Position numbers and translations under genes: made by a program. 64,000 bases of DNA from Haliotis rubra (Eukaryota), in contig NW_025766975.1 in NCBI RefSeq assembly GCF_003918875.1, positions 1,058,684-1,122,683 on the forward strand, in the 5' to 3' direction. This document shows positions 1 through 64,000 of the stretch, in pieces. The notes under the pieces are model-generated. The model made no database searches. It had not been told where the DNA came from and was given only the letters and a program-made list of their open reading frames with translations. Numbering within the stretch: position 1 is the stretch's first letter; the number at the start of each line of letters is the position of its first letter.

Positions 1-618
1 GTATAAATATTCTACTTCCCTTCCCACGTATTTCCTAATCATATTATTATGTATCAGTCCATTAAACGAAGAGTGATTACAGTAGTATTCTGTACCTATA
101 GAGCTACACCAAAATCGCACTCGAAACAATTGCTTGCGATGATAATTCTTACAAATGCGTGACCACAATCCTTTTACATAAACGTGATACAGATTCTGTC
201 ATCTATTAATCTGTTAATTCCGGCTATTTTTGAGGTTATAACTCATCGTTCTATTGTTTAATCAGGGAGGGAAATAGTTGTCGATGTTCAAACGTCCGTA
301 AAATCTAACCTTGCGATACAGTTATGCTTCGCATGTTGTGTTAGGCACTTTAAGAAGAGCTCAAAGGGTCCAATACAGAGGCTATACTTGTTGTAAGTGT
401 TGCAGCAATTCGTGAGAGCTTCCCACAATAATACAGCATCGTATACCTGACTGTATATACGGCTATACATCTCAGTGCGTGAACACTGTTTATGAAAAAA
501 GTATTGGAGAAATGTCAGTATAAAAAGTACTGAAAAGATTACACCGTGGGGAGCATTAAAGATGTATCTCAGTGTCGAGTGTTTCAGATATATGATGTGT
601 GGAGTATTGAAGACAGTA

Positions 619-812
619 GTGAGTGAATTTAGTTTTACGCCGCGCTCAGCAATATTCCAGCTATATGGCGGCGGTCTGTAAATAATCGAGTCTGGACCAG
701 ACAATCCAGTGATCAACAGCATGAGCATCGATTTGCGTAATTGGGAACCGATGACATGTTTCAACCAAGTCAGCGAGCCTGACCACCCGATCCCGTTAGT
801 CGCCTCTTACGG
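619..812 (-). mobile_element. SINE family B (GAGT/ACTC-tailed), head-truncated copy
   Basis: On the + strand reads gagtgaatttagttttacgccgcgctcagcaatattccagctatatggcggcggtctgtaaataatcgagtctggaccagacaatccagtgatcaac..., the same consensus as >12 other copies. Ends at ...gtcgcctcttacgg without the head portion. Confidence 0.8.
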
Positions 813-962
813 AGTATTGAGGAAATATCACTGTACTGAATGTAAGTCACTATGTTTAGTATGAAACAAATATCACTCTGTAGTACTGAACACGTATTAC
901 TGTGTGGGGTATTGAACACAAATCACTGTGACTTATTGGACATATTCTGTGGAGTATTGAGG

Positions 963-1127
963 AATGAGTGATTATGGTTTTACGCTGATTTTACCAATAT
1001 TCCAGCATTATCACGGCGGAGGACACCGGAAATGGTCTTCACACATTTTACCCATGTGGGGAATCGAACCGGGTCTTCAGCGTGCCACGCGGACACTTTA
1101 ACCACTAGGCTAACCCTACCGCCTCGG
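963..1127 (-). mobile_element. SINE family A (tRNA-derived head, shared 3' tail module)
   Basis: Minus strand reads a tRNA-like head GCCTAGTGGTTAAAGTGTCCGCG...CCCGGTTCGATTCCCCACATGGG (A/B-box-like) followed by the tail ...GGAATATTGGTAAAATCAGCGTAAAACCATAATCACTC. Near-identical copies at 29955-30127 and 38505-38673. Confidence 0.75.
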
Positions 1128-1295
1128 CGTACAGAAGAATTATGACTGTCCCGATTATAAAGATACATTGTGGTGTGGAACATTAAAACATCACACTGTT
1201 TAGAATTTAAGGAATGCCACTGACTTAACAACTGAAAAAATAGTATGTCTTTCAGCGGCTTTGAGAAGTTGTTATAGATGACCAAGATTTTTTAA

Positions 1296-1674
1296 GGATT
1301 TAAGCTTCTTTATTCTTTCCCACGCAACGTTTCGGGATCATTACAGATCCCTTCATCAGGTGAGTGAGTGAGTTTAGTTTTACGCCGCACTCAGCAATAT
1401 TCCAGCTATATGGCGGCGGTCTGTAAATAATCGAGTCTGGACCAGACAATCCAGTGATCAACTGCATGAGCATCGATCTGCGCAATTGGGAACCGATGAC
1501 ATGTGTCAACCAAGCCAGCGAGCCTGACCACCCGATCACGTTAGTCGCCTCTTACGACAAGCATGGGTTACTTAAGATCAATTCCAACTCGGATCTTCAC
1601 GGATCCTATGATGATGAAGGGATCTGTAATGATCCCGAAACGTTGTGTGGGAAAGAATAAAGACACTTAAATCC
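1296..1674. repeat. ~66-70 bp inverted repeat pair (1296-1361 / 1605-1674) flanking a SINE insertion
   Basis: Left arm ggatttaagcttctttattctttcccacgcaacgtttcgggatcattacagatcccttcatcagg. The reverse complement of the right arm is ggatttaagtgtctttattctttcccacacaacgtttcgggatcattacagatcccttcatcatcatagg, about 95% identical. Confidence 0.8.
1360..1606 (-). mobile_element. SINE family B, near full-length copy
   Basis: Runs from the (GAGT)n tail through ...gtcgcctcttacgacaagcatgggttacttaagatcaattccaactcggatcttcacggatcc. It lies exactly between the two arms of the 1296-1674 inverted repeat. Confidence 0.85.
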
Positions 1675-2767
1675 ATAATATATCTTGGTGATGAAATATT
1701 GTATAGAGTATCGAAGATATATTTCTGTAAAGGAACACGTTATATGGATTGACAACTTCTTTACTGCAATGTATGTAGATGTACACTTGCTTGATAACGG
1801 TGGTAGCATCTTCACCGAAACTTTGCATCCATTACAATAAAGAAGCTGCCAATCCATAAAACGTGTTCTTTTTCATCATACCAGTTTCTGAATACCACTC
1901 AAAGGAGGTGTGTTTCTGTGCAGAGTGTGGAGTATTGGAGAAGTATCACTTTTCCATCCACTCGGTGTTTACATGTGAAACGTTCCCTGTAACACAACAT
2001 GAAGTAATGACATGTTTTAGGTGTGAGCAAGCTGTGTTTCACACAACATTAAGTAAGTTTACATCCGTATCAGGTCGGCCATACAGCAAAGCCATCACAA
2101 CCCAGCATTTGATCCAAATGTCATATTGCTTCACCCATTCCTCGATCTATACTTTTATAAGACTCATTAGCAAGGATTTGTGCTTGTAAATCACCACCCA
2201 AATCCTTATGGACAAGTTCTCTCTATAGGGCAATATGCCACCATGAGATCGCATCATAGATGAATTGTATTGTCTCGTATGCCTCGCTATGGTCTTTACG
2301 GTCAATCCTCGACTGACCACAAGCCACTAACTGCCCTTTGCACGTAAGCCGAGACCCAGACAAGACCAAGAACAAGACTGATTAATCTTCTCCTGATGTG
2401 ACCACGATCCCAGAGTATAGCATTGGTCTCCTTTGTCACACTAACACGTATTTAGCATCCCAATGTGAATCAGATTTGATGGAGCGGGTGATTACAACGC
2501 CATCTTTCTGCTAGAACATTCTTGTAACACAGACATTGAGTTGGAACCCCTTATCGTTTTGTATTAATAGTCAGTCCCATGATTTTATTGTCTTTCCTTC
2601 TGACTAGCATGGGTGGTATTATCTCAGGTTAGCGGGCAGGTCAAATTGAATTTCACCTTTGCAAGGAATTCATGGACCTTGTTTAATCAAATTACCTGGT
2701 CAGCGGACCCTGATTATTTGAACAGGCGTCTTTTATTGATACATTTAATATTTTGTTCTTGAGAATG

Positions 2768-3053
2768 TAGATTGTTTGTTGTTTAACGTCGCACTCAGGA
2801 ATGTTCCTGCTATATGACGTTGGTCTGTAAATAATCGGGTTTGGACCAGACAATCCAGTGATTGACATCTTGAGCATCGATCAACGCAGTTGGGATACGA
2901 TGATATGTGTGAACCAATCCAGCGAGCCTGAGCATCCTATCCCATTTGTCGACTCTAACGAAAAGCATGGGTTGAGGAAGACCAGTTCTGATACTGATCT
3001 TCACGGGTCCATAAACAAATGCTTGTGCTGAGGTCGGAGTCATACAATGGACT
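2768..3053 (-). mobile_element. SINE family B (older, diverged copy inside macro-repeat unit A)
   Basis: Diverged version of the B consensus. It includes the extended head ...cacgggtccataaacaaatgcttgtgctgaggtcggagtcatacaatggactc, which is also seen at 46771-46830. The orthologous copy in unit B lies at 10448-10728. Confidence 0.75.
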
Positions 3054-4698
3054 CAGAATATTTTGATTTCGGAAATGGTTTCGTCGCTATGTTTACATAT
3101 ATACTATGAGGATTGTTTCTTCAGTTACAATAAATTTCCTTGGACTGGTATTTCTGACCTGGTTAATTGTAACCCGGATATTCAGGGGTCTCTTTTGATT
3201 ATTGGCATGGTATGTGTCGTGAGACAATGATCGACGCATTTCTCTGACGTATTTGTCAGCGTGTTTTAGGGTTTAAATCTTAAAGAATGGGTCGAGCGCA
3301 CCGTAATGATACTGTAACAGCAGTAACTGATTACTCAGTGTTGATATGGAGGTTAGACAGGTTCTTAAGAAGAGATGGCACTATGTAAAAATATCGCATT
3401 TGAACTTTCAAGAGAACAGTTTACTTGCATCTGCAATAAACCATTTTGTACCCACATTCACTGTTACGTGTCATGTATTGCACATGGGTTAAACGACTGG
3501 TTGCGTTCAGGTGTGTGTTTGGTGTTTTTCCCCGCCATCTGCAATCTTGCACTTTTCAATGTATTTAATGGCTGTCGTTTTTATCAGTTTCGTAAAAGCA
3601 CCCAATCGGTGTTACATAGGCATAAGTCACGTATTCTTCAGCTGACAATCACATTGCCACTGCACTCAAGCCTATTGGCGCTCGTTCCTATGTTCATAAT
3701 TGACACCTTCCAAAAGATACTTCAATATTGATGCTGAAACCAGTGTGTGTGTCGGTCAGAAGACGATGGATCGAAAATTGGTTTATGCTATAGTCATCAA
3801 TATGTAAGCTAAACATATTTGTCATGTAATAACCGTTTGAACAATATGTTACTTTTGAATCATTTTCAGTGATTCGGAATGATAATTAGCCACGAGAAGA
3901 AGCATTTTGATTTATTGATTTACAAAATGTGTTTGTATGTTCACAAAATAGCTTTCGTTGCTTAAGTTTTAAAGACTGAATGTTCGCAATGGAATGATTT
4001 AGCTACTTGTTATAAACACAGAGAAGTGCTTATGTTAACATTTCTTTTGCTATATTGACATTATTACCAACAGCAAATGAGTATTTTTTCAAATTCATTC
4101 TGTAGTCAGTAGAGACATTTGACTGTGGCCAGTAAACCATGGATGTCGGACCAGCCAATCCAGTGACTAATAATATGAGCAATGATAAAATCAGCACAGT
4201 TGGCACTCAACACAGTCTCCGATCTATTAAGAAGCCTCTTTGGACCAACTTATACTCCTACCACGATGGAAGGTTTAAAGGTTACAATAAGAGTCGATTA
4301 TACAGTTGTGACTGTATCATGATTATGTACTTGTTTCAGCAGTATTACTGAAGTGCGATGTTGTTGTTTGTAAACAATCGAGTCTGGACCAGACAATCCA
4401 ATGATTGTCATCATGCATACGATGACAGAGCATGGATCACTATGAAATAGTGATGATACCAGGTGTTCGCGAAAAGGTGAGCGTATCCTGCCCCGCCGGT
4501 GGCACCCGTCACAAGTATATGGTATGTCTAGTCCATTGTTCACCTAAAATAATTCGGGAAGTAATTATAAAACAAGGATGAAATCTCAAACGCAGGCACA
4601 GTTCCGTTCAGTTGTTGTAAGGACAATTATCAGCTTTTGCCATCAATGTAATTACTTATGTTTTATTTTTATTGCTTTCTAATGTGTCACGAAAGATG

Positions 4699-4800
4699 AA
4701 TGCGTTCGCCCGTCACTTCGGAGGCCTGGGTACAACGTCTGAAGCCGAATTGTGATCCAGTTTAATGTTACTAAAAGGTCGTTAAACCATACTCATTCCT
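4699..4800 (+). mobile_element. SINE family A, 5'-truncated copy (ancestral to macro-repeat)
   Basis: gaatgcgttcgcccgtcac...ggtcgttaaaccatactcattcct. Positional orthologues lie at 11171-11312 and 17355-17486. Confidence 0.65.
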
Positions 4801-7800
4801 GTATGAAATACATTCATCATTGTCATATGTCTATGTTCGATGCTTGGAAAATAATGACATCAAGACATGAGTATATGTGGTAGGAATATACTCATCTGGA
4901 CTGGACTGTGTCCACCATGTAATTACTATAGTGGTCATAGTTACACGTTAACAATACACACGATCTAGACCCCCGCTGATTCATATTATAGTCTGTCTAT
5001 CTAATAATACTTGCTATCTGTGTCGCGAGGCATAATTTCCGCCAGACAAGATGTATATTTATGGTCTATGATTTACAATGCTGAACGCAAATTCTGTAGC
5101 AATGAACCCTTTGTCAATACTGAACACGATAAGCGTATATTTGAATAGTGGTCGAGTGGTCAGTGTGTTTATACAACTGTCCAGACATATAATCATACAT
5201 CATAGGGTTGGTGGCTGAGATACATCAATGTCCATTATTTGACCTTTGAAGAAGATGCATAGACAACTACATTTTGATTATAACGAGAATTTTGGTCTAA
5301 AATATGCATTCTCTATGTTTAGGAGTAGACTAACAATGTAACAAGTAATAATTAAGACGTACTTCCCCCCTTTACTGACATTATATCAATAACATTGGCT
5401 GCTGTATGTATAATTCATTGGGTTGTGTGGCAGTAATTGTCTGGACTGTTAGAAATGTGTTGTTTATGAAACAGCAATGCAGGGTATTTCTAACATGAAG
5501 TATTGACAGGAAAAGGACCTCTTCTCCACATTGACTATAACAATCTTAACACCATTGGGTGAAAATGCGAATTCTTTCATCGATGCCTCATGATACTTCT
5601 TGAGTCAGTGAGTGGTAGTGTAAATGGGTGTGTTTGTTGGACGGCAGTCTGGTGAGTGAGTATTTGCTTAAACATTATGTCTCCCGAGAGGAGCAGAGAT
5701 TCTACTGTTTGGAAGGTAAAAGATACACTTTAAACGTTAATGATAGAGGATCCCCAGTCTCTCTGATACTATGAAACAGATTCCATTCGGCTGTAAAGGA
5801 CTACAACACATATTCTTACCGACGCCGTATCTTGCCACACCTGCTGGAATTGGTTTTTAGATGATTTGTATTTTCAGCCTGGTATTGTGAAATGGGACGT
5901 AAACGTGTCTCCAGATCATCAGTATTTCATGCATTTACGCTCACACTTTGACCATTCCAGAAAGCAGGTGTAAACCAAATTTCTGGTGTCCGTCGACGTG
6001 ATATTTGTGGAATAGAATGAAAGCGGCATAAAACCATATTCACTCATTCTTCAAACAGTAGTGAATACCAGCAACTAACGCCAATCAACTAATGGATGTT
6101 CGCTAAGTAAACATAGTTCTCTCACACTACTTCCATTCAGACATGTCCAACAACAACAATGTGTTATTAAATGGTTTTTTACACCCAGACCCTGACAAAT
6201 TTCCAAATGCATCTAGTGTTTATGTCTGAGTGATCAAAGGAGAATATTCCCGTAAACCAATGTGCTAGTCTAAATGTCAAAGATTTCCGCTACTACTGAG
6301 ATTTGCGGTCACAAGTATGTGTATATTTTGTCATCAGTGTAAATCTAACGTATTTAAAAGAATCGCTTGGCTTTGGAATATTGGGGTCATATGAACAGAG
6401 TTATTTATGGAGATAGTTTGGCGTTTTTGCAGCACCATATAAATCAGGATAAGTTCAGAATCCAATCAATAAATCTGGCATCACTGGTTTTTGACAATAC
6501 TAAGTCTATAATCGCCCAGTAAATAACACGTCAAGCCGACACAACTGGAACAAATACATACAAGCTGTCAAAATTGATTGATGAATTGCCATTTGAAGTA
6601 AGTCTCGAAGAAGACACGATGATCCTTGTCCCTTTACAGAAGGATTTAAAGTTATTTATTGTGTAATTAGAAGTAGGAATAAAGTTTGATAATATTTGAA
6701 AAGGTTCATTGTTGGTGTATTTTGAAATATCTTCAGTTGACTTTGAAATCGTTAAAAGTTTGAAAATTGAACATGGTTGGAGAGAAATCCCGCCACTTTA
6801 ACACAAACAAAGGTCTGTGTATGTACATTCTCGAATTCCAAAGTTATAGTGACATGGAATTTCTTCATTGGTATTTCCTGTGAATAAATGTTTGGATTTG
6901 AACCCGGGAAAGAGTGTGTTAAATGGTTGATGAAACGCCACCAAGCAGTGGTTCTAATTGCACGACATTTGGAAGAGGCAGGACAAAAGCCGAGAAAAAT
7001 GGCCAGCAATGTTCATTTAAGAAGGACAGAAATCAAAGAGCGTAAAAGTTCCACTCAATGTTCTCTTAAGAAGTGAGAAAAACCCCTCTCTTCATCTTCT
7101 GTAACACATTCGACATGCCATGAGGAAAATGATACTTGGAGAGCTCTAAGTATGCCTCAGCTTGGTGCCTCGTAACATGACGTTGGTCGTCGATGCCCAT
7201 GGAAGCCCCATTTGGCGTTAATGGCTACATTTTCAGCAAAATATTCAAGTTACATACAGTCATTTTACATACACAAAGGCTCATGAAAGCCGGAATAGTA
7301 CCAGATTTTCTTATGGCTACGGAAATGGTCTTGCCGTTGTTATTTGCAGAACCGCATGTACTTTCATTCATAATAGATTGAAATGATTCAGTCGCCCACC
7401 AAGTTAAATTTGCACAAGCTAAATCCAGTATTGTAATCGATTGTGGAAACCTATCCACCAAAAGCGATGCAGTTATTATTTCTGTGTACGGAGAGTGGAA
7501 TGGATGGCCACTCGTGAAGAACAGATGACGACACTGGTAATTACATTGTACACTAAGGAGACCATAAAGACAGGGCCACCTGATAAAGCTTGATCACATC
7601 TTCTAATATTCACGCCTTGGCTTCTTTGATGAGTGTTGCTTTAAAGGTTAATGTGACTGTGTTGAAACTCGATGCGTTCTGTAATGCAATGTATGATGTA
7701 GACAGAAGATCTCAAGTGTGAATGAAAAGACAAGAAAAACATCAAAATAGAAAGCATGTAATCTATACGACACGTATTATACAGAGATAGTACATAGGCA

Positions 7801-9345
7801 TAAAAAAACATGCATCTGTGTCTTTGCCCAGGATGGTGCTTTGAATAGATCACTTTTTCGCATCTCGTGATCTCAAAACTGGTATGATCATTATTTCATG
7901 ATAGTAATTCATACACACATGCTAATGATATAGCCGGAATGGTACAATGGACGAGCACTCACAAGAGACATCCTACCAACATGGGAAGTTATTTATATAA
8001 ATGGCCAGGAAAATGAAATATACAGCCATGTTTGAGGGTTTGTAAACATTGAGCTATTAAAGTTGTTTTTCGATAGTGATGTATTTGATGAAAGTATCTA
8101 AGTTGTGTTTTACACCTTAAGTTTGCATTTTGATGCTTTCTGTTGCAAAGTAAGATCAAATACCTGTAACTTCTAAATTTATGCATTAATATCTCTTTGG
8201 GTAATCAGAATGATAATGCTAAGCTTAATGCAAGTTTATTTGATTATTTCGCGAGACATTCTGTGGATAACACACAAACAACGTCGCCATATAAGACATA
8301 AAAGGGAGTCAACAAGAAATTTGGAATGCAAGAGCTGTTCAATTGACAGATTGTCAATTTGTGATAATTTCAAATTCCATTTCCATTATTCCTTTTTCAG
8401 GAGTGCATAAACCGTCTTGACAAACATATATTATACTCCATCAAAGAGGCGAGATTATAATACACTGACGTTTGTAGACAAGTCACAAAACATATGTTTT
8501 GTTTTTTTTCACTTTATTTCTTTCTTACGCATTGGTACAGTTTTATCATTCATACACAACATTATTTCAAATACACAGCACAATAAGTAACAAGCATAAG
8601 TGAGATCGAGTAGGTTATGTAAATAAGTTGTTAGGTTATGTAATAAGTAAACATATGTAATATTTAACTGATATTTGACATATGGTGCAATCGTATCAGT
8701 TCACATGGACAACATTTATACAACTTTCGCGCGGAAAATGTCTGTAAGATTGCATTATGTAGTATTCTCAATTCACAGTACATTATGCTAGCTTCTTTGA
8801 AGTTCATGATGTGACAAGCGCCAGGGTAATCTTCCCAATGCGAATGGTACCAATAATTGTACCAAAGATAACTTAAATACATGCTTGGAAATATCCGCAA
8901 AGAACAACTAATACTGGATAAATGACACTTTTTGACACACGAGGACTGCTAATAAATCCGCCCATCAACCAAGGAAAGACCATTAAGAGGAAACATATCA
9001 AGTGTACAATGAAATACCACAGGTACAAATATATATCAACACTGAAAAGGTTAACAGTCGCCAGTCATAATATAATACAATTGCAAATATCCATTATGAA
9101 AGGTAATGATTTTGAAAGTTTAAGGTATAATGTAACCAATATCTCTTGGATACAGGTTTTAATCAAAACGATAAAGATATTTACTCTTATATCTTTGTCA
9201 TATGAACGTCCAGACCAAATGGATGAAACAGATTCATAGAAACTTCCAGTGGGTTTTTAATGTATAAAGTATGTTTTAGCTATGGGATTCTAGCAATGTC
9301 TATTTACTAATAATGTGCAGAGAAGAGTTAGTGAATGTGTTCAGG

Positions 9346-9492
9346 TTTATGCCGCATTTAGCAATATTATTGCAATATGAAAGTAGGGGAGACCAGAAAT
9401 GGGCTTCATATATCTTAAAAATGACAGGAATCTAATCCGGGTCGTAGGCATGACGTGAAAACGCTTTAAATACTAGGCCACCCCACTGCCCG
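9346..9492 (-). mobile_element. SINE family A copy (present only in unit A)
   Basis: gtttatgccgcatttagcaatattattgcaatatg...ggcatgacgtgaaaacgctttaaatactaggccaccccactgcccg. Unit B diverges from unit A at this exact point (16500 vs 9350). Confidence 0.7.
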
Positions 9493-10447
9493 AATATTGT
9501 AAAGAGAAGAGAAGTGTGTGGACAGTGATTATGACGCTGTTGCTATGGTCATACAGACAGGATAGCCTTTCTGGTAACATTCCTATATTCGTTGGTTTAC
9601 GTCGATGAGTGTTTTGAAAGGTTAATGCTGTCTCTGTTGGTTCTTTAATGAAGTATATGTGGTATAGGTTCTAGGTATCAACGACGAGACAACCAAGGCT
9701 ACCATGACAAGTGTTATTGTTTCGGGACTGTGTGTCTTGTTGAAAGTCTCAATATCAGAACCCAGCGTTCTTTGATCCACATTTCATTTGGGCTTCACCC
9801 ATATATCGACCTACGTTTATCATATATTCATTTGCTAAGATCGACTATGATAAATCACCACACAAATCCTTATGGACAAACTCTTTCTAAAGGGCAACAT
9901 GTCATAATAGCATCGCATCATAGATGAAATGTATTGTCTCGTATGCGTCGCTATGGTCTTTACGGTCAATCCTCGACTGACCACAAGCCACTAACTGCCC
10001 TTTTGCACTTTAGCGGAAACCCAGACAAGACCAAGAACAAGACTGATTAATCTTCTCCTGATGTGACCACGATCCCAGAGTATAGCATTGGTCTCCTTTG
10101 TCACACTAACACGTATTTAGCATCTCCATGTAAATTAGAGTTGATGGAGCGGATGATTACAACGCCATCTTTCTGCTGGAACATTTTTGTAACACAGACA
10201 TTGAGTTGAAAGCCCTCATCGTTTTTGTATTAATAGTCAGTCCCATGATTTTATTGTCTTTCCTTCTGACTAGCGTGGAAGGTATTATTTCACGTTAGCT
10301 GTAGTGTAGCAGTTCAAGTTGAATTTCACCTTCACAAGGAACTTACGGACTTTGTTTAATGAAATTACTTGGTCAGCGGACCCTGATGATTTTTACAGGT
10401 TGCTTTCATTGATAAGTTAACACTTCGTTCTTGTGAATATAGTTTGT

Positions 10448-10728
10448 TTGTTTGTTGTTTAACTCCGCACTCAGGAATGTTCCAGCTATATGACGGGTGG
10501 TCTGTAAATAATCAGGTTTGGACCAGACACTCCAGTGATTGGCATCTTCACCATCGCTCTACGCAATTGAGATACGATGATATGAGTGAACGAAGTCATC
10601 GCTGCTGACCATCCGAACCCGCTAGTTGCCTCTTACGACAAGCATGGGTTGATGAAGACGAATTCTAACACGGATCTTCACGGGTCCATAAACAAATGCT
10701 TGTGATGAGGTCGGTGTCACACAATAGA
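10448..10728 (-). mobile_element. SINE family B (orthologue of the 2768-3053 copy)
   Basis: Same sequence and flanks as the unit-A copy, so the insertion predates the array amplification. Confidence 0.75.
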
Positions 10729-11170
10729 CTTATTTTGATTACGGAAATGATTTCGTCGCTATATTTACATCGATTTGAGGATTCAAGGAGGAGACGTGTG
10801 TTGGCGTGTATGGATGCACTCGTGAGTTACACTCGCTATTGATGATTTGACTACTGTCTCATTATAACACGTTTTGAATGAAATCTGAAAGAAAGATTTG
10901 TGTATTTTTTAATTTTGACCCCTTTGACTCTTTCTTAATGACTTGCGGCAAATACAAGCTCAAATTATTAGAAAATGATATATGTGTTTGTAAAATAATC
11001 ATCATAAATCTCACATACGTCTTTGTTTCTATTTTCTGGTCAAGTTAGATCAGTGAGAACTTTCATTTGTCCGGTAGTTCAGTTCCACTCAGTTGTTTTT
11101 TGGACAAACAATTAACAGCTTTTAAGGTCAACGTCATTTGTTTTAGACTCCTTTCTAATCTGTCACGGAA

Positions 11171-11312
11171 GGTTGGATAGCTCAGTGGTTAAAGCGTTCG
11201 CTTGTCACGTCGTTGGCTCGGGTTCGATTCTGCACATAGGTAGCCGATTTGAAGCCGATGTTTTGGTCCAGTGTAATATTGATAAAACCGGCGTTAAACT
11301 ATACTCACTCAT
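11171..11312 (+). mobile_element. SINE family A, tRNA-like head plus tail
   Basis: ggttggatagctcagtggttaaagcgttcgcttgtcacgtcgttggctcgggttcgattctgcacatagg...gtaatattgataaaaccggcgttaaactatactcactcat. Confidence 0.75.
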
Positions 11313-14300
11313 GTACGAAGTTCATCTATCATCCCCACATTTCGATGCTTGGAAAATAATGACATCATGACATGAGTGTAGATATGCATGAAGTATAGTC
11401 ATCTCGACTGGATGCAATTACTATACAAGAGGTCGTAGTTACATGTCAGCAATCCAGACGATCAAGAACCCGCTAATTCATTTGATGTCGTGTCTATCTA
11501 ATAATACTTGCTATCTTTGTCGCGAGGCAAAATTTCCGCCAGACAAGATGTATTATATATGGTGTAGGATTGACATATGCTCAACACAACTAATGTTACA
11601 ATGAACCCTTTGTCAATACGGAACACGATAAGTGTATATTTGAATAGTGGTCGAGTGGTCAGTGTGTTTATACAACTGTCCAGACATATAATCATACATC
11701 ATAGGGATGGTCGCTGATATACACCAATGTCCATTACTTGACCTTTAAAGAAGATGCATAGACAGCCACACTTTGATTATATGAAGAATCGTAGTCTAAA
11801 ATATGCATTCTCTATGTTTAGGAGTAGACTAACAATGTAACAAGTAATAATGGAGACGTACTTTCCCCCTTTACTGACACTATATCAATAACATTGGTTG
11901 CTGTATGTATAATTTATTGGGTTGTGTGGCAGTACTTGCTTGGACTGTTAGAAATGTGTTGTTTATGAAACAGCAATCTAGGGTATTTCTAACATGAAGT
12001 ATTGACAGGTCCACATTTACTATAACAGTCTTAGCATCATTGGGTGAAAATTCTTTCACCGATGCCTCCTCATACTTCTTGAGTGAGTAAGTGAGTGCGT
12101 GAATAAGTGAGTGAGTGAGTTAATATTTAACGTCACATCGGCCATATCTCAGCCATATCGTGACAAGAACATATTTGACATTGAAATGGAATATATGTAT
12201 ACGATAAAAACCTGTCTACGAAGGACAGTAAAACAACTAGAATATCACAATTACAACTAACACTAGTGTGGAAAGTTAAAACTAATAGCACTATTTGGAC
12301 AATACAATATAAAATCTGGCTATAGATCGCTAACAACTGAAGGTAGATCACCAAATTAGGGACCATGACTTACATTACTTTTGCTACCTGCATGGACCCT
12401 AGCTGGATTTATGTCATCCCTTCAGCCGCTGGCCATTGAATAAGTGAGAGAGTGATAGTGTGAGTGGGTGAGTGAGTGTGTTCCACGGACGGTAGTTCGG
12501 CGAGTGAGTGTGTCATTGCGTCAGTGTTAAATATAGTTTTACGTCACGCAATATTCTCGCAACATCACGGACAGTGACACCCGTCTGCACACATTATGTG
12601 TAGCAAACGAAACTGGACCTTCATTGTGAGAGATCTTCTTGAATCTCATCTCAATATAACGATTTTCCAAAGTTGAAAGATTTGGAGCAGTCAATCTTTT
12701 CGATGTACATTTTTCCAATACACATCTAAAATGATAATTAAAATTTAGGACTGCCTAACTTTCCGACTGGTCGTTGGAATGATGCACGAAAAGAGCAAAC
12801 ATTGCACTATGTCATTATTGTATCCTAAATAGTGAAGGAAGTGTTTTATGCCTAACGCTGCACTCCTGACATACTACTGTGATCATTAAAGTGATAGGTG
12901 ACCAGACCATCCATCGAAACGACAGTGTTTATCAATTTTGTTGAAACCACAATTTAAAGTATTTTTAAAAATCAATTACGTCTCATGAGAAGAGAAGAGA
13001 AGAGATTCTATTGCTTGGAAGGTTAAAGATACACTTTACATGTCAATGATAGAGGATCCTCAGTCTCTCTAATACTTTGAAACAGATTCCATTCGGCTGT
13101 AAAGGACTACAACACATATTCTACCGGCGCCGTATCTTGCCACCCCTGCTGGAATTGGTTTTTAGATGATTTGTATGTTCAGCCTGGTATTGTGAAATGG
13201 GACGTAAACGTGTCTCCAGATCATCAGTATTTCAGTACATTTACGCTCACACTTTGACCATTCCAGACAGCAGGTGTAAACCAGATTTCTGGTGTCCGTC
13301 GACGTGATATTTGTGGAATAGAATGAAAGCGGCATAGAACCATATTCACTCATTCTTCAAACAGTAGTGAATACAACAGAGTAACGCCAATCAACTAATG
13401 GATGTTCGCTAAGTAAACATTGGTCTCTCACACTACTTTCATTCAGACATGTCCAATAAGAACAATTGTTATTAAATGAATTTTTACACTCAGACCCTGA
13501 CAAATTTCCAAATGCATCTAGTGTTTATGTCTGAGTGATCAAAGGAGAATATTCACGTTAACCAATGTGCCAGTCTAAATGTCAAAGATTTCCGATACTA
13601 CTGAGATTTGCGGTCACAAGTATATGTTATATGTTGTCATCAGTGTAAATCTAACGTATTTAAAAGAATCGCTTGGCTTTGGAATATTGGGGTCATATGA
13701 ACAGAGTTATTTATGGAGATAGTTTGGCGTTTTTGCAGCATCGTATAAATCAGGATAAGTTCAGAATCCAATCAATAAATCTGGCATCACTGGTTTCTGA
13801 CAATACTAAGTCTATAATCGCCCAGTAAATAACACGTCAAGCCGACACAACTGGAACTAATACATACAAGCTGTCAAAATTGATTGATGAATTGCCATTG
13901 GATGTACGTCTCGAAGAAAATACGATGATCCTTGTGCCTTTACAGAAGGATTTAAGTTATTTATTGTGTAAGTAGAAGTAGGAATAAAGTTTGATAATAT
14001 TTGAAAAGGTTCACTGTTGGTGTATTTTGAAATATCTTCAGTTGACTTTGAAATCGTTAAAAGTTTGAAAATTGTACTTGGTTGGTGAGAAATCCCGCCA
14101 CTTTAACACAAACAAAGGTCTGTGTATGTACATACTCGAATTCCAAAGTTATAGTGACATGGAATTTCTTCATTGGGAATTCCTGTGAATAAATGTTTGG
14201 ATTTGAACCCGGGAAAGAGTGTGTTAAATGGTTGATGAAACGCCACCAAGCAGTGGTTCTAATTGCACGACATTTGCAAGAAGAAGGACAAAAGCCGAGA

Positions 14301-16520
14301 AAAATGGCCAGCAATGTTCATTTAAGAAGGACAGGCATTCAAGAGCGTAAAGGTTCCCCTCAATGTTCTCTTAAGAAGTCAGAAAAAACCTCTCTTCATC
14401 TTCTGTAACACATTCGACATGCCATGAGGAAAATGATACATGGAGAGCTCTAAGTATGCCTCAGCTTGGTGCCTGGTAACATGAAGTTGGTCGTCGATGC
14501 CCATGGAAGCCCCATTTGGCGTTAATGGTGACATTTTCAGCAAAATATTCAAGTTACATACAGTCATTTTACATACACAAAGGCCCATGAAAGCCTGAAT
14601 AGTACAAGATTTTCTTGTGGCTACGGAAATGGTCTTGTCGTTGTTGTTTGCAGAACCGCGTTTATTTTCATTCATAATAGATTGAAATGATTCAGTCGCC
14701 CACCAAGTTAAATTTGCACAAGCTAAATCCAGTATTGTAATCGATTGTGGAAACCTATCCATAAAGCTCTGCAGTTATTATTTCTGTGTACGGAGAGTGG
14801 AATGGATGGCCACTCGTGAAGAACAGATGACGACACTGGTAATTACATTGTACACTAAGGAGACCATAAAGACAGGGCCACCTGATAAAGCCTGATCACA
14901 TCTTCTAATATTCACGCCTTGGCTTCTTTGATGAGTGTTGCTTTAAAGGTTAATGTGACTGTGTTGAAACTCGATGCGTTCTGTAATGCAATGTATGATG
15001 TAGACAGAAGATCTCAAGTGTGAATGAAGAGACAAGAAAGACATCAAAATAGAAAACATGTAATCTATACTACACGTTTTATACAGAGATAGTACATAGA
15101 CATAAAAAACATGCATCTGTGTCTTTGCCCAGGATGGTACTTTGTATAGATCACTTTTTCGCATCTCGTGATCTCAAAACTGGTATCGTCATTATTTCAT
15201 GATAGTAATTCATACACACATGCTAATGATATAGCCGGAATGGTACAATGGACGAGCACTAGGAAGAGACATCCTACCAATATGGGAAGTTATTTATATA
15301 AATGGCCAGGAAAATGAAATATACAGCCATGTTTGAGGGTTTGTAAACATTGAACTATTAAAGTTGTTTTTCGATGGTGATGTATTTGATGAAAGTATCT
15401 AAGTTGTGTTTTACACCTTAAGTTTGCATTTTGATGCTTTCTGTTGCAAAGTAGGATCAAATACCAGTAACTTCTAAATTTATGCATTAATATCTCTTTG
15501 GGAAATCAGAATGATAATGCTAAGCATAATGCAAGTTTATTTGATTATTTCGCGAGACATTATATAGTGGATAACACACAAACAACGTCGCCAGACATAA
15601 AAGGGAGTCAACAAGAAATTTGGAATGCAAGAGCTGTTCAATTGACAGATTGTCAATTTGTGATAATTTCAAATTCCATTTCCATTATTCCTTTTTCAGG
15701 AGTGCATAAACCGTCTTGATAAACATATATTATACTCCATCAAAGAGGCAAGACTATAATACACTGACGTTTGTAGACAAGTCACAAAACATATGTAATA
15801 TTTAACTAATATTTGACATATGATGCAATCGTATCAGTTCACATGTACAACATTTATACAACTTTCGCGCGGAAAATGTCTGTAAGATTGCATTATGTAG
15901 TATTCTCAATTCACAGTACATTATGCTAGCTTCTTTGAAGTTCATGATGTGACAAGCGCCAGGATAATCTTCCCAATGCGAATGGTACCAATAATTGTAC
16001 CAAAGATAACTTAAATACATGCTTGGAAATATCCAAACAACTAATACTGGATAAATGACACTTTTTGACACACGAGGACTACTAATAAATCCGCCCATCA
16101 ACCAAGGAAAGACCATTAAGAGGAAACATATCAAGTGTTCTTAAATTATAAACAAATGAAACTTTACAATGAAATACCACAGGCACAAATATATCAGCAC
16201 TGAAAAGGTTAACAGTCGCCAGTCATGATATAATACAATTGCAAATATCCATTATGAAAGGTAATGATTTTGAAAGTTGAAGGTATAATGTAACGAATAT
16301 CTCTTGGATACAGGTTTTAATCAAAACGATATAGGTATTTACTTTTATATCTTTGTCATATGAACGTCCAGACAAAATGGATGAAACAGCTTCATAGAAA
16401 CTTTCAGTGGGTTGTTAAAGTATGTTTTAGCTATGGGATTCTAGCAATGCCTATTCACTATTATTGTGCAGAGAAGCGTTAGTGAATGTGATTAGGTTTA
16501 TGCCGTTTATGTTTAACTTT

Positions 16521-16670
16521 GGGGAGGGGGGAGGGGGTCACACTTTAGTTTTGATGGGGGGCACTTGTCCTAAGGGGCATATAGCCTAGGGGGCAGTTGT
16601 CCGGGGGCCACAATGGATGGGGGCAGATAGCCAGGGGGCAGTTGTCCGGGGGACAGTTAGCCTGATACCA
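16521..16670. repeat. G-rich degenerate tandem repeats (GGGGG-CA-R-TTG/TAG-CC)
   Basis: ggggaggggggagggggtcacactttagttttgatggggggcacttgtcctaaggggcatatagcctagggggcagttgtccgggggccacaatggatgggggcagatagccagggggcagttgtccgggggacagttagcc. At least 9 runs of G4-5. Found only at the unit B/C junction. Confidence 0.8.
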
Positions 16671-17354
16671 TATTATTGGCAATATGTTTTATTTGTTTTA
16701 CTAAATGTGTTTGTATGTTAACAGCATAGCTCTCGTCGCTCAAGTATTAAGGGATGTTGATTCAAACGATTCTTACAAGAACAGAGCAGTGCTTATGTTA
16801 ACATTTCTTTTGCTACACTGGCATTGTTACGAACATCAGCTGAGACGTTTGACTGCGGCCTGTAAACCATCGAGATTAGACCAGCCAATCCAGTGACTGG
16901 TAATAATTCCTGGTAATAATTCAATAAAGGAGCTACAGGCCCATTATACAGTTACGAAGGTTCACTGATATTGTGAGCCACGATCACAGCAGTCGGAATA
17001 TTGTTAACGCCCTATCAACCAAGTCACCGAATATGTCCAGTCGATCCATTATGTAGCCTCTTAGGACCAGCTAATAATCTCGTCATGATGGAAGGTCAAA
17101 GATTACAATATGACGAATACAATTTTAGTTTCAAATACGTCATGAAGTTAATCTCAGACCCAGATATTGTTCCGTTCAGCTGTTTTTAGAACAAACAAAA
17201 GGTTACAATATGACACATCAAATTTTAGTTTCAATTAAGTCTTGGAGTTATCTCAGACCCAGATAAATTCCAGTTCCATGATCAATTATCAGCTTTTGAG
17301 ATCAACATCATTACTTATATTACTTCTTATAAAATCCCATCAGTCACGGAATAT

Positions 17355-17486
17355 GGGGTAGCCCAGTAGTTAAACCGTTCGCTCGTCACGTCAAAGAGTT
17401 CGATTCTGCACACAGATACAACGACTGAAGGCGATTTATGGTCCAGTGTAATATTGCTAAAAGCGTCGTTAAACCATACTCACTCC
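17355..17486 (+). mobile_element. SINE family A (unit C orthologue)
   Basis: ggggtagcccagtagttaaaccgttcgctcgtcacgtcaaagagttcgattctgcacacag...gtaatattgctaaaagcgtcgttaaaccatactcactcct. Confidence 0.7.
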
Positions 17487-17981
17487 TGTACGATAGACAC
17501 TTATCATCCTCACGGTTCTATGATTAATGCTTGGAAAATATTGACATCGCGACATAAGTATATGTGCGTGGAGCAGACTCATCTCGACTGTGCAGTGTCC
17601 AACATGTTATTACTATACAAGTGGTCATTGTTACGCGTCAACAATACACACGATCAAGACCACGGCTAATTCATTTGATGGCGTGTCTATCTAATAATAC
17701 TTGCTATCTTTGTCGAGGCAAAGTTTCCGCCAGACAAGACGTATATTTATGGTCTAGGATTTACATATGCTGAACGCAAATACTGTAACAATGAGCCCGT
17801 TGTCATTTCGGAACACGATAGGTGTATATTTGAATAGTGGTTGAGTGGTCAGTGTGTTTACACAACTGTCCAGACATATAATCATACGTCATAGGGTTGG
17901 GCCCTGAGATACATCAATGCCCATTGCTTGACCTTTAAAGAAGCTGCATAGACATATACTCTGTGATTATAAGGAGAATCG

Positions 17982-18226
17982 TACCCATGAAGGTCCGGGT
18001 TAGAATATTGATCTTCAGTAACCCATGCTTGTCGTAGGAGGCGACTAACGGGATCGGGTGGTCAGGCTCGCTGACTTGGTTGACACATGTCATCAGGTTC
18101 CCAATTGCGCAGATCGATGCTCATGCTGTTGATCACTGGATTGTCTGGTCCAGACTCGATTATTTACAGACCGCCGCCATCTAGCTGGAATATTGCTGAG
18201 TGAGGCGTAAAGCCAAACTCACTCAT
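17982..18226 (+). mobile_element. SINE family B, young copy-specific insertion with 13-bp TSD
   Basis: Sense-oriented copy (head ...catgaaggtccgggttagaat... to tail ...gcgtaaagccaaactcactcat). It is flanked by perfect direct repeats ataaggagaatcg at 17969-17981 and 18232-18244. It is absent from the orthologous sites in unit A (~5270) and unit B (~11770). Confidence 0.85.
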
Positions 18227-18534
18227 ACACTATAAGGAGAATCGCGGTCTAAAATATGCATTCTCTATGTTTAGGAGTAGGCTAACCATGTAACGTAATA
18301 ATTAAGACGTACTTTCCCCCCTTTACTGACACTATATCAATAACATTGGTTGCTGTATGTATAATTCATTGGGTTGTGTGGCAGTAATTGCTTGGACTGT
18401 TAGAAATGTGTTGTTTATGAAACAGCAGTGTAGGGTACATGAAGTATTGACAGGGAACGGACCTCTACTCCACATTGACTATAACAGTCTTAGCATCATT
18501 GGGTGAACATTCTTTCATCGATGCCTCCTGCTAC

Positions 18535-18660
18535 TTCTCGAGTGAGTGAGTGCAGGACTGAGTGATAGTGTGAGTGGGTGAGTGAGTGAGTGAGTGAGTG
18601 CGGGAATGAGTGATAGTGTGAGTGGGTGAGTGAGTGTGTTCCACGGACGGTGGTCTGGCG
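18535..18660. repeat. (GAGT)n-rich microsatellite block
   Basis: gagtgagtgagtgcaggactgagtgatagtgtgagtgggtgagtgagtgagtgagtgagtgcgggaatgagtgatagtgtgagtgggtgagtgagtg. A homologous block lies at 12060-12130 and 12430-12500. Confidence 0.85.
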
Positions 18661-20934
18661 AGTGAGTGTGTCATTGTGTCAGTGTATGAATATAGTTTTA
18701 CGTCACGCAATTTTCTCGCAACATCACGGACGGTGACACCCGTCTGCAGACATTATGTGTAGCAAACGAAACTGGACCTTCAATGTGAGAGATCTTCTTG
18801 AATCTCATCTCAATATAACGATTTTCCAAAGTTGAAAGATTTGGAGCAGTAAATCTTTTCGACGTACATTTTCCAACACACATCTAAAATAATAATTAAA
18901 ATTTAGGACTGCCTAACTTCTGATGCACGAAAACAGCAAACATTGCATTATGTGATTATTGTATCCTAAATAGTGGAGGAAGTGTTTTATGCCTAACGCT
19001 GCACTCCTGATACTACTGCGATCATTAAAGTGATAGTTGACCGACCATTCAGCGATTATCAATTTTGTTGAAACCACAATTTAAAGTACTTTTTAACAAA
19101 ATTACGTCTCCAGAGAAGAGCAGAGATTCTACTGCTTGGAAGGTAAAAGATACACTTTGAACGTCAATGATAGAGGATCCCCAGTCTCTCTAATACTTTG
19201 AAACAGATTCCATTCGGCTGTAAAGGACTACAACACATATTCTTACCGACGCCGTATCTTGCCACACCTGCTGGAATTGGTTTTTAGATGATTTGTATGT
19301 TCAGCCTGGTATTGTGAAATGGGACGTAAACGTGTCTCCAGATCATCAGTATTTCAGTACATTTACGCTCACACTTTGACCATTCCAGACAGCAGGTGTA
19401 AACCAAATTTCTGTTGTCCCTCGATGTGATATTAGTGGAATAGTATGACAGCGGCGTAAAACCATATTCACTCATTCTCCAAACAGTAGTGAATACAACC
19501 GAGTAGCGCCAATCAACTAATGGATGTTCGCTAAGTAAACAGTGTTCTCTCACACTACTTCCATTTTTACACCCAGTTCCTGACAAATTTCCAAATGCAT
19601 CTAGTGTTTATGTCTGAGTGATCAAAGGAGAATATTCCCGTAAACCAATGTGCCAGTCTAAATGTCAAAGATTTCCGATACTACTGAGATTTGCGGTCAC
19701 AAGTATATGTTATATTTTGTCATCAGTGTAAATCTAACGTATTTAAAAGAATCGCTTGGCTTTGGAATATTGGGGTCATATGAACAGAGTTATTTGTGGA
19801 GATAGTTTGGCGTTTCTGCAGCATCGTATAAATCAGGATAAGTTCAGAATAAAATCAATAATTCTGACACTACTGGTTTCTGACTATATAAGTCTATAAT
19901 CGCCCAGTAAATAACACGTCAAGCCGACAAAACTGGAACTAATAACTTACAGCTGTCAACGTTGATTGATGTATTGCCATTGGAAGTTCGTATCGAAGAA
20001 AACGATGATCCTTGTGCCTTTACGGAGGGATTAAAACTAATGTATTGTGTAAGTAGAAGTAAGGAAAAAAATTGATAATATTTGGAAAGGCACACTGTTT
20101 GTGTATTTTGAAATATCTTCAGTTGACTTTGAAATCGTTGTAAAACTGGATAATTGTTGGTAATAAATCGTGGCAATTTGGAGCCCTATCTATCGAGCGC
20201 TGCAGTTACTATTTCAGTGTACAGAGAGTGGAATAGATGACCACTCGCGAAGAACAGATGACGACACTGGTGATTACATTGTACACTAAGGAGATCATAA
20301 AGACAGGGCCACCTGATAAAGCCTGATCACATCTTCTAATATTCACGCCTTGACTTCTTTGATGAGTGTTGCTTTAAAGGTTAATGTGACTGTGTTGAAA
20401 CTCGATGCGTTCTGTAATGCAGTGTATGATGTAGACAGAAGATCCCAAGTGTGAATGACGAGACAAGAAGGACATCAAAATAGAAAACTTGTAATCTATG
20501 CATATAATACAACGCTAGTACATAGGCATGAAATGCATGCATCTGTGTTTTTACAAAGGATGTGCTTTGTATAGATCACTTTTTCGCATGTGGTGATTAC
20601 AAAACTGGTATCATCATTATTTCATAGTAATTCATACTCGTATGGTAATCATATAGCCGGAATGGTACAAGGTACCAACACCCGTTAGAGACTTCCTACC
20701 AACATGGGAATGGTTTTGTGGCTTTTATTTATATAATATAGCCGGAATGGTACAATGGACCAGCACTCGGAAGAGACATCCTACCAATATGGGAAGTTAT
20801 TTATATAAATTGCCGGAAAAGAAAATATACAGCCATGTTTGAGGGTAACAAAAGACTGAACGAACTGTTGAAATTGTTATTCGATGGTGTTGTATTTGAT
20901 TTGAAGTTTCAATATGTGTATCAAAGTTTGGTTT

Positions 20935-21175
20935 GGTTTGTTAGTTGTTTAATACAGCACTAAGCAATATTCCAACTATATTGCGGCGGTTTTGAAACAA
21001 TCGACCGTGGACCAGAAAGTCCAGTGATCAACATCATGATCATCGGTCTACGCAGTTGAGATACGATGACATGTGAACCAAGTCAGCGAGCCTGACAAGC
21101 CGATCCCATTCGTCTCCTCTTACGACAAGCATGGGTTGCTGAAGACCAATCTAACCCGGATCTTTACGGGTACAA
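20935..21175 (-). mobile_element. SINE family B copy
   Basis: gtttaatacagcactaagcaatattccaactatattgcggcggttttgaaacaatcgaccgtggaccagaaagtccagtgatcaac...tcttacgacaagcatgggttgctgaagaccaatctaacccggatctttacgggtac. Confidence 0.8.
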
Positions 21176-24100
21176 TCCATCAAAGATACGAGACTTTAAC
21201 ACACTGTAGTAAGTAGACTAATGCACACGACAGACACATTCAATATTCAATCTTAATCTTCTCAGTTCACATGTAGGACAATATTACAGATTTCACCCTA
21301 AACATTGCTGTACGATTGCCTTATGTGAACACTCGATGAACTTTATGAAAGCTTCTTTACAGTATCAACATTAGATTTTGAAGTTCATGATATGACAAGC
21401 GCCCGGTAATCTTTCTAATGCCAGTGGTACCATTTATTGTACCAAACGATTACTTAAATACCTGCTTTGAATTGTCCGAAATGAACAAGTGATGATGGAT
21501 GAATGACACATTCTGACACATGACCATGGTTCCTAGTATGGATATCTACCTTCAGATGTGCTGGCGATCTATAGCCCGTGTTTTATATTTATTTGTATTG
21601 TCTTCCTTAATTACACTGTTTTAGTTTTACATGCTAGTTTTATGTTCATATCTGTGATACTCTAGTATTTTTACTGTCCATCGTCGACAGGTTTAACTCT
21701 TCATAATGTTATCATGTTTGTATTATATAAATTGTTTTCGTCACCATATGGCTGAGATATTGCCGCTGTAACGTTAAATATGAACTCACTCACTCTGACA
21801 CATGAGGACTGTTCTTAAATTATATTATACTATATTCCAATGACATACCACAGGCACACATATGTATTAGCTCTGGAAAGGGTAAAAGTCACCAGTCATA
21901 ATATGATAAAATTGCATACAGCCATTACGAAGGTTAATGATTGTGAAAGTTTAAGGTATAATAATAATATATCCTAACGGATAGCCTTTGGGTTCAGGTT
22001 TTAATCAAAGCGATAACGGTATTTACTCTTATAGCCTTGTCATATGAACGTCCTAACAAAATGGTTGAAACAAATTCATAGAAACGTTCAGTAAGCAGTT
22101 AAAGTATGCTTTACCTCTGGTATTCTAGCAATGACTATATTTACTGATATTGTGTACAGACAATGTGGACAATGATGATGCTATTACGATAGATATATAG
22201 ACAGGGCTTTCCGGTAACATTCCTACATTCATATACTGGCTTCAGTTGACGAGTGTTGCTCCGAAAGGTTAATGTTGTCTCTCTTGGCTCTGTAATGAAG
22301 CATATGTAGTAATAGAAGGTGCTAAGTATCAACGACGAGATAGCCAAGGCTCCCATAACGTTACGTTATCGTATGTCTCGTAGAAGGTCTCAATACATAT
22401 AAGGTGCAGGAATTCCGTAGTAAGTGTTATCACCCGTATATGAGTTTTTGTTCGTTACTTTCGCAATTTGAATATAACAAGGTAGCCAACTTTGATGTTT
22501 CATCTACCAAAATATAATGAGGTTATGGTATGATCTAAAAAGGCGGGTATATATAACCGTGAGATGTTGAGTCATATATGTTCATTCAGAAGTGTTACAT
22601 GGACATTTACAAACGAAAATGTATGTTCCTGATCCAGTCATTAATCACGTCAATATATATTGCAGCCATGTCAACAATGTCAATGCATGTCATTATCTCT
22701 ATCCGCTAATATGAAATATAATACATGGTAAATATATTGTAGAAAGCTGAATGGCAGAAGATAAATTGGATACATCTTCATTTCTTTGCCATAAACACTT
22801 TAAATAGAATGTTCCAAATCATTTCTATAATTACAAGAAATCGTGCCGAAAAAACAGATTCTATTTTACGATTCTACCCTTAAACGTTTCGAAACTAAAG
22901 CTTTAAAAAAGCACAAAGTAAAGGATGATATTTCATTGCAACTGCAACATTTTTACCTAGAAGTGGTAATTACCGAATGTACAAAAAATATGGCACGTTA
23001 GAGTCATCTGTGAACAAGGCATCCAATTACGTAGAGGTGTAAGATGTAATATATAGCTACCGAATGATCGCTCTGTTCCTTCCGGGCGTTCTTCAACATC
23101 GTAATCAGTTTGGCCAGTTCATGTTCAGTAAACTGGACATGAACTTCGTCACCAAATTAACCATCGTGATATCCCAAAGCTTCTTCTTCAAACACTTTTA
23201 AAATGAAATATTTTCATGTATTATGTAGCTCATGAAAGGCATAAGTGAGTGAATTTTGAATTTCAGGTTAAGAAGAAGTACACAAGCCATTTCCAGTACC
23301 ATACGAAACCTGTGCTTAGAGCAGAGCCCGTCGATTATATTATAAACATGCGTTACAAAATCACTAACACTTAGTGGTGATACCAGATGTTCGCCAAAAG
23401 ATGAGCATATTCTGCATGTTGCCATCTTAGTTCTACGACTAACCTAAAACCTAGATGTATTACTAAATCAAATCATTATCTCTGCCAAAAAACATATCAA
23501 TTTATGTAATATAAAAAAAATCAATTCCAAAATTCAGTAATTATAAAAATGTATTAAAAGAGATATTTTATGTAGAAAAATGTATTTCAAAGAGAAACAA
23601 TGAAATTGAAAAATTCAATCTTAAATGGAATTCGCTCATCCCAATATTCAGCAACTAATTATTATTACATCTCTACAGCAATGTATCTTCACCTTTTCTG
23701 TGCTTGTTGCTACCATATACCCTTGTTATGGATTTTGTAACCATGGGAACAAATAAAAAACAAAACCAAAAAAGACAAAAACCCAACCTAAACCTAAGCC
23801 AATATTAAAGAATGGGAGCTATGATTAGTGATAAGGCTGCTTTAACAGCTAAAACTGAACAATCACACCAGACCTCGGTTTAGTTACCTATGATTCAAAT
23901 GTGGAAATGTAATCCATATGTTCACAATGAAACGTTTTGAAAGCTTTGCTGTGGCCTTAAATATCGTGATCCTGATCGAACAACGTTTGGGCAAGAGCCG
24001 TATCACGCTCTTTAAAATCTTGATAAAACGATTGTACCTAAAATGTGAAAAGTAAACACCAAAGCATCGGATAAATCTCTGACTAATGAAAAGTGTTGAA

Positions 24101-25607
24101 CTTTAAGAGTAGTTCATGTAACTGTTATTTGTCCGAAACTGAAACTTTAAACTATGCAAAAGTTCAAGAGATGACACTTACAACATTCAGTAACAGCCAG
24201 ACAAATATCTTATACGTAGAAAGCATGAACTACCATGGTAAGCTTTAAAGTAAATTTAATGAAAATAAAATGTAATGTTTGACTCGGATGTAGTTCCACA
24301 ATGTTTATGACTGTGTCCCTTCTGTACAGGTCGTTTAGAAGATGATCTTCATATTCTACATTCGTGAATCTCAAAAATGGTTTGAGGAGACATAATAACT
24401 ACCTGCTAAAGACATGTACACTTACCATTAGAAGTGTGATGTGTTATCATCAAATTGGTCATTTATTCAATTTATACTTTTCAACATACATTTAAATATT
24501 AAATATTGCTTATTATTCAAAAAGGAAGATAATACACTTGTTGATCTTCAACTAGCCACATAATTGCATACTTGTAAGCGTACATGTACATCTTAATAAT
24601 GTATTGCATATCAACTGAATCAAAATAGAATATCATATTCTTGGTGACAAGTGTACCCGAATATTATATGCAAAAGAACATTTACAATTTGTTTAATTGA
24701 CTAATGCTTTGAACGCATTTCAGGAATCGATGATAAAAATATATTCATCACCAATCCGACATGTTATTCTTGCTGATCATCCGTAATTCGCCTACACGAG
24801 AAGCCAACGTTACGATCATCACAAACTGTTGTGGACGCCTTCTACATTATGGACTGAAGAACGGTGCACATTTGAAGAACATTTGTACCATTCGTGGTGG
24901 TACATCAGATATTATTGGGATTTTACGTTTTACATGTCAAAGGAAAAAGAAACGTTTCAATATATTCAAATGAAAAGTCAGCCTTGTGTCGTCACTGTTT
25001 TTTAATGTGATTTCCAGAGGGAAACTTGTTCCTGTTTTGTTTTGTCCCCCATGAGTCGTTAATTCGTTTTAGTCGCTGATGTAGAAGTTGTAATCTTTCC
25101 GATCTGTTGAAACCCGACTCTGGTGTAGACACTGCGACAAGCGTTTTTGTAACAGCATCACTTCACATTCTATGTGAAAGTCTCAAAGGGGATTATGATA
25201 AGCTCAGCAAACATATTTAAAGGGTGTATTCCTAATGCAGTAATCCCGTTTCGACTAGCAGTTTTACATTAGTCTGAAAGGGGATTATGATACGTTGTGC
25301 AAAGATATTTTTAAAATGAATTTCAAAATCGAATAATTCCCTTACGACTCGTTGTTGTGCAGTTGTGTCACATCTCGTTGACAGTTAATGGCCGGGCAGA
25401 TTCACAATAATGTCCTACGATAGGTAGGCTCGGCATCACAGCAATAACAACAGAATATTGAGCTTAGGCCACTTTTAACAAGGTTCACAAAATTATGTCT
25501 GTTCTGGCATTCGCAGTAATGATCAGTTAATTGTAAAACGCATCTATGCGGCAAATTGTGGCACACCAAACAACTCGGGCAGCCTTCTTGTTTCTTATCT
25601 TTCATAT

Positions 25608-25830
25608 GTGTGTTTGTTGTTTAACACTGGTCACTGCAATGTTCCAGCTATATCACGGGGAACCGATACGATAATCGTGTCTGGACCAGCCAGTCCATCA
25701 ATTGATATTGTGAGCATCGACCAACACCTTCGGGCTACGGAAACAATCTATCAACCAAGGTGACCAAGTATAACCACCTGCTCCACCAGGTCGCCTTTTA
25801 CGACCAGTCTGCTTGTGGGTTAGATTTTCA
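25608..25830 (-). mobile_element. SINE family B, old diverged copy
   Basis: Recognisable backbone tgtttaacactggtcactgcaatgttccagctatatcacgg...gtctggaccagccagtccatcaattgatattgtgagcatcgacc...tcgccttttacgacc at roughly 65-70% to consensus. Confidence 0.55.
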
Positions 25831-25996
25831 TGAACAGCACAAATTGTCCGAAGACTGTGCATAAAGAAATACTTAAACATCCCAAGAAAAGCATGATTGC
25901 ATATACAAAGGCTGGCTGCCGGCACATTGCGTGTTAGAAAGTTTCAAACGTTTCCAGTAGTATCAACTGTCCCATGAACATCTTTACAAACTCGGA

Positions 25997-26098
25997 CCGC
26001 CTCCGTGGTGTAGTGGTTAGAGCGTCCGCCGGAGAGCGGAAGGTCGCGGGTTCGATCCCCGACCGCGTCATACCAAAAGACGTTAAAATATGGTACTT
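25997..26098 (+). other. tRNA-like sequence (pseudo-tRNA or tRNA-derived SINE head)
   Basis: ccgcctccgtggtgtagtggttagagcgtccgccggagagcggaaggtcgcgggttcgatccccgaccgcgtca. It has a good D-arm and T-arm (GGTTCGATCCCC). The anticodon stem TCCGC/GCGGA encloses only a 6-nt loop and the acceptor ends do not pair. It is followed by ...gacgttaaaatatggtac, which resembles the family-A tail. Confidence 0.5.
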
Positions 26099-29000
26099 GT
26101 TGGTCCCTGCCTGGCGCTCGGCATTAATGGGAACAAAAAGGACTGGTCGGCTTGGAGTCAGTATAATGTGTCTGAGTGGGGTATTCATGCTTCACTGCTG
26201 CATGGTATCTCAGTGGGCTAGCACTATAAAACCAGCTTCAGTCTGGGCTAGTACAAGCAGCTGCACATACACATACACACGCATGCACGTCGTCATATGA
26301 GCGAAATATTCTCAAGCACGACGTTAAACCCAATTTCACCTCCCCTCACCGTTACCAGCTCATATTGGAACATATAAAGCAAATATTAAATAACACTGCA
26401 TTGACACACTGATCGCACACCCTCAGGCTTTCAGAATACACGTTCGATGAATGTTTTTCATTAAACATAAAACATTATACAGCATTTTTGCTGTTTGCCG
26501 CAGCTGACGGCATGAGTTATTCCTGTGATTGTTGCTTTTGGTTCCCTGTTATTTCCTCTGCTCCAGTAATGCGTTTATCCTTTGCCGAGAAATTTGACTC
26601 AAGATGTCCATGGCAGAAAGAGGCCGACACAATGACTGCTAGTTGTAAATTATGCATTGTGTCTAGGCACGAACATAGCTGGATAAATAAAAGTAAAAAT
26701 ACTATTTCCATATTCATAAGAAATATTTTCTAAAATCAGAGTCGATTGAACGATCCCGACATTATCATTAGCATGTGAATCATCTTCAGTTATAACTGAT
26801 GCTTAAGTTAGCTGGCAACGTAGAGCAAAACGTTTTCTTGAATATCTCGCCAAATTATGTCCAAGGTAGACAAGATTATTTAAACCTTCAAAGCTTAGAG
26901 AATTCACATTTAGAGCCCCGTAGCATGAAAAAAATTAGAATAAGTGTACCATACCAATAAAGTATATTTTCTTGCATTTTGTTTCGTGTGAAGCAATGGA
27001 AAACATTTTGTTATTGAGTATGAATTGTAGGAATACTTGATTTTACGAATCACTGAAACATGCTCTGGCTACGAATACTAATACCCCATGGTAATGTATA
27101 TAAAACACCTTAAATTACTGCACATATTATATGGATATTTTCATGAATACATGCTTATGATATCGTTGGAATCATGCAACGCTCCGATAGTTCTTATGGT
27201 TATGGAAATGCTTGTGTTTGGCTTTAGATAAGTGTCTGTCCGAGGAAATGGTCCACGCGATGTAAGGTTATGTAAATGCTGGCAATATTAATTCATAACG
27301 TTCTAAACGAAACGAAAGTTCGAAATCCATAATTATGTATAATATTGTTCACTGTGGAAGAACGTACTACTTACATTTGTATAGATAACCGTTTAGATCA
27401 GTCGTTTTATTTCTTGAGAAAGAAATTCATTTCAACGGAATCACGGCAATCCTAGCGTTTATTGGTGTTCAATCGTTTTTTATCAACTTGTAACGTTGAA
27501 ATCAATTTCAAGTGGATCTGAAATAGACACACACATGTGACTGACATAGGATCCGAATATATAATGGCAATCTGAGGACAAAGAAAGACTTCTGGTTTGC
27601 TATGCAAGCTTCCATTCCTTCAGCTTGAGAAACATGTATTTCCTTAGAATCATTGAAACCCTCCAGGTCTGTCCGATTCAGGAGGATTTCTTGTACCGTC
27701 ACCGAATCCTGGTAATCCAGTGTACGTGATCAGGAAAGCGTTTACCATATTGATGTTCCATAATGATGATACCGATTGAATAATAACTTCTACAACAGTT
27801 CTTCCAACGGCTGTTTAGGACATTCAGGGATCAATAATGACAGTTTTATGTCACTTATCTGCTTCAAAGAATCCATGCGTGAGAGAGAGAACGGAATTCG
27901 AAATATCCGTGTCGAGTACTAGTAACTCCCCATGTCTTAATAAATGTATAGATTTGAATGAATGTGTTTTTACTTGTAAAGACTGATGATAACGTGCGGC
28001 TACTAACAAGGAATTATTTGATGACACGTTTCTATTAAGTGTGTATTATATGGGTAATTGGCAAATTCTTCGTTGTTGACAACCAGCAGCTGATCCAGAT
28101 CAATATTACCAGCATAGGCGGGTGTATTCAATAAACGATTTTTTATACTGAGTGTTGTAAAAGCTCCAAAGAGTGTGCATTATTATATTGTTTCGCTCAT
28201 ATTACTTGTTATAATTAACAGACGCTTTTGTTACAAAACGGGTAAAAAGTGCGGAATTGGATATATTTGAAGCAATTGTAAAATCTGAAACTCTGTCTAA
28301 CTAACTTTATAGAACTTACTTTGTTTGACCAGTTGTATTATTTGTTTTGCATATTCAAATCCAACTGGTATATAAAGTATACTTGAACACGTTAATGATA
28401 CGATATTTAAAGAGAGATACATATAAATGTGATATTTCCAACTGCTGTTAATCGCAGATCCTTTGTGATGCCTCTGACGAGCTCCCGATACAAAGTTTAT
28501 TGGTGACATATACTAACCCTGTAGATTGCTTCTCTCATGGATGTGTTTGCTTTCACTCACAAGCCATTCCCCTCGTCAAACATAATCTTCAATTACCTAG
28601 GCATACTGTCTCCATACCGCCATGGCAGCAAAGGAAGTAGAAGAGGACAGTCCGGAAGGCAATAGTTTGTTACGACGTGATCAAGTAAATCATGTTCCGT
28701 TTGATTGAATATAAATGCAAACATCAGTTGTTAATCCAATGAAAAATGTAATGGCATACAATCTGTGACAAACTATTTCCAGGCTGGACTAGGTTGGTAT
28801 CAACTGTAATCCCACACCAAACCTTGTGTATTCGTCTTCGATTCCTGTCATTGAAATGGCATACATAGAGTGAAGGCAATATAGAGCAAAAACGTTTCTA
28901 GAAACCTACATCCATGAATCATGTTTTATGGTTTTCTTTTTCGATTTTTCTGAAAACATTAGATCTTACGCTGTATTTTAAACCTTTGATATTTCCACAG

Positions 29001-29954
29001 CGGACATAAATCCATCATGGATTAAATAACGGTTCATTTCGGTAAGTGAGTCATTTATAAATGCCATTACCTTTTTGAAACGGACAACAGTTGTTCAAAA
29101 TGCGCTGATTAAGATTGATATCCATGTGAAAGAATCCCGAAATATGGCTTAAATAAATGATGGATGGCGTATCTAAAGATAATGGAGTTTTGAAAGAGTT
29201 GGTATACAAGACAGATGTACATGTTTTCTCAAAAGAGGGGAGGAAGGTAATTCTGAAAACACTTCATTTTATTAGATGTTAGCAAACGAGAGGATCAGTC
29301 TTTCTAAATATGTACATGATACAATGGCTTATGCTTGATGGAATAGGTACATCCAGAACGGGATGCTTGTCGTATTTATCCTTGACAAAGATGAAGCAGT
29401 TGATTCATCAAAGTAGACCAAAGACGGATGTTTGTTTTGTTTCGTTTGGTGATGAAACCATCTCCCGAGGAAAAATGGTCCTGACAGAGAAAGATGGGTG
29501 ATTGTGCTTGTCTATTGGACCTCATGACATAACTGACTCTTCCATCAATTTGGAATTGCATCGTAGTGTCAGATATATGTTTTAATCTTGAAGTGTACTA
29601 TATGAACATCGGTAGAAGTATAACAGACATCCGTGTTGCCTTGCCTTGTGGACATTTGCCCAGAATGACGCAGGTACTTATCAAGGTCCTCTCCAACTCT
29701 GAACGTGTTTATGAGTCTCTATCAACTAATGACGACACCAATTGAGCGTGAAATCAATATCATTTGTTTCAAACAGACAGTCGTTATATGCCTATATTAC
29801 CGATTGAGATGTGTTGTCAAAGTGAATAACCTGAAGGTGTTCCACACAGTGTCAAGTCAATCAGCTAGAGAATGTTCAAGCTCAATGCTGAACGGTGACA
29901 AGCTTTTATTTCACAACCACGCATTAACACAATCGCTGAGAAGGTATTTTCCTA

Positions 29955-30127
29955 GACTGACTGACTAACTGAGTTTAGTTTTACGCCGCTTTTAGCAATA
30001 TTCCAGCAATATCACGGCGGGGGAGACCAGAAATCGGCTTAACACATTGTGCCCAGGTGGGGAATCGAACCCGAGTCTTCGGCGTGACGAGCCAACGCTT
30101 TATCCACTAGGCTACCCCACCGCCCCG
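29955..30127 (-). mobile_element. SINE family A copy with (GACT)n tail, in dup copy 1
   Basis: gactgactgactaactgagtttagttttacgccgcttttagcaatattccagcaatatcacggcggg...ggggaatcgaacccgagtcttcggcgtgacgagccaacgctttatccactaggctaccccaccgccccg. Confidence 0.8.
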
Positions 30128-31254
30128 TATTTTCCTAGAGCTAGCGAGTATTGTTAACAGAGAGGTTTAGCTTCGTTCATTGTGTAGAGAAGTATCGATT
30201 CGAATAAAATGGAACCTTTGTAAGGCGTAGTATTTCTTCCGACGTTAATTAATTTTGACATAAAACATCGCAATCATAGCCCTCGATAGTTACTGTCAAC
30301 ACGAATGCTGAGTCAATCTAATGTCGACCTCAAATTGCCCTAAAAAAGTGATTGACAGAAACTTTCCAGAGTTGTTTTGATTAACTTTCGTGAACTTGCT
30401 GATTGGTTTCTTTCCAACCTTTGCATGTACCTTGCGATCAAATATTGATTGGGAATGTGATGCAGGGCTAAACAGGTTTGTTGAGCTGATAGAATAGCAT
30501 TTAATTAGTTTTTATTGGTAACATGATGCCAATATTATCTAGGAAAAGATTATGATATTTTGTGCTATTCGTTTAATTGAGTACATTATCTGATTCATCA
30601 TTTGAACTCGAAAACCCCCGATATTTTCCAAAAATGGAACTACATGCCGTTATGAATTACTCAATAAGATTTTGAAATAGGGGAGTGGCATATTTCATCA
30701 TTGTTAATGGCACTCAAATAATTACATTTCCATGTACGCTTCATGCTTGTTAGTTTCTACCAACAGGTTGGTGATTTCAAAGGGCGTCGTACAACCTTTG
30801 TTCAAAAGGTGTCTCATGAAGGTTATGATATTAGGGAACTTAGTGAAGCTTTCAAAACGTTTATGGTAGACATGTGTTTTTTTTCCAGATTTGACGCTTC
30901 AGTAACACACTGATGTCTGATGCAATTGCTTGTGACATAATGTTGTTGCTCCATGTCATCAGCGGGCCTCACCCTTCACGTGCACGTTACTGTATAACCA
31001 TCAATAAGTCAGGGGCACTGAGTACATATATAGTATGAAGTATATTTCGATAATACTATTGACTTTCACATTATACTCTATCGAAAGGGGCCTGCACTTT
31101 GCCCAGTACTCTTTCTCTTTGCAATTTGCTCAACAGACTTGTGTTTCTTATGTATGTCAACAACAGCAACAACAAAAACCGGATGGGCAAAAAATCTAGG
31201 TCACTGCCAATGCAACATGTCGGTAACACACGTGGTTATCTTCGGAGGGAGCTG

Positions 31255-31690
31255 GTTTTGTTCTAGTTTTGTTTACAACAATAACTTAAGATGTTACTTC
31301 CAAATATTCTTTAAGCCACTGCCTGTAAAAAACATTTCCCAGTGTTACAAAAAAGAGCTTCCTGGTTTGTTTGGCAGAATTTGAGGTGCCCCAAGGAGAC
31401 ACTGAAATGGAGTATATCATCCATCGTAGCAGTTGGTATTTCTTCCTGTTTTGTTTATAACAATGGGTTGGAATACAATAAGATATTATTTTAGTCTTGT
31501 TCAATAAAATCTCGACAACAAATACTAGCATTGACTGTATAATCCATTCCTCAGTGTAACAAGAAAGATCATCTTGGTTTGTTTGGCCGAATCTAAGGTC
31601 CCCCAATGGGACACTGAAATGGAGTTTAATATCAATTGACGTTGAAACAAGTGGGAGCTTAACACCACCGAAGATATAAAGAACAATCAA
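31255..31690. repeat. ~218-bp tandem repeat x2 (also 39790-40225 in copy 2)
   Basis: ...tgtttggcagaatttgaggtgccccaaggagacactgaaatggagtatatcatc... at 31364 matches ...tgtttggccgaatctaaggtcccccaatgggacactgaaatggagtttaatatcaa... at 31582. The motif tgttttgtttacaacaat precedes it at 31262 and 31448. Confidence 0.8.
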
Positions 31691-31969
31691 TTCGCTGTCA
31701 GTACAATTACAATGGGAAACCCATGGGAGGACATCACTCAATGTATTTTATTCTTTCCGTATTTTTTAGTCGTAGTACATTTGTGAAGTTTAATTGCTGG
31801 CTGAAATTGCGTACAATCGCCAGCAGCTAGACGAATGGTGTAAATCCGACTGGGAACCCCTGCAAGAAGCAGAAATCCCCAGTTTGGTGACCAAACTTTG
31901 TTTGATGTTGATCTTCAGTCCAGTTTTATACTGTGTTGCTGGATAACAATTTAATGTTTTAAAATCGTC

Positions 31970-32212
31970 TCAGACTAATCTTAAGTATAATTTGTGATAA
32001 TCTACACTAGACGCCAAAAGAAACGTTACCATCCTTCCTGAATGACTGAGGTACCTATCTTCAGCTGGCGTTGTGATGCTCGGACGACCACTTCTTGGTC
32101 TGTCTACGGTGACTCCAGTCGGTCTGGAGCCCTGAATATGTCTTATAACCGTGATACGGTGGCATCCGAGGGCGTTGGCAACGGCAATGTATTTCGACCC
32201 CATCTGCACCAT
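31970..32212 (-). pseudogene. Tc1-like transposase N-terminal (HTH/GRPR) fragment, solo
   Basis: Minus-strand ORF ...IAVANALGCHRITVIRHIQGSRPTGVTVDRPRSGRPSITTPAEDRYL... matches the Tc1/Sleeping-Beauty motif ...ISKRL.V.RS.V..IV.KY...G......RSGRPRKTTPR.DR.I. No DDE domain follows it. Confidence 0.65.
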
Positions 32213-32502
32213 CCCAATGGCCCTTTCTCTCTCTTCAGCTGTTAATCGTGGCGTATTTCTCGTACTTGTGTATCATATCATGTATTCTAGGTTCTCTTCA
32301 TACCCTATAGAATCATTCTACATTTGAAATGATTGCAAATATTGTTTGAATATTGCTGCGTTTTGGCGATTGCTATTGCTATGTGTAAACAGAAAATGGA
32401 ACAATGTTACTTTGCAAGCAAAATATTAACAAAGATAATGTAAGATGTTCCTAAACATTTTTTTCATAATATCAAAGACACGTTTAACTTGTTTTCATTA
32501 AT

Positions 32503-32750
32503 AAGTGAGTGAGTGAGTGAGTTTAGTTTTACGCCGCACTCAGCAGTATTCCAGCTATATGACGGCGCTTTGTAAATAATCGAGTCTGAACCAGACAATT
32601 CAGTGATCAACAGCATGAGCATCCATCTGCGCAATTGGGAATCGATAACATGTGTCAACCAAGTCAGTGAGCCTGACACCCGATCCCGTTAGTCGCCTCT
32701 TACGACAAGCATGGGTTACTGAAGGCTCATTCTAACCCGGACCCTCACGG
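32503..32750 (-). mobile_element. SINE family B with 12-bp TSD (gttttcaYtaat)
   Basis: Full B consensus. Flanking direct repeats gttttcattaat (32491-32502) and gttttcactaat (32751-32762). Confidence 0.85.
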
Positions 32751-35700
32751 GTTTTCACTAATGCAAATCAGCAAAAAATGTTTTAAAAGACTGAAATCAT
32801 AGGAATGATTATTTTACAATTTTACACACTCTACAACAGTTGTTTCTTGTTTTAAAGGTTGAAAAATTGTGGCTTTTAATGGTTTATCTTTGTCCCAAAG
32901 CAGATTTTATTGCAGCCTTTCTTTTGGACATCTAAATCACTATTATTGGTTGAGTTTGGCGTGGACGAAAATAGGACAATTTAACTCTTCTGAAAAAGAT
33001 GCATTTCACCTAAATGTGAATGCATTTGAGAATTTGTTTTCGTGATTTGCATAAATCTGTTGTTAAGCTTTCTTGAAAGCTAATACCTTCTAACATATCC
33101 TTGATATTTTCTAAGTAATTCATAAAGGTAGGAGGGTAACTTTTCTTTTGGCGTTTAGTGTTTGTGTTGTCTTTCGACGATAGGTTTCCATACAGTAAAA
33201 ATCTCAGAATTAGTAATTAATGATTTTCTGTCGGCATGATATATGGCTGCCTGTGACGTGGAATGTGAACGCACTCTGATGGGAGAAAGAGAATACAATT
33301 CCAGTGATAGCTGCAAAAGAAACCTAGCAGTAGACTGGATATCAAAGGTGTAATCGTCACACAACCGCTTGAAGAGAGATGCATGCACTTGCCCACTTAT
33401 GTAGTTTCAATACATTCTTGAACGTTTCACACAATGGTGCATAAACCTTTTTCAAATATTGTAACTTCCACACCTATGCTTACATTCCATAGCAAATTAT
33501 TCTTACATCCTTCCATCAAACTTTAACAAAGACAATGTAATACAACATAAACAGTGTTCACAAATGTATTAAACTAACGCTCCGATAGTTCTTATGGTTA
33601 TTGAAATGCTTCTGTTTGGCTTTAGATAAGTGTCTGTCCGAGGAAATGGTCCACGCGATGTAATGTTATCTTAATGCTGACAATATTAATTCATAACGTT
33701 CTAAACGAAAACGAAAGTTCGAAATCCAAAATTATGTATAATATTGTTCACTGTGGAAGAACGTACTACTTACTTTTGTATAGATAACCGTTTGGATCAG
33801 TCGTTATTTCTTGAGAAAGAGATTCATTTCAACGGAATCACGGCATTCCTAGCGTTTATTGGTGTTCAATCGTTTTTTGGATCTGAAATAGACACACACA
33901 TGTGACTGACATAGAAAGGATCCCATTATACAATGGCAATCTGAGGACAAAGAAAGACCTCTGGTTTGCTATGTAAGCTTCCATTTCTTCAGCTTGAGAA
34001 ACATATATTTCCTTAGAATCCCTGAAACCCTCCAGGTCTGTCCGAAGGATACCTGATTCCTGGTACTCCAGTGTACGTGATCAAGAAAGCGGTTACCATA
34101 TTGATGTTCCATAATGATGATACCGATTGAATAATAACTTCTACAACAGTTCTACCAACGGCTGTTTAGGACATTCAGGGATAAATAATGACAGTTTTAC
34201 GTCACATCTATGCGCGAGAGAGAGAACGGAACTCGAAATGTCCGTGTCGAGCACTAATAACTCCCCATGGCTTAATAAATGTATAGATTTGAATGAATGT
34301 GTTTTACGTGCAAAGACTGATGATAACGTGCGGCTACTAACACGGAATTATGTGATGACACGTTTCTATTAAGTGTGTATTATATGGGTAATTGGCAAAT
34401 TCTTCGTTGTTGACAACCAGCAGCTGATCCAGATCAATATTACCAGCATAGCTGGGTGTATTCAATGAACGATTTTTTATACTGACTGTTGTAAAAGCTC
34501 CAAAGAGTGTGCATTATTCTATTGTTTCGCTCATATTACTTGTTATAATTAACAGACGCTTTTGTTACAAAACGGGTAAAAAGTGCGGAATTGGATATAT
34601 TTGAAGCAATTGTAAAATCTGAAACTCTGTCTAACTAACTTTATAGAACTTACTTTGTTTGACCAGTTGTATTATTTGTTTTACATATTCAAATCCAACT
34701 GCGATATAAAGTATACTTGAACACGTTTATGATACGATATTTAAAGAGAGATACATATAAATGTGATATTTCCAACTGCTGTTAATCGCAGATCCTTTGT
34801 GATGCCTCTGACGAGCTCCCGATACAAAGTTTATTGGTGACATATACTAACCCTGTAGATTGCTTCTCTCATGGATGTGTTTGCTTTCACTCACAAGCCA
34901 TTCCCCCTCGTCAAACATAATCTTCAATTACCTAGGCATACTGTCTCCATACCGCCACGGCAGCAAAGGAAGTAGAAGAGGACAGTCCGGAAGGCGATAG
35001 TTTGTTACGACAGGACAGTTAATCATGTTCCGTTTGATTGAATATAAATGCAAACATCAGTTGTTAATCCAAGGAAAAATATAATGGCATACAATCTGTG
35101 ACAAACTATTTCCAGGCTGGACTAGGTTGTTATCAACTGTAATCCCACACCAAACCTTGTGTATTTGTCTTCGTTTCCTTTTATTTAAATGGCATACATA
35201 GAGTGAAGGCAAAATAGAGCAAAAACGTTTTTAGAAACCTAAATCCATGAATCATGTTTTATGGTTTTCTTTTTCGATTTTTCTGAAAACATTAGATCTT
35301 ACGCTGTATTTTAAACCTTTGACATTTCCACAGAGGACATAAATCCATCATGGATTAAATAACGGTTCATTTCGGTAAGTGAGTCATTTATAAATGCCAT
35401 TACCTTTTTGAAACGGACAACAGTTGTTGAAAATGCGCTGATTAAGATTGATATCCATGTGAAAGAATCCCGAAATATGGCTTAAATAAATAATGGATGG
35501 CGTATCTAAAGATAATGGAGTTTTGAAAGAGTTGGTATACAAGACAGATGTACATGTTTTCTCAAAAGAGGGGAGGAAGGTAATTCTGAAAACACTTCAT
35601 TTTATTAGATGTTAGCAAACGAGAGGATCAGTCTTTCTAAATATGTACATGATACAATGGCTTATGCTTGATGGAATAGGTACATCCAGAACGTGATGCT

Positions 35701-36081
35701 TGTCGTATTTATCCTTGACAAAGATGAAGCAGTTGATCCATCAAAGTAGACCAAAGACGGATGTTTGTTTTGTTTCGTTTTGTGATGAAACCATCTCCCG
35801 AGGAAAAATGGTCCTGACAGAGAAAGATGGGTGATTGTGCTTGTCTATTGGACCTCATGACATAATTGACTCTTCCATCAATTTGGAATTGCACCCTAGT
35901 TTCAGATATATGTTTTACTCTTGAAGTGTAAAATATGAACATCGGTAGAAGTATAACAGGCGTCCGTGTTGCCTTGCGTTGTGGACATTTGCCCAGAATG
36001 ACGCAGGTACTTATCAAGGTCCTCTCCAACTCTGAACGTGTTTATGAGTCTCTATCAACTAATGACGACACCAATTGAGCG

Positions 36082-38286
36082 GGTTAGGTCTACTAATGCC
36101 TACAGGGAATAATGCCTACAGGGAATAATAGCTACAACGTTTGCAGTGACAGCGATACGCTTACCTGCACACAAGTAGATTGTTCCACTTAGTGTGCACT
36201 ATTGCCTACAAAGGGATTAGGGGAGGCCAGCAAGGAGAGTAAAGAGTAAGATCAAGAGTATTAAATCGTTAGCTAGCTTATGTTTTGATAATTCCATACG
36301 CATTTAGTTCTCACCCGAGAAGGAAATTGAAGAGTAAAGTAATTAATAGAGAGAGATTATTAAAGGGAGAAGGAAATGTATTGCTTTAAAATTCTTGTGA
36401 TACAAATCTTCATTGCAAATCATGGCAAATCCCAAGAAAGTCGAATACTTCACATCACAGAAAGGAGGACAGCAGGTACTCTTGGAGGGGATACCGCTAC
36501 AGACTCAACAACAGGCGACAGACGTGTGTACACTGGAAGTGTGTTCAAGGTGGCTGCTTTGGCAAGTGTACGACAGTCGGAATCAGACCCCACACAACCA
36601 CCCACAAGAAGACCAGGTAGCCCTGAAGATTGCCAGTTCCCTGAGGCAGCGGGTACAGACTGAGACGACGCCAGTTCAGGTGATCTACGATGAGGAGATT
36701 TCCCGACTTGACCGAGGTGAAGCAGCAACAGTCAAGTCGTTCCATTCTATGAAGAGTGGACTCTACAAGCAGAGACGGAAGATGATGCCGCCACTTCCCC
36801 AGACGCTCAGCGAGGTGAATCTACCCGACTTATTCAAGGAGACTACAGATGGACTGCCCTTCCTCTGCATTGATGACGGTGATGATGACAAGATTCTCTG
36901 CTTCGCCAAAAGTGACCGCCTGACCCTCCTGCAAGAAGTGGACACCCTCTACATGGACGGCACCTTCTACTCCTGTCCTCCTCTCTGGGATCAGCTGTAC
37001 GTCATCCATGGCCTAGTCGGAGGGAAGATGACCCAGTTGGTCTTCTGTCTACTGCCGAATCGTCAACGCCGCACCTATGAACGCCTGCTACGTCTCCTGA
37101 ACGACAAGATCCAGCAGACAACGGGATCGCCCCTTCAGCCTGATGTCATCCAGACGGATTTCGAAATCGCTGCCATCAACGCTGTTGAGACCGTCTTCCC
37201 CAACTGCGACGTCCGTGGATGCTATTTCCACTACAGCCAGGCTCTCTGGAGGAAAGTACAGAACCTCGGCTTCAGCGAAGCCTACCAGCAGGATCCTGAG
37301 GTCCACAGATGGGTCCGACGAGCAGCAGCACTCCCCTCCTCCCAGTGGCCATGGTACAAAATGCCTGGATAGAGGTCATGGACGACGCCCCTGCCATTGG
37401 ACAGAAGGATGAGTTCCAGGACTACATCACCAGCACCTGGGTAGACGACCATGCACGGTTCCGAGCCGGACTATGGAATCACCACGACACCAGCGGCCCA
37501 AGGACGAACAATCATCTCGAGGGTTGGCATTCGCATCTCAACAAGACCGTCCAGAGAGCCCACCCGAACATTTTCGCTCTTGTGAAGGTTCTGCAGAAGC
37601 TGGAGAAAGCGGAGAGAAATAAGCTGGTGCAGATGGCTCATGGCGCCCGTCCCCCACCCTGCAAGAGGACGTACACAGAAATTGACCAGAGACTCACTCG
37701 TCTGAAGGCCCAGCTGACATCTGGTATCAAGGCACCCCTGGAATTCCTGACTGCTGCAGGATATTTGATCAAGCTAGTTTGAAAACCAAATGACTATGTT
37801 GATGAATGTGTGAAACTGTGTGTATACATGTAAATTACTTTTGGTTACCACAATGACTTTATTAATGAATGTGGTAGTTGACTGTGTGAAAGATGTATAT
37901 ATGTATATATAATCATGAATCAAATTAAGTTTTAATTACATTTTAATCCAAATAAATGATTATGTTTATTTATGTAAATTTATTTATCTCAAAACAAACT
38001 ACTATGTGAAAGATATGAATAAAGTTTAAGAAAATTAAGAAAAATATGACAACAATGTGAAAGATATGTATATGAATGTACATATGTATATGAATGACCA
38101 AATAAAATGTCTCTCAACATAGAAAGTTACTGTTTTCTATATACTGTAGGCATTAGTGCACTTTGAAATAGGACCATGCCACTTTATTGAAAGGTTGAAG
38201 GCAGGTGCAATTAGCAGCACTGGTGCGTAAAGTTGTTTATTTAACACTGTAGGCATTATTCACTGTAGGCATTAGTAGACTCCACC
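36082..38286 (+). mobile_element. Mutator-like (MULE) DNA transposon, 2205 bp, with TIRs and 8-bp TSD
   Basis: Left end ggttaggtctactaatgcctacagggaataatgcctacagggaata. The reverse complement of the right end is ggtggagtctactaatgcctacagtgaataatgcctacagtg (42-bp TIR with an internal 17-bp subrepeat). TSD attgagcg at 36074-36081 and 38287-38294. The empty site caccaattgagcgtgaaatc is intact at 29738-29757 in the paralogous copy. Confidence 0.85.
36413..37782 (+). pseudogene. MULE transposase (frameshifted; ORFs 36413-37372 and 37309-37782)
   Basis: DGTFYSCPPLWDQLYVIHG...CLLPNRQRRTYERLL...IQTDFEIAAINAVETVFPNCDVRGCYFHYSQALWRKVQ... and, downstream, ...WNHHDTSGPRTNNHLEGWHSHLNK... are diagnostic MULE/Mutator transposase motifs. 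The reading frame shifts by 1 nt within 37300-37370 (the ctcccctcctccc tract). The N-terminus (KVEYFTSQKGGQQVLLEG...C..W) is weakly FLYWCH-like. Confidence 0.8.
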
Positions 38287-38504
38287 ATTGAGCGTGAAAT
38301 CAATATCATTTGTTTCAAACAGACAGTCGTTATAAGACTATATTACCGATTGAGATGTGTTGTCAAAGTGAATAACCTGAAGGTGTTCCACACAGTGTCA
38401 AGTCAATCAGCTAGAGAATGTTTAAGCTCAATGCTGGACGGTGACAAACTTTTATTTCACAATCACGCATTAACACAATCGCTGAGAAGGTATTTTCCTA
38501 GACT

Positions 38505-38673
38505 GACTGACTGACTGAGTTTAGTTTTACGCCGCTTTTAGCAATATTCCAGCAATATCTCGGCGGGGGACACAAGAAATGGGCTTAACACATTGTGCCC
38601 ATGTGGGGAATCAAACCTGGGACTTCGGCGTGACGAGCCAACGCTTTAACCACTAGGCTACCCCACCGCCCCG
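38505..38673 (-). mobile_element. SINE family A copy (paralogue of 29955-30127)
   Basis: Identical structure and position in dup copy 2. Confidence 0.8.
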
Positions 38674-40527
38674 TATTTTCCTAGAGCTAGCGAGTATTGT
38701 TAACAGAGAGGTTTAGCTTCGTTCATTGTGTAGAAAAGTATCGATTCGAATAAAATGAAACCTTTGCAAGGCGTAGTATTTCTTCCGACGTTAATTAATT
38801 TTCACATAAAACATCGCAATCATAGCCCTCGATAGTTACTGTCAACACGAATGCTGAGTCAATCTAATATCGATCTCAAATTGCCCTAACAAGTGATTGA
38901 CAGAAATGTTCCACTGGCAAAACTGAGTTGTTTTGATTAACTTTCGTGAACTTGCTGATTGGTTTCTTTCCAACCTTTGCATGTACCTTGCGATCAAATA
39001 TTGATTGGGAATGTGATGCAGGGCTGGACAGGTTTGTTGAGCTGATAGAGTAGCATTTAATTATTTTTTATTAGTAACATGATGCCAATATTATCTAGGA
39101 AAGATTATGATATTTTGTGCTATTCGTTTAATTGAGTACATTATCTGATTCATCATTTGAACTTGAAAAAAATGATATTTTCAAAAAGGGAACTACATGC
39201 CGTTATGAATTACTCAATAATATTTTGAAATAGGGGAGTGGCATGTTTCATCATTGTTAATGGCACTCAAATAATTACTTTTCCATGTACGCTTCATGCT
39301 TGTTAGTTTCTACCAACAGGTTGGTGGTTTCAAAGGGCGTCGTACGACTTTTGTTCCAAAGTTGTCTCATGAAGGTTATGATGTTAGGGAACTTAGTGAA
39401 GCTTTCAAAACGTTTATGGTAGACATGTGGAGGTATTTCCAGATTTGACGCTTCAGTAACACACGGATGTCTGATGCAATTGCTTGTGGCATAATGTTGT
39501 TGCTCCATGTCATCAGCGGGCCTCACCCTTCACGTGCACGTTACTGTATAACCATCAATAAGTCAGGGGCACTGAGTACATATATAGTGTGAAGTATATT
39601 TCGATAATACTATTGACTTTCACATTATACTCTATCGAAAGGGGTCTACACTCTCCCAAGTACTATTTCTCTTTGCAATTTGCTCAGCAGACTTGTGTTT
39701 CTTATGTATGGCAACAACAGCAACAACAAAAACCGGATGGGAAAAACATCTAGGTCACTGCCAATGCAACATGTCGGTCACACACGTGGTTATCTTCGGA
39801 GGGAGCTGATTTTGTTCTAGTTTTGTTTACAACAATAACTTAAGATGTTACTTCCAAATATTCTTTAAGCCACTGCCTGTAAAAACCATTTCCCAATGTT
39901 ACAAAAAAGAGCTTCCTGGTTTGTTTGGCTGAATTTGAGGTGCCCCAAGGAGACACTGAAATGGAGTATATCATCCATCGTGGCAGTTGGTTTTGTTCCT
40001 GTTTTGTTTCTAACACTGGGTTGGAATACAATAAGATATTATTTTTTTCTTGTTCAATAAAATCTCGACAACAAATACTAGCATTTCCAGCAGCTGTATA
40101 ATCCATTCCTCAGTGTAACAAGAAACATCATCTTGGTTTGTTTGGCCGAATCTGAGGTCCCCCAATGGGACACTGAAATGGAGTGTAATATCAATTGACG
40201 TTGAAACAAGTGGGAGCTTAACACCGCCGAAGATATAAAGAACAATCAATTCACTGTCAGTACAATTACAATGGGAAACCCATGGGAGGACATCACTCAA
40301 TGTATTTTATTCTTTCCGTATTTTTTAGTCGTAGTACATTTGTGAAGTTTAATTGCTGGCTGAAATTGCTTACAATCGCCAGCAGCTAGACGAATGGTGT
40401 AAATCCGACTGGGAACCCCTGCAAGAAGCAGAAATCCCCAGTTTGGTGACCAAACTTTGTTTGATGTTGATCTTCAGTCCAGTTTTATACTGTGTTGCTG
40501 GATAACAATTTAATGTTTTAAAATCGT

Positions 40528-40770
40528 CTCAGACTAATCTTAAGTATAATTTGTGATAATCTACACTAAACGCCAAAAGAAACATTACCACCCTTCTGAA
40601 TGACGGAGGTACCTATCTTCAGCTGGCGTTGTGATGCTCGGACGACCACTTCTTGGTCTGTCTACGGTGACTCCAGTCGGTCTGGAGCCCTGAATATGTC
40701 TTATAACCGTGATACGGTGGCATCAGAGGGCGTTGGCAACGGCATTGTATTTCGACCCCATCTGCACCAT
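40528..40770 (-). pseudogene. Tc1-like N-terminal fragment (paralogue of 31970-32212)
   Basis: Same sequence at the paralogous position. The antisense ORF 40600-40803 mirrors ORF 32042-32245. Confidence 0.6.
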
Positions 40771-41040
40771 CCCAATGGCCCTTTCTCTCTCTTCAGCTGT
40801 TAATCGTGGCGTATTTCTCGTACTTGTGTATCATATCATGTATTCTAGGTTCTCTTCATACCCTATAGAATCATTCTACATTTGAAATGATTGCAAATAT
40901 TGTTTGAATATTGCTGCGTTTTGGCGATTGCTATTGCTATGTGTAAACAGAAAATGGAAAAATGTTAACAAAGATAATGTTAGATGTTCCTAAACATTTG
41001 TTTATTATATCAAAGACACGTTTTACTTGTTTTCACTAAT

Positions 41041-41273
41041 AAGTGAGTGAGTGAGTTTAGTTTTACGCCGCACTCAGCAGTATTACAGCTATATGACGGC
41101 GGTCTGTAAATAATCGAGTCTGGACCAGACAATCCAGTCATCAACAGCATGAGCATCCATCTGCGCAATTGGGAACCGATGACATGTGTCAACCAAATCA
41201 GCGAGTCTGACACCCGATCCCGTTAGTCGCCTCTTACGACAAGCATGGGTTACTGAAGGTTCATTCCAACCCG
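41041..41273 (-). mobile_element. SINE family B (paralogue of 32503-32750, with a 10-bp deletion at the head)
   Basis: Same TSD gttttcactaat on both sides. The head ends ccaacccgg|ttttcactaat instead of ccggaccctcacgg. Confidence 0.85.
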
Positions 41274-42106
41274 GTTTTCACTAATGCAAACCAGCAGAAA
41301 ATGTGTTAAAAAACTCAAATCATAGGAATGATTATTTTACAATTTTACACACTCTACAACAGATGTTTCTTGTTTTAATGTTTGAAAAATTGTGACTTTT
41401 AATGGTTTATCTTTGTCCCAAAGCAGATTTTATTTCAGCCTTTCTTTTGGACATCTAAATCACTATTATTGTTTGAGTTTGGCGTGGACGAAAATAGGAC
41501 AATTTAACTCTTCTGAAAAAGATGCATTTCACCTAAATGTGAATGCATTTGAGAATTTGTTTTCGTGATTTGCATAAATCTGTTGTTAAGATCTCTTGAA
41601 AGCTAATACCTTCTAACATAATATCCTTGATATTTTCTAAGTAATTCATAAAGGTAGGAGGGTAACGTTTCTTTTGGCGTTTAGTGTTTGTGTTGTCTTT
41701 CGACGATAGGTTTCCATACAGTAAAAATCTCAGAATTAGTCATTAATGATTTTCTGTCGGCATGATATATGGCTGCCTGTGATGGAATGTGAACTCACTC
41801 TGATGGGAGAAAGAGAATACAACTCCAGTGATAGCTGCAAAAAGAAACCTAGCAGTAGACTGGATATCAAAGGTGTAATCGTCACACAACCGCTTGAAGA
41901 GAGATGCATGCACTTGCCCACTTATGTAGTTTGTACATTCTTGAACGTTTCACACAATGGTGCATAAACCTTTTTCAAATATTGTAACTTCCACACCTAT
42001 GCTTACATAGCATAGCAAATTATTCTTACAACCTTCCATCAAACTTTAACAAAGACAATGTAATACAACATAAACAGTGTTTACAAATGTATTAAACTAC
42101 CACATA

Positions 42107-43407
42107 CAGTACAACCAGAAATTATTGAGAATTTAAAGATTGTAATTTTTTATATTATTTTCACTCATTACTCACGTATTAAATGTGAATATTAGCAGAA
42201 CATAACTCCAGATTCAAAGACAGGTGAACAGTTAGTATTTTGTCAAGTCACCATGGGCAGCAATGCAGGCTTCAATGCGGCGGGGCATACTACTGATCAA
42301 AGAAGTTAGAAAGTCGTGGTCCATGCTGTCCCAATATCGGACCACCTCTTCTTTCAATTCAGCAATATTTGTCAGATTTTTCTTATTGACACTTTCCTTC
42401 ATAAGTCCCCAAACATTTTCTATTTGATTTAGGTCAGGGCTATAGCTTGGCCAATCTTATAATGTCATATTTTGGGTCCGAAACCAGGCCTGTGAATGCT
42501 TTGAACGATGTTTTGGGTCGTTGTCCTGCTGGAAAATCCAAACATTTCCATAGAACACGTGAGCAGATGGAAATAAATGTCCCTCGAGAATATTTGTGTA
42601 CCGCTCACTGTTCATATTCCCTTCAAATACACAGAGGGGCGTTGCCCCTAACACAGATATGCCACACCACACGTTAAATTTCGGACTGTACTTTGGGCGC
42701 TGATACAAAGGTCTTTCAGTTTGTTTGGTCCAGAATTTCAGTGTATTAGGAAACAGCCACACAGAACTTTCATCTGAGAAAATCACATTGTCCCAGTTAA
42801 AATTTCTATGCTGTAAGCACCAGTTCAACCTTCGCTCCTTTTGTTCAGGTTTCATGATCGGTGATGGAATTCCTCGACTTTTCTACCAACCCATTGCATG
42901 CAGCTCAGTTCTTATTGTCTCCTTACAGACAGCCACAGTTCCTCTATCAATCATATCCAGCCTTAAGTTTTCTAAACGCCTTCGTTTGTTTTTAGAAACA
43001 AGAATACCAAGCCGCCTCCTGTCACCGACAGTCAATTTTCTGGGCCTACCTGCGCCTCCCTGGTGCTCAATGCCATATCCATTTGCAATATTTTCAAAAC
43101 ACGATAAACAGTGGACAAAGGGATGCCTGTTCTACTTGAAATCACTTTAGCTGATCTGATGTCCTTGTTATAATACTCTAAAATCAACTTCCTCTTCTCT
43201 AAATCATCCATACTGAGGATCACTGAAAATGTCGTCTGCTAGCAAGTAAACAAAGGGGGATAACTCTTCACAAACTAATGAAAAAGGGTTAACGGAGTTG
43301 TCTCTCTTGAATGAAACCAAACACTTGATAGCTGGTCAAGGTTGTTTATACTAGAAATCCAATTATTAAACATATTCCTAAAATTCTCAATAATTTCTGG
43401 TCATACT
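42107..43407 (-). mobile_element. Tc1-like DNA transposon with TIRs and TA target site
   Basis: Left end TA|cagtacaaccagaaattattgagaattt. The right end is aaattctcaataatttctggtcatacta|TA, whose reverse complement is tagtatgaccagaaattattgagaattt. It encodes a full-length Tc1 transposase on the minus strand. Confidence 0.85.
42232..43223 (-). pseudogene. Tc1-like transposase, about 330 aa, with at least 2 frameshifts
   Basis: N-terminus MILSMDDLEKRKLILEYYNKDIRSAKVISSRTGIPLSTVYRVLK (HTH). Middle QKERRLNWCLQHRNFNWDNVIFSDESSVWLFPN...NVWCGIS...FQQDNDPKHRSK (DDE). C-terminus in a third frame, ...PSYSPDLNQIENVWGLMKESV...SMPRRIEACIAAHGDLTKY*. The span of 992 bp is not a multiple of 3. Confidence 0.85.
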
Positions 43408-43994
43408 ATAGCATAACGCAAAGGCTTCAAACATATTGTATTACTGATTTCAGGAAGTATCGGAGAAACAAAAGCCCCCTTTGGTCAGTCACAAAGTCAA
43501 AATTAATACATCACAACAGAATGGACCGGACAATTGATATAGGGATGACTGGGTCTTAGACAATCAGGGTAGGGTCATGGAAGACACATAATATTTGGGG
43601 TTGGTTATTTGAAAGGCATCATCTTTATAATGAAATATATGGTTCTTTTAGCATTTTATCTTCATGGGGGGTTATAAAATTGAACATGGAGATAGGGAGA
43701 GTCATTAACAATATTACAAGAACTCGGGGAGGGTAATTATTTCCAGTACATTTGTTCGGGCAAAAAAATATCTGAAACACCCTCCGTTACTAAATGACCG
43801 GTCTCTAAATGGAGGTTTTGTGTGATAGAAAGTCCTAGGATATACAGCTCTAAGACGACGAGACTCGGGAAAGTAAGCCGACAGATATTTTACTTTGATG
43901 TACAAATTATTGACTAATAAACTAACACAAAGTAGAGATAACTGTAATCTGCTCGGAGCCAACTATAATCCAGCCCAACAGAAGACGTCCATAC

Positions 43995-44520
43995 GTACGA
44001 ATTGGAATATCTTAAGAACCGTTGACTGGATTCTTTTCATATTTGGTACCTAGGTTCATCACAGTAAAAGAAAGGTCCCAGTCAGGTTTGGTGACCTTGA
44101 CCGTCATTTCAAGGTTACAAGTGGACTTTAACGTCTTACCCTTGTCAGCAAGATATCTCAAGAACCGTTCCTTGGATTTTCTTCATATTCAACACCAACC
44201 TTTATCTAGGGAAGGTGCAGGGCCCAGTCGACCTTCACTTAATTTTCAAGTTCACGGCGACACTTTAAACATTTCAGCAAGTTAAGCTGCATCTAAAGAT
44301 TGTCAGCGAGATATCTAAGGAACCATTCACTGGACTTTCGTCATATTTGACACCACGCTTCATCTAGGGAAGGTGCAAGCTCCAGTCAATTGTGGTGACC
44401 TTCATATGATGTTCAAGGTCACAGCGACACTTTGAAGATTTCAGCATGTTAAACTGCATGTTAAGATTGTCAGCGAGATATCTCAAGAACAGTTCACTGG
44501 ATTTTCTTCATAGACTTTCA
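43995..44520. repeat. Satellite-like tandem repeat, ~145-168-bp unit, ~3.3 copies
   Basis: The block ...gatatctcaagaac[c/a]gttc[c/a]ctgga[c/t]tttc[t/g]tcata[t/g]... recurs at 44007, 44152, 44308 and 44476. The block agggaaggtgcagggcccagtcgaccttca / agggaaggtgcaagctccagtcaattgtggtgaccttca is also repeated. Confidence 0.8.
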
Positions 44521-44704
44521 AGACTTCCCTTAAATGTATTTCACTAAGCAATTTCTTTATTACTATTTTTGTATATTTCATACACTAAGACATTCATGTC
44601 AAGGTGAAAGCGAGGTTTGACTGGTCATGTTTTTGTTGACATTTAACTTCATCTTAAATTACGACCCTCGATTTCATTACTTTTAGGTTTGATTTGATAA
44701 TTTG

Positions 44705-44952
44705 CGGCGGGGGATTATGTCACCTTAGTGACAATGCTTGTTCTCATGCACTTCTCCAGCTATATGGCGGCAATCTGTAAATAATCGAGTTTAGACCAGA
44801 CAATCCCATGACCAACAGCATGATCATCGATTAGGATACGATGGCATGTGTTACAAAAGTCAGCGAGTCTGACCACCCGATCCCGATAGTCGCCTCTAAC
44901 GCAAGCATGTACTGTTGACGACCCTTTCTAACCCAAATCTTCACGTGTCTCC
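44705..44952 (-). mobile_element. SINE family B copy
   Basis: cttctccagctatatggcggcaatctgtaaataatcgagtttagaccagacaatcccatgaccaacagcatgatcatcg...gtcgcctctaacgcaagcatg. Confidence 0.8.
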
Positions 44953-45300
44953 CGTTACTCTTGAAAACGTGAGAAGGGGCCTTCGAGACTGTATTCTCAA
45001 TCGTTGCAGTGCTGAATGGGGTTGCTATCGTACAATTCTCTAGCGGTCTGTTTTCTCAAGGTTCAAGGATACATGACGCATTAATTATATTTATAGGTGT
45101 GGTGTGGTGAAAAAGGATATACATTGTATTACTGCTTTCAGGAGCTATTAGTGAGCACACTTTGGTCTGTCACAGAGGGTATCAAGATAACTAATCAAGA
45201 CATAAGGAACTGACCATTCTATTCCAGGGGATGGTAGGTCATTTGGTGTAGGGGATGACTGCATCTTAGAGAATCAGGTGCCGGTCATGACAGAAGATAC

Positions 45301-45333
45301 ACATTTATTTATTTATTTATTTATTTATTTTTG

Positions 45334-45384
<51 letters not shown>

Positions 45385-45391
45385 TGTGTGT
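45301..45391. repeat. Compound microsatellite (ATTT)6-(GT)~28
   Basis: atttatttatttatttatttattttt followed by gtgtgtgt...gtatgtgtgtgtgtgtc. The minus-strand ORF 45321-45545 (THTHTH...) is an artefact of this repeat. Confidence 0.95.
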
Positions 45392-45559
45392 CATTTGGAT
45401 AAGATAATTCATAATAAAACATAAAGTTGTTTTTGGAGTGTTTCTTTGTCATGGAGGGTGATAAATAACAGTGACTGACAATCCAGTGATTGACATCATG
45501 AGCACCAATGTACACAGTCGGGGTGTGATGACATGCAGCAACCAATCTAGCGAGTCTGT

Positions 45560-48250
45560 CCGACAGTAGAAATATCTAACCGCCGTGTCTGTTCTATACT
45601 GCTTAAACTCCTGATTGTCCGCTTAGTCCCTCCTCCAGGAGAGGGGGGTAAACTGCACAATCACGTCAAAGTATTACCTGCTTTAATTGAATGGATACTA
45701 AAAACATCTATGTTTTAAACACTTGGATGCATTTGTCTTAAATATCAAAGCAAAGTTTACTTTGGTAGATTTGAGATAGATCCAGGAGCTTCGTAAAAAG
45801 TTTCCCTTGCAATGTTTGTTGGTGACCTTAACGACTCGGTGTATCAAGGTTTACTTCTGTCATTAGACGCTCCTCTGCTCGTCGAACATAGTCTTTAATT
45901 TAACAAGGCTCACAGCAGGAGACCACTGGCTGACAGCTCGTCCAGGCACGACAATGAAATGGAATCATTTAATGCAAATGTCAGCCCAAACTAAGCAAAA
46001 TGTTATATCATATATACACAGGGGAAACTTCAGCAGGTTAGACAAGGTTAATCAAAACGTCAAAGCCTATGTAGCATGAAATATTGAGTTTTCGTCTATG
46101 TCAATGGACCGATAGTCTTTAGAAGTTAATGAAAACCTACTCTCGTAAATCATGTTCACGGACATACTTTCGTTGTGGGTAATGACAATCATTGTCATGG
46201 ATCTTTATCTATAAACTCTATAGCATATTCGATCTGAATCCATATGAGTTACACAAATAATAATGTTAAGACACACGAAAATGTAATGGCATGAATTATG
46301 TGGGAAGTATGCCTATGCTGGACTAGGGTATCAACAATTGTCAAATCTCCACACAAAACCTAAAGTATTCATGCATATTTCCTTTATTAGATGACATACA
46401 TAGACATAACACAAACCAGAGCATTGTATACCTGTTTCGAGTTTTCTCAAAGCAATTCATCTTACTCCGTATCGTAAACCTTGACATTTCCACAGAGGCT
46501 GTAAATCTATCATAGATTAAATAGCCATTCATTTCAGTTCCGAATCGTTCAGAAATGCCATTACCTTTAAGACACATTTATGTTCAGACAGCAGTAGTTG
46601 ACTAAGCGCTGATTAAGATTGGTATCCACTTTCAACTACGAGGAAGAAATACGTAGTTTGAACTGATCTTGACCATGTCAGAAATACCAGTCCAAGGAAA
46701 TTCATTGTAACTGAAGAAAACATCCTCATAAATCCATGTAAACATAGTGACGAAACCATTTCCGTAATCAAAGTAATCTGAGGCCATTGTATGACTTCGA
46801 CCTCAGCACAAGCATTTGTTTATGGACCCGTGAAGATCCGGGTTAGAATTGGTCTTTTGAAACCCTGCTTGTCGTAAGAGACGACTAACTAAGGCTTGCT
46901 GAGTTGGTTGAAGCATGCCATCATATTCCAATTGTATAGATCGATGCTCATGATGTCTGTCACTGGATTGACTGGTCTAGACTCGATTATTTTACAGACT
47001 ACTGTCGTATTGCTGAGTGAGGCGTTAAACACACAAAGAAATAAAAATGTGTTTATGAATCTCTATCAACTAAGGATGATACCAGTCGAGCTAATATCAA
47101 CATTATTCGCTTGAAACATTATATGACTACATTGGCAATTGAGGTGTGTTGTTAAAGTGAATTACATGAAAATGTTCTAAGCAGTGTCAAGTCAGTCAAC
47201 TTGACAATAATTAAACTCAATGTAAACCACAACGGGAAAGCCTTTATTTAACAAATCACGCTTCAAAACAAGCGCCGAGAAGGTCTTTCAATAGAGCAAG
47301 CAAGTATAATTAACATGCATGTTTAGCTTCGTTCATTGTAGAAAAGTATCGATTCTGATAAAATGAAACCTTTGTTATGCGTTATATTTCTTCCGAAGTT
47401 AATCAGTATCAAAGCAACACCTCACAACCGTAGCCGTCGATATTGTCAACATGAATACTGAGTCAATCAAATGTCGATCTCAACTGCCGTAAAGAGTGAT
47501 TGACAGGGACATTTCCAGGTGGCGAAACTGAGCTGTTTTGATTAACTTTCGTGAACTTACTGATTGGTTTCTTTCTAATCTTCGCATGTACCTTGCGATC
47601 AAATATTGATTGGGATTTGTGATTTGGCATTTCAGGATTGTTGAGTTAATAACTATTTTTATTGGTAGCATGATGGCAATATTTTCATAGAAAACAATAC
47701 GATATTTTGTGTTTTTTTAATTTAGTACGTAATTCAATTAACCGCTTGAACAATTTATATTTTCGGAAACGGATCTACATGCCGCTATAAATTACTCAAA
47801 AGGTTTTGATAAGGCGGTGGCAGGCTTCATCAGTGTTAATGGCACTCAAATAATCACTTTTCCATGTACGCTTCATGCTTGATAGTTTCTACCAACAGGT
47901 TGGTGGTTTCAAAGAGCGTAGGACGACTTTTGCCTCAAAGTTGTTTGTTGAGGGTTTCGACATTCAAGTACGTAGTACAGCTTTCAAAACGTTTATAGTA
48001 GACATGAGGGAGGATTTCCAAATTTGATGCTTCAATAACACACTATACTTCAATAACTGTCTAATGCAATTGCTTATTTTCACAAGTGCCAATTTTATTC
48101 ACGTGTTGTTTCAGTTCATCAGTTGACCTCACTTGTCCGTGACGCCATCAATACGATAGGAGCATCGAGTACATACATAGTACAAAGTATATTTCGATGA
48201 TACTATTGACCTTCATATAATACAAATAACGTCAGATATAATAAGCTTTA
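45560..48250. repeat. Ancient diverged collinear copy of part of the 6.4-kb duplication unit
   Basis: 46270-46700 ~ 28720-29150 (about 75%) and 47040-48250 ~ 29697-31100 (about 85%), in the same order and spacing. It lacks the family-A SINE that copies 1 and 2 carry at 29955 and 38505. It is interrupted by a + strand family-B SINE at 46771-47035. Confidence 0.7.
46771..47035 (+). mobile_element. SINE family B, sense orientation, with extended head
   Basis: gaggccattgtatgacttcgacctcagcacaagcatttgtttatggacccgtgaagatccgggttagaattggtc...gactactgtcgtattgctgagtgaggcgttaaacac. Confidence 0.8.
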
Positions 48251-48364
48251 TACACTTATTTGACTTTTATTGTTTTATTGTTGTTTGGTAAACATTCTGG
48301 AAGTTGGTCAGTCATAATGAAGCAGACAACGTTAAGGCTGCAATAAACAAGAAGTTGTATGCTT

Positions 48365-48590
48365 CATTGTTGTTTTTATTGTTGTTTTGACGCCGAACCT
48401 AGCAATATTGCAGACACATGTAAACAGTCGACTCTCGACCAGGCTATCTAGTAATTGACAGCACGAGTACTACTGCACGCAGTCGGGATTTGATGAAATG
48501 CATCAACCAAGTTAGCGAGCCTGTTCACTAGATCCTGTTATTCGCCTGTTACGAAAAGGCGTCCGACAGCAGAAATATCGAACCACGGCT
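48365..48590 (-). mobile_element. SINE family B, old diverged copy
   Basis: gacgccgaacctagcaatattgcagacacatgtaaacagtcgactctcgaccaggctatctagtaattgacagcacgag...tcgcctgttacgaaaaggc. Confidence 0.55.
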
Positions 48591-49310
48591 TCTGTTGAAA
48601 CGCTTGACAGCTTACTTATTGTACATATCAGCATGAGAGAGTGCAATAAACTACACAATCACGTCACAGTATTACCTGCTTTAATTGAATGGATACTAAA
48701 ACAGCTATCCTTTATACACTTTACTGAATGTATTTTTCTTTACTACCAATTTAAGCAAAGATCTGAGATAGATCAGGGAGCTTCGACCAAGTTTTCCCTT
48801 GCAATGTTTGTTGGTAATCTTAACCGACTCGGTGTATTAGGTTCGTGATGACGCTATTTGCTTTCTGTCATTAGACGTTCATCTGCTCGTCAAACGTAAT
48901 CTTCAATTTCCTGAGGATCTTGACAAGGCTTACACAGTCTTACGACAGTAGGAGACCAGTGGCGGACAGCTCGTTCTAAAGCAGGCTGTTTGTCTGGGCG
49001 TGACAATGAAATGGAATCATTTAATGTAAATGTCAGCCCAAACTAAGCAAAATGTTATATCGTGTATATACACACAGGAAACATCAGCAGGTTAGACAAG
49101 GTTAATCAAAACGTCAAAGCCTATGTAGCATGAAATATTGGGTTTTCGTCTATGCCAATGGACCGATAGTCTTTACAAGTTAATGAAAACCTACTCTCGT
49201 AAATCATGTTTCCGTGTTCACGGACATACTTCCGTTGTGGGCGATCATCATTGTCATGGATCTTTATCTATTACATCCATACCACGATCGATCTGAATCC
49301 ATATGAGTAG
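48590..49310. repeat. Second diverged copy of the 45560-46270 segment (~88% identity)
   Basis: ...cacaatcacgtcacagtattacctgctttaattgaatggatactaaaa...gacaatgaaatggaatcatttaatg...atctgaatccatatgag. A shorter third copy lies at 62040-62390. Confidence 0.8.
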
Positions 49311-50382
49311 GAAATGCCAATGCCAGCATTTACACAAATTATTATCACCTTATTGCCATAAAAATAAATGTAAAGAACTTGTCAGACTGAGTACAAGATA
49401 TATACATATATTGATTGAGATAGTTCTCAAATATATCAAAGCATAGTAACCCTTGGAACCAACAAGTATAATAAACTGATGTATTTGCTAATCAAAGAAA
49501 ATGATGCACTCGTGATGCACCTGCATGGACGTAAAATAGAAGCTGGAATAGAAGTAATGAGTCACGGAATTCACAAAATCACTGACGTAATTATATAACA
49601 AGCATCACTTATCACTATATTCCAGACAAACTGCAACACCTACTGCATTTGGCCTTTAACTGCATGGTAAGAATTGATTCTCATCAGCTACATTAGATGC
49701 ACTGTCATTTCTATTTGTCATCACAGTCTGAATGGAAACAGAATTTATTACACTAATAAGATATTAAGCACAAGCGGGGAAATATTATAAGGATCATGGG
49801 TGGTTATCTGGTAGAGACAACAAGTTTTCTGAATTGATACTTGAAGTTTCACTGTGTTGAAATGTATTGATCAAAATAAAAGGAAACTGATACGGGAATC
49901 CAAATTCGTCTGAAACAAATTAATTTGTACCAGAAACAGGGAAAAGTCGTGTTTATAGCTTTTCCATGGCTAGTTTGAGCAACAAATCCAAAATCAGTTT
50001 GACAGACAGACAGATATTTTATTCAGTATAAAGGCCAAAGGCCCATAATACAAAATAAATTGGTTGAAATAAGCGCACATAAAAGTGACAGGTTTATGTT
50101 TTCACAGTTGCAGCTCTAGTTTTATGTATACATTTCAAAAAAAAAAATCAGTTTGAAATAGACTGAAGAAGATGATTGCAACATGAAGTTTCTTAGGCCC
50201 GCGGGCAATTTTGGATTAAGACTATTACTGTCGTTTCTTTCCTTATAACGAAATGTAACATCCTTTGTCTTCGTATATGTTTATTCAGAAGTAAATACGG
50301 CAACCGGCCCATTTTAGATGTACAGGCAATACAACAATAGCGTTACTTTATTGAGCACCAGTTGTAATGAATACATATATGT

Positions 50383-51590
50383 AGTTATAATGAATAATAA
50401 TAATAATAATAAATGCATATTTATAATGCGCCCCTTCCACACCCTAAGGCATGCTCAAAGCGCTACAGAATATTTACACTGGAGTATTTACAGATGAAGT
50501 TATACATAATATACTGAGAAAAGGTGGGTTTTAAGTCTGGACTTAAAAATGTCAATTGTGGCAGAGCTTTTAAGGGCACATGGGAGAGAGTTCCAAAGCA
50601 CAGGCGCGGAGTAAGAGAATGATCGGTGTCCGAAGGATTTCAGTTTGTAGGATGGGATGACCAGTCGGTTTTGTGTGTTTGAGCGCAAGTTGCTTGCGGA
50701 GACATACGGATGTAGGAGTTCAGACAAGTAGGAGGGAGCCAAACCATGGAGGCACTTGTATGTCAGACAGAGGATCTTAAAGTCAATTCTGGCCCTAACT
50801 GGTAGCCAATGCAGTTCTTTCAACACTGGTGTTATATGGGAACGTTTAGAAGTCTTGCTGATGATGCGGGCGGAAGTATTTTGGATCTTCTGAAGCTTAT
50901 CAAGGAGTTTAGAACTGAGGCCTGAAAGGATGCTGTTACAGTAATCAAGCCTAGATGTAACAAGAGCTCGAACAAGGGCTTGAGTTGCAGCAGTTGTCAG
51001 GTATTGCCGAATGATACCAATGGATCTTAGGTGAAAGTAGCAGGTCCTGCTCAGACGGTTAACATGAGCATCCAGAGTCAAGGAAGAGTCGATGTGGACA
51101 CCCAAGTCCTTAACCACATCAGAGAATCTGACGTCAGAGTCTGCGACTGTAAGGGTGTCGGTTTTGACCTTGCTGAGTTGTTGCTTTGTACCAATGAGAA
51201 CTGCTTCTGTTTTTGTGTCATTAAGTTTAAGCATGTTTCCTGTCATCCAGCACTTGATGTCCTGCGTACATTCAGCGATGCACTGAAGAGACGTAAATAG
51301 ATCTGACAGATGAAATGCTTTCAGGAGCTGGGTGTCATCAGCGTAGGCATGATGAGAAACTGTGTGGTCTGTAGTAATCCTTCCGACATATCCGGTATAC
51401 AACACAAACAGGACTGGACCAAGGACTGATCCCTGTGGCACCCCACATGTGATTACAGTGCCTTTTGATCTCTCAGTGCCAACAACAACAGATTGCTGTC
51501 GGTCAGACAGATACGACGTCACCCATTGAAGGGCATGACCTTCAAGTCCGTACTGTTGTGTGAGCCTGGACATGGTATATAAATACATGT
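50383..51590 (-). mobile_element. 5'-truncated non-LTR retrotransposon (CR1/L2-like LINE) 3' part with (ATT)n tail
   Basis: RT C-terminal ORF followed by a 100-bp 3'UTR ending in (ATT)6. On the + strand this reads (aat)6 at 50385-50402. Confidence 0.85.
50500..51588 (-). CDS. Reverse transcriptase fragment (RT domains 4-7 plus C-terminal region), 362 aa ORF
   Basis: ...GVPQGSVLGPVLFVLYTG...HAYADDTQL...LQKIQNTSARII...ITPVLKELHWLPVRARIDFKILCLTYKCLHGLAPSYLSELL...RSFSYSAPVLWNSLP...FKSRLKTHLF. This is a typical CR1/L2-clade LINE ORF2 3' end. It has no upstream RT or EN region, so it is truncated. Confidence 0.85.
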   Translation of the reverse strand: MYLYTMSRLTQQYGLEGHALQWVTSYLSDRQQSVVVGTERSKGTVITCGVPQGSVLGPVLFVLYTGYVGRITTDHTVSHHAYADDTQLLKAFHLSDLFTSLQCIAECTQDIKCWMTGNMLKLNDTKTEAVLIGTKQQLSKVKTDTLTVADSDVRFSDVVKDLGVHIDSSLTLDAHVNRLSRTCYFHLRSIGIIRQYLTTAATQALVRALVTSRLDYCNSILSGLSSKLLDKLQKIQNTSARIISKTSKRSHITPVLKELHWLPVRARIDFKILCLTYKCLHGLAPSYLSELLHPYVSASNLRSNTQNRLVIPSYKLKSFGHRSFSYSAPVLWNSLPCALKSSATIDIFKSRLKTHLFSVYYV

Positions 51591-53284
51591 TATCATTATA
51601 TTTACTTCAAAAACTTTGCACGTTCTTTTAACTCTAGGAAAACATACTTTGCAAGATAGTTAGTAATGTACTTATTATCAGATTTACAAAGCAAATATAT
51701 TTTTGTAAAGACGGCGAAGTACAATAATACATGGGTAGAGTACTGCTTCTGAGGTCTGAAAGTCTTCAAATATGGCTCGGGAAGTTGATCGTGGGCTGTA
51801 AGGAAATATAGTGTGAGAAACTCTTCAGTTTAAATAATTCAAATTGCCATTGATAATCTCGAGTGAACTGATTTTCGTAAGTGCCACATTTTGTCAGTGA
51901 TAGCTAAATAGGCAGTGTTACAGACGCTGTCGATGTTCTGCTGTTTAGGCTGTGTTCCTTGGAAGTTGTCATCCACGGGTTAACTGAGACCTTCAAATGG
52001 ACTAGTGTTGATCTACAATGGATATTTCGTTAGAAACTCTTTTCCGTCATCAATAATTTTATTCGAGAATTATTGATATTCTACCTTTCTCTCTCGTCAT
52101 AATGGGATGCCATAACTTATCTGCAATGCTCAAAACAGCATAAACTCACCTTTACTGTTCTAAATATACTTAGGAATTTGTTTAAACCAGTTAATGTGTC
52201 CAAAGACCATCTATACATATTTTGTATGATAAACAATCAATGTAATTAGGAATATATATCTTAGATGGCAGTCAGAAATATTCTATTTGCCAAAACGGTT
52301 TATTTGACTCATGAGATATGTACCCAAAGGGCACAACCATCTTCTCATATGACAGATACTACCCTTAGGCATATTAGATTAGGAAGGCATTGCGTGGGCA
52401 TGCTTATGTACTAAACTGTCATAGCATTCATGTCGGTGAAGCAGTAAATGACCATTGCGACTATTCAATGAAGGTTGTACAGAAACAAATAGTAATTCTT
52501 CCTGAACATTCGTGGTCACAAGAATATAATACATATAACACATTTAGGGATAATTATTCATATGTTTTGTTTCTGGAATAATACTGGGTGAAGTATGTTT
52601 CTTGGATTCCAGCAGATGTTGTAATTCTTGACAATGTAAACTTGAGATAAAATCTGCTGGTCAAACGTTTTTATAAATCTGCCGTAGTGTCTTTTTCCAA
52701 TTGCAGCATTCTTACTTGTCCCGTTATATCCCAACAGCGCGACGATAATGACTTTACAAGTTTGGTGAGTTATGCTCACTCAATTTAATGTCTCCAAAGA
52801 GTAACGGAAAAAGCAGGAATGTTATTGATTACATCAGTTGCAAAACCCAAGTTCTCATCGCCTCACAATGGTAGTCGCATTTGGCGAGTCTCTTTGGATT
52901 AAACACGTTAATCAGGTGATATCGCATCCAGATAAATTTTATGGTTTCTTGCACGAGAAACACCCCTATCACACATTCCCTATCCTGGATACAGATCATA
53001 CATTCCAGTTTCATCTGTATGGCTCTACCGCAGTTATGCCCCCTCTGCTAACACTGAAAAAAAATTAAACACAAAAATTCAGTTTTTTACAGACATCCTG
53101 GCCTGCGTTGTATCAAAATATAGGGTAACCTGCTGATTTAGTCTTTCACTCGTTACGCTGAAGACCCTACTTCAATTTGCCAAATGGTACAGTGTTTCCT
53201 GGCATTATATAAAGCTACTATTACTGAAGAAATAATGTGAACACTTTATAGGATCACACTGTGACCACAAGGTGTTACTGATGT

Positions 53285-53478
53285 ACTCTTCTACCGGCTG
53301 ATTGAGTGAATGCTTGTTGTTTAACCCTGCACTCAACAGTATTTCAGCTGTTTGGTGGCGGTCTGTAATTAATCGAGTCTGGACCAGACAATCCACTGAT
53401 CAACAGCATGAGCATCGACCTACGCAGTTGGGATACGATGACATGTGTGAACCAAGTCAGCGAGCTTGACCACCCGAT
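53285..53478 (-). mobile_element. SINE family B, truncated in the head
   Basis: ccctgcactcaacagtatttcagctgtttggtggcggtctgtaattaatcgagtctggaccagacaatccactgatcaacagcatgagcatcgacc...tgaccacccgatcatgatgtc. Confidence 0.8.
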
Positions 53479-53481
53479 CAT

Positions 53482-53686
53482 GATGTCAATCATGGAATGT
53501 CTGGTCCCGACTCAATTATTTACAGACCGCCGTCATAAAGCTGTAATATTGCGGCGTCAAAGTATACTCATGCCAATAATGGTTGTCACCCCCTTCCCCA
53601 CCCCAACCCCATCCACACACACCTCACACACCCTCTCCAATTAAACAATTGAAAGGGGTGACAACCATTATTGGCAAGAGTATACA
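53482..53686. repeat. Inverted SINE-B 3' fragment (53482-53572, sense) plus 33-bp-stem hairpin with 57-nt C-rich loop (53561-53686)
   Basis: gaatgtctggtcccgactcaattatttacagaccgccgtcataaagctgtaatattgcggcgtcaaagtatactcatgcc is an inverted partial copy of the adjacent SINE. It is followed by agtatactcatgccaataatggttgtcaccccctt ... loop ccccaccccaaccccatccacacacacctcacacaccctctcc ... aaaggggtgacaaccattattggcaagagtatac. Confidence 0.75.
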
Positions 53687-54376
53687 AACAAACACAACAA
53701 AACACAAACGAATCGCTTCACCGCAAACAATCTGCAGAATAATCAGGGTAATCATATAATATATCAGATACTGTCTCGTCATTACGAAATAGACTATTTG
53801 ATTATGTCCTTAAGCATTAGAAATCGAACTATTAAAAGAAAAAATAATGATTAAAATCGTCACTACAGACGTTTGACAAAAAAGTAGTCTTGAAATGTCA
53901 CAGGGGATCAGTAAAGCAATAAAATACTAATCACATTTCTACCCTGATGGCACGGTAAAAGCATTAGCCACATCTGTTTTGGGAGAATATTAAGATATGG
54001 TAGATCATTCATGTCATAATTAATTTAAGGTCTTCAAAGTGGTTTGTAAAAAGGTGTTTATACGTGGTGAGAGGTTTCGAGGTGATTTGTCCTTTTCGAA
54101 GTGTAAAAGGGTTTATTGAGATTGATGAGACAAGTGAGGCCTGTGAAATATTAGACGCTATGCAGTGAAGCAATCCTGTACCAGCACTGTCTCGGGATAC
54201 AGATGGTAGTTGCCTTATGTTCCGATGCTGACCGAATGTGCTGCGTGGATGCTGCCGCTGTCCAAGAAATCAACTATTCCATACGTCGTACCAAGGGTGA
54301 GAAGTTGTTATGGTTGGGGATCTGCGAATATCAAATATCAAACACACAATGCCATTTTGAAAAGTGGTCAAATGTA

Positions 54377-54693
54377 ACATATGTTATATTTGGGATTACA
54401 CTTTCTTAGTAAAGTACAGATTCTAGTACTTTTGTTGGGTTGAGTCCAAACAAACGGCCGTAGGAGCCGTGCCAATTAACACTTATCAGAGGGGTACACA
54501 AAGTCCGCAGTCTAGACTACCATTTTTGTGGAAGCCGCGGTGGCTGAGCGGTCTAGGCGTCTGACTTTGTGTGCTGGCGATTAGGTGCCTGAATCTGAGG
54601 GTGCGGGTTCGAATCCCGGATGGGACTCAACCCAACAAAAGTACTAGAATCTGTACTTTACTAAGAAAGTGTAATCCCAAATATAACATATGT
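54377..54693. mobile_element. Foldback or MITE-like element: perfect 71-bp terminal inverted repeats around a 175-bp tRNA-Ser-like core
   Basis: Arms at 54377-54447 and 54623-54693 are exact reverse complements (acatatgttatatttgggattacactttcttagtaaagtacagattctagtacttttgttgggttgagtcc). The core has a Ser-type D-arm (gtggctgagcggtctaggcg) and a T-arm (gggttcgaatccc) but no clean anticodon arm. A 13-bp direct repeat aatatcaaatatc lies at 54327-54339 and 54694-54706. Confidence 0.7.
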
Positions 54694-57600
54694 AATATCA
54701 AATATCGTTCCCGAAAGATATGCTCAAAAACATATCCTATCCCAAAACATATCCTGTTTCTGCTCAAGAAAAATATTCAGGTATCAAGCTGTATTGCGAT
54801 AAGCAACGCATGAACTCCTTACCCTTGAACTAAGCCTTTTTTAAATGTCGAAACAAACCTAAAATATATTGCAACAGACATTTGGTTCTTTTATTTCGAG
54901 CATTGTATTTCCTGTTATAATATCTTCCTTGGTGATAAGAATTTTCGACCTGTATGGTACTTGAGGTTGTTTCGAAAGTATCACCACCACAGTCTCTCAT
55001 CAACAAATTCAGCTACCAATTTGAAAAATGATCTGCTGAAACAACAGATGCTGGCTTGTGTCATCATTCAAAATAACGGCTTCGTATGAGCGATTCAGAT
55101 GACTGTATAAAACATTGAGCTGTAAATGATTTTCCTGTGTTATTTAAACAGGGGAATAAAAGACCTCAGGGTACAGCAAGTTGTCAATTGCGTTTGAAAT
55201 TGTAATATGGACAGTTGTTACGAATGTCATTTCATCTGAGTCTGTATTTAGCATTGTTATATCTGCACTAGGGGCAAAACAATGGTGTCGAATGTTCTGG
55301 ATTGTCTTGCAATAAAATGGATTTTGATATTCGGGATTTTCGAGGGTAAGAAACTCTGTTGCATACCAGTACATGTACCTTCTCAGTCTTAAAACATTTT
55401 TCTGACCCGAGTGCCTCCTTGGTCGCGAGAATGGAACGCGTGCCATGAGAGCGGAAGGCCGTTAATTTTACCTCAGGCATTGTCATACTAAGAGAACTTG
55501 TTTTTACAAGTGTGGAGTAATGGGATGAAGCAATGTCTGGTGGGTACACTGTCTCTAACTCTAGGCATCATTACAGTGTATCTGAGCGGGGTTTTCATGT
55601 TGAACCTGTGTCTCGGCGGGCTGATGCCATGAACCTGGTATTATTCGAGGATGTAGAAGCAGCAAGCAGACACCCCTCACCTCCTCCATACAAACGTGCA
55701 ATAATCGTGAACGTCTTTTTTCTCAGACATGCACTGCTTGGTCAAATTAGTTGACAAGGTGTTCCTTGATGGGGTTGGTGTGACGTCGAGTTTCACAGGT
55801 CATACGCAAGGTATCGCTGTGGGCAAACACTACAAAACCCGCAGTAATCCAATCCAAATACACACGCACTAACGCACACGCACACACATATTGCTGTAAG
55901 TGCAGTCATCACCAAGCGCTCCTAATACATTATAGATTTCAAGAACTACAATTGCTTACAACTCACTGAAAAGCTTCTTTAGAGCGGAACTGACAGTATG
56001 ATTAACCTTGTCATGGTATGAATGTACAAACACGTCGGGACGTCTGGAACATTATGATATACTTTGCATTACATGTCACTTTGTATTCACGATACAGTCC
56101 TTCAATAACAAATGCAATACATATGAGACAACTTGTGATGTTCGTATTATCAGCAGTAGACTCTCCGCAGACATACGTTTGGAATCGGACACAACGTTTA
56201 TTACATTGTCTGGCAGTGGATGTGGTGGTAAGGGTTATCTTGCAACCACAGAAACTCCACCAACAGCTTAGACGGGGAATTATCTTCAGTGAGATGCATC
56301 ACATGAAGTCTATTAACAATGTATATTTGATAAAATATTTCTTTTTACGATATTGGTTTCGTAATGAAATGTCGGTAGGCTTTAAATACAATACCACATT
56401 TCTATTATTTTATTGTCAATATGGCTTTTTATTGATGTGTGATATAATTTTCTTTGATGACATATATCAGTCGAGTGAATATTTTCTATAACTGACAGAC
56501 ATGCATCCTTTTGAAAACTGCAATGAGATATTCATTGCAATAACACATCGTTGGTCTTCGTTGTGCACATGATAATATAGACTTTTCTAACTTTTTAAAA
56601 ACAATCATTTGGGAATAAACTCAGACATCGAGGATTTGGTTTATGAAGCTTGCAAGATATACATATTCCATATGCTCCATGGCCTCTTTACAGGACTTCT
56701 GTCTGCTGAGCATGTGTTATTGTCAGTATAGATCCTGAATGGCTCCCTTAGGTCTATAAGTATCAGTTTATTCTTGTGTATTCTTATAACATTGCATGAA
56801 ATAGAAACACGATTTATTCAGAAATACTTCCAGAAAGTATGTCAATCATTTTAAGGAACGCCACTGGGACTATAAAATTATGAATTATGAAGTTCGGAGT
56901 GAACTGTCTAACTGATATGAGCTAGTAGCCAGAAGTTTAATTTGAAAACACTCTAAGTCCAGATAGGTAATATCCTTTGAACATGAAGTAGTGTAAACTA
57001 CACGCATTGTAGGGACTTTTGTTGGTATATTGATAAACGTTCGTAGTTTTGTGCAGTCAATAGAAAAACGGATTAATTTATAAACATATATGCATAATAT
57101 TATCACCATCATCATAAGCATCATCAATGCTTGCCCTATTAAAACTAAACAGATACCCACGGGAATGAATCGTTATGTAATTGAACAAAATACAAGTCAT
57201 AACACACTGGATTTATCAGATTTATCCATAAATATCTTCCATCACAATGTCGTTCTGTCTATAAATAGCTATGTAACATCACAATTCCTCAACATTTAAA
57301 GATGAGATTTATTCTTTCATTTTGCAAGCCTGTCATAGAAGATTAAAAGGAAAAAAGTGGTGTGAAAAACACTCACTCACTCACTCACTCATATCTCAAA
57401 GGTTAAGTCCTGCTGCTTCCACCTGGGATATCAGTACTACAATCTTCTACAAATATCTCTTAGTAGCAACACCTAACACGTCCTATGTCTAACACCCTCA
57501 TCTACAAATACGGTAAGCAGCTGTCAGCACTAAGTAGTACGTCTTGTCTCTTTTATCGCAGCTACGTCTGTAACATCTATCGGAGTAAACCTAAAGTAAT

Positions 57601-58108
57601 CATCATTGGATTTGATATTGAGATGTCTGGAATCTGGATCCCCGGAATGAGCATTTCATTGGCTGCAGTGTGTTTCCACCACAAAGGTTTATCGTGGTTG
57701 GTAGGTAATCTCCAACAATTTCTGATCTTTGTAAATGAGATCTGTCTCAACTGTCTTAAACACATAATATTGGTGTAGTGACTGTTCTAACGTGGCAAGT
57801 CATTCCTATCTTTGTGGTATAATTACGCTTCAACAGATAGCATCAAAAACCTTGATTGGGTTTTACTTATTCATGTTGATAACTGTGGCGGAAAGGATGA
57901 GAAACGTATGATGTAAAGACCCTTAGTTTTCCACGTATAGCAGGAACATATAAGTAAACTATGCTTATAATGAACACGCTTATGACGATTTCACGGACAT
58001 AACAAACTGTTTGTGTATGCCCACCACCAACTGTATATGGGCATTATGGCTGCGCTTATAACGAAATGTATTGTACTGATCCCTTTGAGTTCTTTATAAC
58101 CGTAGTTA

Positions 58109-58500
58109 ATAATAATAATAATGTGTCCATTTATATAGCGCCAAACTCCACACTAGGTATGCTCATAGCGCTAACAATCAAGGCCATTATTACCCCGGAT
58201 AACCCAAGCTGCCTGTTAGGCGCTAGAAGGTTATAGTCATATGACTTTTTTCCACCGGGTACCCATTTTCCTGCTGGGTGAACAGAGACAATTTTGAACA
58301 AACTCACTTGCCTAAGGTGAGACCACATGTGTCACATGTGCTTCGTTGTGGGGCAGGACTCAAGTCCTAGAAACTCTCAGGAGTCAAGCTGCCAAACACG
58401 GTCACCCATCCAAGGACTCTACGAGCTCGACGCTGCTTAACTTCACCGATTTGTGACCTGAGCTTTAAGCACAGGACCACGCGCCACCACACTAGTTGCC
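58109..58500 (-). mobile_element. Candidate 5S-rRNA-derived SINE (SINE3-like) with a LINE-derived 3' module and (ATT)5 tail
   Basis: Minus strand reads ...cggtgaagttaagcagcgtcgagctcgtagagtccttggatgggtgaccg..., which matches the 5S rRNA boxA/IE/boxC region GGAAGCTAAGCAGGGTCGGGCCTGGTTAGTACTTGGATGGGAGACCG. The 3' terminal ~65 bp plus (ATT)n are highly similar to the 3' end of the LINE at 50383-50455. Confidence 0.5.
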
Positions 58501-58617
58501 TGTACATATCGGCAAATAGTCCTTATACATTATACCGGTTCTTTATTAATTCCTTTTAATGTTGGTTGGTGTTACACTCTACACAGAGCAACATTCTAGC
58601 AATATGGCGGCGGTCTA

Positions 58618-59768
58618 TACTGAACCACAAAAGAAACGTCGTTTTTCAAAACCAAATGCAAGATTTTGTTCTTACAAAATGGTGTTTTTATTATGATTCT
58701 ATCGTTTTGTTAACATGTTTTTCAATCCAAATTGACAGTTATTACCAACATCAGTGTGTTTTCTTATGAAAACGCATATCGACCAAACGCACATAAAAAT
58801 GCAGACGTAGTAAAAGGATCCGTATGACATTCATGAAAATGAAAATGCACGTGCATATCGTGACAACCCTACCAATGAAAGCGAGTCCCAAACTCGCCTG
58901 AAATCATTTTTGTTTTGACACAATCGCCATGGCACGACTTACGAGAGATCAGAGGAACCAAGTCTAGGGACGATTGCCAGTTGGCCAGACTGCACGGAGG
59001 GTAGCCAATCATTTTAATCTCCATGATAGGACAATCTACCGACTGCAGGAGTGGTATCAGGCTACTAACAGCATCCAAGACCGCCCAGGCAGAGGGCGAC
59101 CTTCAGTAACATCACAACGTCAAGACCGACAGATTGTGCGCCACCATCTGCAGGATCGCTTCCCCAGAGCGACGGGAACAGCACGCCAGACCATTGCGAC
59201 TCACAACAGACCCATCAGTGCCGATACAGTGCGTCGACGTTTGCGCGGGAGAAACCTCTGCTCTCACAGTCCATATTGTAGTCCTGTCCTAAACCGCTCA
59301 TCACCACCACAACCGACTGCAATGGGCAACTCAGCATCGAAATTGCCGTTTTCGACAATGGAGAACTGTGCCTTTTTCTCATGAAAGCCGATATTGTGTT
59401 TCGACAGTCGATGGCAGAGTGAGAGTATGGTGAAGGCGTGGGGAACTGTTTTCCAATGAGTGTATTGTTGAAAGAGACTCGCTGGGTGTTCCAAGCATCA
59501 TGGTGTGGGGTGCAATCGGTCTGAACATTATGCGCAACGCTTTCATCGATGCCCATAGAGGCCACACACAATACTGACTTTGGGGTATCTTAATGGTACC
59601 ATTCTTGGTAATTTGGTTTGTGTGAACTCTAAATGTGATTCCCGAAAATGTGTTAACCATAAGTTTCAAGTTTGAACTCAATCCTCCGTTTTGATTGTTA
59701 ATTAGAGTGAATTAAAGTGTGTGCTTTAAGAAACCGCTATCGGTGCGACATTTTTTTGTGGTTCAGTA
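58618..59768 (+). mobile_element. Tc1-like element, internally deleted pseudo-copy, with 27-bp TIRs and TA TSD
   Basis: Left TA|tactgaaccacaaaagaaacgtcg; right cgacatttttttgtggttcagta|TA. The ORF from 58929 reads MARLTRDQRNQV*..RLQEWYQATNSIQDRPGRGRPSVTSQRQDRQIVRHHLQDRF...TARQ...ISADTVRRRLR, then in another frame W.TVPFSHESRYCVSTVDGRVRVWRRRGE...IMVWGAIG. It contains stops and frameshifts and the DDE C-terminus is missing. Confidence 0.7.
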
Positions 59769-62039
59769 TATAATAAAGTGTACAGACAGCGCCACGGTGC
59801 AGCAAAATGTTACAGAATAATGTTTGGACCAGTGCCTAGTAATACTGCATGTCAGTGATTGTATTCAAAGGAATATAATTCTGCATCGGTATGGTCGCTT
59901 AGGGCAGTGAACAAAATTTAGTCAACCCTACCTTCAGCAACCTTGCTTAGAGCTGATTGTGAATAGAAAAAAGAAGAAATTTCGACCTTTTTATCTCGGT
60001 GAGCCATCTGTTCTGCTAAAGATAATTATCAAGAAATGAGAATACAAATCTTTGTCCTTTGATGTCAAGTATACCGGATGAAACAATTACGGTGTTCTTT
60101 CGGGGTATATATTTCTGTGCTCTCAAATTGTGTTTTTTTGTAAATAAATCAAATGATACACATATTGCAATAAGTATGTGATTGACGTGACGTGCACATC
60201 TGTAAACGTTTTTATCGCAACTTTTATGCAATTCTTTTACAATTTAAATCCGTTCCAGTAGAACGAAATTAGTTCTTTACTCCAGAAACCGGATTTATCA
60301 GACAGTTGGTCGGTGGAAACAACAAATGGTGTCGCAAAGTCAGATGGACAAACTACTACAGTAGATGTTGCTGGATAATACAGTTGCATGCTGATACACT
60401 TTCTCTGGGGCATAATGTTCACACTCTTTTCATTTGTTTTTTCATTTGTTCTATAGTAATAACCCCGAGTGGAATGTAAAACAAATGTATGTTATTTTGT
60501 TTACTTGTAAGCATTTTAATTTCTGTACTACTACGCAGCGGTCGTAATTCCAATGTCTCAATGGTCCATTGATCTTTGGTCCATTGATCACTTGATTTCT
60601 GGTATATCTACAGGCTGCCGTAGCATGACAGTGGTACTTCTGTTGCGGCCTGGGATTTACCCTCTATGTCATTGAGAATAAAGGCTGCGGATGTGATGTC
60701 ACTCGTTTATTCTTAGGATTCAGTGGATATCAGTTGATATCAGTAGACACTCTGTAACTTATGATACTTATTTATGTCATTTATTCATTAATAAAAGCAT
60801 ATAGCAATACTTTACTATAATTACTAACCTTGGAAGTAGCTTATTTAGTATGTTGATTTGCTGTGCACATCAAGTAATGGTGACAAGTGCTAAGCACATC
60901 AGGTGAGGGTGACAAGTGCTGTGTGAGTGAAAATGGCTGATGACCTATGATTTGAAATAAGCCAATCCCAATCAACCATGTATTCATTACAAATCACATA
61001 CCTGACAGAAAGATAGAATAACCTAATTGCCCTCTGACCTTGTAATGGAATGATCCAAAGCAATCAGAGACCTGCATTAAGCACTTAAAACACTATTTGC
61101 CGACAACTGCTCATTGTGAACACAATGAACCTTTGTTGAACCCAAAACAACACAGATGTATATACATTTTGATAAAAAATAACGCAACACATGAAGTTAA
61201 TATAAATGCTTTTATTTTACCCTATTACACTTCTACGATTCTGTAATGTGTCAGGCAAGACATGCTAGTCAATGCTAGTCAGAACAGATGTCGGTTTCAT
61301 TTGAGATACCTCGCTTAGTATAACATGAATACCTGCTCAAACACAATATACTGAATCGGAGCCGTCCCGCCCTTGTTTTGTCCAATGGCCAGTTAACCTT
61401 TAAACCTATCATTAATTGAATTATTATTAAACACCTTAAATTGTGATAAATTGATAAACTGGAAAGACTTTGAAAGCAGCTCTCTAAACTGCGGAAGATT
61501 GTATTTAGTTAAATCTAAACCACAAATACGGGTGATAGTACAATTGTTCTCACGATTATAGCGAGATGGGAAACTGATAACGTTGCAATGTCCTTTACAT
61601 TTTTTAAAACCCCATAAATTAGATGTAACGCATCTTTGCAGGAGATGGTACAACATAAATACATAATACACACACCTGGATTGTTGCATGAACTCATCTC
61701 ATTTGTTTCCTCCACATCTTACTTCTTTAACGTGTTCAGAAAACTACACAATGTACAATACCATAACGTACAAGCCCTGGTCACAATGCATCATTAGAGT
61801 TTCGGTAATGAACTAGTAGTTATCTGACAACTACCGAATCATATTTATCCTTATTTTGGTTGCCTTATGACAAGACATCTTAACATTACATACACATCTA
61901 AAAACAGCGTTTAAGAAGTGGTTGTAAACGTCATTCTAACTGAAGAGGACGAAAATCGCTGTCAAGAGTTACCTGTTGTTATTGAATTATTACGAAAGAA
62001 TGTAAAAGAACTTGATTCGACTTGTGATAAGACGTGATA

Positions 62040-62390
62040 AAACAGTTCTAAATTTGACATGGCAATGAAATGGAATCATTAATCTTTCTGTTGGGAAAAT
62101 ACAAATGACCACCGAAACTAATCAAAATGTTATGTCATATATACACAGACGAAACATCTGCAGGTTAGGCAAGGTTAATTGAAACGTCACATCCTTTGGT
62201 GTATGAAATCTTCACCCTTCCCCTCCCGTCTATGCCAACGGACGAATAGCCTTAACAAGTTAATGAAAACCTACTCTCGTAAATCACTGATCAATGTAGT
62301 TCCGCTGTGTGTAATGAAAATCATTGCCATGGAAATGTATCAGCCAAATGGTTGCATGATAGATCTGAATCAGTGCGAGTACCAAATGCC
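62040..62390. repeat. Dispersed repeat copy (same family as 45950-46270 and 48990-49310)
   Basis: catggcaatgaaatggaatcattaatc...caaaatgttatgtcatatatacacagacgaaacatctgcaggttaggcaaggttaattgaaacgtca...gttaatgaaaacctactctcgtaaatca...atctgaatcagtgcgag. Confidence 0.7.
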
Positions 62391-62779
62391 AGTTTTACGA
62401 ATCAGCTTCACTTTACTGTAATACAAATAAATATAGTACAATACCCAGTACATGATTGATATTGTTTGTGAACGTGTCAAATCATAGTAAATTTTAGCAC
62501 CAAGGAATATGCAAAATACACCAGTCCTATTTTTGTAACAAATCTATATTTTGGCCAACAAGGTAGGTAGTGTACTCGTGACATCCTTTCCTGGACATAA
62601 ATATACTCTTTATTGCGAAGAGGTTTGTCTCTTAAGCTTACCTAATTACCATTAAATGCTCTCACTTAAAGGTCACATGCAACATAAAACACAACTTTGA
62701 AGATTCTGATACCTTTCCGTGTGGACTTACAGATACAAACCATCAAAACCGAAAATTCAACTTATGAAGTTGAAAAATA

Positions 62780-62960
62780 ACGCGATGAAAAAAACCACGC
62801 GAAATCGGAGTTCAAACGATTCACTGAATTCACCCCAGCGCTTGGGGTGAAAAGTGGTTTCAACAGCTGTGCTGCGCTGGGCTGGGCTGCGCTCATAGCA
62901 CATGCGCAGTGAAATAGGTTCGCGCAGCTTGGAAGCGGGATGTCCGGATTATAAGGTCGT
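62780..62960. promoter_or_regulatory. GC/CpG-rich island with TATA-like motif (ggattataaggtcg at ~62943-62956) and a short stem-loop
   Basis: About 180 bp of >55% GC with many CpGs (acgcgaaatcgg, gctgcgctgggctgggctgcgctc, ttcgcgcagc, aagcgggatgtccgg) in an AT-rich background. It contains the hairpin caccccagcgcttggggtg. More CpGs follow downstream at 63040-63150. Confidence 0.3.
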
Positions 62961-63463
62961 GAGCAGGAGTAGTCTAATCAAATCTACTCATTACATAAAA
63001 GAACCTTGTTAGGATCTAGATCTACACAGCTATGTGTCAGTGAGGCGTTCGACATTTCAAGACGGAAAACCTTCGCTGGCGGTGAATACTCGGTGAAAGC
63101 TTTGATGTGAGCTATTTTTCTAATGTTTTGTTGATATTTCACAGGCGCGAGCTTTTTATGTGTTATGACAGTATATTACCGATTTAACTGTTTATATAAT
63201 TTCATTTGTCTATTTCACCACACGTTCTTCTTACCGAGTCACTTTCTCAGTTCGATACTTAAAAGCAATGTCATTATTTAGCGTTGACAGAATTTCTAAC
63301 TGTGATATAGATATGTCGTTGTCACAGACAAAACTCAATGTCTGTTTTATGGACACCTATGTGTCTGCCTGCCTGTCTGCAAATGACAATATTCAATACA
63401 CAACTTCGATCACTGACCACATGCAATTTGAACTTGAGCATGTATTTACAAAACCCAACATCT

Positions 63464-63512
63464 CCACACACACACACACACACGCACGCACACACACACA
63501 CACACACACAGA
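63464..63512. repeat. (CA)n microsatellite
   Basis: cacacacacacacacacgcacgcacacacacacacacacacacagagagacacg. It generates several spurious ORFs on both strands (63268-63689). Confidence 0.95.
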
Positions 63513-64000
63513 GAGACACGCATCGGCAAATGAACCGTTACACTTGAGTGAACACCCACCCGCTCTGACTGGGTTCGGTATCCCGGCTGCTTCGTTTCGA
63601 GGGAAGTAAACCCATGTACAAAATATTGCACTTTTGATTTGCGATTGCACGCTTATAATTTGGTTTATATGTTTTTTCATAATCAGCAATGTATATTATA
63701 TGTCATGAATAAGTGATAATTGTGTTTTAATTATGTTTGATTTTTTGGTTGCATGTGACCTTTAAGCCCATATTCTCATTAATAAGAATAGAGCGAGACG
63801 TTATTACCAGATAAAGCAGGCCTTGAAAACCGTACAGTGCGATATGAAACTGTCTTATCCGTTTCACCTTTAAGGCCATGCATGTTCAGACCAACCTAAC
63901 ACATTACAAGACCGTATGTCAAGACTTTACGTTTTCAATACTAGAGTTTCCATTTATGTCGAGCATGCTCTAGCCTATCATGCCCACACTTCACAGCTTT

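Follow-up and report, generated by a model that had tools for sequence, protein, structure and literature searches.

Retroposons that differ in their heads end in the same kind of 3' module throughout the 64-kb stretch of Haliotis DNA analyzed here (the window), which raises the question of whether they are distinct SINEs with a common tail and which LINE would mobilize them. The original prediction, made from the sequence of the window, held that unrelated SINE families share one tail, that a single LINE partner moves all of them, and that this partner is a second LINE, distinct from the (ATT)n LINE seen in the window. Comparable elements have been described. HalSINE1 has a tail in common with bivalve SINEs, and the superfamilies recognized include LitSINE1 and BivaV/BivaMeta (Nishihara et al. 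2016, PMC4824008), while Nimb LINEs (I superfamily) with "mosaic" tails have been described as partners (Martelossi et al. 2024, PMC11481361). A Nimb-like 5' head and an ACTAAA/AATATA hexamer before the repeats characterize the LP-SINEs, known from Haliotis, Littorina and oysters (Matetovici et al. 2016, PMC4758252); that study named no partner LINE, and the LINEs to which it compared the head were those of locust, zebrafish and turtle.

Results

Copy number in a tandemly duplicated locus

This stretch of Haliotis DNA is rich in transposons, is tandemly duplicated and contains modular, non-autonomous retroposons. Its tandem segmental duplications comprise three units of ~7.3 kb and two to three of ~8.5 kb, at 85-95% identity, and no host genes were found among the longer open reading frames of the window, only transposase-like fragments. 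Single-sequence nhmmer returned 13 matches to family A and at least 17 to family B between positions 618 and 58624 (Table 1). A covariance model trained on the SINE tails alone (R1) detected 26 tail modules at E<0.01. When the copies within the 7.3-kb and 8.5-kb duplications were merged, ~19 independent insertions remained; the figure of more than 20 copies originally given is inflated by segmental duplication. That these elements retroposed is evident from 5' truncations, from TSDs 7-14 nt in length, and from paralogous sites, some filled and others empty.

Table 1. Retroposons of the window and the full-length LINE used for comparison. R1, covariance model of the SINE tails.
Element	Position	Strand	Evidence and remarks
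Family A, best-preserved full copy	29966-30126	-	nhmmer model 1-161, E=6e-48; TSD TCTAGGAAAATAC
Family A, paralogue of 29966-30126	38511-38672	-	within 8.5-kb duplication
Family A, full-length independent copy	963-1123	-	nhmmer E=4e-30; R1 67.2 bits
Family A, older independent copy	9330-9491	-	nhmmer E=6e-22; R1 30.7 bits
Family A variant, 16-nt deletion	11169-11311	+	alignment; paralogues 4698-4798, 17354-17485
Family A, 5'-truncated, body and tail only	13263-13354	+	nhmmer model 71-163; R1 41-56 bits; paralogues 5964-6048, 19386-19476
Old diverged A-like copy, second predicted minor variant	12529-12629	-	R1 18-21 bits; nhmmer, alignment; tail stem GTCAC/GTGAC; paralogue 18682-18788 (-)
B1, full copy	1362-1606	-	nhmmer E=5e-76; R1 80.2 bits
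B1, full copy	17983-18225	+	TSD TATAAGGAGAATCG
B1, 5'-truncated from model position 50	618-812	-	nhmmer; TSD TCAATACTCC
B1 copy	32511-32752	-	nhmmer; TSD ATTAGTGAAA; paralogue 41045-41281 (-)
B2, old insertion	2774-3010	-	alignment; tail ...GGAACATTCCTGAGTGCGACGTTAAAC, then (AAAC)n-like repeats; paralogues 10452-10687 (-) and, inverted, 46824-47031 (+)
B2, independent copy	20945-21171	-	nhmmer, alignment, R1
Other B2/B-like copies	25608-25811, 44748-44948, 48383-48558	-	nhmmer, alignment, R1
Other B2/B-like copies	53305-53484 (-), 53430-53571 (+), 58563-58624 (-)		nhmmer, alignment, R1
Old core-only B fragments	4112-4247, 4336-4506, 16844-17071, 45455-45564		nhmmer, alignment, R1
Family D	25993-26349	+	R1 34.3 bits, E=1.4e-7; sequence
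Family D, diverged copies	55410-55700 (+), 61273-61386 (-)		
RNase H-bearing (I/Nimb-like) LINE, 5'-truncated 3' end	12106-12426	-	TSD CTCACTTATTCA; R1 E=5e-3
Same LINE 3' end, second, shorter 5'-truncated copy	21524-21795	+	TSD TCTGACACATGA; R1 E=1.5e-3
Resident L2-like LINE	50390-51588	-	Pfam RVT_1 (RT C-terminus); 3' end GCGCTTTGAGC...ATAAATATGCATTT(ATT)n
Full-length H. asinina LINE	L003 14012-6233	-	flanking TSD ACATTTAATGG

Families with unrelated heads

Family A is ~164 nt long and consists of a tRNA head, a short linker, a hairpin tail and a tetranucleotide repeat. The predicted tRNA-like head was recognized by the Rfam tRNA model RF00005 at 30050-30121 (-), which scored 32.1 bits where the gathering cutoff is 29, and its A and B boxes are visible as TAGCCTAGTGG and GGTTCGATTCC. 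ARAGORN called no tRNA genes in the window and neither SINE head, an uninformative outcome that is expected for SINE heads. Judged from its sequence, family A is a tRNA-derived SINE, with a head that carries A/B boxes, dispersed TSD-flanked copies and a LINE-like 3' end. It is represented in the window by ~6 independent copies. The three copies with a 16-nt deletion occupy equivalent positions in the 7.3-kb units and therefore represent one old insertion, and the 5'-truncated insertion is likewise present as three paralogues.

Family B is ~245 nt long. The head quoted for it was found at 46824-46852 (+) and 10659-10687 (-), where no occurrence was expected by chance, and it lacks tRNA similarity, as had been stated. 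Searches of Rfam at relaxed thresholds (E up to 10) gave no tRNA, 5S, 7SL, ribozyme or other RNA-family match to this head and, the tRNA match of A aside, revealed no ribozyme or small-RNA family in the rest of the window. Alignment separated two tail versions, B1 with (ACTC)n and B2 with (AAAC)n, and B1 terminates in ...GTAAAACTAAACTC(ACTC)n. The B1 copy at 1362-1606 comprises a LINE 5'-derived head, a body, a hairpin tail, ACTAAA and (ACTC)n, and is flanked by an 81-nt inverted repeat. A hammerhead-like core beside this copy was rejected: by our reading it has G at the would-be cleavage position, and it gave no Rfam match. The paralogous sites of the B1 copy at 17983-18225 are empty (5276-5292 and 11775-11791), and this copy was therefore inserted after the segmental duplication. 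In the old B2 insertion at 2774-3010 and its paralogues, the common flanks extend beyond the element.

A third family, D, was absent from the list of families originally given and has the same type of tail as A and B. Its tRNA-like head is a different one and is followed by a long body, an internal (CA)n and the hairpin tail, after which come GTTAAAC and an end that resembles CACCT; the copy at 25993-26349 contains ...ACATACACATACACACGCATGCAC... and terminates in ...TTTCACCTCCCCTCACC. For the Haliotis MESC SINE, a (CA)n microsatellite within the element and (CACCT)n at its end have been described (PMC4758252). By this textual description, family D, with its tRNA head, internal (CA)n and (CACCT)n terminus, would fit the MESC SINE/HalSINE1.

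A common tail with a conserved fold

The tail motif of the original prediction matched seven times in the window against 0.12 matches expected. The last 58 nt of A and B1 are 89.7% identical (E=7.5e-20), whereas their heads have no significant similarity, as the prediction of unrelated heads on a common tail had it. That prediction had itself considered whether A and B might be one family whose heads differ only by indels. Such a reading draws on nothing beyond the common tail. Comparison of the A head with the head and body of B gave only chance matches of 12 nt and 7 nt (E=0.28 and 1.0), and the A head is tRNA-like while the B head matches a LINE 5' end, observations that already refute a single family and leave it next to no probability.

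The tail RNA is predicted to fold into a stem of ~6 bp, an internal loop, and an inner stem of 3-4 bp that closes the 9-nt loop UGRRAYAUU; downstream of this hairpin come GU(A/U)AAAC and a tandem repeat of short units. Each tail, folded singly, adopts the same shape. Pairing in the hairpin is maintained at 81.7% across 15 tails, compared with 26-47% in slid controls, and five pairs have compensatory changes. The covariation is in large part a difference between LINEs and SINEs, corresponding to few independent events, and RNAalifold supported the inner stem only.

The duplications of the window suggest a further reading, in which gene conversion or segmental duplication homogenized the 3' ends of unrelated repeats locally. 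Tandem duplication is indeed extensive here and several copies are paralogous. However, the same elements, with identical A and B1 tails, were also found on a pair of unrelated metagenome contigs (L001 and L002) and on an H. asinina chromosome (L004), and independent copies inside the window are marked by TSDs and empty sites of their own. The external copies already refute a local artefact, to which we attach virtually no weight, and bear out the expectation that the tail reaches beyond this locus. A protein-database search with a spurious family-B translation gave one match, on a metagenome contig already found, and a tail scan of viral contigs gave none.

A second LINE with the same tail type

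A second LINE, as predicted, does exist and is represented by fragments within the window. Two strings had been listed as minor SINE variants, and both are present (12123/21744 and 12518); however, CCATATGGCTGAGATATTGCCG… represents a LINE 3' end and no SINE. The LINE fragment at 12106-12426 terminates in the hairpin, GTTAAATATTA and (ACTC)n, its paralogous site in unit 3 is empty, and it shares 85.5% identity with the 3' UTR of a full-length H. asinina LINE; the fragment at 21524-21795 is 76% identical to the same 3' UTR. ORF2 of the full-length element matched the Pfam families Exo_endo_phos_2 (9.5e-22), RVT_1 (9.8e-18) and RNase_H (7.8e-11), and three Cys-His (CCHC) knuckles were recognized by eye in ORF1. 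The ORF1 knuckles and the APE endonuclease, RT and C-terminal RNase H of ORF2 point to an I/Nimb-like LINE. Although built from SINE tails alone, R1 matched precisely at the 3' terminus of this LINE (E=5e-5) and at that of a 56%-identical LINE, L005 (E=5e-4).

The (ATT)n LINE had been dismissed as the partner, and this view was upheld: the element is L2-like, has a different 3' end and gave no R1 match. A tblastn search with its RT detected no second RT in the window, and an exact look-up of the window RT ORF returned no match.

The terminal (ACTC)n is common to A, B1, the H. asinina LINE and L005. The A/B1 tails are only 68-71% identical to the tail of the sampled LINE, which single-sequence nhmmer missed, a level of identity that makes this subfamily a relative of the true source and not demonstrably the source itself. 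The family D tail is 78% identical to that of L005. In the related LINEs of L006 and L007 the tail forms a similar hairpin, but the terminal repeat is (CCAT)n. The claim of a single LINE partner is too strong: the 68-71% identity of the A/B1 tails to the LINE, against 90% to each other, together with the (AAAC)n of B2 and the (CACCT)n of D, makes several related LINE subfamilies, or SINE-to-SINE transfer, likelier. The full-length LINE sample comprises one copy from another species, within ~41 kb of H. asinina sequence examined.

The B head and the LINE 5' end

The description of the B head as non-tRNA was correct but incomplete, as the head comes from a LINE 5' end. Positions 5-71 of the B consensus matched L003 13944-13877, which lies in the 5' region of the H. 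asinina LINE, with E=8.7e-5 in a 43-kb search, and the consensus head matched the 5' region with E=1.5e-5 when searched against this LINE alone. These matches indicate that an I/Nimb-like LINE supplied, from its 5' end, the first ~70 nt of B. The ~110-nt body of B has no detectable counterpart in the H. asinina LINE. Neither the LP head nor the HDV-like motif described below was detectable in L006 and L007, so that the head result rests on one Haliotis LINE copy.

With TSDs, ACTAAA before the terminal repeats and a tail in common with the tRNA SINE A, B corresponds to an LP-SINE as described in 2016, an assignment based on description, with the H. asinina LINE and not Nimb-17_LMi as the reference for the head. 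The LP-SINEs of PMC4758252 resemble B in the ~70-nt LINE 5' head, variable TSDs, ACTAAA and a tail in common with tRNA SINEs; the likeness to the published LP-SINE consensi Hdi_LP and Hmi_LP is one of description. Unlike in that study, a single Haliotis LINE here possesses the head module as well as the tail module. A literature search with raw sequence strings found no useful match.

Outside the window, the 5' end of the H. asinina LINE bears a candidate HDV-like ribozyme motif from the first nucleotide after the TSD. RF02682 scored 30.7 bits there (E=5e-4), below its gathering cutoff of 44, and RF00094 scored 22 bits. The features sought were a nested double pseudoknot with a 7-bp P1 from G.U, P2, a 3-bp P3, a C-rich L3, P1.1 and a C in J4/2. 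By inspection, we identified P1 GGCACCC/GGGUGCU, P2 GAAGAGC/GCUCUUC, P3 ACC/GGU, L3 UCCUCGU, GG after P1, and GCUAAG, with P4 almost absent. A second module follows directly after this motif in the LINE and is the part carried by B; the B-type module keeps the P1/P2 pseudoknot topology, with compensatory changes, and is without P3/L3. It is conceivable, although we would not favor it, that the LP head of B, of other mollusc LP-SINEs and of Nimb-type LINEs is a relic or relative of an HDV-like self-cleaving ribozyme.

Discussion

Families A, B and D very probably end in the 3' module of an I/Nimb-like LINE group and are modular SINEs mobilized by LINEs. By analogy with UnaL2/UnaSINE1, the LINE reverse transcriptase would recognize the hairpin and repeat on the SINE RNA, which would then serve as template for target-primed reverse transcription at a nicked target; such copying could produce the variable TSDs and 5' truncations observed. 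UnaL2/UnaSINE1 is a stringent pair whose recognition was shown experimentally (Kajikawa and Okada 2002, as reported in PMC4758252 and PMC4824008). A conserved 3' hairpin followed by short tandem repeats is common to LINE and SINE in that pair, as in the elements studied here, whereas UnaL2 belongs to clade L2, the LINE here is I/Nimb-like, and recognition, shown for UnaL2, is presumed here. Tail homology, stem-loop and terminal repeat are consistent with a partnership of the stringent type, at an identity of only 68-71%. Published tail identities between mollusc SINEs and LINEs are 72-95% over 35-61 bp (PMC4824008, PMC11481361); the A/B1 value lies just below this range and that of D with L005 inside it. 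As in the mollusc superfamilies of these studies, differing heads and bodies are joined to homologous LINE-derived tails, but family A is short and simple, with no room for the 66-bp Meta domain.

The tails may also have moved from SINE to SINE by template switching of the reverse transcriptase, in which case the sampled LINE would be a distant cousin of the donor. Template switching has been proposed for module exchange (PMC4758252, PMC4824008), and it would account for A/B1 tails that are 90% alike and ~70% like the LINE. However, it is compatible with LINE-dependent mobilization, and a closer LINE subfamily may lie outside the ~41 kb examined; we consider it the weaker account, with perhaps a minority chance of being right.

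A stronger contender, which we place only a little short of an even chance, concerns B itself. B could be an internally deleted and rearranged LINE derivative, comparable to NARTc/L1Tc or the R2 "SIDE", rather than a strict SINE, and could be transcribed from the 5' module of the LINE itself, by Pol II or by read-through instead of by Pol III. LINE-like sequence at both ends of B, together with the missing tRNA, 5S or 7SL match, is in keeping with such an origin, for which there are precedents (PMC3383444, PMC3414825), and Matetovici et al. raised the possibility of Pol II and pointed out that the ACTAAA hexamer is polyA-like (PMC4758252). The ~110-nt body unmatched in the LINE argues against a simple deletion derivative. 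In L1Tc/NARTc of trypanosomes and in the R2 "SIDE", a 5' module (promoter and/or HDV-like ribozyme) and the 3' end are kept (PMC3383444, PMC3185411, PMC3414825); B differs from NARTc and "SIDE" in having only a P3-less, pseudoknot-like 5' part, no Rfam HDV match at E up to 10, and a foreign body. If the ribozyme reading of the LP head were true, the ~70-nt 5' domain common to LINEs and LP-SINEs of locust, fish, turtle and molluscs would be an RNA fold for 5'-end processing, which would replace or add to a promoter role.

The locus provides a relative timeline, in which the A variants and B2 are older than the duplications and B1 and one LINE fragment are younger. For annotation, true SINE families are told apart from LINE 3' fragments, and locus copy counts are seen to be inflated by segmental duplication. 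Mosaic SINEs with common Nimb-type tails are already known in molluscs, so that the finding is real but ordinary, and the accepted picture of modular SINE evolution is unchanged. Within that picture, the Haliotis RNase H LINE, or a close relative, is a concrete candidate for the source of both ends of B and of the tails of A and D.

Two SINE families with unrelated heads and one tail

The window was searched with one good copy each of family A and family B, which gave 13 matches for family A and at least 17 for family B between positions 618 and 58624. The head of family B and the tail motif, both quoted in the original prediction, were found in the window far above chance. Family A, approximately 164 nt in length, has a tRNA-like head in which A and B boxes can be seen, then a linker of approximately 30 nt and the tail; at 32.1 bits (30050-30121), the head exceeds the Rfam gathering cutoff for tRNA. 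Family B is approximately 245 nt long, begins with GGACCCGTGAAGATCCGGGTTAGAAT at its 5' end, and matched none of the RNA families. Its body core, ...ATCACTGGATTGTCTGGTCCAGACTCGATTATTTACAG..., is well conserved and is kept even in very old copies. The head of family A and the head and body of family B have nothing in common beyond chance matches of 7 to 12 nt. Over their final 58 nt, on the other hand, families A and B are 89.7% identical (E=7.5e-20), as expected from the prediction that SINEs with unlike heads carry one common tail. The tail of family B occurs in two versions: B1, ...GGAATATTGCTGAGTGCGGCGTAAAACTAAAC(TCAC)n, with ACTAAA immediately 5' of (ACTC)n, and the older B2, ...GGAACATTCCTGAGTGCGGAGTTAAAC(AACA/AAAC)n.

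The copies have target-site duplications (TSDs) of 7 to 14 nt (e.g., TCTAGGAAAATAC, TATAAGGAGAATCG, and TCAATACTCC), and some are 5' truncated. Moreover, the paralogous duplication units lack both the B copy seen at 17983-18225 and the element seen at 12106-12426 and have a single target site instead. Therefore, families A and B are real retroposons. R1, a covariance model of the shared 3' tail trained on SINE tails only, detected 26 tail modules at E<0.01 across the window. Merging the paralogues carried by segmental duplications (29966/38511, 32511/41045, 2774/10452, 5964/13263/19386, 4698/11169/17354, and 12529/18682) left approximately 19 independent insertions. The R1 model also revealed family D (25993-26349), which the original prediction does not list. 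Its tRNA-like head is a different one, its body is long and contains (CA)n internally, and it has the same kind of hairpin tail and a CACCT-like terminus.

Individual family B copies showed further features. Two copies within 53305-53571 lie in opposite orientation and overlap at 53430-53484, forming a palindromic SINE pair; such pairs have been reported for bivalve SINEs (PMC11481361). The copy at 1362-1606 is flanked by an 81-nt inverted repeat (1278-1358/1612-1692, 91% complementary), each arm of which contains a hammerhead-like core (CTGATGA-AGGGATC-TGTAAT-GATCCC-GAAAC); these cores had no Rfam match, and the would-be cleavage nucleotide is apparently G. In two Haliotis asinina copies (L004 7800-7930 and L003 18430-18556, minus strand), approximately 30 nt around the hairpin of the head are duplicated (…GCTTGCCATAAAAGGCGACT plus CAGCTTGTCATAAGAGGCGACT…); this duplication is absent from the window copies and may therefore be a species-specific subfamily marker.

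Make-up of the locus

The window has a G+C content of 36 to 43% and contains no prokaryote-like gene structure. Tandem segmental duplications span 2094-22138 and 27178-48044, with an overall identity of 77 to 96%, and no host coding exons were recognized within them. Self-comparison of the window identified a unit of approximately 7.3 kb repeated three times in tandem (approximately 2094-9354, 9754-16505, and 17283-22138; 85 to 96% identity) and a unit of approximately 8.5 kb present twice (29736-33576 and 38283-42099; 95% identity), with further partial and inverted copies. The only long coding remnants in the window are an L2-like LINE reverse transcriptase, whose best named relatives are H. 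asinina proteins (76 to 85% identity), and a MULE transposase. Since the SINE and LINE repeats treated here are also found on H. asinina chromosomes, the most likely source of the window is an abalone other than H. asinina. Two open reading frame fragments, 31973-32272 (-) and 58968-59381 (+), resemble the helix-turn-helix of Tc1/mariner-type transposases in a translation read by eye only (...RPRSGRPSITT... and ...RPGRGRPSVTS...). The 76-nt inverted repeat looks like a MITE-like foldback element.

Features of the window and the H. asinina LINE
Feature	Position	Strand	Remarks
Full-length H. asinina LINE	L003 14012 to 6233	minus	flanking TSD ACATTTAATGG
L2-like LINE reverse transcriptase	50500-51588	minus	Pfam RVT_1
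MULE-type DNA transposase reading frame	36413-37782	+	Pfam MULE 4.7e-12; two overlapping ORFs; between duplicated blocks
Tandem repeat	44142-44512		167-nt unit, 2.3 copies, 79% matches
Inverted repeat, 76 nt	54372-54447 / 54623-54698		97% complementary; arms 175 nt apart

The SINE tail resembles the 3' end of an I/Nimb-like LINE

The minor SINE variant of the original prediction, CCATATGGCTGAGATATTGCCG.TGTRACGTTAAATAT.AACTCACTC, was located at 12106-12426 (-) and 21524-21795 (+). Two H. asinina loci were reached through homologues of the L2-like reverse transcriptase, and in one of them, L003, this variant is the 3' untranslated region (UTR) of a full-length LINE, to which 12106-12426 is 85.5% identical. 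The variant is thus a LINE 3' end and not a SINE. The LINE copies in the window have differing start points, each with its own TSD, as for 5'-truncated LINE insertions. ORF1 of the H. asinina LINE contains three CCHC knuckles and ORF2 contains Exo_endo_phos_2, RVT_1, and RNase_H domains, an architecture that is I/Nimb-like as judged by its domain make-up. The element has inserted into the gag part of a BEL/Pao long terminal repeat retrotransposon (Peptidase_A17, DUF1759, and RVT_1; L003 3124-6207 and 13962-14696, minus strand). An L2-like LINE in turn interrupts the element at approximately L003 9312-10747, so that the nesting is three deep, within an intron of a GH10/CBM gene.

The A and B1 tails share only 68 to 71% primary identity with the last approximately 55 nt of the H. 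asinina LINE, and single-sequence nhmmer did not detect this similarity. Therefore, we used the SINE-only R1 model as an unbiased probe of 155 kb on both strands. For the H. asinina LINE, its hit fell precisely on the 3' terminus (25.6 bits, E=5e-5). L005, an unrelated contig, contains a 56%-identical LINE whose terminus was also matched (E=5e-4), as were both LINE fragments in the window (E=1.5e-3 and 5e-3). LINE 3' ends matching the shared tail, for which a search had been proposed, are thus present. Folded singly, the SINE and LINE tails share an outer stem of 6 to 7 bp, an internal loop, an inner stem of 3 to 4 bp, and a 9-nt loop, followed 3' by an unpaired GU(A/U)AAAC and then the repeat. 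Across 15 tails, 81.7% of cells were paired, compared with 26 to 47% when the partners were slid, and compensatory changes occurred at five pairs (e.g., GCCGC/GCGGC in the SINEs versus GTCAC/GTGAC in the LINE). RNAalifold alone supported the inner stem only, and much of the covariation divides LINE from SINE; for these reasons, the structural evidence is rated as moderate. More distant LINEs, L006 and L007, retain the layout of hairpin, AUAAAC, and tetranucleotide repeat but with (CCAT)n, and the family D tail is 78% identical to that of the L005 LINE.

By analogy with stringent LINE/SINE pairs, the ORF2 protein of the I/Nimb-like LINE would recognize the 3' hairpin and repeat of the SINE RNAs, which would then be inserted by target-primed reverse transcription. 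A second LINE had been predicted as the single partner, and a LINE with a similar tail was indeed found. However, the tails of A and B1 resemble one another far more than they resemble that of the sampled LINE, and the terminal repeats of B2 and D are different ones. Because of this, the simplest reading is that several related LINE subfamilies acted over time, or that tails were transferred from SINE to SINE by template switching, rather than that one single partner served all families.

The family B head matches the 5' region of the LINE

In its 5' region, at L003 13944-13877, the H. asinina LINE matches positions 5 to 71 of the family B consensus; the E-value was 8.7e-5 when the locus was searched and 1.5e-5 when only the LINE was. 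Since this segment lies inside the TSD-bounded LINE and is followed by neither a B body nor a B tail, a SINE insertion was ruled out, and the segment is part of the LINE. Both ends of family B are therefore derived from LINE sequence, whereas the body between them, of roughly 110 nt, has no detectable match in the LINE. In families A and D, the tRNA heads presumably drive transcription by Pol III. For family B, the LINE-derived head could act as a promoter, a role proposed for the head of LP-SINEs, the published type with a Nimb-LINE 5' head (PMC4758252); alternatively, transcription could depend on read-through.

Starting exactly after the TSD, the H. asinina LINE opens with a 57-nt segment (L003 14004-13948, minus strand; CM074527.1) that resembled HDV-like ribozymes in Rfam scoring: RF02682 gave 30.7 bits (E=5e-4), short of its gathering cutoff of 44, and RF00094 gave 22 bits. 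By inspection, P1 (7 bp, with G.U as its first pair), P2 (7 bp), P3 (3 bp), L3 UCCUCGU, GG for P1.1, and GCUAAG (J4/2) at the position of the catalytic C are recognizable in this segment, whereas P4 is almost absent. The B-type module lies directly 3' of it and shares its P1/P2 pseudoknot topology, without P3/L3. The B heads (17983-18050, 1540-1606, and others) and L003 13950-13880 have a possible pseudoknot, CCCG/CGGG interleaved with GAAGAUC/GAUCUUC, and a GUCG-UAAGAGG-CGAC hairpin. In 11 heads, 86% of the proposed pairs were formed, compared with 25 to 47% in slid controls, with five compensatory pairs. The related LINEs L006 and L007 contained no HDV-like motif. LINEs with an HDV-like ribozyme at the 5' end, and nonautonomous elements retaining it, are known from L1Tc/NARTc and R2 SIDEs (PMC3383444, PMC3414825). 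The LP head (the first approximately 70 nt of LP-SINEs) may be a relic of an HDV-like ribozyme, a possibility that draws on one LINE copy.

Comparison with published mollusc SINEs

Membership in published families was judged by described features, not sequence identity. LP-SINEs are short, TSD-flanked retroposons of Haliotis diversicolor, H. midae, Littorina, and oysters, in which the first 68 to 70 nt match 5' UTR sequence from LINEs of the Nimb clade, whose terminal tandem repeats follow ACTAAA or AATATA, and whose body and/or tail is common to tRNA-derived SINEs; their partner LINE was described as "as yet unidentified" (Matetovici et al. 2016, PMC4758252). Family B has this anatomy, down to the ACTAAA directly before (ACTC)n in B1. 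The internal (CA)n and CACCT-like terminus of family D fit the Haliotis MESC SINEs, in which (CA)n is internal and (CACCT)n terminal (PMC4758252). The tail of HalSINE1 from Haliotis is common to several bivalve SINE superfamilies (Nishihara et al. 2016, PMC4824008). Nimb LINEs have been named among SINE partners, and a "mosaic" pattern has been described, with homologous tails across superfamilies and SINE-LINE identity of 72 to 95% over 35 to 61 bp (Martelossi et al. 2024, PMC11481361). The original observation is confirmed, and its interpretation is largely right once the copy number, the family list, and the single partner are corrected. The phenomenon is real and already in the literature: this is a modular SINE/LINE system of a known kind, in a genus where such systems have been described.

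What the first reader, a model, noticed from the sequence alone, without database searches (positions are those of the whole stretch)
2085..22400. Three-unit macro tandem array (~6-7.7 kb units) with unit-specific indels and a datable SINE insertion
Units A (2085-9765), B (9766-16690) and C (16691-22400) share all major blocks at about 95-97% identity. They differ by large indels: A has extra sequence at 3770-4140 and 9350-9765; B and C have an extra 0.6-0.9-kb (GAGT)n/SINE block; C lacks the 14090-14750 equivalent and has an internal 90-bp duplication. Several SINEs (2768, 4699 and orthologues) predate the amplification. The sense-oriented family-B SINE at 17982-18226 is unique to unit C and has a perfect 13-bp TSD. 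The short ORFs shared between units (for example 6752-7009 vs 14057-14314) differ at about as many codons as nucleotides, so they show no sign of purifying selection.
Basis: seen in the sequence. Interest (0 to 1): 0.5.

Follow-up and report, generated by a model that had tools for sequence, protein, structure and literature searches.

The report
Decayed three-copy tandem duplication, abalone-type DNA
A roughly 7.7-kb stretch of non-coding, SINE-littered DNA in an abalone-like genome was copied head-to-tail into three units that later exchanged sequence, lost pieces and picked up new SINEs; this is ordinary neutral genome turnover, not a gene or a functional element.

Summary
The three-unit head-to-tail array is real. 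The refined units are A 2094-9753, B 9754-16509, a 169-bp G-rich filler at 16510-16678, and C 16679-22395. The claimed uniform 95-97% identity is wrong. A and B differ by 13-18% in their 5' third and by 3-4% in their 3' 3 kb. C differs from A and B by 4-5% in one central block and by 10-21% further 3'. The share of unit-specific substitutions changes sharply along the unit (chi-square p about 1e-30). The units therefore have different genealogies in different segments, which points to gene conversion or unequal crossing-over.

The only intact unit junction (9753|9754) has 1-bp microhomology, so the founding duplication was non-homologous. The C-specific SINE (17982-18230) is confirmed, with a perfect 14-bp target-site duplication (TSD) and empty sites in A and B. 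At least five further unit-specific insertions exist, four of them with TSDs.

I found no coding or RNA signal. There were no Pfam hits, no homologue among 1.84 billion proteins, pN/pS about 0.85, and no Rfam match. Transposon proteins and SINEs point to a Haliotis-type genome. A second, independent tandem duplication lies at 27178-42099.

Verdict: an ordinary, old, decaying tandem segmental duplication. Copy-number variation between individuals (VNTR behaviour) could not be tested.

The parts
2094..9753 (+). Unit A, 7660 bp, the most complete copy.
   Evidence: A/B homology begins at 2094<->9754. A/C homology ends at 9753/9754<->22395. Self-BLAST.
9754..16509 (+). Unit B. It lacks the equivalent of A 3099-4598 and of A 9361-9753.
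9753..9754 (.). The only intact unit junction (end of unit | start of unit). It has 1-bp (A) microhomology.
   Evidence...GTCTCAAT|ATCAGAACC, compared with the left flank ...AAAGCC|ATCACAACC and the right end ...GTCTCAATA|CATATAAGG.
16510..16678 (+). B|C junction filler: a G-rich degenerate minisatellite with a period of about 15 bp, (GGGGGCAGTTGTCCG)n. It replaces about 2.2 kb (the end of B plus the start of C).
   Evidence: The motif is unique in the window.
16679..22395 (+). Unit C. It starts at the equivalent of A 3902 and ends at the true unit end.
2772..3011 (-). Old-subfamily S1 SINE with an (AAAC)n tail, present before the duplication. Its orthologue in B is at 10443-10688, 16% diverged.
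10443..10688 (-). Orthologue in unit B of the S1 SINE at 2772-3011.
11171..11311 (+). tRNA-derived R2-type SINE present in all three units, so it pre-dates the duplication. Orthologues: A about 4690-4830 and C about 17354-17485.
   Evidence: The family's tRNA head is detected by Rfam at 30050-30121.
12437..12991 (-). Antisense SINE body plus (GAGT)n, shared by B and C (C 18590-19098, 93-97% identical). A has only the (GAGT)n part (5600-5660).
12120..12436 (-). B-only R3 retroposon with an imperfect TSD of about 19 bp (TGAATAAGTGAG.GAGTGA).
17982..18230 (+). C-only young-subfamily S1 SINE with an (ACTC)n tail. It has a perfect 14-bp TSD at 17968-17981 / 18231-18244 and is about 2% from the young-subfamily consensus.
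20935..21176 (-). C-only old-subfamily S1 SINE. It replaces about 320 bp that are present in A and B (B 15415-15735).
21524..21795 (+). C-only R3 retroposon with a perfect 10-bp TSD, TGACACATGA (21514-21523 / 21796-21805). Empty sites are present in A and B.
9328..9502 (-). R2 tRNA-SINE insertion in A with TSD AGAGAAGAG (9319-9327 / 9503-9511). B keeps its first 27 bp (16479-16505). C has the empty site (about 22160).
8498..8648 (.). A-only 151-bp insertion flanked by the 10-bp TSD AAACATATGT (8488-8497 / 8649-8658).
20648..20817 (+). C-only 85-bp tandem duplication. The two copies are 84% identical.
6799..7443 (+). Block present in A and B (B 14092-14747) and absent from C at 20157-20179.
3099..4598 (+). 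Segment of A with no counterpart in B, which has an unrelated 10771-11079 instead. The part 3902-4598 is colinear with C 16679-17194.

Best explanation
This is an old, local, head-to-tail triplication of a roughly 7.7-kb stretch of non-coding DNA in an abalone-type (Haliotis-like) genome. The stretch already carried SINEs when it was copied.

Proposed history:
1. The founding copy step was a non-homologous tandem duplication, because the one intact junction has only 1-bp microhomology (shown). Deepest pairwise divergence is about 17-21% (shown).
2. The units then exchanged sequence by unequal crossing-over and/or gene conversion (inferred from the pattern below). One central segment is now about 95% identical in all three units. 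The 3' 3 kb is 96-97% identical between A and B only. A short segment is closest between B and C.
3. Deletions eroded the array (inferred polarity). B lost 1.5 kb internally. About 2.2 kb across the B|C junction was replaced by a 169-bp G-rich minisatellite. C lost 0.65 kb and 0.32 kb. A lost a SINE body.
4. At least six retroposon or other insertions entered individual units, five of them flanked by TSDs (shown).

The array encodes nothing recognisable and is evolving neutrally. Shown: the anatomy, the junction, the TSDs with their empty sites, the mosaic and the lack of coding signal. Inferred: the order and number of exchange events, and the polarity of the indels.
For: Array: colinear kb-scale self-matches.

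Junction: sequences show 1-bp microhomology.

Mosaic: the counts of substitutions private to A/B/C are 91/73/70 over A 4615-6463 and 32/19/221 over 6464-9326 (chi-square p = 2.6e-30). A-B divergence is 0.13-0.18 over 2094-5193, 0.05 over 5686-6463 and 0.027-0.043 over 6464-9326. The B-C distance is the lowest of the three pairs over 5503-5722 (0.10 vs 0.16-0.18), next to the block shared only by B and C.

Discordant shared characters: the R2 SINE insertion is shared by A and B with an empty site in C. The SINE block is shared by B and C.

Private insertions with TSDs.

No function detected:
- 0 Pfam families in all ORFs of at least 70 aa within 1-24000.
- 0 hits for the longest ORF against 1.84 billion representative proteins.
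- Pooled pS 0.039 vs pN 0.033 over six shared ORFs.
- No codon periodicity in the substitutions.
- No Rfam match at E <= 1.

Not a dispersed repeat: in 104 kb of Haliotis cracherodii and H. rufescens DNA, only the SINE parts of the units find matches.

Host type: the best hits of the MULE transposase are Haliotis species.
Against: There is no outgroup or orthologous single-copy locus. The unit tree therefore cannot be rooted, and indel polarity (insertion or deletion) is inferred only where TSDs and empty sites exist.

A simple single unequal-crossover model (B = C-like head + A-like tail) fits the 3' half and the block shared by B and C. It fails over 4615-5500, where all three pairs are equally distant, so several events have to be invoked.

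The absence of function rests on negative searches, and short exons or regulatory roles would escape them. Only one assembly is available.
Confidence: 0.8

Rival explanations
1. A true macrosatellite: a copy-number-variable array kept homogeneous by frequent unequal exchange. It might have a chromatin, regulatory or small-RNA-cluster role, with this allele happening to have three units.
For: Units are kb-scale and head-to-tail. There is clear evidence of past inter-unit exchange. The region traps SINEs in both orientations.
Against: There are only three units. Divergence reaches 17-21% in places, and each unit carries large private deletions and insertions. This means homogenisation is rare and old. 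No RNA family or coding signal was found. Copy-number variation could not be tested.
Confidence: 0.08
2. An assembly artefact: haplotypes or collapsed reads of a single-copy or two-copy locus were falsely laid out in tandem.
For: A and B differ by only 3-4% over their 3' 3 kb. That is within reach of allelic divergence in highly heterozygous marine invertebrates (own knowledge).
Against: The same two units differ by 13-18% in their 5' third. There are no N gaps. The A|B junction is a clean sequence join. A, B and C each carry private TSD-flanked insertions. C is far too diverged to be an allele.
Confidence: 0.04
3. Each unit is a copy of a large mobile element, or a fragment of one (LTR element, Helitron, Maverick or a composite transposon), inserted or amplified in tandem.
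For: The units are full of retroposon pieces. Several ORFs of 70-130 aa lie on the minus strand in 6534-8948.
Against: There are no terminal direct or inverted repeats per unit. No transposase, RT or integrase domain was found in any ORF. The longest ORF has no homologues. Units abut directly, with no TSD around each unit. No non-SINE part of the unit recurs elsewhere in the 64-kb window or in 104 kb of Haliotis DNA.
Confidence: 0.05
4. A tandemly duplicated gene or pseudogene family whose exons lie in the better-conserved central and 3' blocks.
For: The central block 5723-6463 is about 95-96% identical in all three units, more than its neighbours. ORFs are shared between A and B.
Against: pN/pS is about 0.85, with 38.5 non-synonymous vs 11.5 synonymous differences. 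ORFs are broken in one or other unit. There are no Pfam hits and no homologue among 1.84e9 proteins. Substitutions show no 3-base periodicity.
Confidence: 0.03

Closest known systems
Tandem segmental duplications (local copy-number gains formed by non-homologous or microhomology-mediated joining, later reshaped by non-allelic homologous exchange)
   Same: The copies are direct, adjacent, kb-scale and colinear. The junction is blunt with 1-bp microhomology. Genealogies are discordant along the copies, as expected from gene conversion or unequal crossing-over. Decay proceeds through indels and transposon insertions.
   Different: Much of the array is below the conventional 90% identity used to call segmental duplications (own knowledge of that convention). 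One of the two junctions has been destroyed and replaced by a minisatellite.
Human macrosatellites such as DXZ4 (12-100 tandem 3-kb units, PMC3287207) and D4Z4, RS447 and others (PMC3018141)
   Same: A head-to-tail array of kb-scale units, not obviously protein-coding, with evidence of inter-unit exchange.
   Different: There are three units instead of tens. The units are heterogeneous (68-99% identity) and differ in length by 2 kb. No evidence on copy-number polymorphism or chromatin role is available.
Mollusc SINE families (tRNA-derived and LINE-promoter SINEs with shared tails and terminal simple repeats; Matetovici et al. 2016, PMC4758252)
   Same: The S1, R2 and R3 elements are 150-320 bp long, multi-copy and TSD-flanked. 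They end in short tandem repeats, (ACTC)n or (AAAC)n. Different heads share a common 3' tail, the 'jigsaw' organisation described for gastropod and bivalve SINEs. R2 has a tRNA-like head (Rfam).
   Different: I could not assign them to a named family (MESC, LP, Meta and others), because no consensus library was available. A tRNA head was not detectable for S1.

Membership tests
Macrosatellite (VNTR of kb-scale units) | Uninterrupted head-to-tail array of units of at least about 1 kb | tested here: met
   Three colinear direct units of 7.7, 6.8 and 5.7 kb. One junction is interrupted by a 169-bp filler.
Macrosatellite (VNTR of kb-scale units) | Many near-identical units (e.g. DXZ4 has 12-100 units, PMC3287207) | tested here: not met
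   Three units only. No further unit lies up- or downstream. Pairwise identity is 68-99% depending on the segment.
Macrosatellite (VNTR of kb-scale units) | Copy number polymorphic between individuals | not testable with these tools
   Only one assembly window is available. Exact-protein look-ups and a metagenome scan found no other copy of the locus.
Tandem segmental duplication | Adjacent direct copies of at least 1 kb that are colinear outside transposon insertions | tested here: met
Tandem segmental duplication | A novel end-to-start junction absent from the flanks | tested here: met
   9753|9754 joins the unit end (= 22395) to the unit start (= 2094) with 1-bp microhomology.
Tandem segmental duplication | At least 90% identity (conventional threshold, own knowledge) | tested here: inconclusive
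   Met for A-B over 5200-9350 and for all three units over 5200-6460. Not met for A-B over 2094-5193 (82-87%) or for C vs A/B over most of 6464-9326 (79-90%).
Concerted evolution (gene conversion / unequal crossing-over among tandem paralogues) | Different segments of the units support different relationships, beyond rate variation | tested here: met
   The heterogeneity of private-substitution counts gives chi-square p = 2.6e-30. The insertion shared by A+B conflicts with the block shared by B+C.
Concerted evolution (gene conversion / unequal crossing-over among tandem paralogues) | Identified donor, recipient and tract ends, using an outgroup | not testable with these tools
   No orthologous locus from another species or individual could be retrieved.
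SINE retroposition (element at 17982-18230) | Member of a short, multi-copy interspersed family | tested here: met
   There are 11 copies in the window. About 17 overlapping hits occur in 104 kb of Haliotis DNA.
SINE retroposition (element at 17982-18230) | Target-site duplication plus an empty site in homologous sequence | tested here: met
   Perfect 14-bp TSD, with empty sites in units A and B.
SINE retroposition (element at 17982-18230) | Pol III-type (tRNA, 5S or 7SL) head | tested here: inconclusive
   ARAGORN and Rfam find no tRNA in S1. The related R2 family, which shares the same tail, has a tRNA hit of 32.1 bits at 30050-30121.
Tandem protein-coding gene family | Conserved ORF or domain under purifying selection | tested here: not met
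   No Pfam hits. No homologues. pN/pS about 0.85. No codon periodicity.
Large autonomous transposable element | Terminal repeats and/or transposition proteins; dispersed copies | tested here: not met
   No terminal repeats within units. No transposon protein domains. No other copies in the window or in 104 kb of Haliotis DNA. A genome-wide count was not possible.

The most novel reading that the evidence does not exclude
The locus is a genuinely copy-number-variable macrosatellite of an abalone genome, and this allele has three units. Recurrent unequal exchange would explain the mosaic. The array, with its neighbouring second array at 27178-42099, would mark a duplication-prone, SINE-trapping region that might act as a small-RNA (piRNA-type) source or serve as a hypervariable population marker.
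Probability: 0.08. Interest if true: 0.35.

Novelty: new member of a known kind. Interest (0 to 1): 0.15.

Why it matters
It matters little beyond annotation. The locus is a clean worked example of how a tandem segmental duplication ages in a mollusc genome. It shows a non-homologous founding junction, later patchy homogenisation by gene conversion or unequal exchange, loss of one junction, and stepwise SINE colonisation. The SINEs give a relative time-scale: old-subfamily SINEs pre-date the duplication and are 16% diverged between units, while a young-subfamily SINE about 2% from its consensus post-dates it.

For assembly and annotation work it is a caution. Such arrays should not be merged as haplotigs, and their short ORFs should not be called genes. 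If the array proved to vary in copy number it could serve as a population marker in abalone, but nothing here shows that.

Tried and rejected
1. Coding potential. Every stop-to-stop ORF of at least 70 aa in 1-24000 was scanned against Pfam, with no hits. The longest array ORF (131 aa, 14382-14774, minus strand) was searched with phmmer against 1.84e9 proteins, with 0 hits. NG86-type pN/pS on six A/B ORF pairs was about 0.85. The codon-position periodicity of 132 A-B substitutions had a lowest p of 0.039 among 22 windows, which is not significant.

2. RNA genes. Rfam at gathering threshold on the whole window found only a tRNA-like SINE head at 30050-30121. Rfam at E <= 1 on 1900-22600 found nothing. 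ARAGORN found nothing.

3. Finding the locus elsewhere. Exact-protein look-ups for four window ORFs found none on record. An exact 32-mer from the block conserved in all three units had no match in JGI metagenome contigs. The look-up for P0005 was not on record.

4. A single unequal-crossover model (B = C head + A tail) was rejected as sufficient, because B-C is not closer than A-B over 4615-5500.

5. A model in which B and C arose by an internal duplication of unit 2 was rejected. The R2 SINE straddling B's end-point is absent from C, and C is the most diverged unit in the 3' half.

6. Homology between array 1 and array 2 was checked. Only shared SINEs match.

7. A fourth unit up- or downstream was looked for and not found.

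Full report
CONTEXT. The window has 38% G+C, a CpG observed/expected ratio of 0.76, and no N gaps. It is rich in short interspersed repeats and transposon remnants. These include a MULE transposase (Pfam E = 4.8e-12), a reverse-transcriptase fragment and Tc1/mariner-type DDE_3/HTH pieces. The MULE ORF's best database relatives are from abalones (Haliotis asinina, H. cracherodii, H. rubra, H. rufescens) and other molluscs. The commonest SINE of the window (S1) occurs about ten times in a 20-kb H. rufescens contig at up to 91% identity. The window therefore comes from an abalone-like vetigastropod genome. This is an inference; the exact species was not identified.

1. IS THE ARRAY THERE? Yes. 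Self-BLAST gives kb-long direct matches at offsets of about 7.3-7.7 kb, about 5.4-6.5 kb and about 12.6-13.4 kb. A three-way MAFFT alignment is colinear.
- The A/B homology starts exactly at 2094<->9754.
- The A/C homology ends exactly at 9753/9754<->22395.
- Nothing resembling a unit start follows 22395, and nothing resembling a unit end precedes 2094.
- The refined units are A 2094-9753 (7660 bp), B 9754-16509 and C 16679-22395, with 169 bp of unrelated G-rich sequence between B and C.

2. Identity is not 95-97% throughout. Counting substitutions only, the distances by segment of unit A are:

A coordinates | A-B | A-C | B-C
2094-3098 | 13.3% | no C copy | no C copy
4615-5193 | 17.0% (17.6% with A/B-only columns) | 16.6% | 15.6%
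5194-5624 | 9.7% | see next row | see next row
5194-5502 | 8.7% | 8.3% | 8.7%
5503-5722 | 17.9% | 16.3% | 10.2%
5723-6463 | 4.3% | 4.7% | 4.4%
6464-9326 | 2.7-4.3% | 11-21% | 10-21%

Several 'extras' are really losses elsewhere.
- A 3099-4598 has no counterpart in B, but 3902-4598 is colinear with the start of C.
- A 9517-9753 is shared with C 22164-22395.
- C has no copy of A 2094-3901.

The other details are confirmed:
- the B/C extra (GAGT)n/SINE block;
- the 0.65-kb block missing from C;
- the 85-bp tandem duplication in C;
- the pre-duplication SINEs;
- the C-specific SINE.

3. MOSAIC GENEALOGY. Substitutions private to A, B and C number 91/73/70 over A 4615-6463, which is a star-like pattern. 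Over 6464-9326 they number 32/19/221, so A and B are sisters and C sits on a long branch. The chi-square test gives p = 2.6e-30.

Rate variation alone scales all branches together and cannot change these proportions. Different segments therefore have different histories. Shared rare events disagree in the same way.
- An R2 tRNA-SINE (9328-9502, TSD AGAGAAGAG) is present in A. Its first 27 bp survive in B (16479-16505). C has the empty site.
- An antisense SINE block is shared by B and C at 93-97% identity but is absent from A. The flanking segment 5503-5722 is the only place where B-C is the closest pair.

The simplest reading is an old, near-simultaneous triplication with deepest distances of about 17-21%. 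Several unequal crossing-over or gene-conversion events followed. The most recent covered about 3 kb between A and B. A single-crossover hybrid-unit model and an 'internal duplication of unit 2' model were each tested against these data and found insufficient (see Tried and rejected).

4. JUNCTIONS AND MECHANISM. The intact junction reads ...GTCTCAAT|ATCAGAACC. Compared with the left flank and the right end, only one base (A) is ambiguous. This points to a non-homologous or microhomology-mediated founding event, not recombination between flanking repeats.

The B|C junction is different. B stops at the equivalent of A 9360, inside the R2 SINE. C starts at the equivalent of A 3902. Between them lies a degenerate minisatellite with a period of about 15 bp, (GGGGGCAGTTGTCCG)n, which is unique in the window. 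I interpret this as a later deletion of about 2.2 kb with filler (inference).

5. POST-DUPLICATION INSERTIONS.
- A young-subfamily S1 SINE in C (17982-18230). It has a perfect 14-bp TSD, TATAAGGAGAATCG, and empty sites in A and B. It is about 2% from the young-subfamily consensus.
- An old-subfamily S1 in C at about 20935-21176, which replaces about 320 bp.
- An R3 element in C (21524-21795, perfect 10-bp TSD) and another in B (12120-12436, TSD of about 19 bp).
- A 151-bp insertion in A (8498-8648, 10-bp TSD).
- The R2 SINE shared by A and B, described above.

The pre-duplication S1 copies (2772-3011 and 10443-10688) are 16% apart. That matches the 5'-block divergence and gives a consistent relative chronology.

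6. FUNCTION. Nothing was detected.
- No Pfam family in any ORF of at least 70 aa.
- No homologue of the longest ORF among 1.84 billion representative proteins.
- Over six shared ORFs, pooled synonymous divergence is 0.039 and non-synonymous divergence is 0.033.
- No codon periodicity.
- No Rfam match even at E <= 1.
- In 104 kb of Haliotis DNA sampled around unrelated MULE genes, only the SINE portions of the units find matches. The bulk of the unit is therefore not a high-copy repeat, within the limit of that sample.

7. COMPARISON WITH KNOWN KINDS. It works like any tandem segmental duplication undergoing occasional concerted evolution and decay. It resembles macrosatellites only in unit size and orientation. 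It fails the 'many homogeneous units' criterion (DXZ4 has 12-100 3-kb units, PMC3287207; see also PMC3018141), and its polymorphism is untested. The SINEs show the modular, shared-tail organisation described for gastropod and bivalve SINEs (PMC4758252), but I could not assign them to a named family.

8. VERDICT. This is a real feature with an ordinary explanation. The most informative addition is the statistically clear mosaic of unit relationships. Interest is low (0.15). The locus is a new instance of a known kind.

Noticed in passing
window 27178-42099, plus 46278-48223: There is a second, independent tandem duplication: units 27178-33575 and 33576-42099, 94-95% identical. Its junction also has 1-bp (A) microhomology. 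An older partial third copy (72-76% identity) lies 4 kb downstream at 46278-48223. It shares only SINEs with array 1. The region seems prone to local duplication.
   Followed up: partly
window 36083-38283: A 2.2-kb MULE DNA transposon is inserted in unit 2 of the second array. It has terminal inverted repeats of about 36 bp and an 8-11-bp TSD, (CCA)ATTGAGCG. The empty site is in unit 1 at about 29745. Its 323-aa transposase ORF (Pfam MULE, E = 4.8e-12) is 46-78% identical to Haliotis proteins.
   Followed up: yes
window 16510-16678: The filler at the B|C junction is a G-rich degenerate minisatellite with a period of about 15 bp, (GGGGGCAGTTGTCCG)n. It has runs of 4-6 G that might form G-quadruplexes, it is unique in the window, and it sits exactly where about 2.2 kb of array was lost.
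   Followed up: partly
window 618-811, 1360-1602, 2772-3011, 10443-10688, 17982-18230, 20935-21176, 32509-32750, 41043-41281, 44755-44949, 46824-47040, 53303-53480: The S1 SINE family (about 250 bp) has two subfamilies. The younger ends in (ACTC)n and the older in (AAAC)n. S1, the tRNA-derived R2 family (962-1126, 9328-9502, 29970-30127, 38509-38673, 11171-11311) and R3 share a 3' tail of about 45 nt, which suggests one LINE partner. S1 is very abundant in H. cracherodii and H. rufescens contigs.
   Followed up: partly
window 30050-30121 (-): This is the only Rfam hit above gathering score in the window: tRNA, 32.1 bits. It is the head of an R2 SINE, not a tRNA gene, and ARAGORN calls no tRNA in the window.
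   Followed up: yes
window 42235-43131 (-), 58968-59381 (+), 31973-32272 (-), 50503-51606 (-): There are degraded Tc1/mariner-type transposase pieces (DDE_3 and HTH domains, with frameshifts) and a 368-aa reverse-transcriptase fragment (RVT_1). No host gene was recognised anywhere in the window among ORFs of at least 70 aa; only some of the ORFs beyond 24000 were scanned.
   Followed up: partly
window 44142-44512; 54377-54447 / 54623-54693: There is a 167-bp tandem repeat of 2.3 copies at 79% identity. Separately, a perfect 71-bp inverted repeat has arms 175 bp apart, which may be the ends of a small foldback or MITE-like element.
   Followed up: no
window 6534-8948 and 13860-16140, minus strand: All six shared ORFs of 70-130 aa in the A/B 3' half lie on the minus strand. 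They have no homologues and show no selection signal. The likely cause is strand-asymmetric base composition, but the bias itself was not tested against shuffles.
   Followed up: partly

Follow-up and report, generated by a model that had tools for sequence, protein, structure and literature searches.

A tandem pair of closely similar segments, accompanied by older and more diverged copies of part of the same DNA, occurs in a window of 64,000 nucleotides of the Haliotis rubra genome (the whole stretch that was analyzed: contig NW_025766975.1, positions 1,058,684 to 1,122,683), and the locus probably arose as non-coding DNA rich in transposons underwent repeated, neutral segmental duplication. 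This reading is built on structures, target site duplications (TSDs) with their empty sites, divergence tiers and homology-free breakpoints that were observed directly. Duplications of this kind are known and are an ordinary by-product of genome evolution.

The two young units are direct tandem copies, equally oriented and immediately adjacent, with unique outer flanks. Their limits were obtained from self-BLAST of the window and from boundary sequences:
27179..33576, plus strand: young tandem unit 1, 6,398 bp
33577..42099, plus strand: young tandem unit 2, 8,523 bp, of which 2,203 bp are a MULE
33570..33583, no strand: head-to-tail junction (...AAACTA/ACGCTCC...), from the left-boundary (27140-27220), junction and right-boundary (42060-42140) sequences compared with one another

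Self-BLAST matched 27178-29748 with 33576-36081 and 29736-33576 with 38283-42099 (both E=0), and the flanks outside the two units cannot be aligned with each other. The two adjacent 6.4-kb copies proposed in the earlier note are thus real, direct and gap-free, with limits no more than 5 bp away from those it gave; its figure of 97-99% identity was too high, as pairwise alignment yielded 96.6% over aligned bases and 94.4% when gaps are counted, with 28 indel events, substitutions at ~3.4% and a K2P distance of 0.035. The mismatches are overdispersed (index 2.16, p=2e-4), which could mean constraint or gene conversion and not pure neutrality. Adjacency, orientation and unique flanks, together with pre-duplication insertions that both units share with identical TSDs, place the pair among tandem (direct, head-to-tail) segmental duplications.

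It is very unlikely that the pair is an assembly artefact, with two divergent haplotypes placed in tandem and the MULE as a presence/absence polymorphism. Non-coding allelic divergence in highly heterozygous molluscs does reach a range like that of the young pair, and its substitutions, indels and single transposon difference would fall within this range. Against this, typical genome-wide heterozygosity in abalone is lower than the divergence between the units, the window contains no N or gap, and the junction is a clean join between units whose flanks are unique on both sides. Self-BLAST also revealed an unrelated array at 2094-22395, the three copies of which cannot be an artefact of two haplotypes, so that real tandem duplication does occur in the region. 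The term “duplication hotspot”, applied to the locus in the earlier note, extends beyond what one 64-kb window can carry, and the array fits a duplication-prone region and an array-rich genome equally.

Several insertions are common to both units and pre-date their duplication:
29957..30126, minus strand: SINE-A of unit 1, tRNA-derived, with the tail on its left side and TSD GTATTTTCCTAGA at 29944-29956 and 30127-30139
38503..38672, minus strand: SINE-A of unit 2, same TSD at 38490-38502 and 38673-38685
32004..33161, minus strand: Tc1-like relic common to both units, 42-nt inverted repeats, HTH fragment at 31973-32212
32506-32752 (unit 1), equivalent to 41043-41281 (unit 2): SINE-B nested in the Tc1-like relic, from self-BLAST matches

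The SINE-A TSD is 13 bp long and identical in the two units (starts 29944, 30127, 38490 and 38673), and the two SINE-A copies themselves share 93.5% identity. In unit 1, an Rfam tRNA match was found at 30050-30121 on the minus strand (32.1 bits vs a gathering score of 29), and further copies of the family occur in the window at 962-1126 and 9325-9491. With a tRNA-like head, a TSD and multiple dispersed copies, SINE-A is a tRNA-derived SINE. SINE-A and SINE-B have in common a 62-nt module (84% identity), which lies next to a tetranucleotide-repeat end, and are otherwise different. In this common module and repeat end they resemble the modular (“jigsaw”) tRNA-derived SINEs known from gastropods and bivalves (PMC4758252), a likeness at the level of the modular plan.

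One insertion is found in unit 2 only:
36082..38284, plus strand: FLYWCH-MULE DNA transposon, 2,203 bp, with Pfam PF10551, TIRs and TSD
29738..29748, no strand: empty MULE target site in unit 1, from boundary sequences

The transposase domain was recognized by PF10551 (E=4.7e-12; 46.6 bits vs a cut-off of 27.6). The TIRs (36088-36130 and 38238-38280) are 43 nt long and 88% complementary, and the element is bounded by a TSD of 10-11 bp with one indel, (C)CAATTGAGCG at 36071-36081 and CCATTGAGCG at 38285-38294. The MULE insertion described in the earlier note is accordingly borne out, with TIRs, a TSD in the range of ~8-11 bp and an empty paralogous site retained in unit 1. By tblastn, the element could be aligned with residues 1-458 of a 459-aa protein from Haliotis asinina, the frame being interrupted by a frameshift near 37322-37334; its best homologues are all from Haliotis, and the homologues carry FLYWCH and MULE domains.

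Older copies of the middle part of the unit lie to the right of the young pair:
45799..48223, plus strand: old copy A, as far as it is collinear with 28480-31076 of the unit (full period of A, ~45481-48445)
47283..47295, no strand: empty SINE-A site of old copy A, where the 13-mer occurs once in diverged form (GTCTTTCAATAGA), from the alignment of unit and A
46669..47045, minus strand: SINE-B-type element specific to old copy A, with an inverted match to 2772-3166 at 78.8% identity
45968..46260, plus strand: ~300-bp repeat (family C) in old copy A, with its copy in B at ~49020-49320
48446..49320, plus strand: old copy B, partial, corresponding to the first 780 bp of A at an offset of 2,965 bp
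49848-49938: weak further remnant of old copy B (score 24 vs a shuffle maximum of 17)

Four blocks link the units to old copy A in the same order and orientation: 28480-28602 to 45799-45909, 28686-29124 to 46219-46628, 29702-29956 to 47046-47295 and 30127-31076 to 47283-48223. Three of these are BLAST blocks with E values of 2e-38 to 5e-176, and the first is weak, a local alignment scoring 20 against a shuffle maximum of 16. Collinearity with an older copy, placed by the earlier note at 45560-48250, therefore stands for ~45799-48223, and for its leftmost part (45560-45799) no similarity to the units could be detected; across 45799-46219 such similarity is weak. The identity of 75-85% given for this copy does not hold, as the units and A share 71-80% at aligned bases and 62-73% with gaps (64-76% by BLAST), corresponding to K2P distances of 0.24-0.37. 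No homology to the old copies was found for the unit head (27179-28480) or tail (31077-33576), and the SINE-B-type element of A stands where the units have segment 29125-29701. A partial copy of A's first segment, which had been noticed at 48590-49310, was recovered as a match of 48446-49308 to 45481-46249 (E=4e-148), with a K2P of 0.17 between A and B. Family C has no counterpart in the units and occurs alone at 62098-62400.

A different origin for the older similarities, in which A and B, like the fragments at 23.9 and 62.1 kb, would be independent insertions of a non-autonomous dispersed repeat and only the young pair would be segmental, is unlikely. A 160-bp piece of the shared segment does recur, inverted, at 23860-24019 (67-73% identity), the 300-bp piece recurs near the right end of the window, and the repeat-rich nature of the window favours such a reading. 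The four blocks, however, keep their order and orientation over 2.4 kb and lie within 17 kb. Inspection of the two ends of the shared segment (~45799/48223 and 28480/31076) revealed no TIR, LTR or TSD; the segment thus lacks the defined termini of a transposable element, and it has no coding capacity. The 300-bp piece is missing from the units and behaves as an insert of its own. Moreover, a SINE-B fragment adjoins both A and B at equivalent positions, as is expected of segmental copying and not of transposition.

Under the preferred reading of repeated segmental duplication, the insertions provide a relative chronology. SINE-A is absent from old copy A, as the earlier note had claimed, and because the lone diverged 13-mer persists there as an empty site, the order that it proposed (old duplication, SINE-A, young duplication, MULE) holds, with TSDs and empty sites in support. 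Its view of nested duplications of different ages is right as to the different ages; the divergence falls into three tiers and not two, with K2P lowest between the young units, intermediate between A and B, and highest between the units and A. On these distances, A and B split well after the separation of the unit lineage from A and well before the young duplication. The events may be reconstructed as follows. An ancestral segment of at least 2.6 kb would have been duplicated in direct orientation to a position a few kb away, founding the unit lineage and an “old” lineage. In the latter, the ~300-bp repeat would have inserted before the first ~0.8 kb or more was duplicated at the 2,965-bp offset to give A and B. 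The unit lineage would have gained SINE-A, with its 13-bp TSD, and the Tc1-like element carrying SINE-B. The 6,398-bp block would then have been duplicated head-to-tail by a non-homologous event with 1 nt of microhomology, either through template switching at a stalled fork or through end-joining between sister chromatids, and the FLYWCH-MULE would finally have inserted into unit 2. This use of a common SINE with an identical TSD as pre-dating a duplication, and of a private MULE with an empty paralogous site as post-dating it, does not differ from the standard practice of dating by nested and shared transposon insertions. The locus is a clean worked example of ordering duplications by this logic, with little import beyond the locus itself.

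The units contain transposon relics only, and no host gene, protein domain or structured RNA was found in them. Among unit ORFs of at least 55 aa, comparison with Pfam detected no domains except the sub-threshold Tc1 HTH relic. All stop-to-stop ORFs of at least 55 aa in unit 1, joined with X spacers as one query, found no homologue in a set of 5.8 billion proteins, a comparison in which the long joined query lowers sensitivity. ORFs of the high-copy SINEs were also unmatched in this set, so the result is uninformative on copy number, and the ORF screen is blind to exons shorter than 55 aa and to non-coding functions. Rfam searches of 27-50 kb (E up to 1) returned the tRNA head of the SINE and two chance-level matches only. 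Elsewhere in the window, 20 further long ORFs yielded transposon domains only, RVT_1 (50503-51606) and a Tc1 HTH (58968-59381). The window as a whole is very repeat-rich.

Within the shared segment, comparison of the units with old copy A shows two patches of higher conservation than the background:
30369..30459, no strand: conserved patch 1, 84/90 bases, equivalent to ~47530-47620 in A
30693-30782: conserved patch 2, equivalent to ~47825-47914 in A

We infer that the duplications were neutral; the extra conservation of these ~90-bp patches could mean constraint or gene conversion and not pure neutrality. Retention of the duplications as amplification of a functional non-coding element in this core is quite unlikely. 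Such an element would be either a promoter or enhancer with a TGACTCA of the AP-1/MARE type and two CCAAT boxes, or a transcript that has escaped annotation. In favour of this reading, both patches are ~93% identical against a background of 79%, the two units agree throughout patch 1 and differ at two positions in patch 2, and the CCAAT motifs (two, on the minus strand of patch 1) and a TGAGTCA motif are kept in A, as read directly from the alignment. On the other side, the scan-statistic significance is only P ~0.01 for each patch, such motifs are short and common, and the core has been lost from old copy B. Neither patch holds a conserved ORF, a stable RNA fold (z from -1.1 to +0.4) or an Rfam match. 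Two ORFs that are open in the units and in A were rejected as exons: 30299-30511 (minus strand) is frameshifted between units 1 and 2, and 30722-30910 (plus strand) differs at 11/36 amino acids without synonymous bias.

The anatomy of the junction suggests a non-homologous mechanism for the young duplication. Comparison of the three boundary sequences revealed 1 nt of microhomology (A), no filler and no repeat. NAHR was rejected, as homologous repeats are lacking at the breakpoints: sequence left of 27179 cannot be aligned with the unit end, nor sequence right of 42099 with the unit start. The young duplication resembles tandem duplications and CNVs attributed to FoSTeS/MMBIR or end-joining in animals, being head-to-tail and of kb size, with no spacer, 0-2 nt of microhomology and repeat-free breakpoints; no material difference from this class was seen, the mechanism here being read from the junction. 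Tandem duplications of kb scale in this genome can thus arise without repeat-mediated recombination.

A transposon end lies close to the outer right breakpoint:
42105..43410, minus strand: decayed Tc1/mariner element, TA...TA ends, TIRs 42105-42160 and 43355-43410

The element has TA target duplications and TIRs beginning with CAGT (TA-CAGTACAACC...GGTCATACTA-TA), and its DDE_3 transposase match is weak and below the Pfam cut-off (E=8.7e-5); on these features it belongs to Tc1/mariner. In maize, alternative transposition involving reversed Ac/Ds ends generates tandem direct duplications, the junctions of which carry an 8-bp target-site duplication and transposon termini (Zhang, Zuo and Peterson, 2013; PMC3744419). 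The locus is similar to these products in having a class II transposon end at a duplication breakpoint (42099/42100); in contrast, the junction at 33576/33577 has neither Tc1 sequence nor a TA duplication, and alternative transposition was rejected, with only the outer right breakpoint near the Tc1 end. We consider it doubtful that either a break or stalled fork at the Tc1 end, beyond whose terminal TA the breakpoint lies by 5 bp, triggered the young duplication or the CCAAT-bearing core is a repeatedly amplified regulatory module. In the former case, cleavage or binding by transposase would be followed by resection of a few bases, and the end would then be joined, through 1 nt of microhomology, to the sister or template strand 6.4 kb upstream. 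If true, this would be a transposon-end-induced tandem duplication whose junction, in contrast to those of the maize Ac products, contains no transposon. The closeness of breakpoint and Tc1 end matters only if duplication breakpoints genome-wide are enriched at DNA-transposon ends. The spacing of 5 bp between the two is a modest oddity.

The young head-to-tail tandem copies were recovered by self-BLAST of the window as two matches (27178-29748 vs 33576-36081 and 29736-33576 vs 38283-42099; each E=0), and the boundary sequences set their limits at 27179-33576 (unit 1) and 33577-42099 (unit 2). Global alignment of the units, which left out the MULE held by unit 2, gave 96.6% identity over 6,281 aligned bases (K2P 0.035) and 28 indel events over 147 columns (94.4% identity with gaps). 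Mismatches are overdispersed (index 2.16, p=2e-4), and the 97-99% identity put forward in the earlier note holds in some 200-bp windows only, not overall. The pair could be read as a haplotype mis-assembly, which both its gap-free junction and the three-copy array nearby argue against.

The older paralogue (old copy A) and the further partial copy (old copy B) that the same note had described are both borne out. Old copy A is collinear with the units in four blocks, listed here ahead of three other features of the window:

28480-28602, matching 45799-45909: block 1, weak local alignment (score 20 vs a shuffle maximum of 16)
28686-29124, matching 46219-46628: block 2, BLAST
29702-29956, matching 47046-47295: block 3, BLAST
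30127-31076, matching 47283-48223: block 4, BLAST
44142-44512: tandem repeat with a 167-bp period (2.3 copies, 79% matches), in the spacer separating unit 2 from old copy A
50500-51588, minus strand: LINE fragment, an uninterrupted 362-aa ORF with an RVT_1 domain (E=1e-12)
23860-24019: inverted copy of a 160-bp core piece (30773-30928 and 47907-48027), 67-73% identity

The three BLAST blocks have E values from 2e-38 to 5e-176. The identity of old copy A to the units had been placed at 75-85%, which was overstated: we measured 71-80% when only aligned bases are counted and 62-73% once gaps are included. Similarity to the units was not detectable left of 45799. Old copy B (48446-49308) is matched by 45481-46249 (E=4e-148) at an offset of 2,965 bp, with a weak collinear remnant at 49848-49938 beyond the main match; it may have been truncated by the LINE fragment, which may itself be young. 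Two pieces of the old copies are found again elsewhere in the window, as would suit an origin from dispersed repeats, but the old copies are collinear with the units and close to them, A and B share a SINE-B fragment at the same relative position, and terminal repeats are absent. All four copies of the core piece carry the sequence AGCTTTCAAAACGTTT with almost no change. Old copy A lacks the unit segment 29125-29701 (578 bp) and has a 377-bp SINE-B-type element in its place (46629-47045); this mismatch reflects either a deletion accompanying insertion or two independent insertions.

Three kinds of inserted element serve as time markers; one of them, the MULE, and a lone copy of another lie at these coordinates:

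36082-38284: MULE with 43-nt TIRs and a 10-11-bp target-site duplication (TSD)
62098-62400: solitary copy of family C, a ~300-bp repeat (~76% identity)

SINE-A, a 170-bp tRNA-derived SINE whose tRNA head scores above the Rfam threshold, is bordered in units 1 and 2 by an identical 13-bp TSD, GTATTTTCCTAGA; old copy A has no SINE-A and carries this 13-mer once, diverged. The insertion of SINE-A thus falls between the oldest split and the young duplication. The MULE target site is uninterrupted in both unit 1 and old copy A, so that insertion postdates the young duplication. This element codes for a FLYWCH-MULE transposase of nearly full length, interrupted by at least one frameshift. Every best homologue of the transposase comes from a Haliotis species (45-50% identity at full length, up to 78% over half), which makes a vetigastropod mollusc the probable host. 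Family C, which old copies A and B carry and the units lack, marks the interval from the oldest split to the A/B duplication; old copy B and the solitary copy share sequence past the point at which A diverges. K2P distances fall into tiers of 0.035 (unit 1 vs unit 2), 0.17 (A vs B) and 0.24-0.37 (units vs A). The duplication episodes are three, not two: the description and chronology first proposed were essentially sound, with identities overstated and one age tier too few.

Before the young duplication, the left flank read ...ATGCA|ACGCTCC... and the right flank ...AAACTA|CCACATACAGT...; the unit 1/unit 2 junction reads ...AAACTA|ACGCTCC.... NAHR is excluded as the origin because the two breakpoints have no repeat in common and the junction shows only 1 nt of possible microhomology and no filler. 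This junction anatomy points to a non-homologous event, which would have been either template switching or sister-chromatid end-joining. Only 5 bp separate the right breakpoint (42099|42100) from the terminal TA of a decayed 1.3-kb Tc1/mariner element (42105-43410), and this is the only slightly unusual feature of the locus. By a rough post hoc estimate that varies with the transposon ends counted, the chance of such proximity is ~0.2-2%; breakpoint and element may be linked mechanistically or adjacent by coincidence, and we treat their proximity as a lead rather than a finding. Alternative transposition of maize Ac predicts the element's TSD at the junction (PMC3744419) and, by that model, transposon termini as well, whereas both are absent here.

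Unit ORFs of at least 55 aa gave, apart from a Tc1 HTH relic, no domain in a Pfam scan; in a large protein set they had no homologue. Recognisable in the unit are SINE-A, a 212-bp local repeat and a Tc1-like relic (32004-33161) in which a SINE-B is nested. That the duplications amplify a functional element finds its sole support in two ~90-bp patches (30369-30459 and 30693-30782), 93% identical between units and old copy A against a background of 79% (scan statistic P ~0.01 each). The first has a pair of CCAAT motifs, both on the minus strand; across both, ORFs are not maintained, and neither unusual folding nor an Rfam match was found. The patches give a weak hint of non-coding constraint. 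Within old copy A, 46030-46058 (family C) and 47535-47563 (first patch) form a 29-nt inverted match (76%), which may be chance or may reflect derivation of the patch from a related repeat. We read the locus as ordinary, probably neutral tandem duplication of DNA that is non-coding and rich in transposons, of a sort already well known.

An unrelated second array occupies the start of the window:

2094-22395: three tandem units of 6-7.6 kb (~2094-9754, 9754-16600 and 16680-22395), 72-96% identity

It has only SINEs in common with the 27-42 kb units, and tandem duplication has thus occurred at least four or five times in the window. Pairwise identity within the array is very uneven, from 72% up to the 95.6% of a 2.8-kb tract that its first two units share, a pattern suggestive of gene conversion or of a later, nested duplication. 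The "hotspot" that had been claimed would be exceptional only relative to a genome-wide rate, and from one 64-kb window it is no more than a possible reading.

The window is eukaryotic, with 38.4% G+C, no N and dense mobile elements; no host protein-coding gene was detected among the regions searched. It holds tRNA-derived SINEs of two related families (family B is present 11 or more times in the 64 kb), Tc1/mariner elements, the LINE reverse-transcriptase ORF and the MULE. The Tc1/mariner elements include:

58968-59384: N-terminal HTH region of a Tc1-like transposase, weak HTH_32 and HTH_Tnp_Tc3_2 matches

SINE-A (29958-30019) and SINE-B (32506-32567) have a 62-nt module in common (84% identity) and differ elsewhere; the module adjoins a (TGAC)n or (TGAG)n end, and its sharing fits the modular "jigsaw" SINEs of molluscs (PMC4758252).

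Follow-up and report, generated by a model that had tools for sequence, protein, structure and literature searches.

Mutator-like elements (MULEs) with a FLYWCH zinc finger, target-site duplications (TSDs) of 8–10 bp and short or variable terminal inverted repeats (TIRs) have already been described as the Phantom/Muta group (PMC6446971, PMC5225508); the Muta families correspond to group 20 (Phantom) of Dupeyron et al. 2019 (PMC6446971). Muta1 possesses 8–9-bp TSDs, a terminal motif followed by 12-bp subterminal repeats with 3–4-bp linkers, a FLYWCH finger and a mode of excision which proceeds via hairpins on the flanking DNA (PMC5225508, PMC5499845). TSDs of 8–9 bp are usual for animal MULEs (PMC5225508, PMC6446971), while TIR lengths range from 13 to 1193 bp in animal MULEs (PMC13359780) and from 18 to 613 bp in Phantom (PMC6446971). 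MULEs were found in every mollusc genome analysed, and 39 curated bivalve consensus elements exist (PMC10294476); the Repbase-derived groups MULE-Cg and MULE-Mollusca are listed among the closest mollusc systems. Maize MuDR and the plant MULEs resemble the element reported here in that they transpose by cut-and-paste, produce long TSDs and have a DDE core with the C/DxxH motif (Pfam MULE). As a rule, however, the TIRs of plant MULEs exceed 100 bp, their TSDs measure 9–11 bp, their fingers are of the WRKY/SWIM type instead of FLYWCH, and a second ORF is often present (PMC6446971). Since FLYWCH-MULEs with 8–9-bp duplications and 12-bp subterminal repeats are thus known from Phantom/Muta, and MULEs have been catalogued in molluscs, the suggestion in a preliminary description of the present locus that the element may represent an undescribed family of a poorly catalogued kind is weak (PMC6446971, PMC5225508, PMC10294476).

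The element was located by direct reading and repeat analysis in the window, i.e., the whole stretch of 64,000 nucleotides of gastropod DNA that was analysed. It occupies 2205 bp at 36082–38286 (forward strand), within the second of two tandem copies of a longer unit, and is missing from copy 1 and from a third copy. Reading across the insertion in copy 2, gacgacaccaATTGAGCG is followed by GGTTAGGTCTAC at the left boundary and GTAGACTCCACC by ATTGAGCGtgaaatc at the right boundary. The element is flanked by ATTGAGCG at 36074–36081 and, identically, at 38287–38294; this duplication is perfect and, with no further match between the bases that adjoin its two copies on either side, exactly 8 bp long. 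Both the insertion and its TSD had been placed correctly in the preliminary description.

The TIRs, which had been given as 42 bp long, match at 37 of 42 positions (88%), and a repeat search gave arms of 43 nt at the same identity (36088–36130 and 38238–38280). The left TIR (36082–36130, forward strand) begins with the terminal motif GGTTAGGTCTAC and contains the 12-mer TAATGCCTACAG at 36094–36105 and 36110–36121, with a degenerate third unit beginning at 36126. The period of these 12-mers is 16 bp, and the direct sub-repeat of the left TIR consists of the 16-bp unit TAATGCCTACAGGGAA, present twice at 36094–36125; an internal sub-repeat does exist as had been reported, with a unit of 16 rather than 17 bp. 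In the right TIR (38238–38286, reverse strand) the terminal motif is GGTGGAGTCTAC and the 12-mers lie at 38247–38258 and 38263–38274. A further copy of the end motif is found inside each end, GTGCACTATTGCCTACAA at 36195–36212 on the forward strand, about 110 bp inside the left end, and GTGCACTAATGCCTACAG at 38144–38161 on the reverse strand, about 125 bp inside the right end. All five occurrences of TAATGCCTACAG in the window fall within the ends of the element, with 0.33 occurrences expected; a 14-mer representing the ends is ACTAATGCCTACAG. As judged from their sequence the ends appear intact, and the copy could perhaps still be mobilised in trans. An ARAGORN scan detected no tRNA-derived SINE heads.

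The tandem duplication of approximately 6.4 kb is real in the sequence. The unit begins with ACGCTCCGATAG and ends with AAACTA. Copy 1 extends over 6399 bp (27178–33576); in copy 2 (33577–42099), the unit accounts for 6318 bp and the insertion for 2205 bp. The identity of the two copies is lower than the 98% first reported, namely 96.5–96.7% over aligned bases and 93.9–95.0% when gaps are counted, with 60 gap openings over 6.4 kb (two lineages). Near the insertion site the copies are 97.7% identical in the left 600 bp and 95.7% in the right 600 bp. At the matching position copy 1 reads caccaATTGAGCGtgaaatcaatatc, with a single ATTGAGCG at 29741–29748; the complete empty-site string spans 29736–29761 and not 29738–29760. 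The pair of filled and empty sites is valid, and it is strengthened by a second empty site, GTCGAGC at 47085–47091, in a partial, older copy of the unit (47046–48043) which is 75–80% diverged and uninterrupted at the insertion site (aligned over 47046–47288). The two copies had been termed paralogs; however, no Pfam family was found in the 6.4-kb unit when all stop-free segments of at least 45 amino acids on both strands were searched, a test which would miss short exons or lineage-specific genes, and the units are thus to be regarded as duplicated DNA rather than as demonstrated genes. The adjacent region at 2–22 kb of the window contains an independent array of at least three tandem units with 84–96% identity.

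The interior of the element is occupied by a transposase pseudogene (36422–37782, forward strand), whose conceptual product comprises 455 amino acids once three frameshifts are corrected and then aligns end to end with intact homologues of 457–459 amino acids. The region 36413–37782, previously taken as one ORF, is in fact split across frames (36413–37372 and 37309–37782), with a double frameshift in the zinc finger in addition. The part coding for the FLYWCH finger (36446–36611, forward strand) is disrupted twice, by an additional A near 36491 and, near 36578–36580, by a deletion whose size was estimated at about 10 bp from the gap in the alignment. The MULE and FLYWCH domains that had been suspected were both recovered with Pfam. 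PF04500 (FLYWCH) scored 29.7 bits against a cutoff of 23.6 in the frame-corrected protein only, the raw ORF giving no match; PF10551 (MULE) scored 45.8–46.7 bits against a gathering cutoff of 27.6, the higher value being that of residues 176–273 of the raw ORF. The catalytic core as delimited by Pfam (36947–37240, forward strand) includes D181 (LYMDGTF), D248 (IQTDFE) and C269xxH272. The third frameshift, the loss of one nucleotide in a run of C at 37333–37336 (forward strand), was recognised by a frame switch in tblastn, which occurred between 37321 and 37336 with each of three different homologues; adding one C restores the consensus RRAAxLPLLP. As a result of this frameshift, W354 and the catalytic E369 are read in a different frame from the first 300 residues. 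With the zinc finger scrambled and E369 out of frame, this copy is no longer able to make transposase and is non-autonomous. Of the three frameshifts, the one in the C-run might reflect an error of sequencing; homopolymer errors do not account for the remaining two. The three indels of the ORF would also fit a long period of decay at this site.

As to the history of the locus, an insertion after the tandem duplication is most probable, on the sole ground of parsimony. The order of events given in the preliminary description is thus the most parsimonious one, while its designation of the insertion as recent goes beyond the data, precise excision of the kind known from Muta1 being a live alternative (PMC5225508). 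According to this alternative, the element would have been inserted before the 6.4-kb duplication, inherited by both copies and later lost precisely, together with one TSD, from copy 1. Muta1 excision in yeast was precise in about 90% of cases when the donor was flanked by 8- or 9-bp TSDs (PMC5225508); since precise excision is so frequent, a clean empty site is, for an element of this kind, no proof of a site that was never occupied, and the TSD and its flanks hold too few sites for dating the event. Nevertheless, a loss of this kind would seem improbable, since it requires two events instead of one, and since the older third copy is empty as well, which would confine the insertion to the interval between two duplications. 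The number of indels in the ORF, three versus about six expected for 1.37 kb since the duplication (an expectation derived from the 60 gap openings between copies 1 and 2), also leans weakly to a younger insertion (Poisson P ~0.12).

Slightly less probable still is an explanation of the tandem duplication as an assembly artefact, in which two divergent haplotypes of a single heterozygous locus were placed end to end and the filled and empty sites would be alleles, i.e., a presence/absence polymorphism. The genomes of marine molluscs show high heterozygosity, and their assemblies often contain false haplotypic duplications; the occurrence of exactly two copies with clean breakpoints, and a divergence of about 3.4% with many small indels, would be in keeping with such an origin. 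However, the window is without an N gap and the junction is seamless, and both the independent array at 2–22 kb and the diverged third copy at 47046–48043 indicate that this locus genuinely duplicates in tandem.

The assignment of the inserted element to the MULE DNA transposons with a FLYWCH zinc finger, short sub-repeated TIRs and an 8-bp TSD holds. Very probably it is a cut-and-paste MULE of the FLYWCH-finger type that is best represented by Phantom/Muta, in the form of a non-autonomous copy inactivated by frameshifts. For MULEs, TSDs of 8–11 bp are expected; here the TSD measures 8 bp, as in the sister element from Haliotis cracherodii (see below), and 7–10 bp, with a mode of 8, in nine bounded relatives. 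The TIRs (42–43 bp at 88%) are short for the superfamily, yet they fall inside the range of lengths published for animal MULEs. The DDE triad, the (C/D)xxH motif and the conserved W are all present, with E369 out of frame in this copy; in an alignment of 17 sequences D181, D248, C269/H272, W342 and E369 were invariant or nearly so, and W354 stood within a conserved WNH context. Typical of Phantom/Muta are the N-terminal FLYWCH finger, seen after correction of two frameshifts, and subterminal tandem repeats at both ends, in which units of about 12 bp alternate with linkers of 3–4 bp.

This likeness is based on domains, ends and motifs, the Muta1 protein having been compared via peptides translated from published mutagenesis primers, which lie around mutagenised, essential residues. 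IV-D214-GTF of Muta1 corresponds to LYM-D181-GTF of the element, S-D283-FE to T-D248-FE, CFF-H307-LSQ..W313-KR to CYF-H272-YSQ..W278-RK, SL-W401 to GL-W354 and NQI-E419-AW to NHL-E369-GW; the spacings from D to H (24) and from H to W (6) are common to both. Every residue for which an essential role was demonstrated in Muta1 is retained in the coding region of the element. As in Muta of Aedes aegypti, a single transposase of about 450–550 amino acids carries an N-terminal FLYWCH and a C-terminal DDE domain, the TSD is 8 bp (8 or 9 in Muta), and a short terminal motif starting with GG is followed by 12-bp repeats with 3–4-bp linkers, 12 + 4 giving the 16-bp period observed here. Frameshifted and non-autonomous copies are likewise common in Muta families. 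The element is smaller than Muta1 (2.2 versus 3.2 kb) and its TIRs are shorter, with 42–43 bp and, at each end, two to three repeat units besides one internal unit, compared to 145 bp and nine units, although other short Muta TIRs are known (Muta3, 16 bp; Muta12, 59 bp). Unlike in Muta1, the terminal motif is non-palindromic, the two ends differ at positions 4–6 and no intron is evident; moreover, the host is a gastropod and not a mosquito. An identity as hAT element might be suggested by the single-ORF layout, the shortness of the TIRs and the TSD of 8 bp, and also by a C/DxxH motif and W which hAT elements have in common with MULEs. It was ruled out on domain evidence and is extremely improbable: in the Pfam search MULE exceeded its curated cutoff, and neither the hAT dimerisation domain nor any other hAT-type domain appeared at E ≤ 0.1; every named homologue has a MULE domain, and the catalytic motifs match those of Muta1 residue by residue.

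Searches with the transposase yielded 93 homologues, including full-length FLYWCH+MULE proteins of 457–459 amino acids in Haliotis, Gigantopelta, Mytilus, Pinctada and others; the homologues carry PF04500. Related but uncharacterised mollusc proteins of this type are those of H. cracherodii (locus L001), H. asinina (P0002) and Gigantopelta aegis (P0005); no gene record was obtained on look-up of P0007. Protein identity is 71–72% to P0003 and 49–53% to the intact 457–459-aa proteins. A search of PDB sequences gave insignificant matches only, the best relevant one being human FLYWCH1 (E = 0.3), and thus no close relative has a solved structure. Exact look-up of six ORFs of the window in a collection of 15 billion proteins gave no match.

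The sister element in H. cracherodii (L001, 3233–5388) is 2156 bp long and has an 8-bp TSD, CTTGATCT. It shares with the element of the window the termini GGTTAGGTCTACTAATGCCTACAG, the repeat layout, the size class and the length of the TSD, and its left end is 87.5% identical to the left TIR. The left internal motif forms a conserved island (CACTTAGTGTGCACTATTGCCTACA versus TACTTAGTGTTCACTAATGTCTACA) amid otherwise unalignable non-coding DNA, and the position of the right internal motif is also kept (motif at 5249). Nucleotide identity amounts to about 65% over the whole element and reaches about 70% in the coding region, below the 80% commonly required within a family; the two elements thus belong to different families of the same lineage. 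Outside the coding region, conservation between the two is seen in the terminal motif, in the 12-mers with their 16-bp period and in a single internal site at each end; presumably, these are where the transposase binds.

By homology with Muta1, the biochemistry of which has been published, a transposase of the family, acting in trans or encoded by this copy itself prior to its decay, would have bound the terminal motif GGT..GTCTAC, the 12-bp subterminal repeats at 16-bp spacing and the internal repeat about 110–125 bp inside each end. The donor would then have been cut via a hairpin on the flanking DNA, the 3'-OH ends joined to target phosphates with an 8-bp stagger, and repair of the gaps would have produced the duplication of ATTGAGCG. 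Continuing mobility of the family in this gastropod is possible but rather doubtful; in this case, a recent tandem duplication would have been followed by mobilisation in trans of the defective copy, whose ends are intact. If this were true, a mollusc would harbour a live compact FLYWCH-MULE (2.2 kb, 42-bp TIR), uncatalogued at the family level, which would be comparable to Muta1 or to the recently reported active MULE of a worm and a potential vector for transgenesis or mutagenesis in molluscs. Knowledge of the biology of MULEs is unchanged by this locus, and its value lies mainly in annotation. Since one filled and two empty sites occur together in the window, it constitutes a clean internal control, by which the precise ends and the target duplication of 8 bp are established for one molluscan FLYWCH-MULE lineage; a curated consensus for abalone-like genomes could start from it, and the search for an autonomous copy could be aided.

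Among more distant relatives, the locus of H. asinina (L002) contains an intact ORF of 459 amino acids and clear TIRs with an ambiguous TSD; its TIR sequences, and those of a Logan relative (L004), differ from those of the element in the window. Subterminal repeats of the 12-mer type at 16-bp period occur also in L001; L002, L004, L065 and L075 show the same arrangement with different sequences. A candidate from H. rufescens (L003), with 71% similarity in the coding part, lacks the TIR motif; it is a truncated remnant and was rejected as of no use for defining ends. An automated scan for TIRs and TSDs in 84 related loci yielded nine bounded elements, with TSDs of 8 bp (five elements), 8 or 10 bp (one), 9 bp (two) and 7 bp (one), whereas shifted controls yielded 2, 0 and 0.

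The locus is a neat textbook pair of filled and empty sites. In copy 2 of a 6.4-kb tandem duplication, reading of 35950-38450 gave ...caccaATTGAGCG, then a 2205-bp segment (36082-38286), then ATTGAGCGtgaaatcaatatc; in copy 1 (29650-29850 read) the site is caccaATTGAGCGtgaaatcaatatc, with a single ATTGAGCG at 29741-29748. The target-site duplication (TSD) is exactly 8 bp, since the bases flanking both repeats outward are unlike each other. A third copy without the element is likewise uninterrupted at this site (CCAGTCGAGC-TAATATC), so that two empty homologous sites stand against one filled. The preliminary description of this pair was confirmed almost to the base.

By self-BLAST, copy 1 extends from 27178 to 33576 and copy 2 from 33577 to 42099, the latter broken only by the element. 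The breakpoints are clean (unit start ACGCTCCGATAG, unit end AAACTA). The copies are 96.5-96.7% identical where bases are aligned, or 93.9-95.0% with gaps counted, and not 98% as first described. Nor did their description as paralogs in the sense of genes find support, because no Pfam family was matched in any stop-free stretch of at least 45 amino acids on either strand of the duplicated unit, and a Tc1-like helix-turn-helix (HTH) remnant is present there; the unit is TE-rich duplicated DNA. A more sensitive search revealed the third, partial copy at 47046-48043, 75-80% diverged, which implies an earlier round of duplication and serves as an outgroup empty site. A haplotype-duplication artefact of the assembly is a less likely origin of the two units; a further, independent array of tandem units at 2-22 kb and the diverged third copy both argue that the locus really duplicates. 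This upstream array (2094-22138, self-BLAST) comprises three or more units, each about 6-7 kb long, with pairwise identities of 95.6% (5686-8497 and 12992-15796), 91% (12450-13443 and 18608-19565) and 85% (9754-10770 and 2094-3098).

The most parsimonious history places the insertion later than the duplication, and the empty third copy supports this order. With TSDs present, about 90% of the excisions of Muta1, a FLYWCH-MULE of Aedes aegypti, are precise and take out the element together with one TSD (PMC5225508). For an element of this kind, an empty site that is clean thus says less than it would for most transposons. The same description had called the insertion recent, which does not follow. 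Between the two unit copies, 60 gap openings were counted in 6.4 kb, from which about 6 indels per 1.37 kb are predicted per lineage since duplication; the three indels in the open reading frame (see below) could therefore have accumulated at the present site during much of this period, allowing a long residence. Alternatively, they were inherited, and the element copy was moved in trans.

The region 36413-37782, taken initially as a single open reading frame, spans more than one. Three-frame translation and tblastn with three homologues located three disruptions. An additional A is present at about 36491, about 10 bp (judged by the alignment gap) are deleted at about 36578-36580, and one C is lost from the C run at 37333-37336. 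The frame-corrected product of 455 amino acids matched Pfam MULE with 45.8 bits (curated threshold 27.6) and FLYWCH with 29.7 bits (threshold 23.6), as had been proposed, the FLYWCH match disappearing when the frame was left uncorrected. It could be aligned end to end with intact FLYWCH plus MULE proteins of 457-459 amino acids; D181, D248, C269/H272, W342 and E369 were invariant or almost invariant, and W354 is part of a conserved WNH motif.

The terminal inverted repeats (TIRs) are GGTTAGGTCTACTAATGCCTACAGGGAATAATGCCTACAGGG (left) and, as reverse complement, GGTGGAGTCTACTAATGCCTACAGTGAATAATGCCTACAGTG (right); the arms agree at 37 of 42 positions, and a repeat search gave 43 nt with 88%. Five occurrences of the 12-mer TAATGCCTACAG were counted in the 64-kb window (0.33 expected), always in the element ends: twice with a 16-bp period at the left, twice with the same period at the right, and once about 100 bp further inward from there. 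A degenerate copy, TATTGCCTACAA, is found about 110 bp inward of the left end. The 3' non-coding part (37783-38140) is AT-rich, with AATAAA signals and short dispersed repeats (TGTGAAAGAT(A)TG and AATGACTATGTTGATGAATGTG, three times each), and is not conserved in the sister element described next.

A homology search yielded 93 proteins, with those of abalones closest: Haliotis cracherodii (72% over 67% of the query), H. rufescens (68%) and a full-length H. asinina protein (52%), followed by Gigantopelta, Mytilus, Pinctada, a scallop, the horsehair worm Gordionus, a mite and a moth. A LINE fragment elsewhere in the window (see below) likewise has its best named matches in H. asinina, so that the host is probably an abalone-like vetigastropod. 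The transposase family is large and widely sampled; in an exhaustive phmmer search with the intact H. asinina protein, 15,571 representative clusters passed E <= 1e-3, and 991 passed E <= 1e-30. A sister element of 2156 bp was found in H. cracherodii (locus L001, 3233-5388), with ends GGTTAGGTCTACTAATGCCTACAG... and ...CTGTAGGCAATAGTGGACTCCTCC, three repeats at 16-bp spacing at the left, two at the right together with a further internal one, and a perfect 8-bp TSD, CTTGATCT. Overall identity is only about 65%, rising to about 70% in the coding part, and UTR-like parts are essentially unalignable; the TIRs and internal motif copies form conserved islands, as expected for putative cis-acting transposase-binding sites.

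When 84 related loci, taken from genomes and from metagenome contigs, were scanned automatically for inverted-repeat ends bordered by direct repeats, nine bounded elements were obtained (shifted-register controls: 2, 0 and 0). TSDs were 8 bp in five, ambiguously 8 or 10 bp in one, 9 bp in two and 7 bp in one, consistent among relatives as anticipated; termini mostly start with GG, and several have subterminal repeats of 14-16-bp period. Four 8-bp TSDs (this window, L001 and the metagenome loci L075 and L082: ATTGAGCG, CTTGATCT, TTTTGAGG, GTTGTGGC) contain TTG near the 5' side, too few sites for calling a target preference; Muta1 has none. Relatives of this eukaryotic transposase are encoded in environmental metagenome contigs (cf. 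loci L005-L084) by at least 314 stretches, several being complete elements with TIRs and TSDs, which presumably reflects eukaryotic DNA in the samples.

Muta1 is the studied model, with a FLYWCH plus DDE transposase, TSDs of 8 or 9 bp, and TIRs consisting of a terminal motif, GGGTCTACCC, required for transposase binding, and 12-bp subterminal repeats with linkers of 3-4 bp, which strengthen it; excision proceeds by double-strand breaks with hairpins on flanking DNA, and target joining via 3'-OH ends (PMC5225508, PMC5499845). Peptides around residues proven essential by experiment (PMC5225508) were recovered by translating the published mutagenesis primers (Table S3, PMC5225508), and the element matches them motif for motif: IV-D214-GTF and LYM-D181-GTF, S-D283-FE and T-D248-FE, CFF-H307-LSQNF-W313-KR and CYF-H272-YSQAL-W278-RK, SL-W401 and GL-W354, NQI-E419-AW and NHL-E369-GW (Muta1 first), with a D-to-H spacing of 24 in both. 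The element shows the parts list of Muta1 in miniature, and because of this shared list, movement by a Muta1-type pathway (binding of motif and repeats, flank-hairpin excision, 3'-OH joining) would be the best-supported explanation. The heptamer GGTCTAC of the left end (36087-36093; AGTCTAC at the right, 38275-38281) is also contained in the Muta1 terminal motif (PMC5225508 Table S3), lying 5 nt farther from the tip in the element; the agreement may be fortuitous or may mark a conserved recognition core.

Such elements had been thought poorly catalogued, and this one perhaps an undescribed family. Dupeyron et al. (2019) listed Phantom (group 20, with the Muta elements) for invertebrates; its TIRs measure 18-613 bp and its TSDs 8-10 bp, and the fingers are of FLYWCH or another type. 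They also gave two Repbase mollusc groups, MULE-Cg and MULE-Mollusca (PMC6446971). Martelossi et al. (2023) found MULEs in every mollusc genome of their analysis and produced 39 curated MULE consensus elements for bivalves (PMC10294476), and a 2026 arthropod survey listed 322 MULE types with TIRs of 13-1193 bp (PMC13359780). Invertebrate short-TIR FLYWCH-MULEs are therefore an already described kind. Within it, the element probably forms a family of its own, since even the nearest relative that could be retrieved shares about 65% identity with it.

Other repeats are present in the window. An interspersed repeat of about 200-240 bp (90-96% identity, both orientations), SINE- or MITE-like in appearance, occurs at 615-811, 1360-1602, 17983-18231 (-), 32508-32752 and 41042-41281, so that both units of the 6.4-kb duplication contain one copy; no tRNA-like head was detected in it by ARAGORN. 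Tc1/mariner-type remnants at 42460-42855 (-), 58974-59381 (+) and 31973-32272 (-), the last within the duplicated unit, matched DDE_3 (22.8 bits) and HTH domains, all under Pfam gathering scores. A LINE fragment at 50503-51588 (-) contains an open frame of 362 amino acids (RVT_1, 48 bits; cutoff 29.6), and the best named relatives of this reverse transcriptase are from H. asinina (76-85% identity).

Follow-up and report, generated by a model that had tools for sequence, protein, structure and literature searches.

A candidate composite SINE of abalone with a 5S-type promoter block, a CORE-like body and an L2-like LINE tail

Does a short element of the abalone Haliotis rubra that begins like a 5S rRNA gene and ends like a LINE belong to a SINE family, or did its parts come to lie in a row by chance? 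Here, we analyzed the window, i.e., the whole stretch of 64,000 nt that contains this element, in which a sequence-only reading had placed a LINE fragment and the short element on the minus strand, at 50.4-51.6 kb and 58.1-58.5 kb, respectively; both were found there. Sequence comparisons make it probable that abalone (Haliotis) have a family of composite SINEs, with a 5S promoter followed by a CORE-like domain and an L2 tail, and that the element at 58.1-58.5 kb is a copy of it. They also support the core of the earlier reading, namely a short non-autonomous element with a putative 5S-derived pol III head and the tail of a CR1/L2-group LINE.

A 3' end common to the short element and a LINE fragment

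The LINE fragment (50393-51590, minus strand) is a 5'-truncated copy of an L2-like LINE of the CR1/L2 group. Its open reading frame (50500-51588, minus strand, 362 aa) matches no more of RVT_1 than the C-terminal half, profile positions 96-194, no continuation of the reverse transcriptase was found upstream of it, and it is followed by an 87-nt 3' UTR and an (ATT)6 microsatellite (50393-50410). Over 1174 nt, the fragment shares 87% identity with a copy at locus L002 of Haliotis asinina. Its protein has homologues at 76-85% from the same species, which carry no clade names, and no exact match to it is on record. The fragment possesses the L2-type 3' tail, a stem-loop followed by a short tandem repeat, here (ATT)n, and its 3' module resembles the MIR/L2 tail (non-curated consensus; 5/2000 shuffles). 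It is from this tail, rather than from a phylogeny, that we class the fragment as L2-like.

The short element (58108-58500, minus strand), with its 5' end estimated at 58491-58500 and its 3' end at the last ATT unit, has a 3' module of ~50 nt and the (ATT)n tail in common with this LINE. The common module starts at TAGCGC (50465 and 58173) and extends to the repeat, thereby spanning 50413-50465 in the LINE and 58123-58173 in the SINE (both minus strand). In a blastn search against the whole window, the SINE matched itself once and, apart from that, the LINE tail alone (75% over 72 nt, E 1e-5), and the remainder of the element had no match to the LINE. With the microsatellite removed, local alignment of the two tails scored 37, whereas shuffled sequences averaged 13.8 (sd 2.4; z 9.8) and 0/2000 reached that score. 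The common module and the dissimilarity of the rest, both proposed from sequence alone, are thus borne out, while the six ATT units implied for the SINE end are five (58108-58122). The SINE module also aligns to the LINE tails of H. asinina loci L001 and L002 and of metagenome locus L003. Its identity to the nearest LINE copies seen is 73-79%, with 78.6% over 70 nt for the L001 copy, and it resembles the MIR/L2 tail in a comparison made partly on a non-curated consensus. RNAalifold finds a 13-pair hairpin common to SINE and LINE tails, in which one pair of the SINE has undergone a compensatory change (U-A to A-U).

The nearby LINE had been proposed as the likely autonomous partner of the short element. 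It is, however, a dead, 5'-truncated copy of 1.2 kb and not an autonomous partner, and the SINE tail is no less similar to a LINE copy from H. asinina. Probably it is a member of the partner lineage that lies ~6.5 kb from the SINE; this proximity is incidental.

In its general features the element conforms to a SINE. It is short (~385 bp, against a customary limit of ~600 bp) and non-coding, with longest open reading frames of 65 and 46 aa that have no homologues, and it ends in a simple repeat preceded by a 3' end common to a LINE. A search of its concatenated six-frame translation against 5.8 billion proteins, meant to catch spurious open reading frames from other SINE copies, gave no match at E<=10. 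The 5' edge coincides with a step in GC content from ~0.3 to ~0.6 at ~58500-58505. No convincing target-site duplication was found around the ends of the element. One 9-mer, ATAAAGAAC, occurs at 58089-58097 and 58538-58546 but is offset from both ends and therefore probably a chance repeat. Elements mobilized by L2/CR1 often have no clear target-site duplications.

The 5S-like block in the head of the element

The block at 58399-58444 (minus strand; GAAGTTAAGCAGCGTCGAGCTCGTAGAGTCCTTGGATGGGTGACCG) corresponds to the internal control region of 5S rRNA genes, i.e., the type 1 pol III promoter with box A, intermediate element (IE) and box C. Its 46 nt align without gaps to 5S positions 48-93: a canonical invertebrate 5S gene that was recovered from metagenomes agrees at 39/46 of them, and human 5S at 36/46 (z 12.2, 0/1000 shuffles). 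For the latter match, the binomial probability is about 2e-11 per position and about 2.5e-6 over the window as a whole. In the window copy, boxes A and C are intact and have the exact 5S spacing of 20 nt, and box C is identical to the oyster 5S primer TTGGATGGGTGACCGCCTG (PMC4778033). At least 120 metagenome stretches contain the two boxes at exactly this spacing. Most are 5S genes (88-119 bits in Rfam) and others are 5S-headed repeats, with no relative of the SINE body among them. Neither the 5S-block pattern nor its combination with the CORE motif had a match in viral and prokaryotic genome contigs.

The head does not carry a full-length 5S sequence or structure: Rfam 5S (RF00001) gave no match at its gathering cut-off of 38 bits, and none at E<=10 when 551 nt were searched. 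With 136 nt as query, 5S_rRNA was the sole family reported among 4227, at 12.8 bits (E 2.8). This score is low because only the 46-nt internal control region is 5S-like. Identity is 85% inside the block, whereas the ~47 nt upstream and the downstream sequence show no more than chance similarity to 49 canonical 5S genes; for the upstream part aligned to 5S positions 1-47, 384/500 shuffles reach the score. Of the 5S-derived head proposed earlier, the quoted strings are present in the block and the promoter region stands, but not a whole 5S. The cmsearch suggested as a check formally fails, being too blunt an instrument for a 5S relative of which the promoter alone is left. Full length is not strictly required for SINE3 either, since what remains in published SINE3 and Ajax elements is likewise chiefly the promoter. 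Conservation restricted to the promoter has been reported likewise for HaSE3 and Ajax (PMC3272025, PMC10886601).

With a 5S-homologous box A, IE and box C, as in SINE3, the head appears to be an internal pol III promoter of 5S type. A tRNA-type promoter was rejected, since box B is absent from the head and neither Rfam nor ARAGORN reported a tRNA match. The sharply uneven decay of the 5S similarity would fit long selection on promoter function in the SINE lineage rather than a neutral 5S pseudogene. It also bears on the proposal that the element is a real SINE whose 5S block is a dead relic, with transcription by read-through or from an unrecognized promoter in the GC-rich 5' leader (58445-58500, minus strand). 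The leader has indeed been traced to neither 5S nor tRNA, and the discussion in PMC3272025 considers that type 1 promoters probably need the context upstream of them and perform poorly once retroposed. A dead block, however, would hardly have kept both boxes perfect and correctly spaced in the window copy while the surrounding 5S disappeared, and a tRNA-type box B is missing; we therefore regard a relic as improbable, if the least improbable of the alternatives. The leader has a weak likeness to a 5S-like element in metagenome locus L074 (25/2000 shuffles), which was chosen post hoc and not used.

A CORE-like body and a second copy in Haliotis rufescens

The body of the element, on which the sequence-only reading was silent, contains a central domain (GTCTCACCTTAGGCAAGTGAGTT...TCTCTGTTCACCCAGCAGGAAAATGGG; 58261-58323, minus strand) similar to the MIR core. 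The 36-nt oligo published for the MIR core (PMC6344866) agrees with this domain at 18/23 positions, a match reached by 9/1000 shuffles (p about 0.009). Against the 72-nt MIR core region of a non-curated consensus, it scored 39 (z 5.8, 0/2000 shuffles), and the alignment of SINE and MIR (partly non-curated consensus) is colinear from core to tail. CORE-SINEs form a superfamily with a central CORE domain of ~45-65 nt that is about 65-70% identical between members. The similarity found here is moderate, about 60-65% with gaps and to one consensus only. Of the CORE, Deu and Nin-DC superfamilies, the comparison covered MIR alone, and it is in this sense that the body appears to be CORE-like.

The 5S block and the body (58186-58445, minus strand) recur together in H. 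rufescens, at ~15501-15758 (minus strand) of locus L125. This copy, found without selection by the 5S pattern, matches at 76.9% over 130 nt in blastn (E 3e-22) and covers SINE positions 56-315 (~260 nt) in nhmmer (E 9e-22). It is degenerate but keeps the 5S block at 33/46 identities to canonical 5S, and the head-body junction GACCGT.TTG.CAGCTTGACTCC is kept along with the body. At 41/46 columns of the block, the 5S base is present in at least one of the two copies. Since its flanks do not align with those of the window element, L125 is not a segmental duplicate of the window locus. Two non-orthologous copies are thus dispersed in 251 kb of Haliotis DNA; the seven further loci (~146 kb: L124, L126-L130 and the rest of L125) contained no additional one. 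As the L125 copy has neither the 5' leader nor the L2-type tail, the full head-body-tail arrangement is documented once. Conservation of block and junction in an independent copy, as anticipated if genomic copies share the head, argues for a family and against a chance fusion.

In a chance row, the decayed remains of a 5S pseudogene would adjoin unrelated sequence and a LINE insertion so strongly 5'-truncated that ~65 bp are left of it. 5' truncation commonly leaves very short LINE copies, the copy at L125 is without the L2 tail and a clear target-site duplication is missing, all of which such a row would accommodate. It would not account for the recurrence of 5S block and body at an unrelated locus in another species, for the sharply uneven decay of the 5S, or for modules that all lie on one strand in the canonical order of head, body and tail and add up to a typical SINE length. 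A CORE-like body followed by an L2-type tail is moreover a known SINE architecture in molluscs (PMC4758252), and we judge a chance origin of the arrangement to be unlikely.

Still less probable is a one-off chimera of the Buzdin type, in which the reverse transcriptase of a LINE changed template once, from a CORE-SINE RNA to 5S rRNA, and left a non-propagating retrocopy. A fresh chimera would have a complete, evenly diverged 5S, whereas only positions 48-93 are recognizable here, and a second independent copy exists. Template switching is nevertheless the accepted origin of chimeras between 5S and tRNA-SINEs (PMC3272025, PMC4824008), and the SINE family therefore probably began in this way. 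A solo LTR or fragment of a 5S-promoter LTR element (a Cassandra/Ajax-like TRIM) is very unlikely, for although the LTRs of Ajax likewise carry only box A, IE and box C of 5S (PMC10886601), the window contains no second LTR-like copy, no TG...CA termini were noted, and a LINE hairpin with a microsatellite as 3' end is a hallmark of LINE-mediated retroposition.

Proposed mobilization and relationship to known SINEs

Mobilization of the composite SINE could proceed as follows. TFIIIA, and after it TFIIIC/TFIIIB, would assemble on the 46-nt internal control region. Pol III would initiate about 50 nt upstream of box A (predicted start ~58491, ~47 nt upstream) and transcribe through the element, whose sense strand has no T4 terminator. 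TTTT occurs five times on the antisense strand and not at all on the sense strand, which is not significant alone because 15% of random windows are likewise without it. In the transcript, the last ~50 nt would fold as the same hairpin as in the 3' UTR of the L2-like LINE, followed by the same (ATT)n. A LINE reverse transcriptase, which we infer to come from an L2 subfamily, might recognize hairpin and repeat ('stringent' recognition) and, through target-primed reverse transcription of the SINE RNA, insert copies at new sites. The eel pair UnaL2/UnaSINE1 is the model for template selection by L2 reverse transcriptases, and stringent recognition has reportedly been demonstrated experimentally for it. 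As in the abalone pair, SINE and LINE of the eel have a conserved 3' stem-loop and terminal short repeats in common; the repeat is TGTAA in the eel and ATT in abalone, and the abalone pair is known from sequence alone.

The known SINE3/5S SINEs, e.g., zebrafish SINE3, AmnSINE1, Tribolium SINE3-1_TC and the lepidopteran HaSE3 and PxSE4/5, have a type 1 pol III promoter head from 5S, as proposed here, and a body and tail from another SINE/LINE lineage. In HaSE3, as in the abalone SINE, similarity to 5S is strongest in boxes A, IE and C and declines in the upstream direction; the partner of HaSE3 is an RTE element, whereas that of the abalone SINE would be L2-like. The abalone SINE differs from SINE3 in that only 46 nt are recognizably 5S. 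The view that 5S SINEs are known mainly from vertebrates is outdated, as they have been described in Tribolium and many Lepidoptera (PMC3272025, PMC8010984, PMC10886601). SINE3 hosts in the searched literature are reptiles, insects, fish and mammals (PMC10946416), whereas abalone are vetigastropod molluscs. Ajax and Cassandra keep the same promoter segment but have paired LTRs and 5-bp target-site duplications in place of the LINE hairpin and microsatellite end.

Body and tail resemble those of CORE-SINEs with L2 tails (MIR, AFC and, in molluscs, Aca_CORE_1, Cgi_CORE and BivaCORE-SINEs), in which a CORE-like segment is likewise followed by the tail AGCGCT...GAGC...GCGCTATATAAAT. Such SINEs are established in gastropods and bivalves (PMC4758252, PMC4824008, PMC11481361), with the L2 partnership described in Aplysia and Crassostrea (PMC4758252, PMC11481361). 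Their heads are tRNA-derived, whereas the abalone SINE has a 5S promoter block and no tRNA boxes.

We know of no named SINE class that combines 5S, CORE and L2 modules. Our tentative suggestion is that the abalone SINE, with a 46-nt head on a CORE-like body and an L2 tail, represents the first family with a 5S promoter to be documented among the SINEs of Mollusca and also of Lophotrochozoa. If true, a bare 5S control region can take the place of the tRNA promoter in CORE-SINE lineages without ending their spread across Haliotis species, and the host range of 5S-promoter SINEs would extend to molluscs, as far as the searched literature shows. The general principles of SINE biology are unchanged by this finding; the element is of an ordinary kind, apparently not yet described for molluscs. 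It would be a clean example of modular assembly, with a 5S promoter joined to a CORE-like domain of deep conservation and to the recognition hairpin of an L2 element, and a minimal natural type 1 promoter for testing what a 5S control region requires to remain active after retroposition. Rfam-based screens for 5S miss such heads because the promoter alone survives, and mollusc repeat annotation could misclassify the SINEs that bear them. Two 5S-headed SINE families in metagenome contigs reached 42-78 bits against Rfam 5S, compared with 12.8 in the abalone SINE.

The 5S control region within the short element

The non-coding element at 58108 to ~58500 (minus strand, ~385 bp) is best supported as a composite SINE. 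It ends in (ATT)5, one unit fewer than the string in the sequence-only reading had implied. GC content rises from ~0.3 to ~0.6 near 58500-58505, at the estimated 5' boundary of the SINE, and the start predicted for a 5S-type promoter, ~47 nt upstream of GAAG, lies at ~58491. A tRNA-type promoter was searched for in the SINE and is absent, and a protein search with its six-frame translation returned no match. No convincing target-site duplication flanks it, the sole 9-mer shared by the flanks being offset from both ends. The sense strand contains no TTTT and the antisense strand five, although this motif is also missing from 15% of random 367-nt windows.

Within the head, 46 nt at 58399-58444 (minus strand), comprising box A, intermediate element and box C, align without gaps to 5S positions 48-93. 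The match is 36/46 with human 5S (z 12.2, 0/1000 shuffles), for which the binomial probability is ~2e-11 per position and ~2.5e-6 over both strands of the window, and 39/46 with the commonest canonical 5S gene recovered from metagenomes. The two-box pattern GAAGTTAAGCA-N20-TTGGATGGGTGACCG, with the spacer fixed at 20 nt, retrieved at least 120 metagenome stretches, mostly canonical 5S genes. Complete canonical genes made up 57 of 132 pattern occurrences, most of those cut by contig ends were likewise canonical-like, and the eleven canonical-type genes checked scored 88-119 bits in Rfam. Among the 20 spacer positions, which the pattern leaves free, 13 match the canonical gene (P ~1e-3). Box C has the same sequence as published 5S primers for oyster (PMC4778033) and copepods (PMC4664967), which places the block in the invertebrate 5S type, molluscs included (GGGTGACC, not the vertebrate GGGAGACC).

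The Rfam 5S model gave no match at its gathering score, nor at E<=10 with 551 nt searched. On 136 nt, 5S_rRNA alone among 4227 families was reported, at 12.8 bits (E 2.8, cut-off 38); the sequence-only reading had proposed a 5S-derived head to be checked against this model, and by its own standard the sub-threshold score counts against a 5S origin. The low score is explained by retention of the 5S internal control region only. Beyond the block, 49 distinct canonical 5S genes show no more than chance similarity (shuffles reaching the score: 384/500 upstream, 455/500 downstream), and the head as a whole is thus no copy of 5S but the 5S internal control region inside other sequence. The alignments favour a 5S origin for 58399-58444 and not for the remainder of the head.

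CORE-like body and shared 3' module

At 58261-58323 the SINE body is similar to the CORE domain of MIR/CORE-SINEs, both in comparison with a 72-nt MIR core region (score 39, z 5.8, 0/2000 shuffles) and with a 36-nt MIR core oligo from the literature (18/23 aligned bases, 9/1000 shuffles; PMC6344866). SINE and MIR align colinearly across core and tail. Assignment to the CORE superfamily is provisional, the comparison having been made with MIR sequences only. Aplysia, Crepidula and oysters have CORE SINEs with L2-type tails and L2 partners, all tRNA-headed (PMC4758252, PMC4824008, PMC11481361); the abalone SINE is like these in its L2-type tail, whereas its head is 5S-type.

In blastn against the window, the short element matched no further copy of itself and only the tail of the L2-like LINE fragment at 50393-~51590 (minus strand; 75% over 72 nt, E 1e-5). 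With the microsatellite excluded, the two still align locally at a score of 37, where dinucleotide shuffles average 13.8 (sd 2.4; 0/2000 reach 37), so that the 3' module proposed to be common to both elements is real. The similarity sets in at TAGCGC and extends to the repeat, and the same ~50 nt can be aligned in the tails of LINE relatives from H. asinina loci L001 and L002 and from metagenome contig L003. RNAalifold predicted a two-part hairpin of 13 pairs common to all five tail sequences, with one pair A-U in the SINE and U-A in the LINEs; this is suggestive of structural conservation, short of proof. Similarity to the L2-derived MIR tail is also seen in the LINE tail (5/2000 shuffles).

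The LINE fragment consists of a 362-aa ORF (50500-51588), an 87-nt 3' UTR and (ATT)6. Its Pfam RVT_1 match is restricted to the C-terminal half (profile positions 96-194 of 205) and no reverse-transcriptase continuation was found upstream of the ORF; the copy thus lacks its 5' part and is dead. The suggestion that this neighbour is the autonomous partner of the SINE fails accordingly, the fragment being neither autonomous nor meaningfully linked. Its nearest named relatives at the protein level come from Haliotis asinina (76-85% identity), and locus L002 of that species carries a copy 87% identical over 1174 nt. Together with the matches of a MULE/FLYWCH transposase ORF elsewhere in the window, these relatives place the window in an abalone (Haliotis) genome. 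Between the SINE tail and the LINE copies compared, identity is 73-79%, too low to assign the SINE to one exact partner subfamily.

Second copy, mechanism and alternative explanations

Nine 20-kb Haliotis loci (187 kb in total) were retrieved via transposable element proteins. One of them, H. rufescens locus L125, contains a second SINE copy at ~15501-15758 (minus strand), detected with blastn (76.9% over 130 nt, E 3e-22) and nhmmer (SINE positions 56-315, E 9e-22). Its flanks are unrelated to those of the window copy, and it is therefore an independent insertion. The copy starts with the 5S block, so genomic copies do share the head, as the sequence-only reading required. Also retained are the junction GACCGT.TTG.CAGCTTGACTCC, the GGGGTAATAA motif and most of the body, in which 25 nt are deleted; similarity ends immediately ahead of the L2-type module. 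With the canonical gene the block agrees at 33/46, here without pattern selection. At 41/46 columns the 5S base is present in one copy or both, which suggests an ancestor nearer to 5S than either. Two copies in 251 kb have little bearing on copy number. Directly upstream lies another repeat that recurs within L125 (~160 bp; 15759-15911 and 5572-5732, 82% identical); its first occurrence abuts the 5' end of the SINE copy and may have truncated it.

The homologies and the second copy are observed directly, and from sequence we infer all functional steps of the following model. The 5S control region would drive TFIIIA-dependent pol III transcription of an RNA bearing the CORE-like domain and ending in the L2-type hairpin and (ATT)n. 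A LINE reverse transcriptase would recognise this 3' end and prime on the hairpin and repeat. Such stringent recognition is established for UnaL2/UnaSINE1. It is possible that the 5S block is instead a dead relic. Chance juxtaposition of 5S-like, body and LINE-tail sequences, or a one-off template-switch chimera, could each place these parts side by side, but the second copy and the very unequal decay of the 5S sequence argue against both. Against a 5S-promoter LTR element stand the LINE-type 3' end and the absence of a paired copy.

Known 5S-headed elements and other repeats

For the composite SINE, precedents exist. 5S-derived SINEs form a recognised class: fish, amniotes, bats and springhare have them, as do the invertebrates Tribolium and Lepidoptera (PMC3272025, PMC8010984, PMC10886601). 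The hosts named in a 2024 review are reptiles, insects, fish and mammals (PMC10946416). Conservation is likewise concentrated in the promoter in the lepidopteran HaSE3 (PMC3272025), and nemertean Ajax LTRs carry, as does the abalone head, only the three promoter motifs of 5S (PMC10886601). The mollusc SINE surveys consulted describe only tRNA- or LINE-derived heads (PMC4758252, PMC4824008, PMC11481361), and judged against these the abalone SINE is possibly the first 5S-headed SINE from molluscs.

Pattern scans for the 5S block, with or without the CORE motif, found nothing in viral and prokaryotic genome contigs. Metagenome contigs of WGS set JAAUYM (L015 at 4700-5080, L058, L059, L063; L008, L009, L113) contain two 5S-headed SINE-like families from a eukaryote, with many copies at contig ends. 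Family A (~330 nt; Rfam 5S 66-78 bits) starts at AAGCCAACGGCGG... and ends in an (AAAC)n tail, the score of Family B is 42 bits, and both have the central block GTATCCAGATCTGAAAGAGGTGA. These families suggest that 5S-headed SINEs are more widespread than the literature implies. A non-canonical 5S-like element on L074 (~750-1000), without an Rfam call at gathering score, weakly resembles the abalone SINE leader in its 5' part (25/2000 shuffles; chosen post hoc). Canonical eukaryotic 5S genes share short contigs with U5 snRNA genes (L033, L064) and with three tRNA genes (L043).

The window also contains a tRNA-derived SINE (29953-30130, minus strand). Its head is tRNA-like (Rfam tRNA, 32 bits at 30050-30121; ARAGORN silent) and is followed by a short body and an (AGTC)n tail; the perfect 12-bp direct repeat CTAGGAAAATAC flanking the element is likely its target-site duplication. 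A nearly identical tail is found in a ~200-bp repeat (630-811, 1375-1609, 17983-18235, 32506-32712, 41039-41258; sense-strand end ...GCGGCGTAAAACTAAACTCA(CTCA)n), which is very abundant in the window and several compared Haliotis loci (84-97% identical) and is probably the dominant Haliotis SINE, with a different LINE partner. Tc1/mariner-type transposase remnants lie at 42457-42855 (minus strand) and 58974-59384 (plus strand, with HTH domains), the latter starting ~470 bp from the 5' end of the 5S-headed SINE. Two adjacent MULE transposase ORFs (36413-37782, plus strand; 319 and 157 aa) occupy a GC-rich (0.48) stretch. Their homologues carry MULE and FLYWCH domains, with best matches in H. 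cracherodii, H. rufescens, H. rubra and H. asinina (45-78%) and others beyond Haliotis in Gigantopelta, Nucella, rotifers and a horsehair worm.

Follow-up and report, generated by a model that had tools for sequence, protein, structure and literature searches.

The closest described counterparts of the locus reported here are LINE-1 insertions formed by twin priming and the modular SINEs of molluscs. According to PMC12016303 and PMC2912911, twin priming of LINE-1 goes back to Ostertag and Kazazian 2001. The two cDNAs of L1 5'-inverted insertions can have sequence in common, and the overlaps of human L1 cDNAs have a median of 12 bp (PMC12016303). Most 5'-inverted L1 copies display 2-5 bp of microhomology, which is typical and not obligatory, and twin priming and extra junction nucleotides have also been described (PMC2912911). 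Among human SINEs, 5' inversion on insertion is very rare, with 1 case in 5554 Alu (PMC2912911). In molluscs, MESC and the LP-SINEs are SINEs in which the tRNA head is preceded by an additional module (PMC4758252). Here we analyzed a 64,000-nucleotide stretch of Haliotis rubra DNA (the window), in which positions 54340-54693 are probably one copy of a tRNA-derived SINE, rearranged by twin priming on insertion into a 5'-inverted form with a 71-nt overlap.

The locus contains a pair of inverted arms that are complementary at 71 of 71 positions, as the sequence-only reading had stated, and the pairing reaches 76 nt at 97% identity if extended (54372-54698). A 38-mer taken from the arm matches only the two arm sites in the window, with 0 chance matches expected. 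The core between the 71-bp arms is unique and 175 bp long, and the junction strings of the window copy are GCCGTTTGTTT/GGACTC and ACATATGT/AATATC. Folded as single-stranded DNA, the 354-nt unit is characterized by -110.8 kcal/mol, in comparison to -36.9 +/- 3.8 kcal/mol for shuffled sequences. Library or long-read errors can create perfect palindromes; the one described here is nevertheless extremely unlikely to stem from a read chimera or from wrongly joined sequence. An exact 13-bp target duplication at the bounds is not expected of an artefactual palindrome, the breaks fall precisely at two places in a repeat family, its 5' end and an internal point, and are separated by 7 filler nt, and the arms are merely 71 bp long, placed around a unique core.

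The 13-bp direct repeat, AATATCAAATATC, is present in two exact copies on the same strand, 367 bp apart, one of them 37 bp beyond the left arm and the other directly abutting the right arm. With one mismatch tolerated, the string was found nowhere else in the 64-kb window, where approximately 0.45 such matches are expected over both strands. Thus, two exact same-strand copies are very unlikely to have arisen by chance. The single pair surrounds a composite insert of 354 bp, and the earlier suggestion that the repeat is the target-site duplication (TSD) of a larger unit, 54340-54693, is borne out. A TSD of 13 bp is within the LINE-type range, and DNA-transposon TSDs are not known to be as long. 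Under twin priming, the empty site would read GCG-AATATCAAATATC-GTTCCC, that is, an uninterrupted ...GGGGATCTGCGAATATCAAATATCGTTCCCGAAAG... The features of the insert are collected in Table 1.

Table 1 Features of the insert and its flanks, in window coordinates. RNA positions are those of the rebuilt source RNA.
Feature	Position	Strand	Remarks
TSD, left copy, AATATCAAATATC	54327-54339	.	Exact 13-mer repeated at 54694-54706
SINE 3'-terminal 37 nt (minus-strand TACATTTGACCACTTTTCAAAATGGCATTGTGTGTTT)	54340-54376	-	Putative non-inverted cDNA; abuts TSD
Left arm, SINE body in putative non-inverted cDNA, RNA 176-246	54377-54447	-	71/71 complementary to 54623-54693
7 extra nt, AAACAAA, at inversion junction	54448-54454	.	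Missing in L006 full-length copy and L006 inverted fragment
5' leader module in putative inverted cDNA, starting at inferred RNA 5' end CGGCC	54455-54532	+	
Leader segment complementary to head (54551-54572)	54496-54517	+	18/22; local alignment score equalled in 0.1% of 1000 shuffles
Degenerate class-II tRNA-like head	54533-54628	+	ARAGORN at 90% threshold; homologues in L005 and L006
Right arm, SINE body in putative inverted cDNA, ending at RNA position 246	54623-54693	+	Abuts right TSD
TSD, right copy	54694-54706	.	Exact repeat of 54327-54339

The core is a degenerate class-II tRNA-like sequence, which is tRNA-derived and is not a working tRNA. Direct reading of the sequence places an intact A box, TGGCTGAGCGG, at 54541-54551 and an intact B box, GGTTCGAATCC, at 54606-54616. 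Only when the ARAGORN threshold was lowered to 90% did a class-II cloverleaf of 96 nt appear; it has a long variable arm, poor, mismatched acceptor and anticodon stems and TGT as its 'anticodon'. At the default threshold the program found 0 tRNA genes in the core, whether introns were allowed or not, and a search of the core against Rfam at E<=10 gave the T-loop hairpin only, with no tRNA match. A functional tRNA gene, whether intronless or interrupted by an intron, was excluded by these negatives, in agreement with the previous description of the core as tRNA-derived and short of a complete cloverleaf. The tRNA-like 3' end was also rightly seen to continue into the arm, which the head overlaps from 54623. 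As for the Ser-type D-arm and canonical T-loop proposed at the same time, the T-loop (GGTTCGAATCC) stands, and the Ser type is no better than the Leu type; we take the D-loop AGCGGTCT-AGGCG to be at least as Leu-like as Ser-like by the pattern of eukaryotic tRNAs. The head shares with class-II tRNA genes (Leu/Ser) a 3-bp D-stem, the AGCGGTCT-AGGC D-loop, the long variable arm and the T-loop. Unlike these genes, it falls below the ARAGORN and Rfam thresholds, has mismatched acceptor and anticodon stems and carries an 'anticodon' that is not that of any class-II tRNA. 'Class-II tRNA-like' is the safe description. Homologous tRNA-like heads are present at two further Haliotis loci, L005 and L006, and the corresponding boxes in the L006 copy are TGGCTGAGTGG and GGTTCGAATCA.

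To characterize the relatives of the element, we rebuilt the source RNA from the window by joining plus-strand 54448-54693 to the reverse complement of 54340-54376, each of which is natively contiguous, and compared it with approximately 208 kb of Haliotis DNA besides the 64-kb window. Positions 8-282 of the rebuilt RNA are colinear with L006 10943-11217 from H. cracherodii (226/290 identical, E 1e-59), and the match crosses both critical joins, head/arm and arm/37-nt end, unbroken. L005 15839-16035 matches RNA positions 74-270 (72% identical, E 7e-28) and crosses the arm/37-nt join, and further family fragments are located at L006 10802-10936. The 37-nt 3' end directly continues the body in three independent Haliotis copies (L006 11181-11217, L006 10897-10933 and L005 ~16010-16035), and the left arm together with its outer 37 nt forms one colinear block aligned to L006 11119-11217. 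The leader is colinear with L006 10943-11040 and has an inverted match at L006 10802-10869. The RNA 5' end lies at position 8 in the window's inverted segment and in the L006 full-length copy, whose match begins at CGGCC (window 54455), and at position 10 in the L006 inverted fragment. The arm is present once in these relatives, and neither L005 nor the surroundings of the L006 full-length copy contain an inverted partner of it. The canonical unit is linear and ~276 nt long, and consists of a leader of ~78 nt, the class-II tRNA-like head, a body of ~65-70 nt and a 3' end of ~37 nt. The sample comprises the window copy and 3 further ones, 4 copies in ~272 kb, the further ones coming from another species at 72-78% identity. 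From its sequence features in these 4 copies (short, non-coding and dispersed, with a common linear structure and A and B boxes), the family would be classed as a tRNA-derived SINE. The L005 copy has a possible 7-bp TSD, TTTTCAG; clean TSDs were found for neither the L005 nor the L006 copies. A MULE in the window was considered as a stand-in for the unoccupied L006 site and rejected, as the alignment, at 65% identity, stops short of the insertion.

The linear relatives bear directly on whether the element could be a MITE or foldback DNA transposon, with TIRs of 71-76 bp, a tRNA-derived core and a TAA duplication as in PIF/Harbinger. In favour of such an element, the inverted arms are long and perfect, setting its bounds at 54378-54692 puts TAA next to either end, and the DNA transposons MULE and Tc1 occur in the same window. 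However, a 3-bp match is weak in AT-rich flanks with free boundaries, and CAA fits the 76-nt arms equally well. The highly non-random 13-bp repeat is left unexplained, and the related copies are linear, with the arm occurring once and running on into the 37-nt end. Neither other copies of the element within the window nor a second foldback copy in the 208 kb of Haliotis DNA were found, and the exact arm and head strings had no match in metagenome and viral contig collections. We regard a transposon of this type as scarcely credible. The earlier proposal, whether of a MITE or of a foldback that took up part of a tRNA gene, is unsupported, given linear Haliotis relatives and a TSD that does not lie around both arms.

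Read on the minus strand, the insert runs TSD, inverted RNA 8-246, 7 filler nt, direct RNA 176-283, TSD. Only the minus strand yields a TSD, an inverted 5' part, a direct 3' part and a TSD, and in this orientation the tRNA-like head of the inferred RNA is in sense and precedes body and tail, the arrangement expected of a SINE. One TSD is adjoined by the non-inverted segment, which includes the element 3' end, and the other by the inverted segment, which begins at an internal position. Both segments are colinear with the linear family. The right-arm side is without the element's last 37 nt, and there the match with the L006 full-length copy reaches no further than the arm's outer end. The absence of the 3'-terminal 37 nt from the inverted part fits an internally primed cDNA and not a normal retroposed copy. 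In LINE-mediated target-primed reverse transcription, one target strand would have primed at the RNA 3' end, with the cDNA stopping after the last 108 nt to give the non-inverted segment (minus strand, 54340-54447). The other target strand would have primed within the RNA, at a distance of 37 nt from its 3' end, and been extended through to the RNA 5' end, giving the inverted cDNA with plus-strand sense at 54455-54693, and the two cDNAs would then have been joined via the 7 filler nucleotides. RNA 176-246 would be doubled in opposite orientations, and identical, because both cDNAs cover that stretch. Twin priming would explain three features together, namely why the arms are perfectly identical, why the TSD is offset by 37 bp on one side, and how the tRNA-like part is oriented. 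We infer that a LINE reverse transcriptase was the agent, that the template was one RNA or two identical RNAs, and that priming took place in the order given. Perfect arms had previously been called unexpected unless the structure is very young, is maintained by conversion or is an assembly artefact. A single, fairly recent insertion, in which reverse transcription of one RNA sequence produced the two arms, fits their identity, and conversion and assembly error are unneeded. The hairpin is a by-product, and no function is indicated for it.

Several features of the junctions are less typical. At the internal priming site, 54693/54694, 0 nt of microhomology are unambiguous (TSD end GATATT versus RNA UACAUU), and the inversion junction shows none, having the 7 filler nt instead. 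The 71-nt overlap is unusual, far above human L1 overlaps, and, like the missing microhomology and the rarity of 5'-inverted Alu copies in human, counts against twin priming. The same end product could come from a normal minus-strand SINE insertion that was later rearranged, if a template switch or repair event inverted RNA 8-246 and duplicated 176-246. Template switching does yield inverted duplications, and the absent priming-site microhomology and the 7-nt filler do not specifically require twin priming. Nevertheless, we consider a later event improbable, since its breakpoints must fall exactly on the TSD boundary at 54693/54694 and on the element 5' end at 54455, an end that is set by three independent copies, whereas an event at the time of insertion yields both breakpoints free. 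Two independent head-to-head insertions, a 108-nt 5'-truncated minus copy and a near-full plus copy, might also be envisaged; SINEs often land adjacent to each other, and L006 has neighbouring copies of this same family. This is very improbable. The plus copy would be without its 3'-terminal 37 nt, an outcome that target-primed insertion does not give, and separate TSDs would be required for each part where only a single pair, around the composite, is seen. Moreover, the overlap is identical at every position, compared with 20-28% divergence among family copies from different species.

Within the source RNA there is an inner imperfect inverted repeat, in which the leader segment listed in Table 1 is complementary to the D/anticodon region of the tRNA-like head. 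We considered the left interior as a diverged inverted tRNA-like copy, on which view the entire element would be an ancient palindrome, and rejected it: only the 22-nt island is similar, and outside it the similarity of the interior is no better than that of shuffles. L006 10802-11220 contains a second rearranged copy, with adjacent family copies, so that 2 of the 3 leader-bearing loci sampled (this one and the window) are rearranged, in comparison to ~1 in 5000 for human Alu. It is doubtful that the leader-bearing lineage is unusually prone to inverted or template-switched insertion; pairing of the leader with the tRNA-like head is a possible cause of such proneness. If the lineage is inversion-prone, perfect hairpin loci would be seeded repeatedly in abalone genomes, where they could serve as hpRNA/siRNA sources or fragile sites.

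The sense strand carries T runs, T5 at 54524-54528 and T4 inside the 37-nt 3' end, that would terminate Pol III. By analogy with the LP-SINE proposal (PMC4758252), Pol II or read-through transcription of the source RNA is possible. No partner LINE sharing the SINE 3' end (CATTTGACCACTTTYWAAATGGCATTGTGTRTT) was found in the window and the fetched loci, a weak negative that covers ~272 kb only. The local LINE in the window ends in (ATT)n. The window is rich in LINE and SINE repeats, and DNA transposons (MULE, Tc1) are also present. A Pfam scan of all ORF segments from 44 to 64 kb for a host gene near the element gave a Tc1 HTH remnant only. An 80-aa ORF spanning the right arm had no gene-called copies in a protein collection, and the leader gave only sub-threshold, miRNA-like Rfam matches, caused by hairpins, when searched as a known RNA or ribozyme.

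What looked like a tRNA-derived foldback transposon would become a worked case of LINE machinery turning a linear SINE into a perfect inverted repeat in a single step. Annotators who meet a young, perfect palindrome with an asymmetric TSD should first check it for 5' inversion and only then assign a MITE label. The unusually long cDNA overlap also bears on the template of twin priming, that is, one RNA with strand displacement versus two RNAs. The current understanding of retroposition is unchanged by these results.

The analysis also defines a Haliotis SINE, by its leader, class-II tRNA-like head, body and 3' end, that is matched to no published family. No sequence identity to published families or domains (MESC, LP, Nin-DC) was established, and the element strings had no match in the paper texts. 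In architecture, the element resembles the modular SINEs of gastropods and bivalves (PMC4758252): its head is tRNA-related and bears A and B boxes, a body follows, the 3' end is not poly(A), and the TSDs may vary in size. With the MESC/LP-SINE type it further shares an added 5' module of ~70-78 nt before the tRNA head and its occurrence in Haliotis. 5'-inverted LINE-1 insertions have the same order as the window copy, namely a TSD, an inverted 5' segment from an internal start, a non-inverted 3' segment and a TSD; their cDNAs likewise overlap in sequence, and the length of the window's TSD is of the LINE type. Unlike the LINE-1 case, the template in the window would be a SINE of ~276 nt in place of a 6-kb LINE, the 71-nt overlap compares with a median of 12 bp, filler replaces junction microhomology and there is no poly(A) tail. 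MITEs and foldback elements resemble the window copy in being short non-coding units with long inverted arms and a very stable hairpin. Unlike these elements, the mobile unit here does not have the arms as its two ends, its 13-bp TSD is asymmetric and its relatives are linear.

The arms that flank the core of the element show complementarity at 71 of 71 positions and lengthen to 76 nt if two mismatches close to their tips are allowed. A 38-mer taken from the arm was found at two sites in the window, both of them arms, and at none in shuffled sequences. The 13-mer AATATCAAATATC has no match in the 64-kb window beyond its two copies, even with one mismatch tolerated, and shuffles yielded 0.45 matches with at most one mismatch per window over both strands; thus, chance does not explain two exact copies on one strand at a distance of 367 bp. 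The inverted arms and the direct repeat claimed by the sequence-only reading are therefore real, and the repeat was correctly proposed to be the target-site duplication (TSD) of a larger unit; it delimits a 354-bp insert. The insert is asymmetric, with 37 additional bp on the left side only.

Features of the element and of the surrounding window (window positions)
Feature	Position	Strand	Remarks
Insert	54340-54693		bounded by the 13-mer copies
13-mer, left copy	54327-54339		37 bp outside left arm
13-mer, right copy	54694-54706		abuts right arm
Left arm	54377-54447
Right arm	54623-54693
A box	54541-54551
B box/T-loop	54606-54616
LINE fragment	50400-51588	minus	362-aa RT ORF (50500-51588); (ATT)n 3' tail; DNA 87% identical to H. 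asinina L001 9809-10982
MULE transposase ORF	36413-37372
High-copy SINE, example	30050-30121	minus
High-copy SINE, further examples	615-809, 1360-1562, 17979-18235, 32506-32752, 41039-41244, 53299-53552		of about 16 further sites; 1360-1562 is minus
Tc1/mariner-like element	42105-43410		56-nt TIRs beginning TACAGT; DDE ORF frameshifted
Tc1 HTH remnant	58968-59381		at ~59 kb; separate from the 42105-43410 element

The 175-nt core between the arms contains an A box, a B box/T-loop and a D-arm of class-II type. ARAGORN with default settings detected no tRNA gene in the core, whether or not introns were allowed, and Rfam (E ≤ 10) returned the T-loop hairpin alone. Only at 90% of the ARAGORN threshold did a 96-nt cloverleaf emerge (54533-54628); its variable arm is long, and its acceptor and anticodon stems are mismatched. 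A tRNA gene is ruled out on these grounds; the earlier claim of tRNA ancestry without a complete cloverleaf is correct. In addition, a 22-nt stretch of leader (54496-54517) and the D/anticodon part of the head (54551-54572) are complementary at 18 of 22 positions, a score attained by only 0.1% of shuffles; no inverted similarity was found elsewhere in the interior. The pairing partners seem to co-vary between the window (GTCTA:TAGGC) and the H. cracherodii locus L006 (GATCTA:TAGATC), a paired change that, coming from two sequences only, is no more than a hint that the SINE RNA is structured.

Read on the minus strand, the insert consists of TSD, arm, reverse-complemented core, second arm, 37 nt (TACATTTGACCACTTTTCAAAATGGCATTGTGTGTTT) and TSD. 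A 5' inversion with overlapping cDNAs has the layout TSD, rc(RNA r..p), rc(RNA q..r-1), RNA r..p, RNA p+1..end, TSD. The observed order matches this layout, as expected of a LINE-mediated insertion, in one of the two orientations alone, which puts the tRNA-like head in the place proper to a SINE head. The source RNA would then run through plus-strand 54448-54693 and on into the 37 nt TACATTTGACCACTTTTCAAAATGGCATTGTGTGTTT, comprising leader, sense tRNA-like head, body (the arm) and 3' end.

This predicted 283-nt RNA was used to query ~208 kb of Haliotis DNA around annotated TE-derived proteins. L006 10943-11217 is colinear with RNA positions 8-282 (226/290 identical; BLAST E 1e-59, nhmmer E 1e-49), and another Haliotis locus (L005 15839-16035) matches positions 74-270 (72% identity, E 7e-28) and looks like a leaderless copy beginning at the tRNA-like 5' end. 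Neither alignment is broken at the head-to-arm or the arm-to-37-nt-end join, and in both copies the arm is present once, without an inverted partner. From these linear relatives we infer that the mobile family is a linear unit of ~276 nt and that the palindrome in the window is a one-off rearrangement. The earlier interpretation as a MITE/foldback element is highly improbable and, we conclude, wrong: the relatives are linear with a single arm, the TSD is not placed at both arms, and the 3-bp TAA or CAA matches beside the arms are trivial. On the window plus strand, the full-length L006 copy aligns colinearly between 54455 (CGGCC) and the right arm's outer end; on the minus strand, it does so between the left arm's inner end and 54340. 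AAACAAA (54448-54454) lies in neither block and is filler. An assembly artefact would not keep to the TSD and the family boundaries, and has scarcely any probability. RNA position 8 is both the end of the inverted cDNA and the start of the full-length L006 copy, and a separate inverted L006 fragment ends at 10; together, these three ends suggest that the RNA has a defined 5' end. The SINE family may be undescribed.

L006 10802-11220 (JAJLRC010000008.1), within a MULE transposase ORF, comprises an inverted leader of 63 nt, 7 nt, a 3' fragment of 65 nt, 6 nt and the full-length copy of the same family (inverted repeat 98%, direct repeat 97%), and has the look of another insertion that was 5'-inverted or underwent template jumping. 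H. rufescens L007 7061-7175 is a further class-II tRNA-like SINE head (D-arm GGCCCAGTCGTCTAAGGCG; ARAGORN negative); GGGTTCGAATCCCGG occurs both in it and in the window element, at an nhmmer E of 0.04.

The best-supported explanation is that twin priming, a known process, gave rise to the element as a tRNA-derived SINE copy with 5' inversion. In twin priming, nicking of the first strand frees a target 3' end that primes at the 3' terminus of the RNA; the other 3' end, released by second-strand cleavage, primes internally, and the cDNAs are joined (PMC2912911, PMC12016303). Here, the tail-primed cDNA would have halted after 108 nt, and the internally primed cDNA would have started 37 nt from the RNA 3' end and extended to the RNA 5' end, so that both copied RNA positions 176-246. 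Twin priming accounts for the identity of the arms, copied from one RNA sequence in a single event, for the asymmetric 37 bp, for the plus-strand copy without a 3' end and for the single TSD pair. The intact TSD (13/13) indicates that the event is not old. Inverted duplication of a normal SINE insertion at a later time is unlikely, as its breakpoints must fall exactly on the TSD edge and the element's 5' end. Two separate insertions lying head to head are very unlikely, for they predict neither a copy without a 3' end, nor one common TSD pair, nor a 71/71 identical overlap.

Long ORFs are almost absent from the window, the few present encoding LINE reverse transcriptase and MULE transposase, whose best named relatives are from H. 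asinina, H. cracherodii and H. rufescens (71-85% identity). The 10 kb to either side of the element contain no host gene. A high-copy tRNA-derived SINE also present in H. asinina (L001 7650-7924) occupies at least 16 window sites at up to 94% identity; the head of one copy is the window's sole Rfam tRNA match (32.1 bits), not a tRNA gene, and ARAGORN was negative. These protein and SINE matches suggest that an abalone or a near relative is the source of the window. One minus-strand copy lies in the 253-nt loop of a second foldback (1278-1692; 81-nt arms, 91% complementarity), its (ACTC)n tail adjoining the left arm; possible explanations are the insertion of a SINE into a MITE and a further rearrangement at the time of insertion. 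A tandem duplication with a 6.4-kb unit (27178-42099; 27178-33576 versus 33576-36081 plus 38283-42099, 94-95% identity) has its second copy broken by a 2.2-kb MULE (36088-38280; 43-nt TIRs, GC 48%), for which the first copy is the empty site; the alignment blocks overlap at 29736-29748, roughly TSD-sized. A unit of ~7 kb forms about three tandem copies in 2094-19565 (2094-9354, 9754-16505, 17283-19565; 80-96% identity).

Several features sit less easily with twin priming. No microhomology is visible at the internal priming site, the inversion junction carries filler, and no partner LINE for the SINE family was found in the window or the Haliotis loci searched. In humans, 5' inversion is very rare among SINE insertions (1/5554 Alu, PMC2912911). 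For a specialist, two points may merit a look, namely the overlap of 71 nt and the rearranged H. cracherodii copy of this family, the overall interest being modest. cDNAs sharing sequence are recorded for L1 with a median overlap of 12 bp (PMC12016303), against which 71 nt is unusually long. T-runs on the sense strand disfavour simple transcription of the entire unit by Pol III. Mollusc SINEs with an additional 5' module ahead of the tRNA head are known, and Pol II has been proposed as a possible polymerase for them (PMC4758252); the leader of the window element resembles their "LP" module in layout.
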